Source: Trichosphaerium sp. ATCC 40318
Lineage: Eukaryota; Protista; Tubulinea
Reading direction: 5' to 3'
DNA: 64,000 nucleotides
Assembly (NCBI GenBank): GCA_038496445.1
Contig: JALMLS010000304.1
Coordinates: forward strand, 186,001 to 250,000
Shown here: piece by piece, positions 1 to 64,000 of the stretch
How positions within the stretch are numbered: position 1 is the first letter of the stretch
How the letters are laid out: each line of letters opens with the position of its first letter
Notes under the pieces: model-generated
Told to the model about the DNA's origin: nothing
The model's input: the letters and a program-made list of their open reading frames with translations, nothing else
Databases searched by the model: none
Program-made: the position numbers and the translations under genes

Positions 1-197
1 TTATTTTTCGCCCGGATCGGCGCTAGTCCTAGTACTAGTCCCTTAGATTGACATTTTTGTGCCCTGAATATTAATAATCCTTCCTACAGGTTTGTGACCG
101 ACATTCCAGTGACTGATTAATCTGGCAGGGACAAAAAACAGATTGAACAAGTTAACAGTGAATTGAAAGACAAAACTTTTACTAAAAAAATAGTTCC

Positions 198-997
198 TTA
201 TGGAATCCGAGTAATGGCTCCACATGTTGTGAAAACGAATGCTATCCACTTGAATACAATTACGCATAATGAAGCTAGTTTGAAAGGTTCATTATCGCAC
301 ATGTCACTGAAAGGATACTTTTTAGCTAGTATCTAAAAATCCGTAAACAAAAGAAACAGACAACATAAACCATGGTTTTTGTTCATCATACCACTGTCCC
401 ATAAATAAGCCAAATGACTGAAGTTATTCCAATGGCAAGAGAAGTGAGTATAATCAAAGCATAGCTTGCTATACGCATATACATCCTAAAGATTGCTACA
501 GCAGCAAGACCACATAGAAATGTTGTTAAAGCAGTAGCATCAACAAGCAACCTTTTGATTAACAATCATGTTAGCTAAAAGGAAGATAATTATGCAACTA
601 ATGATGTACCAAGCAGCCATTCCCATCGCTTAAAAAAGAACAAAAGTAAGGCGTCAACTTCTTGAAATTACAAAAAAATAACAAAACACAGAAAGCAATT
701 TCCTTAAATTTGATTTCTAAGCGTAATCACGTGTTAAACCACGTGGCTTTTTGTACAGATAGAGCTACATTAAATATAGATAAAGTGTTATTGCGGTTAT
801 TACGTACAATATTGCTCGTCTGTGTCTATGTGACTACAAAGATCATTCCAGTATCGTAGAGAAAATATAAACTCTGTGATGATAGTGCCAATACAAACGA
901 ATAAAACGCTGAAAAAGATAATCCTTACTGTGCAAACGTAACGTGGTCTACGTTCTTTGTAATATTCAGTACGCAGGAAGTCGTCTGTATCCGACAT
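198..997 (-). CDS. Small multi-pass membrane protein, unknown function (4 exons)
   Basis: Spliced frame MSDTDDFLR...IIFFSVLFVCIGTII...YSMGMAAWLLVDAT...VIWLIYGTVIL...GAITRIP* via three GT-AG introns; about 4-5 hydrophobic segments. Confidence 0.7.
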
Positions 998-1028
998 TTT
1001 GACCAAAATGGAGAATAGTTAGCTTTGC

Positions 1029-2503
1029 ATGCCAAAAACCATAAACGGTTTAGTTTCATCTTTTATGGCAAACGACACCGCTAAGAGGTGGTATTGGCGT
1101 AAACGAGATTGCTCGTGGGTACTTTACAACCAAGTTTGTTCAGAATTGCTAGAAGATGCGTTTACGCGTAACCAACTATGTTCGCGTATCGATATGGACA
1201 AAAACCGGCACTGCTATGTAAATAGCGCTGGGTTAGGTAAACAACAAGGTAAGAACAGTAGTGTACACGCTGACAGTAATCACTACATGAGTAGTATTAA
1301 CCTTATGACGGATAGACCCGCGACGAATTGCAGGACGGTTTATTAAGCGAGAAAGTGCTAGTTTGAACGGTACAGTTCATTTATGGGGTCACAAGTACAT
1401 ACAACCTTACTGGGAACCTTACAACCAAGATACAGCGAAAGGTACGTGAAAATAAGCCTTGCGATTGCACACGAGCTGACGCCATAAGAAGAAAGTGGTA
1501 GCGTAAATGTTAGTGAGTTGAAAATACTATCATGGAATGTGTGGTTCGGGAAATATAAGCTCAAAGAACGCTTGATTGGTAAGCTAGTAATGGCAATAGT
1601 ACCGTAAGCTTAGTGTATTCTTCTTAGGTCTATTGGATGTTGTTGCAAAATGTGACCCGCACGTGGTTTGCTTTCAAGAGGTATGTCGTTTTTTTTTGAA
1701 CGAACAGTTTCACTAAGCTGTTAGGTAACCTCACTTATGGAGCGCGTAATTCTTGGCCATCAATGGGTGAAATCGAAGTAAGCAGATAGTTGGTAAGCGT
1801 ATGTTGTTGATGTATATGTAGGCATGTTACAGATCCTGCAGCTCTATATTTGCGTTCGTATGGGTTGTTTATAATAAGCAAGTTTCCAATCCATAGCGCA
1901 AAGATGATAGAGCTCAACTCAAGAATGGGAAGATATATCTTACTTATCAACATCGTGGTAAATGGTAAACCACTTACAATAGCTGCAGTACACTTGGAGT
2001 CTTTGGTGAAGTATAAGAAAGCCAGAATTGAGCAAGCAAAGTATACAAAGGAGCAATTAAAGGAGTACAATGTAAGCACGCTGTTTCGGTTTTTTGTACG
2101 GTTTGTTTACTTATACTTCACAAAGGATGTTCTTGTTATGGGAGACTTTAACTTTGTTGATAAATCGGAAGCATCTTCTTTAATGGAAGCATCTTTTTTT
2201 GATTATGTTGACGCATGGACAGCAATTAAAGGAGAGGAATCAGGTATGGGTGTTTACAAGTACAAAGTCAACTTATTTGATGTTTTTCTAGGTGTGACAT
2301 TCGACACTGAAACAAATCCTATGATACGCATGGATAAACCCCGAATACCAGTTATTCAAACAAGAATAGATAGGATTCTTTCACGATCGACTACATGGAA
2401 AACTCAACATGTGGAATTACTCGGAAAAGATGCTTTAAATGAAAATCCAAAATTGTATCCTTCTGATCACTATGGGATAATGGCCACATTTGTACCAACA
2501 TAG
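1029..2503 (+). CDS. TDP2: TDP2-like EEP-family phosphodiesterase with N-terminal WWE domain
   Basis: EEP motifs ILSWNV, VVCFQEV, AVHLES, MGDFN, RIDRI, PSDHYG. The N-terminal WYWRKRDCSWVLYNQVCSELLEDAF matches the WWE pattern. Exons join through GT-AG introns (first 1249-1315). Confidence 0.8.
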
Positions 2504-2670
2504 ATCGTTACAATCCATTTGGAATATATGCTAAAAATGTGAGGGGAGCTAATAAAACATATTTGTTTTATTCCTTAGGACTTTTTTTAATTTCCTGGCT
2601 TTTCTGGCTTGACTTAAGTTACTTTTGTTAAGTACATCTATTTTACGTCAACCAACGAAAACAACAACAC

Positions 2671-3770
2671 ATGGAACTATCACAATACTTGAAGCGTATA
2701 GACTTTACCGAAGCCAGTGCTGAATCGCAAGGATTGACACGCCTTGCTTTGCTATCAAAACTACAGCTCCAAACTATTTTGCATGTGCCGTTTGAGAACC
2801 TAGATATACACCGAAAGGTGCCTGTAGTATTAGACGTGAATAAGATATACGATAAAGTCGTTACGAAGAAAAGGCAAGTTTCAAAAAACGTAAACTTTGG
2901 AGCTAAAACCACAAAGTCTGTCAAACAACTAACTAGCGCTTCTTCTTTTAGGGGAGGGTTTTGTTGCGAAGTGAACGCTGTCCTAGCATGGGCAATTGAA
3001 GCTCTAGGGTTTAAGTGCACACTCATTAGTGGAACTGTCTTCGATTTCAGTACGTGCCGTTGTTCAAGAATCTAAATGTTTCGAGTTTTTCTAAGAGCTC
3101 TTTTCGTTGCTTACTTATTTCGTTCAAAAGTTACTAGAGCCTACTTTAACTTTCCTACCCACCTCGTGATTATTGTTACCATTGAAGACAAGCAATACCT
3201 TGTAGATATCGGTTTCGGACCTGCGTCACCTTGTGCGCATGAGGATTACCGAACTCGCCTAACAATACCTAGGTGGACCTCTTGAGTTGAAGGAGAACGT
3301 TGTTATGAAGCAATATGATGGTCAAGAGTTTAAGTTTACCCTAACCGGAGAAACTTGGCTACTCACACTTAAACAAGGTGAAGACTTCGCCCCTTTGTTT
3401 AAGTTCAAAATTGAAGAGACTGAGCTATCGAGTTTCTCTGATGCTGTAGCCTTCACCTATGAAAAGAACCCAATGTTCACTACCAACTGCTTTATTACAA
3501 AGGTGGACGGCAACAAACGCCTAACGCTTTCCAACAACAAGTGAGCTTTTTTGAAGTTGTTTTTTGTCGCTTTGGTAATTTCAGGAATCATTTCTCATTT
3601 CTTTCTTTAGGTTCAAAACCACTGATTTTACTACCGGAGATACAGTTGAAGATGTTGTAACTGTAGAACAGTATCCAAAGATACTCTTGTCGAAGTTTGG
3701 GTACACCAAGGAAACTATTACCGAGATAGGAGATTGCTTTAAAGAGGGTTTCATACCAAAGCAAAAGTAA
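2671..3770 (+). CDS. Arylamine N-acetyltransferase (NAT family)
   Basis: YLKRI, VPFENLDIH and the catalytic triad motifs RGGFC (restored by removing GC-AG intron 2874-2951), PTHLVIIV and YLVDIGFG; stop TAA at 3768-3770. Confidence 0.9.
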
Positions 3771-4281
3771 ACTATTGTTTTATCGAGCCTTAAATCTTCA
3801 TTATGGGACAATCCTATTATTCAAGTTAAGTTTAAAAACGTACTCCACATTTAGACTTCTTTCTTCCAGAAAAAGATAAGAAAAAGCCGTCATTGCATTT
3901 TGTAAAGTCCAAACCTTTGCTTGTATAGAATGTCATGCTAGTGATTCATACTAATCACTTTGCTGCGTATCAAAGTATACACAAGTTAAATTACTCTAGG
4001 TGCTCACGATAATTATTGCAAGAATAAAAATCACGAAATTTCTGCTTTAATAATAACTCATGTCAAAATCGTAGTGCAAAATGGGTAAGTCACCACACCA
4101 AAAATACTATTTACATATGGCGTGTAGCTATGGATACTAAAGTGAAATTGTGTCCAAGCAACTTTAAAAATAATGGGCGCCTTACTTAATTTCGACGTGG
4201 CTGGCGTTTGTTAAGTCTTACACGCCTGTTCTCGATTAGTTTTCCCAACAGTTAGCAAAGGGGTAGTCCTGCACGATAATA

Positions 4282-5734
4282 ATGAAGGTTTGTTTTATGA
4301 TTTTTACTATCTTAACGCTTTTAATATCTTATATGCCATAGAGTAGCGAAACAAAGGCAAATAGCCTTATTACAGGCTTTTTGGCAGCTGCATTTTATGG
4401 TTTGTCGTTTACATGCCCTATTTGACGTTCTTACGCATATATAGTTACTGTGTCGATATCTATGACGTTTTTCAACAAGGCATCACATAAAATCACGTTC
4501 CATCACTAACTGTACCTTTCAGGCCGTACTATCTGCGTTTAAATTCGGTTTTCCATTGTCCATACTGTGCGTAACAACAAAACAACAAAAAAAAGATATC
4601 TTACGTTTAAAAAAAGAGCAACACAACTCTTAATCACTGTATGCGTATTACTTGTGCTAAATGCTGCATCTATAATTAAATTACCGCCATTCAGCATAAA
4701 ACTTGCCAAGACAGTACGTATTACAGTTCCTCATGCTATGTAAATAATTGCTTTTTGTTAGCTGTTCCCTGTATCTTGTTGTTACTCTCTTAATGTTGCA
4801 ATCGCATTGACAGCGCTATCCAAACTTAACGTGCCGATGTATGGCACTCTCAAGCGTATGGCTGTGTTGGTAGTACTTGCTGGAGAGTACATAGTTCTTA
4901 AGAAATCAGCTAGTTCAGCAACTATTCAATCAGTACTTGTTATTGCTTTTGGCACGTGTTTTCAACAGTTACTCTTAATTTTTTTTGACTTCATTTTTTA
5001 GGCGCTCTTGTTGCTGGTTTGGGTGATCTTGAATTTGATTTATATGGTTATTTACTTGTTGGATGTAGTTGCCTTTCTCAAGCGTGCTATCTACTATTTG
5101 TTAAGAAGATAAAAAACGAAACAGGCAACAGACATACATTATTTGATGTTGTTAATTTTTTTTTAAGTGATTTCTACAATGACTCTGTTGTTTTACAATA
5201 GTTTGCTCTCTCTTCCATTTGTGGTAGTATTAGCATTCTTCAATGGTGACTTTAAGTACACGGGTATTCTTTTATGAGTATAATCTAAACGATTTTTACA
5301 GAGGTGTTCCAGAGTTCGATCAACTTTGGGATCCACAATTTCAAGTAAGTACACATTTTATTGAAGAGTTTCTTCAGCGACATCTAACTTCTCTTGAAGA
5401 TAATGCTTCTTGTTTCATTGTGTATGGGACTAGTACTTAACTACAGTATATTTTTATGTACTGCAGTAAACTCACCTCTCACGTTGGTGGTATCAGGTAA
5501 GCAATGTAAAATTTGACAAGATCATTAATTTTTGTTTTAAATGAAGGTCAATTGAAAGCAGTGATACAAACAGTGTTGGGTTTGTTCATACTTGGTGGTG
5601 TTAAAGTTACAACGTTAAACTTAGTTGGACTAGCCATAAATACATCTGGTGGGTTTTGGTACAGTTATGAAAAATACAGACAAAGCAATCAACCATCTAC
5701 AAATGAAGCGCCCGATAGCAATCACAAAGTGTAA
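4282..5734 (+). CDS. Nucleotide-sugar transporter (SLC35D / TPT-like family)
   Basis: SISMTFFNKAVLS, ALSKLNVPMYGTLKR, LLFYNSLLSLP, FLCTAVNSPLT, GQLKAV, GGFWYSYEKY; about 10 introns, three with GC donors. Confidence 0.88.
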
Positions 5735-6174
5735 ATAATAAAATTTCTTTCCATGTCAACACTTGGGAAAACCAACTTCATTTTTGAACATGATTGTACT
5801 TTACTTGTGAAGCTTCAAAAAAGAACAAAATAACATTCATGGATAAATTGTTTTTCCGGAACCTTATGTCGTAACCTGGAAATACAATCTACCCTAACAC
5901 TCTCGGTAAGAACGAATAATGCAGATTTTCATGAAAGGAATATTAGTGAATGACCGTCATGCAAATTCTCCGGTGCTTTTTAGTAAATGGTAAACTGAGT
6001 CTCAATATGGTTATGTTACCAACTCTAAAATCCAAAAAAGATCAATATAGCTCTACGAGATTTGTCTACTTCTAGCAAACCGTGAGTCCTGCTCAATGTT
6101 CACCAACCCTATTAGGCCTGGTATATTTAAATGTGTCACGTGAACAAGTTTATTAATACAGTTACAAAGCAACA

Positions 6175-6596
6175 ATGGCAGCTACTCCTCAAACAAACGA
6201 AACACTGACACTAACTTACGTTAAACGAGATGCTACAGGTGATAAGAGGTGGCTTACAGCAAGAGGAAAGGCGTTCTTACAACCAGAGACACTGAAAGCC
6301 CATTTTAACGCCGACTGGACAATTGAGAATAAAAAAATATACAAATATCGCATTGTTTCAAAGGTCCGTGGGTGTAAGCGGTACGATGAACTTTGGATAT
6401 ACGAAACTAATTAAGTAATTTTTTTTTCAGCGTATTAACCAGGTTGTCAGAGTGGTACTTTCCAGGAAAAAACGATAATGTTGACACTGGAAAGAACGAT
6501 GATATTTGGAATCCATTACACTTTGCTGCAGGAAGGCGTCAATGGACAATGTTCGCTGATCACTCTCATGAAATTTACTTTATTAACGACAATTAA
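6175..6596 (+). CDS. Small Trp-rich hypothetical protein, copy A (one intron 6381-6430)
   Basis: Near-identical to 7312-7662 except for an internal replaced segment. Splicing GTACGA...TTTTCAG restores the frame into LSEWYFPGKND. Confidence 0.6.
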
Positions 6597-6789
6597 ATGA
6601 GTCCTTAAACACCCTCTTCAACTTCAATAAAAACATCACTATTTGGCCCAATCTCGTTCTCACAAAACCTTCCTTCTTTGTATGAGTTAATTGTTTTCTC
6701 ACAATCATGTTTTGGTTACTTCTCATCAAAGTCAACTGTATTGAGGATGGATACTGTAGTGGCTACTTTCAAGTGCAGTTTTTATATCA

Positions 6790-6915
6790 AAGTTGCTTCA
6801 GGATGTCTAACTGCTTCTTCATTGTGTATGGGTCTAGTACATACTGTAACTTTATAAACTGCCGTAAACAGCCCCTCATGCTGCTATATCAAGTAAAGCA
6901 TAAAACTTAACACAT
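6790..6915 (+). pseudogene. Decayed copy of a 3' exon of the nucleotide-sugar transporter
   Basis: TTCATTGTGTATGGGTCTAGTAC...CTGCCGTAAACAGCCCCTCA aligns with 5413-5482, with indels. Confidence 0.65.
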
Positions 6916-7311
6916 GCAAAAAGTGCAAGTTGAAATGTTTCTTTTTGACGTGTAACAGCTACAAGCCTAACGCAAGCATGTGTTAACCGCCGTTCCTTAA
7001 ACTGTATTATTTTTAGCTACCCCTTCAGAGTATCTATCCTAGGTAGTAAAGTAGTAGCAGGAGCTTGCGCTCTGCCTCTTGTTTGAAAACACCCAAAAAA
7101 CCTTGCTGTTGCTCAACTGTTTTCTCAGAAAAAAAATAGTAACGTGACTGCTTGAACATGCAACTGCAGTAAGGCTCCACAGTGTTGTATTTGGCTAGTA
7201 TAGGTACTCTTAAACTGTTACAATTGAATTGTGCTGCACAAGGACACTTCCAGGAAGATTGTCAAATGTGAGTCATCACGTGAACACGTTTATTTGTACA
7301 GTTACTCAACA

Positions 7312-7662
7312 ATGGCAGCTACTCCTCAAACAAACGAAACTCTCACGCTAACCTATGTTAAAAGAGCAGCTACGGGTGATGAGAGATGGTTTACAGCAAG
7401 AGGAAAGGCGTTCCTACAACCAGAGACACTAAAAGCCCATTTTAACGCCGACTGGATAATTGAGAATAAAAAAATATACAAGTATCGCATTCAGTGGTTT
7501 TCTGGCAAGTTGTCAGAGTGGTACTTTCCAGGTAAAAACGATAGCGTTGACACTGGAAAGAACGATGATATTTGGAATCCATTACACTTTGCTGCAGGAA
7601 GACGGCAATGGACAATGTTCGCTGATCACTCTCATGAAATTTACTTTATTAATGACAATTAA
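7312..7662 (+). CDS. Small Trp-rich hypothetical protein, copy B (116 aa, intronless)
   Basis: Open frame MAATPQ...YRIQWFSGKLSEWYFPGKND...RRQWTMFADHSHEIYFINDN*, conserved in both duplicates. Confidence 0.75.
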   Translation: MAATPQTNETLTLTYVKRAATGDERWFTARGKAFLQPETLKAHFNADWIIENKKIYKYRIQWFSGKLSEWYFPGKNDSVDTGKNDDIWNPLHFAAGRRQWTMFADHSHEIYFINDN

Positions 7663-7855
7663 ATGAGTCCCTTAAACCCTCTTCAACTTCAATAAAAACA
7701 TCACTACTTCATCCAATGTTGTTCTCACGGATACTTTACATCTCGCTTTACATATTATGGCTCCTTCCTTTTGCGTGAAAAAGTCAATTTGGTTTTTTGT
7801 CACAATCACGTTTTTTGGTTACTTTTTTTTCAATAATTAGTCAACCATATTGAGG

Positions 7856-10157
7856 ATGGCTGCTCCTCCTATAACTCGCGCTAATTCCCACGATGACGCA
7901 GTCGCTGATGTCGTCAGAAGGCGAGCAAAAGATTGGCGTAACGGCGCTGTAGTGTACCAAATATTCGTTGACAGGTAAAAACTATTGTTTTATAGCCTCG
8001 TTATATGGGTGACGTTTACTTTTGTCGTTTATTTGTTGTTTTTACTAAAAATGAACAACAGATTTGCTCGCCCTTCAAAAGCTAGCCTTGAAAACAAGGT
8101 GACGAAAGGATATTATAAACATCCAAGAGTTTTGCAGGAGTGGAACAAAAAAATACCCCAAAAAGGTAAAGTATCAGTTAATTCTGTCCTTTCGTAATAA
8201 AAACACTAGGGGAGTCGACATCAGCAGGTTATTGGACACATGAATACGAGTTTTGGGGTGGAGACTTAAAAGCGCTTCTTTCGAAGTTTGATTACCTCAA
8301 AGAGCTTGGTCTTACTGTGATATACTTGAATCCAATACAAAAGGTAATTTTAATCTTGATACAAACACGTGAGAAAAAATCATAAAACTTGAACACAAAA
8401 CCAATTAAAAACTTTTTTTTTAATTTGGATATTACCTTGTTCATAAAGCTTCGTTGCTTAGAGAATTGACTAGTAGTATTGCGATCACTATTGGCGTATT
8501 AGAGTCCAATATTATTAAAAACGCCCGAACAAATAACCAATGTCTTTTAGGGTGTTTCTAATCATCACTACGATGCTACAGATTTTGTAAAAATATCACC
8601 TGAACTTGGTACTGAAGCTGATTTGAAGAACCTTATTGAGAAGTGTCATTCAAAGGGGATGAAAGTAGTACTTGATGGTGTGTTTAATCATGTTAGTATG
8701 AATCATCCCTTTTTTATTGACGCAATGAAGAATGAAAACAGTAAATACAAGTACGCAAAGTTGCATTGTTTGCAGTTTTAGTTTGTTTTTTTTTTTGGAT
8801 TTATTTGTAGTTTTTCACACAATCACGTGATTTTATTTTTCTGACATGATGAATGATAGAGATTGGTTCTATCTATCTGTGGATGGTTGGTACAGAGCAT
8901 GGCAAAATGTCACAAATCTACCTGAATTAAACTTAGAAAACCCTGATGTTAAAGTACGTGTAATACATTTGATGGTTGTTTTTTGATGGCGTTATTTTAG
9001 AAACATGTAATGCAAACACTTACAAAATACTTGTGTCTCGGTATAGATGGATGGCGTTTAGACGCTGCAAATGATGTTGGATTTCCTATGCTTGCCGAGA
9101 TGTCTCAAATATGTCATGTAGTAAAACCAATGTCGCTTGTAGTTGGAGAGGTGATTGCGAACAACACGATTTAGTTTAACAAAGATTTTTTAGGTCTGGA
9201 ATTATCCAGAAACGTGGTCGCCTGCTTTAGACTCTGTTATTAACTTTGCTTTGAGGAGGATTATATTCGATCTAGTAAGAGGACAGGTACAGTAATAAAA
9301 ACCCATGTGACATTCACTTTGATTGACCCTTTGTTTAGATGAGCGGAAGGGTAGGTGGACGAAATATTAAGCATATGATAAAGGATACAGGCTTGGATGC
9401 AATATTAAAGGCATGGATAGTTATTGACAACCATGATACAAAACGACTTGTAACTGAACTACCTCATCACTGGCAGCAAGGCGCCGCAAGGTAAGCGAAG
9501 AAACTTCAGAATTTTATAACTGATGCTTAGAATACTTCAATTCGTACTTCCTGGATCTCCTTGTATATATTATGGATCTGAGCTTGGTATGTCAGGTGGT
9601 GATGATCCAGAAAATAGAGCACCTATGCGTTGGGATCTAGTAAAAGACAATAAGGTCTTAAAGGTACGAAAATAACAACTTAAGTTGAATATTTTTTTTG
9701 TCGATTCTAGGGCCTTTGCTTCGATTCTTAATACGCCTTTAGTTATATAAAGCTCTTATAAAAATGCACAACTCTTCTCCTGCTCTCAGATACGGCTTTT
9801 TTAGACTACTAGAAACAGAAACTTTACTTGCTTTTCAAAGATTTACAAGTAGTGTCAGAGAGGTACTAAACTATCCGTCTATTTTTAGAATAAATCAATA
9901 AGGAAGCTAATTTATTATTCTTTTAGACTTGTATAGTAATAGCAAACTTTACTTCAAAGGAAGTATCTGAATCTCTGATGCTTAGAGAGTCTAAATTCAT
10001 GACTGGAACAATTCTTAAAGATTACTTCTCAAACTTGAAAATATTAGTTGAATCTGGTTGTATAATAGCTACAGTACCTCCAAAGACTGTATATGTATTC
10101 TTTCCTATCATTAAGGAGAAAAAGGGAAAGTACTTTTTGTATAAACGTGTTCAATAA
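7856..10157 (+). CDS. GH13 alpha-amylase family glycosidase (neopullulanase/cyclomaltodextrinase-like)
   Basis: DWRNGAVVYQIFVDRF, FWGGDL, SNHHYD, LDGVFNHV, catalytic GWRLDAA / VGEVW / IDNHD, PGSPCIYYGSELG; about 10 introns. Confidence 0.92.
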
Positions 10158-10635
10158 CAATTTTTTTTCTCTTTTTTTTCTTCTTTCTTTGCTTCACCTT
10201 TGCTCTCCTTTATTGTCCTCTCCGTCAATGAAATAGTGTATTATCTGTGAATTGCAACAAAATGTAGGACGTAGAATAGTCCTTGCCAGTAATACATAAC
10301 GCTTAAACCAGTTAATTGGCAGACCCCGCACCTTCATACCAGAAATCCGTCAAAAAATACAGCACAGAATTTGGTGCATAAATTGCGTATCCTATTTAAA
10401 GCGGTTTGTGGAAGGCATTCACTTACAAAACGTTCACCACTCATAGCCTTGGTGTGGTTTTCAGCGATGCCTATGAAAGGTGCGCGTATAAAACACGGAA
10501 TCGCCAATAATAGTAAATGACATTTTCAGTTTAGGAAAGTCACCATTTTTTTTTTGTTGAGTCTAAAATATTCTGTTTGCTGTTGATTTGTTTAACTTCA
10601 CGTGAGTGAAGCTCAACCACGAGTAGTCTAGAACA

Positions 10636-13168
10636 ATGGGCCCTTTTTTGGCCTTCATCTGGCTCGCAGGTTTTGTGGGCCTCATTGTTATGTTGTTCTT
10701 GTATTTAGAGAACGAGGGCTATAGAAACCACTATAGTTCGGTAAGATTACTAATCCATTTAACGTTTAATTTAATAAACAGCGCTACGCAAGGTACAGAG
10801 ATACCCTCGCATGGGATAAGTCCGCATACGCGGAATTACAAGATAGAGTAAGTTTTTGCGTTAATTTATTTGTTTGACGCTCAAACTGTGCAGCTTTGCA
10901 ATGAAAACCCCGGTGTCCATAACCTTAGAGTATTTATTGGTACATGGAATGTTGGTGCGTAACGCTTACTACAAAAAGATCTGCCTGTTATCAATACACT
11001 CTCTAATACGTGTAGGTGATAATGCGCCAGCTAATGACAAGCTCGGGGAGTGGATTCAAAAAGACTACGATATATACGCTATAAGCGCTCAGGTACGCGT
11101 TAATTACGCATCAGAAACACATAAAAAACGTCATATTTGTCAGTATTTTATAAAAGGTAAGTAGCCGGCTAAACCTTATAGGAGTGCGCATACCCGCCGC
11201 GAGGCCATTCAACAATTAACAAGGACTGGATTGCAGCTATTCGTGCATTTTTTAAACAAAACGGTCAGCGCTATAAACTGGTTGACACTATAGACTTGCG
11301 TGAAGCTATTAGGCTCAGCGTATGGATAAAGGTAAACATTACATTTGAATCACAACGCACGAAAATAAAAAGGAGAAACTTGAAACTTCTGAATTTCTCA
11401 AGTTTTCTCCTTTTTTTCATATTTTCTCGCTTGGGAGGCTTCCTTTTCATTCTTTTTCTATAGGCAGATCTACGCCCACTTGTCAGTAATGTTCAAAGAG
11501 ATAAAATTGCAACAAAGTTTCCAGTATTATGGCGTAAAGGTGGTACAGGCACGTTCATATTTTTTTGGGCTGTTTTTACCTACTGGCTGACACGTGATAT
11601 GTTAGCTATCAAGTTCGATTTTTTATCAACTTCAATGCTCTTTGTAAATGCACATTTTACCGCTCATCAACACAATATTACTTCACGTAATAACGATGCT
11701 CAAATGATTATGAGAAAGATACGTCTTGGAAATAAGAATTTTGATATGGGTAACCAGTTTAATTATGTGTTCTGGTACGTTCATACAATATTACAGTTTT
11801 TTCAACATGTTGCTTATTCACATTTTCATAGGTGTGGTGATCTTAATTATAGAATTGAAATGGATAAAGAAAAAGCTCTTAACCTTATAGACAATGCACA
11901 ATGGACAGATCTTGAAAAACATGATCAACTAATGTAAGTCTATCAGTTTTTTATTTTTTTACAGACTAACCTCATACTTGTAGTAATCAAATGCGTGAAA
12001 ATAATGTACTGGATTCATTTGTTGAGCAACCTATCCGGTTTCACCCAACATATAAGTGGAAGAGGAACAAAGGTAATATTATTTGTACAATAAGAAAAAA
12101 AAACGTAGCCTTAATAACAAACTTAAGGTGATTACGACAGAAAAGCACCTCGTGTCCCAGCTTGGTGTGATCGAGTATTATCAAAAACACTTAAAGGCAG
12201 TCATATAAAACCAATAGCGTATGACGCTGTTACAACAATGCTCACTAGGTGATTATCTGTAAACTTTTTTTTTAATTGATGTTTGTTACTTACTTTTTGT
12301 TATCAAAAGTGATCACCTCGCTGTGTGGGCTGGTTATGAAATACAAGCAGAAAATATATTCTATAGTATTGGTAAGATTATTAACTACGCTAACTTACAT
12401 TGTTAACAATTAATACAATAGGACAAGATAGCCATGAATACACTATTGACTTTTCAACAATCGAAGTAAATTTGAACGAGAAAATATCTTACTCAAAGAA
12501 AAATCCAAAACAAGAACATGTTGTGATATGTGCACCATTCCTAAAAGAGACTCAAAGCACTTGCAATGTACGTAAAACAAACACAAAACCTTAAAAATAT
12601 CCATCAAAAAGAAATACAAACAAAACACTAAAACGACCTTTGTAGCCATCAAACACTATTACACAAGATACAAGTCTTACTGCAATAACATGTAGACTTA
12701 CTGAACAAGCTATTTCGAAACAATACTTATACCTTGTTGTTTATCGTAATACAAAAGAGTCAAAGACAGAAATATTAAAAGGTACTGGTTTTCCTTCTTT
12801 TATCTTGCTTTTTTTTTTTCTGTTTTTGTTTTATGCGCGATACTATAGCGATTACATAGAGTTATTGTATCTGTCTACACGTCGCGCTATATTAAATATA
12901 GAAGGTGGTGTTTGCAAGATAATTTAGTTCACTTTATCTTGCCATAGAAACCTTCTAAACATTTTTTTCTGAATGACAAGAAAATGCTCTGTTTTACTTT
13001 ATTGAAAAACAAAAAAAACTGACTTCTTGCTTTCTTTTTGTAGGTGATGCACCGCTGTTTTTAGGTGATTTAGTAAACAAACCAAATATGTCAATGTCTC
13101 TTGATGTTTATGAAGGTGGTCTTGTAGTTGGGTCTATTTTAGTTCGTGCCACATTGACACCAATATGA
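10636..13168 (+). CDS. Inositol polyphosphate 5-phosphatase with N-terminal hydrophobic anchor
   Basis: FIGTWNVG, ISAQE, FVNAHFTAH, WCGDLNYRI, FHPTYK, PAWCDRVL, SDHLAV. Confidence 0.9.
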
Positions 13169-13647
13169 ACGAGATGGCGTCCCACAAATGTTGTAAAAAA
13201 AAAACCCAAAAGGTGGTTGTCTATCTTCGAAAATAAACCGATTGGAGAATGCTGTACCCTTTTGTTTTTTTCTTATTTAATTGAGGAAATTTTGTTATGG
13301 TAACAAGGCGCTTTGTAGTGCAATAACATCAAGTCATAACTCTGATAGATATTTGCAAAACGCGCCTTGACTCTCTGTCAATCAGAACTAGATGATTTGG
13401 CTGAAGAACCTGGAGGAAACGTTTGCATTCAGAGGGTTTTCGTACCTACCTGGATTTCAGGAAGTTGAAAAAGTTGCATCAAGAAAGGAATGTGACAAGT
13501 TTGGATTTGAAAAGGAAAGACTGAATTACGAGTTCTGATAACGTATAAACACAAATTTTAGAGTAATAACGACTATATACAGGTGCTGAACAATGAAACC
13601 TGGCGTTTAAGAATTACAAAAACAATAAAGAAACGAACTAGTATATA

Positions 13648-18960
<5,313 letters not shown>

Positions 18961-19360
18961 TAGTGTATTTAAATGGACTACAAACACTGCAATATTAATA
19001 ACATGTACAAATTGTATTAAACTAAACAAATCAGTATTAAATTACTGATGTATTAAATAACACCTTTCAAACCGCTGTGACGACTTTTTTTTTTATGAAA
19101 ACCATTTTTTTTTTACAAAACTTGTGTTTTGATTTCTTGTTCACAAAATGGACACTACTTTGATCTAGTTTGCTCTTTGGGATCACATCAATAAGGGCTA
19201 CACGTACATGTTAATGACGCGTGGTAATATCTACGAAAAACCGAGAAAAAGCGTTGACTTGAACTTCTGAAAGTTGTTTTTTTCATTTCGGTTCTTTCAA
19301 CTCAAAGTTGGCATATTGAACTTTTTTTGAGCCGTTATAGGTTCTATTAATGAATTAACA

Positions 19361-22300
19361 ATGGCAGCAGTAGGTGAGACTAATTAAAAGATACTTTAAA
19401 TCGAGTTTAGGATATTTTTTTTCAAAATAAAAAAATTCCTTCCCTTGGAAACATAACATTGACAAAGCACGTGAACGGCTATTAGTATTTACCAAATTTC
19501 GTAGGTTTTCCTCATTACGAAAGCAGTACTCCACCTAATCATTCCCCCACTCAAGCAAGACCAGTTCATCAAATGAATAGAGGAGCTATAACAGACGAAG
19601 AGTATGGTGGCTTACCACCACCAAGACAGATCACAAAAGCTGCGTCTACAGCAATACGCATTGAAAGCCCAGTCACGCCAGTAAATCCTTTCTTATCTGA
19701 TGTAAACACGTCTAAAACGCGAAAAAACCAAAGCCTTGTGGTTGAAGATGAATATGGTGTAGTACCTAAACCAACAGGTACACTTAGGGGTAAGAGTAAG
19801 AGCAAGAAACAAAAAAACAAACGAAGCAAGGCTCGCAAATTACAAAAACAAAAAAACGTAAAACACATTACATTTGATGCTGCTGCTCTCAGAAAGCAGC
19901 CAAAAACTCTAAGAAAGTCAGGCAGCTCTTCAGAGTATGATGAACTTCCAGCATTAGATATTGACGAAGAATCATCACCTGCAAAAGTAATACCATCGAA
20001 CGGTACGATAACAAAAATCAAAAAATCAAACGAAAAAAAAAAAATTAACAGCCACATTTTAAAAAAACGCGTTTAGAAAAACAAAATCACGTGATTTATT
20101 TTTTTCGTAAATTGCTCCTTTTTTTTAAATGGAAAAACGGAGGATTAGAACACTGCGCTGTGCAGTGTTTGTTTTTGTCAAAATAGAGCAAAAAAAAACC
20201 CAAAAAAAAATACAGACCAAGATAGAAACGTCTCTAAATTCCACGTGTTTTATACTGCTCGGAGTTGACCTAATTGTTTTATTTTGTTTTTTTTTTTGGC
20301 TTATTTTTAAATTACAGCGAATGCATCTCTGGACTTTGGTGATGATGACGATTACGGATATATACCAGTATCAGAACCAGGACAGTCTCCAGGACAGTCG
20401 CCAGACGAAAAGCCACTCAGCGGATCCTCGAACGCAATTTCTTCATCCGCGCCTCCACTCCATTTGAAGTCTTCGTCAGAGCGACCATTCTTTCCAGATA
20501 ACGAATACGGTGCTCTACCACCACCATCAAACTGGAGCGCTGGAGGATCTAATGAATCTTCTTCTCCTAAAGTCGAAGTATCTGAGGTATCTATTGATGA
20601 ATACGGTGCTCTACCTCCTCCAAGAGCAGTAACGCCTAAAGCCAATAGCCCATCGAAAAAAGCATCAAAAAAGAACAAGAACAAGAAACAACAACAACTA
20701 CAACAACTACCCCCATCCCCTCAAAAAAGGCCAACAGCACCAAATCCAATCACTGAAGACGAGTACGGAGCATTACCACCGCCAAAGAGAACAGAATCCA
20801 CGGCATCCACAAAATCAACAAGATCCTCCAAGCTTTCTCAATCAGCAAAATCTAGCACTAGACCTCTTGCTGTTGCCGATGCGGATCACGATGAATACGG
20901 GCCCTTACCAAAACAAACGAATTCTTTGAGTTTGAGGGTTAAGAAGAGTAAACCAGCGACACCAGACAATCAATACGGTACACTACCGCCAAAAGGAAAA
21001 AAGCGAAAAACGAACAATGGAAACTACAACACTTTACAAGCTGGTGTTGGAAGTTCGTTTAAAGCTAGACGTCCTTCTGCGCTTGTTCAAAACGATGAGT
21101 ACGGGAACCTTCCTCCAATGTCAAAAAAGAAGTGGAAGAAACAAAACAGGCTGTCCAGAGTAACTATCGGAACAAAAGGATCCTCACCTCCTCAAAGTTC
21201 CCCTCCGAAGATATCTACAAGACCTCCTGGTACTCCACCAACTGTACGTGCCAGTGCGCCGCCTTCTGCGCCTCGTTCAGTTCCTGTAGAAGATGAATAT
21301 GGTCCAGTAGTAGGTACGATTGATGAAGAAAACGGACCTCCTCCTGAACTTCCTGAAAGAAATAAAAAATCACTAGCGGTTTCTGTTCAAGAGATAGCAA
21401 ATGCTATTCCTTTATCATTTGGTGGCGGTTATGAAGATCCAAGCGCACTCGCAGAGTATATACCACCGAGTAAATTACGAAAAACAGCTGCACAAAAGCA
21501 GAAGCTAGAAGATCAACAAAGAAAGAATGTTCCTCAACAAACGGCGACTGCACCTGTACCTATACCACGACAACTTTCATCTCCGAAAATAGTAGTTAAG
21601 AAACAACAACAGGCGTCTCCAAAGGAAAGAAAGCCAAAGTCAAATGCTGTTAACAAGAACAAAGCAAAACCATCACCAACATTAACAAAGAAATCTACAG
21701 GACACCGTATGATTATTCGTAAGGATCGGATACTCGTAAAAATACATAACGAGAATGATTGGATGTGGGTTCAAGCTGTAGTATCATTGAATGCTACTAT
21801 ATTGTTATTGGATGTATACGTAAGCACTTTTCTCCACGTGACCGGAAAAACTTTCAAAAACAAACATTTCGGCCAAAAATACAACGTGCATTTTTTCTTC
21901 GCCTTCTAAAAAACTCTCACGTGATTTTAATTTCATTTTTTTCGCTTCTTTTTTATTGCTTAATTGCGCCCTTTTGATATTTTCGGTCAAATAGAATTAA
22001 TTATAACCATACCACTAAGTAACCATTGAACACTGGTTTTTGTCAAGGGATTCTTTTGCTTATTGGTTATTTTAGACAAATAATGTTATTCGGAAATTTC
22101 ACCTTACAGCAGCTTCTGTTTATCCTATTGATAAGAAGACAGGGAAGAAATTAAATTCAAAGAAGCCACCTTCAACTGTTCCAAGTGGATGCGTCTTCCA
22201 CAAAAATGCAGCAATTTTTACAGTCAGGTTCAAGTCCAAGAAAAGTACGCCACAAAGTTGCTTGGTTTTTTTTGTTTTGCTAAGTTCGTTTTTGCTTTAG

Positions 22301-24388
22301 AATTACTTCACTTCTGGAGTTGTCCTGAGGAAATTAATGCCTGGATGAAGGACATACAGGATATGACTGCGCCTAGACCAAAAGCAGAAAAGGTAAGTAC
22401 CGCTTCGCGTCGAACAAGAAAACTGAATTAAAACGATTTAAAACGAAGGTACTCATTTTTTTATTTAAGGAAAACCGTGCTTTGAGACGACTTGATGAGA
22501 CAGCGAGAAGTACTGGAGCGATTAATGGCATGCTTAAGGTAAGTTATTAATATTTTTAATGGCGGTGTACCAGTTTTAACGGAGACGCGGCGTTTAGGAT
22601 ATTGGTGTTGGAGCTCTTGATAAAAATAGGTGGAAAATCGCTGAGGAAGATCTTACAACTCTAAATGAAATTGGACAAGGCGCTTTTGGTGTTGTTTACG
22701 TCGGTAAGTGTCCTGTGCACTATCTATGTTGTTTGAGTTTGTTTTTATAAAAATAGGCGACGATGAACGCAAAACTTTTTAACTGTTTTTTATTTGCTCG
22801 TGATCTTTTTTTAACGAGATTTTTCTATCGCCCAAATTTGGATAGATAATCACACATTCGAGCGCACTTTGCCTATCTTCCGAACTCTATTACACTTTCT
22901 TTTTATTTCTTGTTTATCTTTTCAACAAAGGTCTTCTGTGGGCTTAAGCTCAACGATTTTATATTTCTCTAATATTATTTTAGGAAGATATAAGCTTGAA
23001 ACAGTTGTTATAAAGAAGTGTACACAGAAAGACGAAAAGGCGAATGAAAGTTTTATTAGAGAATGTGTAACAATGGTAGATATGAAACCTCATCCAAACG
23101 TTGTACAAGTAAGCAGGACGAACCGAACCCTCTTTGTTTGTGACTTTTTTACTTTTCGGTGGAAACAAGTGGTCACGTGCTTACAATGGTTTTTCCTTTG
23201 TAGATTTACGGTGTTTGTATTCACCAAAATTCGTTGGAATGTGACATGGTTATGGAGCATGTTCAATTTGGTAGTTTAGACACTGTTTTGTATGGTACGT
23301 CCTTATTTTATTTTTTGTTTATTTTTTTGCTTGAAACATAGACTCATCGAAGCAATATTTAGGTAACACACCATTGAATGAGAAAACAATATGGCATTTT
23401 CTTAAAGGAATAAGTAAGTTTGACTTTTGTGCCAATAACGCAGAGCTAATACTTGTTTAAGTTGAAGGAATCATTCATATTCACAATGCCAACCTTGTTC
23501 ACTGCGATATTGCCGCAAGTACGAAACACTCATATACACTATAAGTCTTATACTAATGGTTCGAACCAAAAAGGAAATGTACTTATAGGAAGGGATGACG
23601 TTCCAAAAATATCGGTAAGCATGCGCAACAACAGAACGTTGTTTTTTATTTTGATTTCTATCCAAAAAGTTTTTCTGTAAAACCGAAAAAAAATTATTTT
23701 GTTGGACGTCCAGACGACTTGCACGTTTTATTTTATTTTTAACACCTTCCCTAGGATTTTGGTATGTCGAGATCATTCTCTCGTAAAGGAACAGAGCAAA
23801 TTGAAGGTGATGGTAAATACGCAATCAGATGGATGAGCCCTGAAGCTATTGATAAAATATTCACAGTACGTAGTTCTTTTGTTAATGTTAGAGCACTACA
23901 GGTAATTCTAATAATCCTTCTTAGCCACAATCTGATATTTGGGCGTTTGGGTACAAATCAAGTTTTTGAGATATTTGTATTTTTCCTATCTTTCTTGTAT
24001 CTTCTTGTCCTCTTGCTGATTGCTTATCACTGTATTAGGGTTTTAATGTATGAAGTACTTGTAAGGGAAAAACCACATTTGGGAATCCCAATTAATGGTA
24101 CACCGAAAACACGTGCTAAATTCTTTTATTTCTTACACAGTTTGTTTTCTTGTTAGATTTATGCATTATGATAAGAGATGATGCTTTACGCCCAAGTATT
24201 CCTGATGGCGTATGGGTGAATGCTGAATATAGACGTATGTAGTATTTAATTGTTTAGCAAATCTAGCGCTAACTGATTTATTTGACATAGGTATAATGGA
24301 TCTATGCTGGCAAAAGGAACCTAAGGACCGACAAAAACTTAGCACAACTCTATTAACTCTAAAAAAGCACCAAAAACAATTTTACTAA
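19361..24388 (+). CDS. Non-receptor tyrosine-kinase-type kinase with Tyr/Pro repeat region and PH-like domain
   Basis: IGQGAFGVVY, HPNVVQ, spliced catalytic loop HCDIAARNVL (intron 23519-23573), DFGMSR, AIRWMSPEA; PH-like end EEINAWMKDI; repeated EYGxLP. Confidence 0.82.
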
Positions 24389-24654
24389 ATCACTGCTTCT
24401 GCACGTGTTTTCGCTCACTCAAAGCAAAAAAACTGATTAAAAATCCTGGAGGCAGATAAAAAAATCCAAGAAGCGTAAAGTTGTATCAAGGATAAAACGC
24501 AATGTACACTAAAATTTTATTACAAATAAAAAAAAAAACCACAACAAATTTTTTGAGGTTCGTTTATCAGGGACTAAGTCCCTTGGAGCTATATATACAA
24601 TTCGTTGTAATTGCGCAGGATATAATACTATATTAAGAGGTGCTTTAAGGTTGT

Positions 24655-25920
24655 CTATTTCTTTGTCACAACAAAGTAGATGCCAACACCAATGCCAACT
24701 AATATCAAGAAGAGAACAATATCACAACAAAAACTACGAGAATTTCTGACTTTCTCTATCTGGTCTTTAAGTTGCCTATTCAAGCTATGAATATGAGCAA
24801 GCGCTGAGTCTGCTCTGTTGTCTAAATCTTCCAAAATCAATTCTTGCTCAGCCAACTCCTAAAAAAGAAATATCACATTTTTTTCAAGTTTTTTGGACTG
24901 TCTGTCGCATCGTTTTTGACGAAAGTCGAATTCTGATGACGTTGCCGTACATCTTTCATGTCAATCGCTATGCCATGTAACATATCTACACCTTTTTCGA
25001 TATCAGCAAGTCCTTCATCGATAAGTTTATCATTCTCTATCAGTAACTGAAATTGTGGATCATCAATATCCGCTAAAATAGGGACTTCACATTCAGAACC
25101 AGATTGCTCTCCTACACTGTACAAGTCTGAATCAGACGACTCTAAAGTGCAGTTAGTAATAATCAGCCTAACTTGAACAAGGTATGGCATAACACCAGCA
25201 AGAGCTAGAACAAAAAACTATAAGTCGTACCAAATAGTCCTTTGTTTTGAACTCTCATAGCTTCAATGTCATCTATTTCCTTCATATGTGTCCAAGTTAG
25301 TTTGACAATAGCTTCTTCAACATTTAAAGACTTTTGTTGCTCTGGCGTTAGTTTCTTCTACAAGGTTGAAGGTAAGCACTACAAGTAATAATTTTACCAA
25401 AAAAAAAAACAGGTTTTTGAGAATTTCGGTGTCTTTTCATCAAACAAAGCGTCACTTACTTTTTTTAGCAGTTTTTTTTTACGTTTTAGTTGCACACGTT
25501 CTAATTCTTGCGCTTGACCTTTTATATCTTTAATAAGACTTCTACAATAAGCGCTTTTCTTAGCAAAAGCTCTATCATCCTGTTTTCGGCGTTTTAGTAT
25601 TTATTGGGTTATAGAATGAATTACCTTGCCAATGAGCGCGTTTCTATCTTCTAGAGCCTAACGTTGCGTTATTTTAAAGCAAATAAACCGAATTCTCCAC
25701 TAACTGATCTAACTTCGCGAACTTCTTGTGCAACGCGTCTTTTAAGTATAGTGAATGGATCTAGGTTAACTTCTGCTTCTTCTTGCCTCTTTTTATCTCT
25801 GGAAAAGATCAATACATTCTAAATACGTCCAACACAATACCTGAGCTCCGCTGTTTCATTATCAATACGCCTTAAAACGGCTAAAAAAGGCGCAAGCTCT
25901 CGTTTTTCCTTTTTCCCCAT
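24655..25920 (-). CDS. Qc-SNARE of SYP7 (SYP71-like) type
   Basis: SNARE helix IDEGLADIEKGVDMLHGIAIDMK...QELILEDLD and C-terminal anchor RNSRSFCCDIVLFLILVGIGVGIY, resembling the SYP7 tail. Confidence 0.82.
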
Positions 25921-26270
25921 TTTGGTTGATTCAAGAAGCACATTACTTAGTTAGTTAAGCAAGCACTCGGAAAATGACATTGTAATGTTCTCAAACTACT
26001 AATACTACTATACTAAACTCTTTGGGTCAATGTTCTTTCAATAAATGACCAGTAAAGCCTTTCACCAACAGCAGAATGCACGTGGTGCAACTGTTCACTC
26101 GAGTTTCTTTTATCCATTGCACAAATGCCACACCTCCTATTCCAACGAACCGTTTTTAGAAGCCTTAGGTCGCGTTACTAAACGTAAGATTGCTATGTTT
26201 CAGAGCTCTCAACAAAAAAGAGAAATAAAACGGATTGATACTTGTTGCCAAACAAAAAAACTCAATTAAT

Positions 26271-27494
26271 TTACAATTTAGCACGAGGTACTATGCCTTC
26301 TGCCTCCAATATATGTGAATGTATCGCACTAAAAACAACTAAGAGAATACTCCAAACCTGTTAGTTTACCTATTAAACTCCTTTGATCTCTCAATATGAA
26401 TCATATGACCAGCACCTATAACAGACATTAAACACCAAACAAATTATTTCCTCATCAAGAGTTAGTTACCTTTAAAAACTTCGAATCTCTTTGGCTTCAG
26501 AACACTGCTTAGATAGTGCGTGTTTTTTGGGTTAACTAAAAGGTCCTTTGTACCAGTGAGAAGCAGAATAGGTATACCAGAATCTCTTAAAGTTACTAAT
26601 CTATCATGTGATACGTAATGACGAACTACTGCCAATGACTGACCAACAAGTCCAGTGAATGATACTCGCGATTGTTTAACAACAGTATCCATATATGAAA
26701 TAGTAATCAAATCCTGTCTATCATTGAACTTGAATGTCTCTTGTAAGAACTCTTGAGAGAAATTTAATTTCGCAAAAGCATGAGCTTCAATAACATTTGT
26801 TGGAGCTAGAGCAAATACACCACAATAAAACAGCCCTTGTAGAGGAGGTATAGCGTATAACCCACCTTAGTTGTTAATCAGCGTAGGACTTGGTATGTTG
26901 AGATGTACCTGCATGCGTGACTGCAAGCGTAAGCGATAAGATGCGTTTAGGGATCATCAGCGAGAGTTCTGTTGCAATCATACCTTCACAAGTTTTTGTT
27001 AACTCAATTTCTTGATCACGTGCTTTTTCGAAGGACTTTAGTGGTTTTTTTTCTTCACTACGCACCTCCCATTGATAGACCAACCTAAAAAGGTTGTTAG
27101 ATGTTTTTGGGGGTTTTTCAAACGTACCAAGTGGAATCTGTCCCATTTTATTACGGATAGCAAGTTTAGTGCGTCACGAGCCATTTGCGTTGTGCTGTAG
27201 CTTTTTTAACTCGACGGGTTATTAATTTAGAAATAGAATCACCTGTAAGGCGGCATTGTACAACCAGTAAGTCCTGAACCTCTATTATCGAATATACACA
27301 CTGTAAAACGTTTGTCTCTTTTAAAAAACCTCAATTGCTTCTCCCAAAGCCTACAACTAGTAGCAAGTCCTATAAAAAACACTTAACAACACTCTCAAGC
27401 TTTTTATAGTACCAATCACAAGTACAACTCTAATAGGGCCGCTCCCAATGATCTCGTAGTACATTTTGAGGCCTTTAACATTTACAACGGACAT
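26271..27494 (-). CDS. Alpha/beta hydrolase, probably peroxisomal
   Basis: FDNRGSG, nucleophile elbow VGLSMGG, GTKDLLV, AGHMI; ends ...PRAKL* (PTS1-type). Confidence 0.85.
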
Positions 27495-27663
27495 TGTATT
27501 GCTTTGATGTACAAAGAAAGTAGTATTCGGCGTTTTCTTGCTTTTTCAATCAGATCGTTCCACGCAAGTTTTGAAGCCAGAGTACGTGACACGACATAAC
27601 TGTCACTACACTCTTACCTCCATAGTTTGAATGAACAATTTTTTTTCATTTTTTTTTTCAAGT

Positions 27664-29171
27664 TTACAAAAAGTTTTTAGTACGAGAATTACTTCTGTAC
27701 ATGCGTAAAGCCCATTCATCTTGTGCTTCCTTCATTTCTAATGTTCCTAATTTGATTTTGTACATTTGCATCTCAAATCGAGGTCCTACTTCCTCTAGCT
27801 CTATTTCTTTTGGTGGTACTTTTTTGTACATGTGGTGTCTACAAGAGGTTAAGTATAAACGGGCGAAAGATGCTCCTTGAGAGGAGAAACAAGGCAAAAA
27901 AAAAGGAAAAAAAGGTTCTATCTTATTTGTTGTGTACCTGACTGAGATAAAGTCGTCATTGTTAATAAAGCTTATAATTCTTGCGCTGTCCTCGCTAGGT
28001 ACTGGAAAAAGGTATTTGAGAATAGTTTGAACACGTTCTCCCAATTTTGTATTAAATCCGTGAAAGACAAGGTGTGGGTATTGTTGTGGTGCGTGTGGAA
28101 TGCCCTATTTACAAACATTTAGTATATTCTACATACAAAAGGGGTTTTACATTGCTGCATTCACATTATTCGAGTTATTACGAAAAACAAACAAAAAAGG
28201 CAATGTTTGTTGTAATTTCTTTTCGTTTTGTTTTTGGACGTACCATGATTTGATGACGTGTGACAGCATTGTATAGAGTGAAATATATTGTAGGTCCAAG
28301 AGGTAGATGTGATACTATAATTGAGTCTGGTACACCCTTTGAACCACCAACCTAATATAAAGATTAAAACAAAAAAAACAATTTTGGATTTTAATGCAAA
28401 GTGTCAAAATGTAGATGTCAACTGACTGACACATTGCGCTCAAAGCTTCAAAAATGATCATCCACCAAAAAAGGCATAAAACACTTACAATAACTAGATC
28501 TGTTACAGCATGTTTACGACACGTTTCAGCAAGCTGCTTGGCACCAATTTTACCTCTATTAATTTGTTATTACCTTTCTATGTCATTTTACAAGAGTAAC
28601 ACTATTTACCTGTTTATTGTCATTGCGTTAGGTATAATAAGAGATAATTCTTTCGCGAATTGACGCATTTTGCGTCTAGCAAAAAATGATGTTGTGATTA
28701 AAACCTAGTTTACAGTTAGTTTTTATAGCCCTGTGAGCGCAGGTTGAGTACTTTTGGGTCTGTTAAACCTGCAAGGGCGTATTCGTCGTCCAAGTTTGGC
28801 GCAAGCTTTAAAGGGTCAATACGCGTTATTATGGGTATCTACTTACGTCCATAGTGCGTTGATCGTCATATTTAATTTCTTTTGCAAGTTGTTCTGCTTC
28901 TCGGGCCAAATTACCAGGGATAGGTTTTCCATCTATGATTTAATGGTGAGAAACACAATACAGCTTAATTGGCTAATTTGTAAATAATGTATTTTCTTGG
29001 TTGAGAAATTACCAATATGCGACCTCACACATTTTTTGAGAGCGTATAGTACGTACCAGCGAGTGATTCGCGTATTTTTCTCTTTTTCTCGTACAATTCA
29101 CTCTCTTGTCCTTGTAGGGACCTTCTATGAATATATTCTCGCCTTTGACGAGCCAAACGACGCGTTTCCAT
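27664..29171 (-). CDS. IMP4: U3 snoRNP protein IMP4 (Brix domain)
   Basis: METRRLARQRREYIHRRS, DDEYA, SHLPLGPTIYFTLYN, EVGPRFEMQMYKIKLGTLE. Confidence 0.93.
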
Positions 29172-29276
29172 TGGATTTATGTTAAAGTAAAAAAATGGCT
29201 CGTTGACAACAATTGAACAATTTCACTTGTTTCGTTCTCAGAACTACTTGTCACATGCGTACGCAATAACGAGTAC

Positions 29277-31666
29277 ATGGAAAAAGACAGCCCGTCGTAC
29301 GTTACAGTTTACTTGCCTGTATTGACTAAATAAGGGCTGCTTACACCAAACAAATGAACCAACATGGTAGAGACGCTGGGAATATCTCGTACAAGCTTTA
29401 CCGCCAATTTAGTTTATTTACAAACCGTTGTAGATCAATTGCGTCAACTCTGGGCCCCTACAATAGCGTAGAGTCTGATGGTATGGTTGTCGAGCGTAAT
29501 ATACCTGATTATTGTTAGGAAACCCGCCAGATACACCTAGAAGGCTTATACGCAAAATAACAACCACTGGACGGCCAGATGACGTGCCATTATCGCGCCC
29601 AAAGAACCTAAACGCCAACAACTTAACAATACCAACTGGCCTATTAGACTTACAATTACCAACACCAGGAGCGATCCTTTCGTTGGCGATCCACGTGAAT
29701 CACATGAATACGCTTTACAGCCTCAGAATACACCTGAGAACGTAAAAGTACTTCTAAACGTCCTGCCAGCAGTACGACCTTTCTATAACCTCATAACTGA
29801 ACGCTGAACTGTTCATTTTAGAAATCGCAAATATCAAACATTGGGAGCACTACAGGTATCTCTGATAGTACTCTTTAGCTTTGTTATATTAATGAAGCTT
29901 TCCTTAGAGCTGTCTGAAGCTGAGATACGTATTGGTGAAGTAGCAGATGTTGAAAGTGAATTTCAAGCTTTAGAAGAACGCAGTTCAACTTTATCTTATC
30001 TTAATAATTCATCAAGTACTCCTCCTCGTGTATCTAATGATGAAAAACATGCTGCCCAGTTGCGCCTTGCTGAAGAGAATCGTGAGCGCGAAATAGCTGA
30101 TAAGCTTCGTCAACAAGAACAGGAGCGTGCTGAGAAAGAAGAAGTGGAGAAGAAGAAAAAAGAAGAACAAAAGAAGAAAGCTGAAGAAGAAGAAGCCAAG
30201 CGTGTTGATCTTGCTAAAAAACAAGCAGAGCTTGCTAAAGTTGAGGCTGCAAAAAAGAAAGAAGCTGAGAAAAGAGAAGCCGAGGAACGGAAGAGAAGGT
30301 TGCAAGAAGAGCAAAAGAAGAAGGAAGAGGAAGAAGAAAGGTTGCGTAAACAAGATGAGGAGAATAGACTTGAAGCGTTGGCGGAGGAGAAACGTATTAC
30401 AAGCGAGAGGGTAGCTAGACAGCGCAAGGAGGCTGCTAGACTAGCAGCTCAGAAAGACAAAGAAGAAAAAGAAAAACGTGCTCAGGATGATAAGGAAGAG
30501 AGTGATAATGTTGCTGAGGCTGAAGATGAGGAACAAGATCATGTTGACGAGGTTAGAAGAAAGAAAGAACAAAATGAAGTTCGTAGAAAAAGACTTGAAG
30601 CTATTGATAAAGAAAAAAAACGGAAACGTGATTTAGTAGAAGCTTCACAACAACAGTACGGACTTCACTTAGGTTTTTATCAATAAATAAATACTAGGCA
30701 ATCTGCACAAAAGAAAAGAAGGATAAGCGAGAGCCGTCCTATTCAAGAAGAAGATGTACGTTCAATTGGTTTTGTGTTATGAAAGTTTAGTTTGTTGACT
30801 TATTCTACTTTGTAGCCTGTCTTTCCTGATGATCCTGGATTTGTTGCTGAACCTAGAGATGATGTTGAACCTTTACCAGTTAACTTGGATGATATTGTAG
30901 CTGTAAATACTCCTACACCAGAAGTCTTTGGTTTTGATGAAAGTGCATTGACACGCTTACCTCAAAGTGTTAATAAGTTCATAAACCCGAATAAGAATAT
31001 TCGAAAATTCAACTTCGATATCGACCTACCCTTCACACCTTATAAACCTCAAACTGTAGAAAAGGATGATGGTATACAAGAGACTCCTCAGGTAGAGGAA
31101 AAACCTCAAGTAAGTACATTTGTTGGATGCTTTTGATAGTTTACTAAAACATTTTTTTGTTGTAGGGTGTTAGTAGGAAACGAAGAGGTCCTTCTTCTAG
31201 AAATGTTGGTGGTCCTTTAAAAAAACAGAAAGTTATTTCATCGTTACCTTGTAAATTAACTGAGAGGCTTTTAAAGAAACATCTTGGTAAGCTACCATCG
31301 AAGGAGCCTTTGGAAGCCATAATGGAAGGGTACTTTTTTTTTCTTATTTTCTTCTTCGTTTTTTTGACTCTTTGGTTTTCTTGTAGTTGTGAGACTTATT
31401 GGAAGAACATGTGTACAGATGTATCTAATATTACAAAACAGAATAAGCGTAAGACAGTTAATGAAACTGACTTTGAGATGTTGTTTGAAAGGTATCTTTT
31501 TTTTTTTTTTCCTTTTTGTTATTAACCTGAATGAAACAGGCAGCATTTGACAGATAATAAAGAGTTATATGACCTTGTCAGAGAGTATTTATCACCAGAG
31601 ATAAGATCAAAAATTATACCTTGTGCTTATGCTGGTGGTCAAGTGTATCCCAAAAATCATAACTGA
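29277..31666 (+). CDS. CENPT: CENP-T-like kinetochore protein with central coiled coil
   Basis: C-terminal histone fold and extension YWKNMCTDV...KRKTVNETDFEMLFER...LVREYLSPEIRSKIIPCAYAGGQVYP, matching the CENP-T tail pattern; N-terminal DTPRRLIRKI. Internal splicing near 29600-29900 is uncertain. Confidence 0.8.
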
Positions 31667-32081
31667 GAAAAAAGAAAAAAAAAAAAAAGGAAGAAAAAGA
31701 GAAACCAACCAAGCACATAAAAAATTGTAAATAAACTAATGATCATGGCTCTTTGAAATCGAGTTGTAACTTAGAAATTAACGTTGTAGGTTTTAGCTAC
31801 CTTATTTAAGGATTATTACATTTCTCCTACAATGCCGGTTTCACTTCGCGAAAAAGTTTGAATACAATAAAAGACTGTAATTTGACTTAATCGACTCCTT
31901 CTCAGCCGTAGAAATAATAATAATACGACTTGACTAGAGAGCTTACGATTCTGACCTCAAAGGAATCTATCTGTCTCAATCATTCCCAATTCTCCGTTCC
32001 TTTTTAGTCAACATAATTCTCAATCCACGTGGAACACAACTACTAAAGGGAATTAACCTATACGACATAGTTTATCAACAA

Positions 32082-33068
32082 ATGAGTTTAATCCAGCTAC
32101 CTACGGAGATATTAGCCCACATCTTGCTTCAAACAACGAAAGCGCGGTTTGCAGCTTGTCAAACCTGCCATTGTATTGCTTCAATCATTCATGATATTAT
32201 TGGATACGAAGCAGTGACAATTACAAATATCTCACAAGTGCAGTTGCTTTTAAAACACTCCAGCACTCTTCAGAAAACAAAAATCATGCTCTCAGGACTT
32301 TATTTGGATGATAACACGATCAAACTATTTGCTGGAGCTCATACTATTATTTTCGATAACACTAGAGTAACAGATGAAGGTGTTAAAGCACTTGCTGGAG
32401 TTCATACTATTTGTCTCAGTGGCCTTCCAGTAACAGATGAAGTTGTTAAAGCGCTCGCTGGAGTTTATGCTATAGACCTTACTAATTGTATGAAAGTAAC
32501 TGACAAAGGTGTCAAAGCACTTGCTGGAGTACATACTATTCGTTTAACTAACACTAGAGTAACAGATGAAGGTGTTAAAGCACTTGCTGGAGTTCATACT
32601 ATTTGTCTCAGTAGCACTCCAGTAACAGATGAAGGCGTTAAAGCACTTGCTGGAGTACACACAGTTAACCTCACTTTTTGTAAGGAAGTTGGAGATGAAG
32701 GTGTTAAAGCGCTCGCTGGAGTTTATGAGATAGACCTTACTAATTGTATGAATGTAACTGACAAAGGTGTCAAAGCACTTGCTGGAGTACATACAATTTG
32801 TCTCATTGGATGTAAGAAAGTGACTGATGAAGGTGTTAAAGCACTTGCTGGAGTACATACAATTGACCTTACTTTTGCTAGAGTAACGGATGAAGGTGTT
32901 AAAGCGCTTACTGGAGTTCATACTATTTGTCTCATTGGATGTGAAGTGACTGATGAAGGTGTTAAAGCACTTGTTGGAGTACATAATATTGATGTTCGTA
33001 TGACTTCAGTAACTGATGAATGTATTAAAGCACTTGGAGTACATACTTGGGCAAGTATTTTGAAGTAA
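32082..33068 (+). CDS. F-box-like + leucine-rich-repeat protein (intronless)
   Basis: N-terminal LPTEILAHIL, then about 11 repeats of VTDEGVKALAGVHTIxL. Confidence 0.88.
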   Translation: MSLIQLPTEILAHILLQTTKARFAACQTCHCIASIIHDIIGYEAVTITNISQVQLLLKHSSTLQKTKIMLSGLYLDDNTIKLFAGAHTIIFDNTRVTDEGVKALAGVHTICLSGLPVTDEVVKALAGVYAIDLTNCMKVTDKGVKALAGVHTIRLTNTRVTDEGVKALAGVHTICLSSTPVTDEGVKALAGVHTVNLTFCKEVGDEGVKALAGVYEIDLTNCMNVTDKGVKALAGVHTICLIGCKKVTDEGVKALAGVHTIDLTFARVTDEGVKALTGVHTICLIGCEVTDEGVKALVGVHNIDVRMTSVTDECIKALGVHTWASILK

Positions 33069-33612
33069 GAGGTTTTTTTAAATGCCTTCTTTGACATTTA
33101 GTGTTAAATGGCTGGGAACAAAGTACGGCTCACAATTATAATAATAAAAATGTTTTTGTGGTATGCACGTGTCAAATATTTTATTGGTCTAAGTACTTAA
33201 AAAGGAGAAAATAAAAATAGCGATTTTAGTTTCATCAGTAAAAACAAGATTCTGGCTCCTTTTTCAGATTGAGACTATGTACTTGAAGCCACCCAAATCT
33301 ACCTCCAAGCGTTCAGTAACTGACAGCTTGTTGGGTCAATGTTTATTGCCTTTAATATTGTTGTAACCGAAGAAGGGTTAAAGTTTAATTGGGATCAACA
33401 TATTTAAAAGCGCAACTATGTGAGTGTTTAAGCAAGGGCTCCCTCATAACACTATAAGAGCAAGGAGAAAGTATAAAATAAATGTAATTCTTAACTAGCA
33501 AGCACGCACTGTACAATAGTTCTGTGATAGCAGAGAATTAGTAATAAGGATGGTCTCACATGTCTCATTGGTTTTTATTTTACAATACACTAGCCTGCCA
33601 CGTGTCAATCTT

Positions 33613-36600
33613 TCAGGAATTGTTGAGTGATACAAGATAGTGTGGATAAGCTCTGCTGTTTTCAAAGATAGCATAGATTATCCCTTTTGAATTTATAGAT
33701 ACCATGGAACATGAATCACATCTAGTGTTTCCATAAAGGTATTCAGGGCGAACAAGTTCGCGGTTACCACTCCCTGTAATGCCAATAATAACTAAAACTG
33801 CTTAGCTACAATAATTCTTAAATAAAAAACGCGTACCATCAGCAATAAACATTTGAGAAGAGCTTCCAACATAGTCTTAATAAGAAGTGTAAGTATCAAC
33901 AATGAGCTTATGAAGGTTACCTAGTGAGTACTCTGATTTTTCCGCAAAGTAAATACCTTTCCCAAGAAGACCATTATTCGCAAGCCTATGATATCTGTCA
34001 GTGGAGAGCAACGTAATGAATCTCGTGATGATATTGTTAGGTACCTGACATCAAATCCATCTTTTCCATCATACATCTTTGTTGGATCGTTACTCCTTGT
34101 ACCATGGAATAGTCGTTTGACATTCGCATCTCCTCCATTTTTCTCAGAAACCAAATCACATTGGTTTTTGAACCTTTTCCAAAGATACTTGTTTTGTATC
34201 CTTTGAATACTTGAAACACTGCAACCAGGCATCATTTGAATCAATTACCGGTACTCTGAAGAGTGGCTATAAACATAGTTATGTTTAAATTGAATAACAT
34301 TAAAGTACCTATCCAGATTAACAAGTAAGCTGTCAGTGCCATCCCAATGATCAGGAATATCGGAACCTTAACTTATTTTAATCGACTAGTCAAACTTCAA
34401 TTGTACATGTTTTTATCAAGCCTTCCAGCATAACAGAAGCCTCACTAACTTCACTTGATAACCCTGAAAGATTAAGTAATCCCTTCTCAATAGTACACTG
34501 CTTCAAAGTTAATTATGTTGTATGCGGCTATGAAATCAACGTGCCTTGGCATCTTTACTTGCAATGGTTGACAGCAATTGAACAAGTTTGTTTGAACCTT
34601 TCGTTTTGATTGTAAGTGACTTTGTTGTGTACTTACATTGAAGATCATCAAGTTTTTTTTCAGCTCTCTGAACACCAGCAGTCTTTCCAACAACAGTTAA
34701 CTTGACCTGTGTATTACTACCAGTACGATTTTCATCCTTGTAGGTGTACATGACATCACGCTCTTTGTTTGTAGTTGTGTTCCGTTGTACCATTTTGTCG
34801 AAATCAATTTCATACGTGTACTTACTCTTTACACCTTTGACAGTAATGACATTTGACTTTGTCTTTCCAAGTTTTATTCTAAATCTGAGCTTAGGAGAGA
34901 ACTGACACCAACTGACAAAAGACTCGTACTTTTTATAGTGTTCTTGAATGATGCTGTTTTGAGGTTCGCCATAGTTGATAAATGTGCCATCATTCTCTTG
35001 CCACTCCCATTGCATTGGACGAAGAAATTCTGAGTACTTTTTAACAGCCTCAGCAAACGCAACTATTGCTGTTATGTTCGTATCAACAAAGCGTATAACA
35101 TCAAACTTATGGGAAAGCGAACACATAGCACACACACGAACAATAGTGTCGCAACAAAATTCAAGAGGTACACCTCCTTTTCCACTACCAAGTGCTACTA
35201 TAGACAAGGTCTTATACCCGCAACTACGAGCAGCGCTATAAATTATTGTTAATGAAAAAAGTTGTTGTATCACGTGGCTTACATCAGCATGTTGTTGATT
35301 GAGATTTCAAAGATATGCTCATAATTCGCTTTGGTTGAAGATCGTATAGCGACTCGCATAACCTGAATCTGTTAAAAACAAAATAATAGTAAGTACACGT
35401 ACATCATATCCAAGAACTCCCTTAACCACAGATATATATTCAGTCAAATTAAATGATCTTTTACAGTCTTCGTCACTCAAGATTTCAGCTGCTTTGCTTC
35501 CTAACCGACTGGTTACAACAGGTTCTAAAGCTTCAAATATGTAGTTACCTGATGCTATAACCTTGCAGTCTGTTGTTTCATCATAAATATCTCCACACTG
35601 TACTTCAAAAAAAGTGTTATCTTCTTCACCTTTTTTAACACAAGGTGCTTTAAGGACAATCACGTTGCATCGCTTTTGTAGCTTCTTTAACTCTACAACA
35701 TATGTCAGTACTTATGTATTCTTTTATAACAAGCATACCTTCATTCTTATCAAGTAGTGCTGCTAAGCTTGAGTCTATTTCAAAATATTTCTCTTGTACA
35801 TCTTTCGGGACTGATAAACTTTTCAAGTTGTTACGGCATCTCAAAATTCCTTGCTTGAGCCCTCTCATAGCAATATAAAATGGAGCTACGTAAGACAATA
35901 AGGAAAAGATAATCAAAAACAAACAAGCAAATACTCACGTGTGTTAAGAGACAACATTAAATGTACACATTGTTGCAAACACATCTGCTCAATATCGGAT
36001 CGACAACGCCTCACAACAAACGCTTCTTTAGCTGAAAGGCTTAGATTAGTGGTAACCACTGCAACTAGATCCTTGACAGCAGCTATAGCTTTATCTGTGC
36101 TCCATTAGTAAGTATATCCAGCAACATCACAAGACGTACCAACTGCGGCTTTACCCAAACCAGATAGTTTCAACCCACCTCTACATAAGGTAAGGCTAAC
36201 ACCATTCATGTCATTTAGCTTAACGCCATCATCTGAATACTCCCACATTTCGCATAACTGGTTTCTTGTGAGTGGTATCTCTCGCTCACAAAGAGAGTAG
36301 TCTTGAAGAGTGACTATATCAACAGTTGTTGAGTTTCCCACTATTTTAATGCACCATTCGCCTACTTGTACTTAGGGACTTGGAACAAACGGTTTAACAT
36401 AATACCTCTGCCTTCTGCAACAGAAATAATAAGATCTTCATCTGAAAACACCTCTTCTTCAATATGTACGAGCTCCTTCAAACATGTGTAAGTACTGAGA
36501 TTGAGTTATTTATCATTACCTTTAGGAGAGCTTGCTTGTGAAACTCGTTTTGTATCTTAACATCTGTGGTATCCGCAATGATATCTTTGGTGAACTCATC

Positions 36601-38219
36601 AATCTTCTTTTTTTTCTCATTTATTTCTTTTTCTGTTCCTCGAAGAATTATGTAATCACTTCCGTATTGTAAGATCTCAATACCCGCCAAGTACTTTTTT
36701 GTATATTCGACTTTATAGTCAGCATAGTTATACTAAGGAAAATGAGTATGATCTGGTAGTACAAGTCATTTAAATGTACTTTTTTGGTTTGTATGACTTC
36801 AGAAATTCTATCTTCCAAATAGGTTTGTGCAAGATGCACTTCGCGTTGAGAAAATCCTAAGAAATAATGAGCTTGGTACTAAAGTTGATAAGCTCAACCT
36901 TCTATTTCTATTGTAGTTTTATTCATAGTCGCCACGTGTACACCATAGTTTGACCCAACAAAATCTATACCGAGTAAACAAAAGAATATAAAACAGAAAG
37001 TGTACTGAATAAGTGAGATATCGCCGCTCCAGCTTGTTTGTTCAATGTTATTGTCGCTCGCACTAATTTAGACTCAAAGTAGTCTTCGATACTCTTCTTG
37101 GCTTGTGCAACATTTATCTTTGGTCCAGCGAGAACCAAGATTGTACTCTTTGATTTACAAGCAAGAGTTACTCCTATATTTGCGTTAATTAAGCCTCCTA
37201 GTTTGACATGCGAGCAACCTTTATATCTTTCTAAAATTTGCAATATCGTATTTTTGTGTGGTAGTAGTCTATTCCCTGTCAACGCTGGATGGATCTAACA
37301 GCACTGTCACGTTTTTGAAATGATAAAGTATAAATGCACTTACTTTGATTGATGCAGTATCCTTCCCAATATCCAAGATTATATGTTGTCTACAATCGTT
37401 GACATCTTTCTTAAACCCAGATACAATCAATTCTCTTTTTGTACTTGTTATGACAACTGAGTACGTTTGTTCAAGCTTTTTTAAGCTACAATCAATACTA
37501 TTAGATGTAAACAAGTAAAGGGAATGTACTCACTCAAGTGAAGTATCTGTCTTAGCACCGAACTTGAAAGCAACTACCAATTCGAGTTGTTGAGGTAGTT
37601 TTTTCAACAGTAGCAACTTGTTGTGCATACAGCTGTTCTCGGACCTGACCTAATAGACTGTAAACTCATTAAGTTAAATGCTACACGTACAGTACATCGG
37701 TACGAAGACCCGATGATCCTTTGTCTACCAAGCAGGGTGAGAATGAAAGCAAAATACTATTTACATACTTTTCTTCAATACGAAAATCACATGGTTGTGA
37801 AGACATCGCTTCCTTCGCCTTGAGCTTAAACACTTGCGATAATTGACTATCCATGTTAACACAGACACTCGATGTAATGACCACAGCATCCTTAATAGTT
37901 GCAGCTACCTTTGAAGCCGCTAATACCGTCAGTAGGTTCAAAGTAACTCTTGTCAAACCTTGTCCTTCTTTAAAGTTCACAATACAACAGTTATCGCTCC
38001 TTTCTTCAATAGACAAAATAGTACCTGTACAACGGCATTGATAACTTAAAAATTTAATCAGTTTTCACGTACCTGCGGTTTCCATTTCTTTACGATCCTT
38101 GGTGCTTACGACACCTCGTGGATACCATAGCGTCGATTTGCTATCTATCTAGCGTAAAATCATTAGTTTTTATTGGTAACGGCTTAAAACGTAGTCTAAA
38201 CACTTACGTTGTTGGTCAT
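33613..38219 (-). pseudogene. PARP14-like RRM/KH-macro-WWE-ART gene, copy 1, with an in-frame TAA at 34245-34247
   Basis: Macro (VQCGDIYDETTD, LSIVALGSGKGG), WWE (WEWQENDG...YEIDFDKMVQRN), ART (LFHGT, GKGIYFA, IYAIFENSRAYPHYLV). EYR*LIQMM aligns with EYQNILQMM in copy 2. Confidence 0.7.
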
Positions 38220-38320
38220 TGAAGCGTTTCAAGTTGCTGCACTTAGTGTACACATTCAACAAATGTCTTTCTTGTACCAAGCACTTTCAGAGAGTTTTCT
38301 CTAGAGGTGGCAAATACCGG

Positions 38321-38380
38321 TCCGATACCGGTCCGGTTTCAATATATCGGTTTGCGGTCCGTAACCGGTCCGTGATTTAG
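38321..38380. repeat. GC-rich cluster of ACCGGTCCG-type short repeats, possibly a DNA-transposon end relic
   Basis: TAGAGGTGGCAAAT followed by ACCGGTCCG x3 and CGGTTT variants in an AT-rich intergenic region; no partner TIR found. Confidence 0.4.
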
Positions 38381-39045
38381 AACAAGAGCAGTATTCATTC
38401 AGTGAATAACAATATAAGTGGCTTCTTTTTGAACCACCACTCACTTTATTTTGAATAAAAGTAGCCTGAAACGCCTTAAAATTGAGAGTTCTACACATAG
38501 AGTGGTTGAAAGCCCTCAATGAGCCCGTTTTAACAAAATTAAGTTTAGCGCGGTAAAACAAGGTCACGCTGGCCTAACCACTACTTTTTTTGAGTCAAAA
38601 TGTGCCTGTGGTGACGTTATTTTGACATTTGGACAAAATCACGTGATGTTACGTACTTTCATACACTTTCACCCAAACATCTTTTTATCACTTTGTGCGC
38701 GTAGAGCAACTTATCAAGTGCATTGCTTACGCGAAATAATAGTGTTGATACTTGTTTTGTTCTTTTGTTTTAGTTGTGTCGTATAACTTTAGTTACGTTA
38801 ACCAATTCAAAGAATTGTCAAGTTTTACTTAGAGTAAGCGTGTTATTTAAACTGGAGATCTGTTTTTTGTTTCAACTGTACTTACAAAATGTACTCTTAA
38901 CAATTTTTTGTTGTGGGATGAATCACAACATTTGGTCTAGGTGCTTCTTCCCTGGACGAATTTTACTAATTAGAAAGACATTGTAAAGTACAAGCAAGGA
39001 ATGAGAATTCTAATTTATTAACTAGTGGTAAGGCATATTGCTTGA

Positions 39046-42000
39046 TCAAATATTGAGTGTTACTAGGTAGTGCGGATAAGCTCTGCTATTCTCAAAGATA
39101 GCATAGATTCTCCCTTTTCTAGATACCTTGGTGCAAGAATCATATCTATCGTTTCCTACACGTCTAGGACGAACAAGATCCATTGAGCCTTTGCTTGAAA
39201 CGCCAATTATTACTAAAAAGTGTTTAATCACTTTGTTTTAGCACTCATAAGCACGTACCATCAGCAATAAACATTTGAGAAGAGCTTCCAACATAGTCTT
39301 AATAAGAAGTGTAAGTATCAACAATGAGTTTATGAAGGTTACCTAGTGAGTACTCTGATTTTTCCGCAAAGTAAATACCTTTCCCAAGAAGACCATTATT
39401 TGCAAGCCTATGGTATCTGTCAGTGCAAGCAACGTTTGAATCAAGTGATTTAAAGTACCTGACATCAAATCCATCTTTTCCATCATACATTTCTTTTGGA
39501 TTGTTACTTCTTGTACCATGGAATAGTCGTTTGACATTTGCATCTCCTCCATTTTTCTCAGAAACCAAATCACATTGGTTTTTGAACCTTTTCCAAAGAT
39601 ATTTGTTTTGTATCCTTTGAATACTTGAAATACTGCAACCAGGCATCATTTGCAATATGTTTTGGTACTCAACAGAGAGGCTATTATTAAAGAGTTACTG
39701 TTAATCATAAGCTATAGCTAATACCTGCTCAAATTGATAAGTAATTGATCGGTTTCATCCCAATGATCCGGAAAAACAGAACCTGAAAAACCATCAGATT
39801 AGTAAAATACGAGCCTTCATTTTGTACTTGTTTTTATAAGTTCTGTCAACACAACAGAGGCTTTAGATACATCAGAAGCTAATCCAGAAATACTCAAGCG
39901 ACCGCCTTCGATTGCATACTACGTTTAGATTAATCCTACATACTTGTGAGTGAGCAACTTACCTTTGCGTTTGTAGTTGCTATTGTTGATAACAGTTCGT
40001 CAAGCTTGTTTGGTGTATTTGATTTGATAGTCACAGATTTGGTTGTGTACTTTTGTTGGAGATCACCTAGCGCACTCCCAGCCGCCTTGATATCAGCAGT
40101 GCTTCCAACAACAGTCAATTTGACCATGTCACGTTTCGGATTCTTTTTCTTATTGTATGTGTACACTATAGTACGTTCTTTGTTGGTAGTTGTGTTACGC
40201 TGTGTCATTTTATTGAAATCAACTTCGTAGTTGTAAGTATACTTTGTTGCTACACCATGAGAGCCGGTGACCATAAAAGGAGCTGTTGGAATTTTCCCAA
40301 GTTCCATCCTTGAATGTATTAGCTCGAAAATCAAACGTGGTACTTACTCTTTAAAGTGGTCTTGAATGATTCTGTTTTGCGTTTCGTAATAGTTGACAAA
40401 TGTACCATCATTTTCTTTCCACTGCCACTGCATTGGATGAAGGAGGTCCGAATACTTCTTAACTGCTTTAGTGAACGCTTCAACCGCCTTTGGGTTTGTG
40501 TCAACAAGCCGTATAGTGTCAACCTTGTTGTCAAGCAAATACAAAGTACAAAGCCGGACAATAGTGTCACAACAAAACTCAATAGGGAATAAAGCTCTGC
40601 CACCACCAAGGGCGAGTATAGACAAGGACTTATATCCGTTGCAACAATCCCTATTTAGTGTCAGTACGATAATTCTTGTGAGACAGAGTGTACCTCAAAA
40701 CCGTATTGATTCTCTCTTCATAAACTAGTTTACTCTGTTCGTTTATTCTTCTTGGGATTTTAACGCACAAAACCTAAACATAGTTTTTAGGAAATTATGT
40801 AAGATTTTGATCATCTATATTACATCGTGTCCTAGAACGCCTTTTGCCCTCCATGTATTCTCGTTCAGTTTAGATGTTGTTTTCCCTTGTGATTGATAAT
40901 CCCGTAAGGTTTCAGATGCTTTGCTTCCTACCGACTGATTAAAAACCCAATCGCACAAAATAGCCACCTGATGCCATAATCTTACAGTCCGTTGTTTCAT
41001 CATAAATATCTCCACACTGTACTTTAAATGGTGTTTTATGATCTTCAGCGCTGTGAGTTTTTTGGTTGATTCTGGGAGTCTTATTCGTAGTATCAAACGC
41101 AATCACATTGTACTGGGCCTGAAGCTTTTTGAACTCTAATTTGAATGAGATTGTTTTACATAGCTACTAATCACCTTCGTTTTTGTGGAGTAGTGCTGCA
41201 GTGGTAGTAGACATTTCAAAACTCTTCTCTTCAATGTTTAGCTTTTGTGATTTCAATAAACTATACAAAGCAGTTTCGCATCTCTTCAGTCCTTGTGAGA
41301 CACCTGTCATGGATATCCAAAAAGGCGCTTAAATAAAATCAACATTTATCGTTTTAACTGCTAGATTTAAACGCACGTGTTTCAAGAGAGGACGTCCACT
41401 GCACACAATATTCTATTGCAAGTTTATCAATATCAGATTGGGTTTCCCTAAGTAAAAACGCTTCTACAGCTGTAAGGTCTCGCTGTATAGTTTTTACAGA
41501 TGTTAGAGATTTCACAGCCGCAACTGCTTTGTCTATGCATGATATTAGATATCTCTTTTCCCTAAAAAGTTGGTACCAACTGGCGGTTTGCCTAACCCCG
41601 CTACTACTATTCCTTGCCGTTTTAAGGTAAGCAAGACACGAGACATCTCTGGGCTGGTCTTATTTAGTTGATCTCTATTATTCAACAGTTCCCACATCGC
41701 AAATGACTGATTTCGTGATAGTACAACTTCCTTCTCGTAAAACGAATAATCCTGCAGCGTAATAATGGAAACATCAGTTGAATCTCCTATGATATCTATA
41801 ACCCATGCATCTATGCGTTGTTACTATATATTATAAGTAATAAACCAGTACCTTTCTTCTCTGTCCTTGTAATGATAAGATTCACTTTTAAGAATATTTC
41901 TTTTTCCATGTGCTCAAACTCCTGTAGAAAATGTGAGTTACGCTCTCTCCTGTTTTTTTGTATATTAATACCTTTGAAAGTAGTTGCTTGTGAGTATCAT

Positions 42001-43644
42001 TTAGTGTCTTAATCTCAACAGTATCCACAATGATATCTTTGGTGAACTCATCAATCTTCGTTTTTTTCTCATTTATTTCTTTTTCTGTTCCATGAAGAAT
42101 TAGATAGTCAATTCCGTATTCTTCGATATCAACATCCGTAAGGTATTCCTCCATAAAAGCAATTTTATACCCAGCGTAGCTAAACTAGGAAACCATTAAT
42201 TAACTCTTACTATTACAACATACGCACTTTTCTTGTTTGAATGACTTCTGCAAGTCTTTCTTCCACATACTGTGTAGCGGAATCTACCTCACTCTGGGCA
42301 AAACCTTACCGCCATTAGCTCGCAACAAACAAGAGTATCCATAATGCACCTTCTATCACTATATTGTCATTAAGCGTTTGCACGTGCACAGCAAACTTTG
42401 TATTTGCAGTTTCTAGCACAATGTTAAACAAAACCCATTAGAAACAAGTACCATAGAAACGAGAAACAGCCTCAACTTCTTGTTTGTTTGCTGCCAGAGT
42501 CGCTCCCACTAGCTTTGACTCAAAGTAGTCTTTAATACTCTTCCTTGCTTGTGCGACGTGTATTTTTGGTCCAGAGAGGAACAATACTGTGCTCTTTGAT
42601 TTGCAAGCGAGAGATACTCCTAGTTCGGTAGTTTAGAGGCGTCAGGTTCATCATATGTACCTTTATCTTGCAGAACTTGTTGTATCGTACGCTTATGAGG
42701 TAGTAGTCCATTCCCTGCTGATGCCGGATGAAGCTAATGTAGCTGTCATTTTAGAAGCCGCACAAATGTGCTTACTTTGATTGATGCTGTATCGTTCCCA
42801 ATATCCAAGATTAAATGTTGTCTACAATCGTTGACATCTTTCTTAAACCCAGATACAATCAATTCTCCTTTTGTACTTGTTATAACAACTGAGTACGTTT
42901 GTTCAAGCTTTTTTAAGCTACAATCAATACCATTAGGTGTAAACAAGTCAATGGGAATGTACTCACTCAAGGGAAGTATCTGTTGTACAATACTTGATAG
43001 CAGTTCCAAATTCCAATTGTGCTGGCAGTTTTTTCAAAAGAAACAATGTGTTGTGCTTTTCAATGTTCTTAGAGCGTATCTAATGCAATTTTAATCAGAT
43101 ACTATATGTACTATACGTACTGTACATCGGTACGAAGACCCGATGATCCTTTGTCTACCAAGCAAGTAAGAATGAAAGCAAAATACTATTTACATACTTT
43201 TCTTCAATATGAAAATCACGTGCTTGTGAAGACATCGCTTCCTTCGCCTTGAGTTTAAACACTTCCGACACTTGACTATCCATGTTAACACAGACACTCG
43301 ATTTGATAACAACAGTGTTCGTCAATACTTTTGCCACCTTTGAAGCCGCTAATACCGCCAGTAGGTTCTTTGAACACGTGTTTGAAAAGCGCACCTTGTC
43401 CTTGCTTAAAGTGAACGATGCACCCTTTGTTGTTTGCGTCAATTGATAGTATAGTTCCTTGTCAGTGTAAGAATCTCAAATCTCCAAAACGCTAACTTAC
43501 CCATCTTTACCATTTGTTCCTTGTCGTCGTTGTTTATGATTGTATGCGGATACCGCAAGGCTGATTTACCAACCTAGCGCTTTGATTAGATTAATTCAAC
43601 AATCGTGTCGTGTAGCAAATTATTTGGCTTACTTCGTTATCCAT
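39046..43644 (-). CDS. PARP14-like RRM/KH-macro-WWE-ART mono-ADP-ribosyltransferase, copy 2
   Basis: Same exon structure as copy 1 with no lesion in the exons I traced; H-Y-I triad (FHGT, IYFA, RIYAIF). Confidence 0.85.
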
Positions 43645-43881
43645 TGAAGTGTTACAAGTGCTAAACAGATAATTTTGGGCGGAATCATAGTCAACCAATT
43701 TCAAAGAGTCTCTCAGAGATTTTCTTCAAAAACCTACAACTAAAACTCTTTGTAAGGGGCAAATACTTGTGAAGATACACCTAGAATTTAGTATTGCTAA
43801 ATAATAACCTTTGTAGATGGTATGAGCGAACAGTTCCGTGTAGTAAGAATTTTATTATTTTTGTCCCAGTCGTAGTTGTGG

Positions 43882-45671
43882 CTAGCCAGTGTACAAATAT
43901 GAATCGATGTCAAATTGAAATGGAGCTACGCCACAATTTATAGAGAAACTACCTTTACAATTAAAAAATCCGAGTATAGGACACCAGTCTGATATACTAT
44001 CAGCTAGAGGAGGAGCGCTATCTTTACTGAAAGCAATCCCTAATTTCTTTCCATTTTTTGTAAAAAACACCAACTCGTGCGTTAGATCTATCAAGAGTAC
44101 ATTGAGTGTTGCGATATAGAAAATGATAATTAGTACCTATACATACACCAATAGTGTCATTTGCACCATACCTAGGACCATAATGTTCTCCATGAGCTAA
44201 TTAAAACGTAAGTAAACCTCACAAGAACCAGAGTTGAAGAGAAGCGAGTAAAACAAAGATAGAAAAGTACCTTCGTATTTATTGTCTTGAGATCCTGGAA
44301 ATCTAAATCCATCGTCCCCATGATATCCTACACTAGGAAATACATCGGGTGTAAACCTTACCAGTAGTCAGTAGAGTATAAGCGATATGGCAAGTCAACT
44401 TTAAAGCTCAAAAACGAACCATCCTGGCATCATTGGACGATTATCATATCCTGTAGCGTTTGTAAACCCTGCAGCACCAGAACCAACACATACGGAGTGA
44501 CTAAGACAATAAGTAAATAAATAAAATGTTCATATTGTTGCAGTCATGATACGTACTCATGGACTTGAGCGTTGTAAGGTATCATATTTTCTCCAATCGT
44601 TACTGGAAAAAAACAATTAATTTACTTGCACCCTATAGCCTACATCCAAAATAATTCCTTTCACTAACCTTCGTAGTACTTAACAAGTACTTGAGAACCT
44701 GGCATACGTCTATATCTTGGTGGTGGACTAATTTGACACGTGTCAACACGAATTATTTGAGAAAACCAAAGAACATGTTTGGTAGCTGCTTCAAGTCAAC
44801 GTACCCGACAGCTTGTATTGTGAGGTAGTCCATATGTCCTGTACCAAGCTCATACCATCGTATACCATTTACATCACTTTTAGTGAAACGTAATTTTTGG
44901 TTTGGACCCATCATTGTATGTGGAAGGAATCGTAGAGTCCTGGCTTGTTCTTGCACTAGAAATAACGTTTGTTTTTGCTTTCTTTGTTTTGGCTGAATTT
45001 TTTTTGATTGGGTAAATGGCGTACTTATTGTTGTTAATCGGTATAAATGCTTCCAACAAGGCAGTTGACGCGCTAATTAACAGCATTAGAAGTCATTCTT
45101 AATTTCGTGACAATTTGTTTTTTTTGAAATATTGTGTGGTGTGATGCACAAAGTGTTAGTGTTGTTGTGGGATAAATGGGAAATAAAATAGATGCGTACT
45201 GAACTGTTTCGGAACCTTTATCCACAAATCAAGATATAAGTACTTCCAGGCAATTTTACGTCTCTTCAAAGGGGAATTAAGCAATAAAAGACCGCGTTTA
45301 GAATCATACCTGACTATCTACTTTTCGCCAGCTCTTACATACACTCAACGCACTGAAAACATCCTTAGGATCACCTGAGATACTTAATTACAGAATTGAA
45401 TAACGCTAGTACAAGAATTTGCATTATTTTCTTACAAAACCATCAAAACAATTAACTCTTAACTCAGCGCTATACATTAAGAACATTCACGCTAATAAAC
45501 AAATCTAGGTAGAAAATCTCGAAATTTAAGCAAAAAGATGTTGTCGCTTTTGACTGTAGCGTACACATTAAATAAATAACAGCCCATAACTCTGCAGGCA
45601 TTTGTTCCATTTTTTTTTGAGCCGTTACACTTTGTGTAAGCCAGTATTTTTTGAAACAAATCGTAAGTCAT
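43882..45671 (-). CDS. F-box-like + SPRY domain protein
   Basis: SPRY motifs MMPGW, SVGYHGDDGFRF, YGPRYGANDTIGV, VFFTKNGKKLGIAF, INCGVAPFQFD; F-box-like DVFSALSVCKSWRKV. 5' exons are uncertain. Confidence 0.7.
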
Positions 45672-45729
45672 AGTTGACTTAGTGAACATAAATTTGATAA
45701 ACAAAAAAAAATGATGTTCAAAAAGATGT

Positions 45730-46972
45730 TTAGTCGGTTACATTGCCAAGACGACTTTTCCGTAAGGTAAACTCTGAAGAACTCCAGGTGTCGCCGAAGG
45801 ACTCTCTTTTGGGTTCTATTGGAGTGAAGGTTTTGATCATATTAAAGAATAAAGCTGCTGACATTCCTGCTAAAGGACATGCAGTGATATAAACTACCAT
45901 CCATCTAATGTCGCCAAAAGCTGTAGCAGTGCCTAGTGCATAGTTAATAAGGTACATGAGATTATGTTTATCCTAGCCTTTGAATAAATGGACAATTGAT
46001 GGCCCAATACTGACAGCAGGATTAAAAACTGCTCCGGATACATTTCCTGTCGAAATGTTATTACTACAAACAGTGCTAGGTATTTCTTACCAAATGTAAG
46101 GGCGCCAGTTAGCACTGTTAGACCTATTGCAAATCCATAGAATGTATTTGGTTGTACTCGTTCCTCTGTAGCACAATGAAGAACAGCAGAAGCTAGCACA
46201 AAAGTCCACAAGTACTCAACGACAAACACCTAAACAAAACATTGACTTTTTGCTTTTGAACTTTGCACGTACATGATACCACTTGAAACTTGCTGAAGGA
46301 CCAGGAGCAAAAGTAAAGTCAAAGAGTCCCCAAACTACCTACACCAAAAATAGTCTCTTTTAGCGTCCAAAAAAGAACCATGTTTCCAAAAAAATCACGT
46401 GATCACTCGTACCAGTGCAGCACATAAAGCGCCAAGTATTTGTGTGATAACATACGCAATTGCGTCAAACCTGGACATTTTACTCCTTGAAAAAACAGCG
46501 ATAGTAACAGCAGGGTTATAGTGCGCTAAAGTATGAAAGGTAAACGAACAATAATATTACAAGATTAAAACAGGCAAGAATTATCAATTATCTTTTCCAA
46601 AACATACCTCCTGATGCCCAACCACCAGTGAACACAAGAAGAACTAATGTAAAGCCAATTCTAACGGAAACAAAATAAACTAATGTCACGTGGAAAATAA
46701 AGTCCAAAACTTAATGAATACGCACGCAAAAGGTGGAAAGAAACCATCTACAGCTCCTTTTGCTGAAAGGGCGCCAGAACAACCAATAGCGAAGACAAGA
46801 AAGAAAGTGCCAAAGAACTCAACGCTCCAAGCAATTGGACTAAACTCAAACCTACCCATATCGAGTATACCTCTAAAAAGATTTCAAAAACAAAAAAAAC
46901 CAACCAGACAGTCAATGGGTTTCTAAGGCGCCTATTAAAGCTTGTCATACAATAGTGAGTGTCAATATGCAT
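45730..46972 (-). CDS. Aquaporin / MIP channel
   Basis: Two NPA motifs (HYNPAVT, VFNPAVS), VEFFGTF, VEYLWTF. The start may instead be the ATG at 46859. Confidence 0.9.
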
Positions 46973-47096
46973 GCGATCTATATTGATCCATGTGAGGCTT
47001 ACAGTGCGCGAAAGAACCTCACGTGCTTGAACCAAGTAAAAACGGAACATATAGAAAAATTTGTATTGTTTCATTTTTTTTTAAACCACATGTGGG

Positions 47097-50000
47097 TTAT
47101 AGTAGCGTCTCAGTTAATAAACCATCTTTTGTAGAAGGTTTTACAAAAATAAATCGATCATTATTAGTCAAAACAACTTTCTCCATACGAAGTGCTTTAA
47201 TCTACAAAAAAACCCAACATCAGCTCATATTTTTGTTCAAAGTTGATAAGACTTTTGCAACGTACCTCGAATCTAGGAAAGCTTAATCGTCCTACGTATA
47301 GAGGTACCAAGTTATGTTCAATAATATGGTCTGACTTTGGATTGATTTTGAAGAAAGTCTTTGTATTACCAGCAACAAGAAATCCTGTAGTATCTGTAAC
47401 AGATAACGCAAAGTCTTGTATTGTGTTTGTATTGTTTGTGATTATAACCTTATGAGGAAGAAGTTGTCCAACAATAGCAGATTCAGGAGTAACTTACATA
47501 GAGTTAAGGGGTAGAAACGTAGAGGTAAGCGAGAGAACGCACTACTTGTAAGAAACGAGAAAAAAAAGAAAAAAATTGGAAATGCTTTTTGTTCTTTGGA
47601 TACTGATCTTCTTTTCGAATAGAGCATCACGGATAGATAACTTTGGAACTTGAACTGTTGTTGTTGTAGAATACTGAGCACCAACTCTATTTTAACAAAC
47701 AAGTAAGTAAATGACAAAAACAATTGAATAAAGAAAACCTAACCTCTTCCACTTTATATCAACAGAACCAAAAGACCAAATTCCCAAACAAAGAGCGTTT
47801 ATCTGAAACCATGAACTATGTTTCTCATTCTTTTTAAGTGTTATATCCGTCTCACACGTATTTGTATTTGCAGTTACTTCGGCAACAGGCCTAAAGAGAC
47901 ATAAACAATTGCTCAAAAGCTTTTTTTGAACAAAGGAAAAACCAACTGTAAACACGCACGTGTGCGCACTCGTTTCTGCCTAATATTAACGTCAGTTGCA
48001 TGAACAATACTGTAGCTATACGTACAACTCTGAATGTATTATTTAGAATTTGAATAGAGTCCTGTGAACATATTTCAGTCCACAACAAAAATGGTTCACG
48101 AATAGGAACTAATCCTGCCAATGGCTGTTTAATCAAATGACAATCAGATGTGAAATAATCAAAACGACATAAAAATGCAGGTTTAACAGCAATAGTTATG
48201 TCCTTAATAAAAGAAGCTTTATACGTTTCTGTAGAATACGCCACCTTTAAAGAAAAGTCAGAACCAAAAAAAAATCTCTAAGGACAAACACTTACTTTTA
48301 AAGAAAGCGTTAGCTCTTTAGCTTCTTGCTTGGCATGGAAGAAAATAGGTAGTGTCAGCGATGCTCCAGCTTCTATGGAAGGTATTATAGCTTCTTTGAC
48401 AGGACCAGAATCAGGGTCATCAACAAAGCAGTATGGTCCTAAGTGGTGGTCAATCTTCAAAAAACCTCTCAGACAAAAAAGTGTACCTTTTAGTGGCAGA
48501 AAAGTTATAGTGCCGCCTTTGACAGGATCTTCTTGATTTTCAAGACACATCTCAATTTTATAATACTCATTCACAAACGCACATGGTTCATGTTTAACAG
48601 TAAATGTTAATTTTGGCTCGTGTTCTTGAATCCTTTAAAAAAAACAAGGTTAATACAACAAAATTTATATATGTTAACGTACGTCATTTGGCGTCTCTCA
48701 CTGAACCTTGTTTTCTGGTATAATGCTTTATCAGGTTCTTCAGGCCATGTGTCAACTTTACACCTTAAGAAAATTGTGTTCGGTCCTTCTCCCCAGCGCA
48801 AACAAACTTCCGTACACTTAAAGAATAGAATAAGCAAACCATAAAAAAAAGCACATGTATGACTTTTCAGATTTTTACCTTCAATTCACACTGCAATGGC
48901 GCATTGAACGATAGTTTAATAGTACGTGTTTGATTAGGTTTGAACGAAAGTACATCGCCATCAGTAATCTCTTGGTTGCATCCTGGAACATGACGTTATT
49001 AGTACAAACCTGAAAAAGTTTATGTACCTTCTTCATTAAAAGAAACTAAAAGAGCTGAAAATGTAGTCGCCATTGGTAGATTTATATTCAAGTATACATT
49101 CATACTAATTGGTGAATGTGCAGAAGCACTAGCCTCAATAAATTGTACACAACATAGCACTAAAATAACAAGTCAGCAAATCCATTACCATTTCAAAAAA
49201 AAAATCTAAAAAGGGTACATCGTGAATCGTTGTATCCAAAATCAGCATAGACAGGTTCTGTGAAATTAGCATAAGTAAGAAGCCCAGCAACGCTTTTTTG
49301 AACATCACACTTCTTATCTTTACTCAACCCCATTTCTAATAAAACGTCAACAGACAAAAAACTTTTGCTAAAAGTACCCTTTTGAAGTAGTGTGAATGAA
49401 GTAGTTATTTGATCGCTTAATGACTCCAGGTGTTGTGCACATTGAATCTTATAATTAAGAAGGTTTGCAACAATAGCATACCATCCTTTTTCAGTATATT
49501 GAAGTATAGCATCATCAAGATACCTATCACAAAAATTATTCAAAAAAAAAGAGAACCAGTTCATACTTCTGAGCTTCTTCGTATTTCTCGCCTTCGAAGT
49601 ATTCTTTACCAATATCTGTACCAAGCCATAGTACCATTCTCTCATTCAAACCACCTACTTTATACATACTATGAGCCCTATAGAACGTCAACAACAACGA
49701 TGACAACAACGATGTTAAAAAAAGAAGGAAACAGAACACATACCTCAACAAAAGCTCCACAATATTTTGATGATGCTCGTATTGCAATTCCTAAAATACG
49801 TCATACCCAGCAACCACAATATCATGATTTCAAGTACCTGCGCAACTGAAATTTTATAGTCATCGTATTCAGGAGTCTTCTCAACACCCAACGGATGATC
49901 ACCAGCAATAGGAGAAATAGCTTGGCCAACCCACCTAAAAAAAGGTTGGTGCGTTGCTTAAACAATATATCTATGCATACGCTTGTTTATCCATATTTAT

Positions 50001-51826
50001 ACTTGTAGGTGCATAAGGTAATAGTTTACCGAGTGCAGTAATTGCTTTAACATCTCCATCGTCCTTCAGAGGCTACGATACATCAATAAGTATTGACAAG
50101 ATGTAAAGTTGGCACGTACAAGGCATAAATGAGTGTATGATTCACGTCTTTTCGCTATAGTACTTGCTGCCATTTTAAAGTAGAATCCAGGATGCCTCCA
50201 ACCTTTTGCACTTGATGTGATAAGCTTCTTGAAATGTTGAAGCAATTCACCAAATGTTTGATACCTGATAAACATTAGATGGCACGTGATGCAAAAAAAA
50301 ATTTAACATACTGTAAACTCTTCCAGGCGTGATGTTGAAACATCAGTTTAGGCTCCATTACTATTTCTGTAAAATGCTTTGTATGCTTACTAAATTGTCC
50401 TAAAGCATCACCAAGATTTCCTTTATCCATTAACAACATACATAGCTTAAATAAATGTAAGCTAAAAGGAGAACTGTGGCGTAAAAAAAAGATGAACCTT
50501 AAAATTGATAAAATCAGCCATAATTCGTATATCTTGATTGAGAGTTGTAAGTTTGATATCTGAAATATATTCGTAGCTATGGTTATAAAATCTTGTTGTT
50601 AAGGTTAATTATAATATTGTGATTGCGTTAAAAATAGTAATAAAGGTGTATGTATGGATACTTGAGCGCTGTTTTTGAATCACGTCGAAATTCAGCAAAA
50701 AAAGCAGCTTTGAAAGAGTGCCGCGTATACAAGTGCAATTGCTTGTTCAAACGCTCCTTGAAACGCTTAACTGCACGCTCTTCTTCTTTGTAATAATCAC
50801 AAGCGTGCTTGGTCAAAAATTTCTCCAACCTAGCACAACGTATGAGTTGACAAAAAAAAAAACAGATTAATGTAAAAACTAACCTTCGTGTAGAGTTTGG
50901 GACATCAGACGACGTGAATGTAAAGAAAGATTTTGCGTCAATATCAGCACGCTTGCGCAAAGCCGATAACTTCTCAGCTGAGTCTTTAGCTGCACCATTC
51001 TCCTCTACAAAGCTGTTAAAAACAAAAATAAAAACTCAAACAAAAATCATGTTCTTACCTGCATCCTCGGTAGGACACAAATGAACAAGAACTATCTTCA
51101 TAGCTTTACCGCGCATATTTTCTCTAAACCAAGCGTTAATTCAGGAATGACAGTCATTTTAAAGAAAAACCAATAAGACATTCCACAAACTGTAGGCGTT
51201 TTATCAACGTGACATACCTTACAGCTTCGACATAGAATGCTACATCATTTTCTTTAGAGTTCCAATCCTAAACCACGTGGTTTAGCTTTTAAGATTATAG
51301 TACGTTCTATGAGGCTCAAAAATGGTTGTTTTTAGCGTAATTAGGCGTAAAACAAAAAAGTAAGTACGCACTTTGTCATTGGTGTCTTTTGTAAAAAATA
51401 TGGCTACTACTGATGGTACGCTGTTACAGTGGCGATACCTAATTAATGTGGGATTATTGTCACGTTACATGATTTCTTACATCCAGTTCGCTTGGAGAAT
51501 GCCTGTTTTATAGTGAATACAGTGTTTAAGAAGCTTAGAGAGTTAAATCATCAAAAAGTGCGTACTTTTAATTGTATAATCCTCGTAGGTTGTTCTACGC
51601 TCTCTAAAGAACGTTTGAAACACGTTTTGGCAACTATTGTAACGTACTTTCTTTTTGCCACAGTTTCGCCATTCGCAATGTTAATCAGGCGCAAGCACTT
51701 CACGTCAAAGCCATATACCTTAGTGGTGGTAATATTACTCTCAATTGCTGAAAATAAATCCCTTGCGCCCATTAACGCAACCACCGGCACAGGTGGTTCC
51801 CGTAGTTCCTTCGGGTAAGCGTTCAT
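47097..51826 (-). CDS. TRAPPC11: Trafficking protein particle complex subunit 11 (foie gras)
   Basis: MNAYPKELREPPVPVVALMG, RHSFKAAFFAEFRRDSKTALKY, HPGFYFKMAA, YTEKGWY; C-terminal IFVKP. Confidence 0.9.
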
Positions 51827-52297
51827 GGCTGAGAAATGTCACTAGCACAACGACCTCCTGTATCCTTAACGTAGTGCCGCTACGAAACAGACCAGTCAAC
51901 GTGGTTAACTAACGCGATAAGCTATCCAACACGTCGAAAGTTTTTGTACAAAAGTCAAACAAAAATAACTCATTGGGCAATCAGCTTGTTATTACACCTT
52001 ACAGCGAAACGGACGGATGTACCTGATCGTCTGAGTGCATTGTGCCTTTTCCATCAAGTTCGAGCCAGTGTACATCAAGTATTGCAAAAAGAATGTAGAA
52101 ATCGTTATTTATTCATTCTACATAGCCTTGGATGGCTTTTGGCGTGGTTCAGCGGTTTTTATATCGCTCTTTTAAAATCCTTCTTCTTAATGCAACTCTT
52201 GTCTAGCACGTGCGATATGGCCATCATCTCTAGTAACGTAACGCTGCGCTTACGCCGACGGCCGTTATGGTTTGAATACCCTCTTTGAATACCAGAT

Positions 52298-52787
52298 TTA
52301 GAGTATATTCCATTTTCCAGTGCGGCGCCATGAGTTAATAGCGCGGCGAGCCTGTCGTTTGACCTACATGATGAGTTAAGCGTTTAAAAATATGTAACAT
52401 TAGAAAATCCTTACCTTCTTGTCACTGTCATTCCAGAACGAATTAATTGCGTCAATGACTTCCTAAAAATCATGTTACGGCAATGCACGGTATTTCGGGT
52501 TTAAAAAAGCGTACGAGTTCGCGGTGTTTTGGGGAACCATCACATAACGAATGGAGCACCTGATACCGCACCAGTGGGTTTGGGTCGTTAGTCATCTGCA
52601 ATATTCTGTCCCACAAGGCGTCGATATCGCGTTTTACATGGCAGGGACTAAGAAAATCAATAAGGGATAACTATTTATCGTTAACATACCACATTTCCCT
52701 CAAAGCGTCTCTACGGGTTTTCCAGTTGTCGCTTTGTGTCGCTTCAATTATTTCTAGTACTTGTTGGGTAGGGAATTCGAGTGTCAT
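52298..52787 (-). CDS. Small HEAT/ARM-like repeat protein with CPCH and LCDGSP motifs
   Basis: Spliced MTLEFP...RRDALREMCPCHVKRD...DPNPLVRYQVLHSLCDGSP...DSDKKVKRQA...RTGKWNIL*; three GT-AG introns. Confidence 0.75.
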
Positions 52788-53001
52788 TGCGTTTGGGTTG
52801 TTTAAATTGAAAATGAATTTAAAAAAGTGTCAAATTAAGTCACATTTGGACTTCCGTTCAGTTAATTTCTGGTCACTTTAATAGCTATTAAAGTCATTCA
52901 AATAATTACGGTCGCGGGAATAAACTGAGCATGTACGAAACGCAAACAACTTGAGAAAAAATTTAGATGGTGTAGTGAATGCCACGTGGAACTTTTTCTC
53001 T

Positions 53002-53115
53002 TAGCGAATGTTATTATTTATTTATCAAAATAATTTTAGCAAACTTTATTTAAACGTATAGCGAATGTTACTATTTATTTATCAAAATAATTTTACCAAA
53101 CTTTATTTAAACGTA
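53002..53115. repeat. Two-copy 57 bp tandem direct repeat
   Basis: TAGCGAATGTTA(T/C)TATTTATTTATCAAAATAATTTTA(G/C)CAAACTTTATTTAAACGTA occurs twice. Confidence 0.9.
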
Positions 53116-53426
53116 TTAGCTAGTGGTATTATCATGCCAAATAAATACAAACCTGTTATGTGATGTGCAATCAAATCCTTTTTTTTTCTTGTTTTTTACA
53201 AGCCTTTCGTATAATTTTCGTAAGCGATTAACTAGTTTTCGTTTATGCTAGTGGTATGAAATTAATGGCTTGGGTGGCTTTTCAGTTGCGACAAAACTCA
53301 GCTTTTCAGCTTACGCACTAAACCCTTCATACATTTACGGCCTTCGTAAAGCAAGATTAGTCCCTGGCGTCAACAAAAATCTCAGGAGTAAAAAAAAAAA
53401 GGTGTTAAACGTTACAAGCTGATTAT

Positions 53427-56400
53427 TTACAGTCGTGTGGAGCATTCGTTTTTGCTACAAATTGTACATTTTGAAGGTCTTGTTTTGTATTTGTAAATTA
53501 CCATAGGCACTTCAAGATCTTCATCATCAAGAGATGCAACAACATTCAAATCAATGAAGTTTTGCGATGGTAAAAACTTGTATTTATGATATAGAACATC
53601 TTGAACCAATACGTCCATAAAGTTCTGTCTGTTACCAAAACACATGTAAAGTAATATTGTGGAATAACCAATAAGCTAAAAAAAAAGAATAAGAACCAAA
53701 CGGGTTAAAAATAAACAAACTTTTGAATAAAGTTTTGGGTTATCGTTAAGTAGTATTGACAAGTTATGCTCGCTTGGATATAACCCTTTAGTGATAATTT
53801 ACGTAAATTAGACAGTATAATACAAAAGCATTCAGTTCATTGCTGTAAATGAAAACAGTAAAAACCCTCAAATAGACTTTAAATCGTACCTCTACAGAGC
53901 AATTGTGGTACTTTTTAGAAACAAGAGATAAAAATTGTTCTATAGTCAAATCTCCTTCATCTATGATAAGTTTATCCCAAGTAGTAATTGGAGGTATACT
54001 CGGAGCACTTGATTCCTATATAACAATTATGAAATGAATGTTGACGGAGGTATATATACCAGTTTCTTTGGTTCTGCTGCTTCGAATTGCATAAAAAGGT
54101 TATTTTTTGTAATGATATTATGGTCATTAGGAAGACTAGAATTATTTCCAAGTATTTCATAAACACCCATGGCCATGAGACCCTACTATATATTAACAAT
54201 ACTAAACGACACAAATTCAAAAGAAAGTTCTTGAGCTTAAGAAAAAAACGAACATGATGAATGAGTAGTGTACTTTTGAGAGCAAAGAACACTCTTTTAA
54301 AATTTGAGGTTTGAAAAAAAAGAAGGAAAACAAAAGAGACGTACAGCAACGATAGAAATAGTAGCAGGCATACTTGGTTTAGTGTTTGTTAAATACCTCT
54401 CTGCACGTAATTTATCATAGCTTTTATACCTTATGTTCTCTACTTTAAAGTCACCAGCTCTTCTAGAAAACTCTGTTTCAAGGCTACCAAGATTGAATGT
54501 ATTATCTAGTTTGTTAATACAAACATTATTCAAACAAAATTCTTTAATACTCTTCAATAGATTATCTCTGATTATTTTTGTTGCGTCACTCAACATTTGT
54601 TTAGCATCCATGGAAGCAATCTCATCTTCAGATTTATCACACTTAAAGTCATCCTCAGAGAGATTCGTGGCTCTATTGTGCGCATACGGTCGTAACGTTG
54701 TTGATCTTAGAACAACCAAGAAGTCTTCAAACGAGTCGACTGGAGGAATATTATATGCCTTTGCATAGAGGTTACTTGTAACGTGAAGAAATCGTTGGTG
54801 AGTCTCAAGAGATAATGATAATTCCAAAGCAACAGGTAATCGTTTAGAACCAGACCAAAAAGGTTGACCTACAACGAATCATTAGCTTATTGAAAACGAA
54901 CTAGAGTTTGACAAATAAGAGGGTTGTAAGTACCATCAGCTGATTTGTACGATGGAGGGAAATGATGGTGTAATACTTTTACACTGAAGTCAAAATTATA
55001 AACAAAAAAATCTGCAGCATGTTGTATGCAATCGCTAAATGATTTTGTGTAATACGCTGTACGAATCAAGTTTTCTATTCTTTCTATTTCGGTGAGCCTC
55101 TGGCTGTGTGAATCAGGGTCCTATAATAAGAGAATTACAACTCAAGTACATACTAACGGTGAAGAGCTAGCTATGGTTGAAAAAAAAACTCACTTTGTCT
55201 ATATTTTTCATTAATTCTTGTGCGTCTTGAATCTCATTAACAAATATCTTTGTATATTCACCTTTCATATGTGCATAGCATTGAGAAGGTTTGGAAGCCC
55301 ATCCGTGCTTTGAAATCTCCATAGGTTCTTCAGTTTTTACAATATCTAAACCACTACATGTTTTGAATGGAATTAAAACCTACAAACAAAATCATAAGTC
55401 TTGAACTTGTACGCTTATTCTATATCTTTCTGGTCCTAAAAAAGAAGCTGCCGTACACCAGTGAATCCCCTGAAGCTACGAGAACCTCCTTCAATGACAG
55501 GCTTTTCCCAAAGTATGGATTTTTCGTATAAATAGCGATGTCCTTGGCTATAAAGAATGAAAGAGTTATTACTTTTCTTTCGTTTATCGTTCTTTTAGTA
55601 CCGTGTATGAGGAGCAAACAATATTGTTGCTTCTTTGTAGACTAAGTGGTCGTCTAAAATATTATTCTGGTCTCTAGATGAACTGCGACCAACCACAGCG
55701 TCATGGAATTCAACAGAGATATCCTTGTTTATCATCGATATTCCTTTTAAAGCAACAAGGCCTTTTTTAGAAGAAAGAGAAGATTCCGTTGCAAATCTAT
55801 GTGTAGCAATATCACTTTGCGAAATACAAGCGTTATCTATCACTGATAGTGATCCACCATTTGCTCCAAACCCCATGAGCGCTAGATCTAACATAATGTT
55901 TGAGAGCAGGTACAAAAATGTTTCGCGTACTTTGAAGGAGAGCATTTGAAAGTCCTCCACAACCGCCCATTACGCCCTTCTGCTTTCCAATTGTATGTAT
56001 CATATTTTCTCCAAATATACATATTTGATGGTCGTGTCGGCATCCGGTGGGCGTTGTATTTCCTCTATCTTTGACAGAAGGAAGCAAGTAAAAAAAATCT
56101 CCATGCAGCCACTGATTAAGTGGTTCATGTAGCCCAGATATCTTTGTAACTTCTGAAGCTAGTATACCACCAACAACAGAACCTTTTTAAATCTTTTAGC
56201 TTCAACTTAATAAAATACACTTCAAAGAACGCACAGATTCCAGGAAGCTCACACTTTAAGTAAGAAAACATTTTTTTAATTGTATCTTCCAACACATCCT
56301 CAAGTCCAATAAGATCCTGGGGTTTCTCCATGGATTCATTGTATTCATTTGCTAATAAGATACATTCTACAACAAAAGGTAAGACATTCTTAGCATAGTC

Positions 56401-57890
56401 TCAAGAGATTGTTCTTTCTCTTTTTTTTACCTTTGAAATCCTTTGAAGAGGCAATGTTCGGATCCTTGTTGTGCTTTGCCCTAAACAGCCACAATGCCAT
56501 TAAACTTATATGTAAGTTCGTAAGCCTTCCATTGAATTGATTAATTATTCCAAGACAGGATAGACAATCAAACTTTTTAGCACTATCCTACAGTAGGTGT
56601 AAGTATCCATGCCATTACAAAAGTTATTTCCAATCACTCGTTTCAAACTACAACAACTGCAAGACGTACAACAAGACTGAGGTGCGATATTTGTTTTGGC
56701 AGGTCTACAGTAGTTACAACACCCTCTGTAGCAAGTAAAGGCCATTCCTATTATAATCTTAACATCAAGTCATCAATCAAACGATTAATACCTTGGCTTG
56801 CGCATAACCAACTGAAAAATAGAATTTTGTAGCACATCGTCGCCTTGATTTCGGATCCGCTACTAACGAGAAAAGTCTAACGCTAACATGTCCAATACCC
56901 TCAAGTTGAGGTATCATAGATACCCCACTAAATACTACTTTTGCACCTTCTTCGAATCTGTGTCTCGTAACAGAGCTTACGCAATATTCAATGACACCAA
57001 ATTGCTCTTCATATTTTCCAGCAATTTGCGAAATAACTACTTCCTCAATTTCTGTTCCTATGGCGTGTGTATTAAGTTAGTAAGCGAAATATTTGTATCT
57101 CCAAAGTTAAACCTGTCTCGTTGATAAGATGGTTTGGTCCAAAATCGGAAAACACGTGAAAGCTGAGCTAAAAAAATGATGAGAAAACTGTTCTCGAGTT
57201 TCCAAAAAAAAAACTAACACCGAAATTAGCTGCCAACAGGAACACGACTGGTTTCTTTTCACCCATGCCATACTCATCAATAACAATCCTATCTCTACAC
57301 CACGAATTCCATTGTTTCAAAGCTATAGAATCTCAACACTAAGTCATAATCAATACGTACTCTTCAAAGGTATATCTATTGTAACAACGAGTGCATCATA
57401 TTGTTGTAGTGCGTCCTCTGTTATTGGTTTGCTTCTAGCATCAACTTTCGTATCTGTTCTAAACTCTCCAAGGCTTCTTGCGCACGTTGGCCCTCTAGGA
57501 AGTGTTAATCTTGCATATGAAGACAGAAGCTCTTATTCACCGAATTCCACCAACGTCTTTTTCTGTGATGAATGAATTAGCTCCAATGTCGCTAATTACG
57601 ATCTCTTCATTATCAAAAAGCGTCAAGCGCCGTATACCAGACAATACAAGGTTTTTGGCTGTTTCAACACCAACACCTTTACATTGTATCAGCGGCGTGT
57701 TTTTCTACATTTATGACGGCCAATGAGTACCTTTTGCTCCTATAACCAACACATTTAACTTTTGAAGCCTAATCAACGCATCCCCGCCACAAGCACATAC
57801 TAGACGCGCGTATTTGGTGTAAAACTAAATAAAAGTTACCAAAAGGTACAAAAAAGATGCCAATCCTACCTTAGGCGGGATCTCCGACAT
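53427..57890 (-). CDS. UBA1/UBA6-like E1 paralog, probably catalytically inactive
   Basis: LNVLVIGAKGVGVETAKNLVLSG, GGILASEVIK, WLHGDFF, PFWSGSKRLP, HVTSNLYAKAYNIP, C-terminal UFD (DDEDLEVP); the active-site motifs are degenerate. Confidence 0.82.
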
Positions 57891-58219
57891 TGCGTGTTAA
57901 CAGACCAACGAAAACCAGCTTCTGAAACATTAAGGCAAGTGCGTTTTCGGTCCAGACTATCTCACAAAAAAAAATGCTCTTTTCAGTTCCGAATTAACAA
58001 CGGAGTTCCAGCTCGTATACAACTTAATGGACATACATGAAACAGGTTCTAGACTCTACCAAGCAAGAAACTACGACACCTGCAAGTACATTGTTCTCGT
58101 TTCTTTGCATTCTTAGGGTAGTGACATGGCAAGCTCACATTGTTTTTTTTCCTGATTATGCACGAACTAATTTCTCCGGAAATACCCAAACATACGGGAG
58201 TTATTGACAATAAATATCC

Positions 58220-60370
58220 ATGACACTAACAACTCTTCTTGTACTGTTTTGTTGCTTTGCAGTGGTCATTCTAAAGCCGTTCAAATACGATCCTACGAAC
58301 TCTTCAATTAATCACGTGCATAAAGCTCTAACAAGCGGAGCGTCATGTCAGAGTACGGATAATTAATTATTGACAACTTTTCTCTGTTTTTCTCACCTTA
58401 CCAGTTTAAAACACGTGTTTTTAGCTATTATTTCCCAACATCTTGAGATTATTTACCAAAATGATGACAAAAACAAGTACCTTCATGCCATGATACGCGT
58501 CAATGAAAACGCTCTAAAGTGAGATACATAATGTTACTTGGTTTTAACCTAAACAAGGCAAGCGGCGCTACTTGATTCTATGCGCTACAAAGGACGAAGC
58601 GATGCTGATATTATAGCAGATCAACCACTCTTTTGCGTTCCATCAATTGTCAAAGATAACTACGACTTTGTAGGTGCGTGACACATTGTATACTTGCAAC
58701 ACTTTTTTCTAACTCATCAATCAGGTATGCCGACATCTGCTGGTTCAATAGCTCTTAACAATTCATACCCAATAACAAACTCGCATTCTGTTGCAGTGCT
58801 TCTTAATAATGGTAAACCACAAACCTCACGTGTAGCATCTAATTCTTTGTGAAAGGAGCTGTGATACTTGGTAAAGCTAACATGGCTGAATTCGCTACAT
58901 TCGGAACAAACACTATGAGGTACACCGCATTTGTATGCTCAAAAAAGTAGTTAACATCTTCAAGCTCTCTTGGTGGTCAGACCTTGAATTTCTTCAGGCC
59001 TAGCCATACTCCTTATGGTTCTAGTGGAGGAAGTGCAACTGCGTCTGCGGCTGGCTACGCTGTTATTGCCCTTGGAACTGGTGAGAACGATCAGCTCGGC
59101 CACGCTGATTTTTTCAATAGATACAAGTGGTTCTATCCAACTACCTTCAAGCGCTGCTTCTCTGGTTGGTATACGGTCTACTCTTGGATTAGTATCTATT
59201 AAAGGTATTGCTCCATTAAACGTTTATCGAGACGTATCTGGACCACTTTGCAAAACTGTTCTAGATGCCGCAAAAGCTCTTCAAGTACGTCAATGATGTA
59301 TATTATTACTTTTTATTCGTACACTAAACAACTCTTTGTAGGTAATGGTTGACCCGTCACAGTCCTCAAAGGGTCCTCAAAACTATGTCGATTATGTGTC
59401 AAAGTTAGGACTACAAGGTGCTCGACTAGCATTTGGTAATGGAACTTTACAGTACATTGTTTCTCCAGAGATAACAATGATACCGGATAAACAGGTATTA
59501 CAAAAACAACTTCGTAGTTTCTAACACAAACATAAGGTCGTTTCTATGGTTGAAAATGTATTGAATACAATGGTATCAGGTGGTGCCACTGTAATAAGTT
59601 CAAATGTATTTTCAGAGCTTTTTCTTATGATGAGCTCTGGTACTGATGAAGGCACATGCTTTCCAAAGGTAAAAATTACTTTCTGAAACATTTTATTAAG
59701 ACTTGCTTTCTTAGCAATTTAAATACTTCTTTAATGAGTACCTATCGCGATTGTCACCAAATGCTCCAATGAAAACACTTAGTGATATCGTGGCATCAGG
59801 TGCGGCACAGAAAAACAGTTTGCAAACGAAGCACTAGCTAACACATATCTTTAAAACTATAGGAAAGTACTTGCATCGTTATGGTGTAGATGACCTTTTG
59901 AAGTCCGCTGCAGACTCTAATACTACCACTGATCCATCAAAAGATAAAGATTGTTCAGCATTCGTTGCTCTGAAAGAAAAAGCTGCAAATGTAAGCCACC
60001 TAATTTGATTGTTTACATTTGTGACAAGTTGCTCTAGTTTTTGGAATCACAAATGGACAAGCTTAATATTTCAGCTTTTATTTATCCTCCGGCAAACCAA
60101 AGACCATTTTACTTGTCAGAAACACTTCCTCCACCAAAAGGTACTCACACCTACTTTTGAAAATCACGTGCAAGATTTTATTTAATTGTATACTTTTTAG
60201 GATGGTTTCCATTTGTTGAGGTATCTGCATTTACTGGACTTCCTGCTATCACAGTACCGATTGGATTTATTGAAGAACTTCCATTTGGTTTGAATATAAT
60301 AGGTCGTAGATACCAAGAGGCAGAGCTTATTAAAATAGCTTCCGGATTAGAAGCAGCCCTAAATATCTAA
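58220..60370 (+). CDS. Amidase-signature family protein with signal peptide
   Basis: IVKDNYD, ILGKANMAEFA, GSSGGSA, LGTDTSGSIQLP, GLPAITVPIG; hydrophobic N-terminus. Confidence 0.9.
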
Positions 60371-60414
60371 TAATAAATATATTTTTCTATCTTGTTTGTC
60401 TATTGCTAGAGGTG

Positions 60415-60564
60415 TTACATGTTAAGGGTTACAAGGTAGTGTGGGTATACCCTGCTGTTATCAAACAAAGCATATATTCTCCCTTTTGAAGACTCCATGC
60501 TACACGAATCACATCGAGTAATCCCAACACGTTCAAGGGTACCAGTTCGATTAACCACGCCAAT
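60415..60564 (-). pseudogene. Isolated C-terminal fragment of the PARP/ART domain (third copy)
   Basis: Translates IGVVNRTGTLERVGITRCDSCSMESSKGRIYALFDNSRVYPHYLVTLNM*, homologous to the last exon of both PARP genes. No FHGT exon found upstream. Confidence 0.7.
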
Positions 60565-61251
60565 ATTGAGTTAATTCTTCGTTAGTGTGAGAACTTCCAA
60601 GGTGCCAGCAACATCTACTACATTCATCAGCCATACAACTCTGCGCAAGCTTTGTGATATTTTGGCTTCACGAACTTGGTGTACTACTCAATTCTAGTTA
60701 TGTCTCTAAAAGCTACGACTACGTGACCAGTGTCAATGGTAACAAAGAAGTTGGCACTGCCCAACGAGAAGACATTGATGGTAACGCTTGTATTCGCTAG
60801 GTGGCGATCTGCGCTCTCGTAAATGACGGCAAAAAAGAAAGTAGCCTACTTAATGAAGCTAGCGCGTAGTTGTACTTGTTACATTACATACCTTGCTAGC
60901 AAGAGTAGTTAAATGTGAGATTATTTTTTGTACCATTTACAACAATTTGCTCAAACAATAAATCCATTCGCAAGTAATTGACAATAGCACACAGGGCAAG
61001 GTTGCAAATGGATTCTAATTTCGTTTTGGTTTTTGTAAGAAAAAAAATGTGCACATTTTGTTATTATACCTGCCGGATAATGTTTACCCGTTTCTGTTTT
61101 TAGGTCTATAAAATTGAAAAATACCATATCCGTGGCGTGAGCTCCTGGCGAAGGCCTTAGAGGTATTGTTTTGTACTACACCATAAACAACTATTATTGG
61201 ACTCCATCTCAACTGCAGGCACTGTCACAAAAAGACTATAAATTGCAGAAA

Positions 61252-61873
61252 ATGGATCAAAATGATATTGAACAACCGTACAACCCAAATATAATACAAC
61301 ACCCACTTCAAATGGAAGACGAGGTAACAGATACAGTTGTAAATCAAGAACAACCGTACAATCCGAACATAATACAACCTCCACTTCAAACGGAAAACAA
61401 AACAACAGACACAAAAGCTAATGACACAGACGATTCTAAACCAACTAAAGTGTGCGTGATTTTCTTTATGTACTTGTCTTGTCGACGGCAGTTAACAAAA
61501 AAGTTAACTCGCCCAGATTTTGATTATACAAGTGCAAAATAAGTACTAATAATTTCTAAGAAAACTGGAGGGTCACGAGAGAAAAGATAGAAAAATGGCA
61601 TTGTGCTTGTACGTCATCTAGTATCACCTATTTTTGTACAGTTTTGCTGACGTACCAACAAGATTTGTTCTTGGGATTTTTTTTTGCTTTCCATGGTGTG
61701 CTGCTGCCATGTTTATCACTTCCAAAGATATGTTGACGAGGTATGATTCATAGGTTTTTTGCATTATTAATCCCTTTTTTAGAGTTTTTGGCATCATATC
61801 TCTTATCTTGCTTGTGCTTGAAACAATTGGAACAATTGTTTTTCTTTGTCTATTGTTTTTTGTGTGGTCTTGA
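61252..61873 (+). CDS. Small membrane protein with duplicated EQPYNPNIIQxPLQ N-terminal repeat
   Basis: Direct repeat 61270-61317 / 61348-61395; hydrophobic C-terminal exons RFVLGIFFCFPWCAAAMF and VFGIISLILLVLETIGTIVFLCLLFFVWS*. Confidence 0.55.
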
Positions 61874-62313
61874 ATGTCTGTTAGGTGCCTTGTCGCTGTA
61901 CCCATACTTGGATTGTACAAGATGCTTATGGTTGTATAGTGGTCTCAACATGGTGTACTCTGATTTCTGCAAAGTAAATACCTTTCCCACGAAGTCCATT
62001 ATTTGCAATGTGTTGTGCGTTTTTTTTAAAGAAGAGGCGAAAAAGTATGAGTTTTCTCGCCGAAAAGCGAAAACCTTGGCTCTAATGAAAATCGTCATTG
62101 GAATGTGATGTTCAAACCTAATTTCCAAATCAAAGCTTAACATTGTATGCCTCCTTAACAACTAAGAACTTTGCTAAATAGTTGAAAACTGAAAACTATT
62201 TTGTGTCACACAGCGCTTATTTGACTGATTATGACCGTTAACTAGTTCATCAAAATCATAAAAATTGGAACCTAACGGACGTAACAACAGTTCACGAACT
62301 ACCTAAAGAATAA

Positions 62314-63115
62314 ATGGATACCCTACCACCTGAGGCACTGACGCATATTCTGTGCTATTCAGACAGGAAGACGCTCATTTCAGCCTCTGGAGCTTGTAAC
62401 GTTATTAATGACATTATACGACAACGCATTGGGTTTAATAGTATCACGTTGAGAACGTCATCAGACTGTGCTATTCTTAAAGGAAGTCCATTGCTTAAAA
62501 ACACAAAAGTTGTTTACGCGTGTAAAACACCATCAGAAAACGACTTTAAATGTCTACGTGGTGTAAAAAATATATGTGCAAGCCATACACCTATTCCAGA
62601 TTCATGCATCCTTAGTCTAGTAAACGGAAGTCAAGAACCTATTCAAACTATAGATTTACGTTTTACGCGTGTAACTGATATCTCATTGAAGGCACTTAAA
62701 TGTACATACAATTAGTATAGCTGATTGTAATGTTACAATAGAAGGAATGAAAGCACTAAAAAATGTTAAAGACATAACGCTAAAGACTCCTCAAGATGTG
62801 TGGTTAAAACATCTTTGTAACGTTGATAAAATACATATTTACAATGATAGTGTGGCTATGGGGAAGTATGTAACAGATGAAGGGATCAAAGAATTGATTA
62901 ATGTCAAAGAACTTATCCTTCACTATTGTGCTGGATTAACAGATGAATGTTTCAAGAAACTTGTCAATCTAGAACACCTCACAATTTATCGTAATGAGTT
63001 GATTACAAATGATTGCTTGAAGTATATGAAGTCTTTAAAAACAATACGGATTTATTGGAAGACCCAGATTACACAAGAGGCTGTTGAAGCATTGGGTATA
63101 AAATGGATTATATAA
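62314..63115 (+). pseudogene. F-box-like + LRR paralog, intronless, frameshifted near 62700
   Basis: LPPEALTHIL F-box-like start and LRRs. KALK continues as VHTISIADC only in another frame. Confidence 0.7.
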
Positions 63116-63231
63116 ACATTATAGTTTTTCCTCTTTCTTTTGTAGACGGACTTATCTCTTCATTATTAATAAACGTCCGCGTGGCTTTAATACTTTCCTA
63201 CTCGATTAGCAAAACTATCCTCATAAGGACT

Positions 63232-64000
63232 TTATCTGAATGAGAGTACATTGCTGTGGGAGATATTTAATATCTGAACTGTGGTATCGTTTTATTACAG
63301 TATTTACACGTGTTGGGAAAAAATGAGTTCTATTCGTTTGCTGACCTAAAGTACAGCATATTACCCGTAGGTTCTTCTACTTCCATATCATCTGTATTAG
63401 AAGACTGCTTCTGAGCCAAGCGTTCCAAAAAGTCAGCACCAAACAACATCTTAGCTGTATTAAATGCAACTTTTTCTCCGATTATGTTATGTTCGAATTG
63501 ATCCACAGAGTCAAGTCTTACTGACGCCTGCTTTGCAATATCATTCTTCTTTCTGGCCATTTCCAATTTAAGAGATATAAGTGCATCCTAGGAACATATG
63601 AACAAAGAAGATCCAAGAACGAAAAACCAATCCCAGTTGTCGGGAGTAAAATTTTCTGTTTTTTTCAGAAATGAACAGGTTTAAAAAGGGTTGGTTTGTT
63701 ATATTACTTACCGGTAAAAGACGGGAAAATTGTTTGTAACTGTTTCTGCCAACAGTGTACCGTTGACATTTTGCATTTTCAGCACGTTTTAACGTAGCAA
63801 AAAATCTTGATTTTTGCTTTCCATTAACAACAAAAGTATAAGCATTACCAGCTTTACCTGCACGTGCAGTACGTCCCACCTATAATAAAATAAAACTCAT
63901 GTCATAATAAAACCTTTTAAAAGCAATCTAAATCAAAAGGTGACATACTCTGTGAACATATTGCTGTAAACTAAAAAGACCATTAGATGAATGAAGAATA
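63232..64000 (-). CDS. DEAD-box RNA helicase, C-terminal part (DDX51/Dbp6-like), truncated by the window edge
   Basis: Motif VI YVHRVGRTARAGKAG. The 3' end is uncertain. Confidence 0.75.

Follow-up and report, generated by a model that had tools for sequence, protein, structure and literature searches.

Why is the palindrome CACGTG so abundant in this stretch of DNA, and what might read it? In the window (the whole 64-kb stretch that was analysed), each of the 52 positions given in the original prediction carries an exact CACGTG, and no further sites occur. In 100 dinucleotide shuffles only 8.3 ± 2.6 sites (maximum 17) were expected, and Markov models of orders 0, 1, 2 and 3 gave 7.2, 8.8, 9.8 and 11.6, respectively. 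Thus, the hexamer is about five- to sevenfold over-represented against four backgrounds, at about one site per kilobase. Even a model of order 4, which is built from the motif's own 5-mers, predicted 31 sites (z = 3.8), and CACGTG was the top-ranked non-homopolymer 6-mer whichever background was used. The GC content of the window was 36.6%, slightly higher than the predicted value of about 34%. All statistics refer to this single 64-kb window and to a home-made coding map based on a codon model. Our literature search found no paper describing such an excess of CACGTG in this genome, and the proteins of the window had no near-identical match in the protein database, their closest relatives being MMETSP transcripts.

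Excess of the exact hexamer

The enrichment is limited to the exact hexamer. The ACGT 4-mer as a whole was only 1.17-fold over-represented, and the 18 one-base variants of CACGTG all occurred as often as expected, so the excess survives the test on ACGT and GTACGT composition. No information content was detected in the flanks across the sites, apart from a very weak preference for TCACGTGA (nine seen versus about five expected), and the sites are not copies of a repeat.

An exact short palindrome with no tolerance of variants, almost no flank information and a CpG at its centre recalls HIP1 (GCGATCGC) of cyanobacteria. Both are found about once per gene or kilobase in coding and non-coding DNA with non-random spacing, and neither is accounted for by composition (PMC5861425, PMC4390886). 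By analogy, CACGTG may be recognised by a sequence-specific DNA methyltransferase of bacterial type, perhaps coupled with a mismatch nuclease; sites would then be created and/or used via methylation, serving, for example, as marks of self DNA, in strand discrimination or in chromosome structure, as proposed for GCGATCGC. This explanation is the main rival of the one that we prefer, and we consider it unlikely. To our knowledge, few sequence-specific methyltransferases of eukaryotes serve the host. A T:G-to-C:G drive alone reaches at most about 4.9-fold and would empty the precursors CATGTG and CACATG, but both are at expectation; a Vsr-type repair drive was therefore rejected as the sole cause. 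Moreover, within the window the number of sites was not linked to CpG depletion. HIP1 itself differs in being a bacterial octamer with 15- to 300-fold excess, individual sites that are conserved from genome to genome and orphan methyltransferases of its own (PMC5861425, PMC4390886), whereas CACGTG here is a eukaryotic hexamer with five- to sevenfold excess.

Sites in introns, intergenic gaps and exons

The codon-model map assigned 39 sites to non-coding and 13 to coding-like DNA, in agreement with the predicted figure of about 40 non-coding sites. The non-coding sites amount to about eight times expectation. The coding-like ones are about threefold in excess over codon-shuffle and synonymous-redraw nulls, which control for codon usage and protein sequence, and this exonic excess falls at synonymous positions. 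Sites had also been predicted to concentrate in introns and promoters. Enrichment in introns was borne out by transcript contigs for one gene, but that in promoters was not, as divergent, convergent and same-strand gaps were alike (1.3, 1.6 and 1.0 sites per kb, respectively). The comparable density in introns and both kinds of intergenic gap indicates that CACGTG is not promoter-specific. Neither exon edges nor gap centres were preferred, the sites showed no bias in their position within gaps, and the DNA that bears them is more AT-rich than the mean non-coding DNA.

One possible explanation is ordinary cis-regulation, CACGTG being the canonical class-B E-box. The sites would be promoter, enhancer or intronic-enhancer elements for several bHLH factors (CLOCK, USF, Myc/Max, MITF/TFE, SREBP) that jointly regulate very many genes, and their density would reflect a compact genome with regulatory DNA in introns. 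Some sites do lie where such elements are expected. The pair at 728-733 and 740-745, 12 nt apart, shares a divergent promoter gap, with the ATG at 1029 following about 300 nt after the first of the two. The site at 6137-6142, directly after a TATA-like box, is 39 nt upstream of the ATG at 6176 and marks the beginning of homology between two paralogues; its counterpart at 7277-7282 is 35 nt upstream of the ATG at 7312. A precedent is the compact, AT-rich genome of Amphimedon queenslandica, where the G-box-type E-box is prevalent at transcription start sites (TSSs) (PMC4773876) and variants of the E-box belong to the most common motif classes enriched in open chromatin near many genes, for which a pioneer-like role was proposed (PMC13713027). 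The two genomes resemble each other in being AT-rich (about 36% GC) and very gene-dense, in the shortness of their introns and in the prevalence of CACGTG as a non-coding motif (PMC4773876, PMC13713027). Here, in contrast to Amphimedon, the sites do not favour divergent gaps, and the majority of those documented lie in internal introns. Since divergent gaps are not enriched over convergent or intragenic DNA, positions within gaps are unbiased, the exonic excess is synonymous and near-cognate variants are at expectation, we regard ordinary cis-regulation as quite unlikely.

An intronless F-box/LRR gene has a site (32026-32031) 56 nt upstream of its ATG, and two sites (58313-58318 and 58412-58417, the latter in the 14-nt palindrome AAAACACGTGTTTT) lie in the divergent gap 57681-58561. 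Further non-coding gaps hold the sites at 8824-8829 (160-nt gap; 12-nt palindrome AATCACGTGATT), 10599-10604 (869 nt), 15446-15451 (233 nt; ATCACGTGAT), 26079-26084 (727 nt, in a minus-strand block), 47957-47962 (118 nt), 50283-50288 (280 nt) and 57153-57158 (306 nt). Non-coding DNA also holds 46396-46401 (again ATCACGTGAT), 46687-46692 and 47020-47025, and low-coding stretches contain 51274-51279, 52207-52212 and 52983-52988. Two sites are in probable short introns: 4953-4958, in a 53-nt gap separating plus-strand coding segments, and 60165-60170, in a 54-nt gap. Another (63307-63312) is in the convergent gap between an F-box/LRR gene and a helicase gene.

Exonic sites include 1660-1665 in an endo/exonuclease-phosphatase gene, where it encodes the His-Val within CDPHVVCFQEV, and 63861-63866, part of Thr-Ala-Arg-Ala-Gly in motif VI of a DEAD-box helicase. 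Coding-like sites include 8366-8371 (frame NCA-CGT-GNN), 14455-14460 (Pro-Arg-Ala in a Kelch-repeat gene) and five in the x-Arg-x frame, namely 11591-11596 (phosphatase-family exon), 17177-17182, 17663-17668, 27017-27022 and 29692-29697; the strand is uncertain for 58827-58832, and 44737-44742, within the 14-nt palindrome TTGACACGTGTCAA, is weakly coding-like. Exonic sites tend toward stretches in which non-coding sites are widely separated (p about 0.1).

The clearest view of introns comes from an RNA-verified plus-strand gene, in which, according to transcript contigs, seven of the eight sites are intronic, in 5 of 15 introns and at 53 times expectation. They lie in intron 1 (19374-19504; site 19468-19473), intron 2 (20003-20317; 20088-20093, in the 14-nt palindrome AAATCACGTGATTT, and 20242-20247), intron 3 (21820-22075; 21835-21840, 15 nt from the donor, and 21918-21923), intron 8 (23109-23203; 23174-23179) and the 59-nt intron 14 (24098-24156; 24110-24115). 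The eighth (24402-24407) is in the last exon of the transcript, which ends at about 24542. This spread from intron 1 to intron 14 argues further against ordinary cis-regulation. On the other hand, the intronic bias in this gene, together with the two copies in each of the two longest site-bearing introns, would suit a signal in RNA, in which CACGUG in the introns of pre-mRNA would take part in splicing or processing, or copies would pair with each other. A few sites overlap donors of the CAC|GTG type, but only 4 of the 52 come before a GTGAGT or GTGCGT donor hexamer and only 1 of the 15 verified donors is GTG. Furthermore, the distance to donor or acceptor is not fixed, no flank asymmetry was seen with respect to the direction of transcription, both kinds of intergenic gap have similar densities and palindromy is needless for a motif in single-stranded RNA. 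A signal in RNA is thus highly improbable.

Turnover between tandem duplicates

Two tandem PARP14-like paralogues, copies A and B, carry five sites each, the non-coding ones at differing positions. The sites at 33166-33171 and 33599-33604, in the convergent gap beyond the F-box/LRR gene (the former 98 nt downstream of its stop), are specific to copy A, and copy B has no site corresponding to 35271-35276 in a non-coding gap of copy A. Conversely, 38640-38645, between the tandem copies (ATCACGTGAT), and 43375-43380, in a diverged or inserted stretch, are specific to copy B. Sites shared by the copies involve exons: an exon end with its 5' splice donor on the minus strand (35936-35941, CAC|GTGAGT, in copy A; 41374-41379, CAC|GTGCGT, in copy B) and a conserved His-Val (36933-36938 in copy A; 42381-42386 in copy B). 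At the copy B exon site 43217-43222, the aligned copy A sequence is CACATG, a simple CpG transition. None of the sites that are wholly intronic is retained in both copies, so the pair gives no site-level evidence of constraint.

Such complete turnover of non-coding sites, with one paralogue difference being a simple transition, would suit a functionless by-product, if a context-specific bias of mutation, repair or gene conversion, or break-and-repair centred on CAC|GTG, made the motif faster than it decays. However, the simplest drive falls short of the observed excess, CATGTG and CACATG are no rarer than expected, and the sites lie in DNA more AT-rich than average for non-coding DNA. We consider a neutral origin improbable, also in view of the spacing.

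Spacing and longer palindromes

The sites are spaced more evenly than expected (CV 0.73, p = 0.007-0.011 under uniform and compartment-aware nulls), and 15 of the 51 inter-site gaps measure 900-1200 bp versus 5.3 expected. The even spacing persists after allowing for the location of non-coding DNA. A neutral process should yield Poisson spacing and enhancers would cluster, whereas quasi-regular spacing in coding and non-coding DNA alike is known for HIP1 (PMC5861425, PMC4390886).

The four longer palindromes of the original prediction were found at their positions (starts 20084, 51268, 58408 and 44733, with arms of 4, 6, 4 and 4), including the 18-nt perfect palindrome CTAAACCACGTGGTTTAG (51268-51285) centred on 51274. 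Symmetric extensions are in excess, with arms of at least 2 at 12 sites versus 4.4 expected (p = 0.0006), and the arm sequences differ among sites. The palindromic core, the symmetry of the flanks with respect to transcription and the surplus of longer palindromes point to symmetric recognition of duplex DNA, though palindromes with unrelated arms could also arise, as a neutral by-product, where a break at the centre is mended by snap-back or hairpin repair.

A possible genome-wide signal

We tentatively prefer, at somewhat less than an even chance, that CACGTG is a double-stranded DNA signal selected for its density and read by a dimeric E-box-binding protein. The excess of the exact hexamer, where its sites lie, how evenly they are spaced and how they turn over are observations, whereas the protein, its identity and the effect of its binding are all inferred. 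Its core is identical to the class-B E-box or G-box of bHLH-ZIP, bHLH and some bZIP dimers (Cbf1, USF, Myc-Max, TFE/MITF, CLOCK and plant G-box factors), the palindromic extensions agree with symmetric recognition of duplex DNA, and the weak TCACGTGA preference is a further likeness. The distribution differs from that of class-B E-boxes: about one site per kilobase, whether in introns, in 3' gaps or in the exons of genes unrelated to each other, evenly spaced, with no TSS bias and no halo of weaker variants. Typical transcription-factor sites show both such a halo and a positional bias towards TSSs; neither was found at the 52 sites, which counts against an E-box-binding protein. The very weak flank preference is closer to that of a restriction/modification-type enzyme, and the palindromic arms, which reach 4-6 bases and vary in sequence, exceed a bHLH footprint.

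Other systems suggest what a position-free signal might do. The prevalence of the E-box in Amphimedon, at TSSs (PMC4773876) and in open chromatin with a proposed pioneer-like role (PMC13713027), is a precedent for this reading too. In the chicken HS4 insulator, USF, a bHLH-ZIP protein, at an E-box-type site is reportedly part of a chromatin barrier that shields neighbouring genes from the spread of silent chromatin. HS4 might serve as a model for host DNA that carries CACGTG, though it consists of one element bordering a domain and is not scattered over a genome. PATCs, periodic A/T clusters in introns of Caenorhabditis elegans, prevent germline silencing and were proposed to tell host genes from foreign DNA; they too are non-coding, mainly in introns of endogenous genes and unrelated to gene function (PMC4947018). 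PATCs differ in being a 10-bp-periodic compositional pattern that acts via DNA shape, not an exact word.

The original prediction of a genome-organising signal rather than a regulon holds in that the marked genes have unrelated functions and the sites, about one per kilobase, are evenly spaced and prefer neither promoters nor other gene landmarks, a pattern that fits a genome-wide signal better; the promoter preference attached to it does not hold. Selection would act on local density or coverage rather than on individual positions, in keeping with tandem copies that have five sites each but differ in the places of their non-coding ones, and would hold CACGTG near one copy per kilobase across host DNA, in introns, in both kinds of intergenic gap and in exons where the protein sequence permits. 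The likeliest reader would be a dimeric protein that binds the class-B E-box duplex symmetrically, for which bHLH and bHLH-ZIP factors similar to USF, Cbf1, Max, TFE or CLOCK are candidates, and it may serve as a general seed of open chromatin or of barriers, not as a regulator of a gene set.

Results

The excess of CACGTG in the window is real and robust, with an unusual distribution. A pattern search returned exactly 52 sites, the same as those listed in the original prediction, and the over-abundance claimed there was borne out: dinucleotide-preserving shuffles of the window gave 8.3 ± 2.6 occurrences (maximum 17), and Markov models of orders 0, 1, 2 and 3 gave 7.2, 8.8, 9.8 and 11.6, so that the observed number is 5-7 times the expected one. 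A model of order 4 expected 31 occurrences, though it contains the 5-mers of the motif itself. At a window GC content of 36.6%, CACGTG was the top over-represented 6-mer under every background, A and T runs aside; A6 and T6 runs were found at about 4-5 times the base-composition expectation across the whole window, mostly in longer introns. Among palindromic hexamers of the window CACGTG alone exceeded 3.4-fold, and the excess of the second-ranked AGCGCT weakened under higher-order composition models. None of the 18 one-base variants departed from expectation in the window, where ACGT overall reached only 1.17-fold; TCACGTGA occurred 9 times against about 5 expected, while no one-base variant of CACGTG was enriched. 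An artefact of composition (ACGT, the GTACGT donor or CpG) was therefore rejected, because Markov models up to order 3 never expected more than 12 sites and the one-base variants were flat. ACGT and GTACGT composition had been named at the outset as what might explain the enrichment away, and the signal persisted when this was tested. Local CpG observed/expected ratio showed no relation to site count in the window.

Splice-donor overlap was likewise rejected as a cause, since only 4 of the 52 sites precede GTGAGT or GTGCGT and one of 15 RNA-verified donors is GTG. Six of these 15 introns (donors in 19374-24290) begin with GTAC (GTACG or GTACA), which accounts for a k-mer excess of GTACGT/AGTACG; C at intron position 4 is unusual. 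The positions flanking CACGTG carry at most 0.08 bits each, and self-BLAST of the window recovered gene duplicates only, with no repeat family tied to CACGTG. The sites are thus independent rather than repeat copies, and a dispersed repeat or transposon remnant was rejected on the same grounds. Transposon domains, tRNAs and Rfam matches were all absent from the window.

The window is gene-dense eukaryotic DNA with short introns. Its genes are functionally unrelated: they encode endo/exonuclease-phosphatase proteins, an arylamine N-acetyltransferase, a kinase, a Brix protein, an E1-like enzyme, PARP14-like KH-WWE-PARP proteins, F-box/LRR proteins, a Kelch protein and a DEAD-box helicase. The F-box/LRR genes at 32082-33068 and 62314-63115 are intron-poor, and their nearest feature-space neighbours are protein clusters of giant viruses (Nucleocytoviricota). 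The best sequence relatives of the F-box/LRR protein were MMETSP/JGI transcripts and a vannellid amoeba sequence, and a large protein database held no near-identical match to it. Two small orphan genes (6176-6595 and 7312-7662) form a tandem pair, in which an intron is present in one copy and absent from the other and the homology starts exactly at the upstream CACGTG; a homologue search with the 116-aa orphan protein was empty.

To locate the sites within genes, we used a self-trained codon model over the window, which assigned 13 sites as coding-like and 39 outside, where composition expects 3.6 and 5.0. A finer view was given by a gene model built from transcript contigs aligned to 19.4-25.4 kb (plus strand, 15 introns). 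Seven of the eight sites of this RNA-verified gene are intronic, distributed among five introns of which the first is intron 1 and the last intron 14; the 1,774 nt of intronic sequence contain 7 sites where 0.13 would be expected (P about 1e-10), and the 3,429 nt of exonic sequence contain 1. The gene itself (19340-24542, plus strand) has a median intron length of 59 nt (n=15) and contains a 500-codon exon, in which a (D/N)(E/Q)YG-x-LPP motif occurs seven times, and a C-terminal Tyr/Ser-Thr kinase domain. Over the whole window, gaps longer than 200 nt carried about 1.0 site per kb when they separate same-strand segments, 1.3 when divergent and 1.6 when convergent; with the count restricted to clear strand-block boundaries, the site numbers were 2, 0, 0 and 2 for divergent gaps, and 0-1, 2 and 1 for convergent ones. 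The non-coding sites of the window were no commoner at exon edges, in the middle of gaps or in long gaps than elsewhere, and the DNA around them is slightly richer in AT than average. Therefore, of the initial view that the sites are concentrated in introns and promoters, the introns stand but the promoters are not special, because gap densities are similar and positional bias within non-coding DNA is lacking. A 2.5-kb low-coding stretch at 50900-53500, with raised GC and a CpG observed/expected ratio of about 1.2, holds three sites and has no Rfam or Pfam match.

The exonic sites are in excess as well. When synonymous codons were redrawn with the protein kept, 4.4 sites were expected against 13 found, a number reached in none of 300 trials, and codon shuffling also left a threefold excess. 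Eleven of the 13 lie in the frame NCA-CGT-GNN, as codon usage predicts.

The sites are spaced more evenly than by chance. The gaps between them had a CV of 0.73 (p = 0.011 against uniform placement; p = 0.007 against a null honouring coding and non-coding compartments), and counts in 4-kb bins had a variance/mean ratio of 0.44. Gaps of 900-1200 bp made up 15 of 51, where about 5.3 would be expected (p < 0.0002, or 0.0006 after correction for the scan), and no long-range period was detected within the 64 kb. For the non-coding sites alone the CV was 0.87, so that the series becomes more regular once exonic sites are added. Intervals between non-coding sites that hold exonic sites were longer (median 4,022 versus 2,704 bp, p about 0.1), a direction consistent with a coverage requirement, though alone not significant. 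The longest site-free interval, 4.2 kb, coincides with a divergent E1-like gene (ThiF / UBA_E1_SCCH; 53460-57680, minus strand), whose 176-aa exon had no match among 1.8 billion representative proteins.

A tandem duplicate on the minus strand allowed us to follow individual sites. The two PARP14-like copies (33600-38000 and 39050-43400), with KH-like, WWE and PARP catalytic exons, belong to a duplication of about 5.4 kb with 65% identity overall and five sites per copy; a third, partial copy is a fragment at 60400-62010, about 20 kb away. Conserved intronic islands were rejected as an explanation of the two sites common to the copies, since on translation one coincides with conserved codons for His-Val, and the second with the end of an exon together with its 5' splice donor; both thus carry other constraints. 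Each free non-coding site is present in one copy only, and one exonic difference between the copies is a CpG transition (CACATG versus CACGTG). Hence the number of sites has been kept while their positions have turned over, which is not conservation of single sites.

The excess seems to be common to a relative, or possibly is seen in the same species again: two transcripts (L001 and L005; JGI sample 3300016894) from the MMETSP sample to which the relatives of the F-box/LRR protein belong carry two CACGTG sites apiece, i.e. 4 in 2.95 kb versus 0.36 expected, about ten times expectation, at a GC content of 37-38% as in the window. Contigs of unrelated organisms contained none in the same comparison.

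Discussion

Several processes might produce such a pattern. To evaluate Vsr-like repair, we modelled a context-specific T:G-to-C:G drive on the full hexamer mutation chain. Even with effectively infinite drive the enrichment was at most 4.9-fold with CATGTG and CACATG removed, whereas the observed enrichment is 7.2-fold with CATGTG and CACATG at expectation; drive as the sole cause was rejected for these two reasons, and we consider a neutral generator of CACGTG very unlikely. We favour selection on the density of CACGTG, because the exact word is concerned, the excess extends to synonymous positions, the spacing is under-dispersed and the paralogues have equal numbers of sites.

What would read the word is suggested by its symmetry. 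Palindromic arms of at least 2 around CACGTG were found at 12 sites, where 4.4 would be expected (p = 0.0006); four sites have arms of at least 4, compared with 0.8 expected. Among other palindromic hexamers, 7% have arms of at least 2. ATCACGTGAT recurs five times among the sites, which also include one 18-nt perfect palindrome (51268-51285, within the low-coding stretch), and no flank asymmetry relative to transcription direction was found. Since the core is palindromic and the flanks are symmetric, duplex DNA bound by a dimeric reader seems to us likelier than a signal in single-stranded RNA, which we consider extremely unlikely. No second motif co-occurring with CACGTG was found in the window and the surroundings of the sites are only a little richer in A/T tracts, so an association with A/T tracts or a co-motif was rejected as weak or absent. 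Classical regulation by multiple factors at these sites appears distinctly improbable to us. The core is identical to the E-box/G-box, but E-boxes that act as transcription-factor sites would be expected to lie in promoters or enhancers with TSS bias or to mark a regulon, and the window sites do neither. That the sites are not a regulon, as the original prediction held, is upheld by the unrelated genes and the absence of positional bias in gaps.

Sites of USF are a component of a known chromatin barrier. In a compact sponge genome, the CACGTG word is prevalent in promoters and open chromatin, and a pioneer-like role has been proposed (PMC4773876; PMC13713027). By analogy with both, and because CACGTG is its canonical site, a protein of the bHLH(-ZIP) type that binds E-box/G-box is, tentatively, the putative reader that we prefer; it would bind CACGTG and, once bound, might seed open chromatin or a barrier generally. 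The absence of a halo of weaker variants, of TSS bias and of almost any flank preference speaks against such a protein. The same features resemble recognition by enzymes of the restriction/modification type and leave room for a methyltransferase target like that of HIP1, the highly iterated palindrome of cyanobacteria, an alternative that we regard as unlikely.

CACGTG resembles HIP1 (PMC5861425; PMC4390886) in several respects. Both are exact short palindromes beyond composition (5-7 times over Markov orders 0-3 for CACGTG), both lie inside and between coding regions (here 13 coding-like sites with 4.4 expected and 39 non-coding with 5 expected), and the non-random distribution of HIP1 along the chromosome has its like in the under-dispersed spacing here. 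On the other hand, individual HIP1 sites are conserved between related sequences, whereas in the window duplicate only otherwise-constrained sites are common to the copies. It is conceivable, though we think it rather unlikely, that CACGTG in this eukaryote corresponds to the highly iterated palindromes of bacteria. On this view host DNA would bear a tag roughly every kb, by which a dimeric reader (a methyltransferase with sequence specificity, or a protein that binds the E-box) would tell resident genes from those of transposons and from viral DNA, with selection on coverage and not on position.

Sequence organisation of this kind is known in bacteria, where uptake sequences and Chi are cases beside HIP1. 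For the eukaryotic nucleus no description was found, and our literature search returned no published account of a eukaryote in which CACGTG is over-represented genome-wide at even spacing. If ordinary E-box regulation is at work instead, a single motif would even then be used at unusual density and with a focus on introns. If the pattern is genome-wide, Trichosphaerium sp. ATCC 40318 would keep an exact six-base word evenly at about one per kb in its own genes, synonymous codon positions included. How a compact genome in which transposons are methylated or silenced recognises its own genes would then become directly testable, with the word, candidate readers and clear predictions already to hand.
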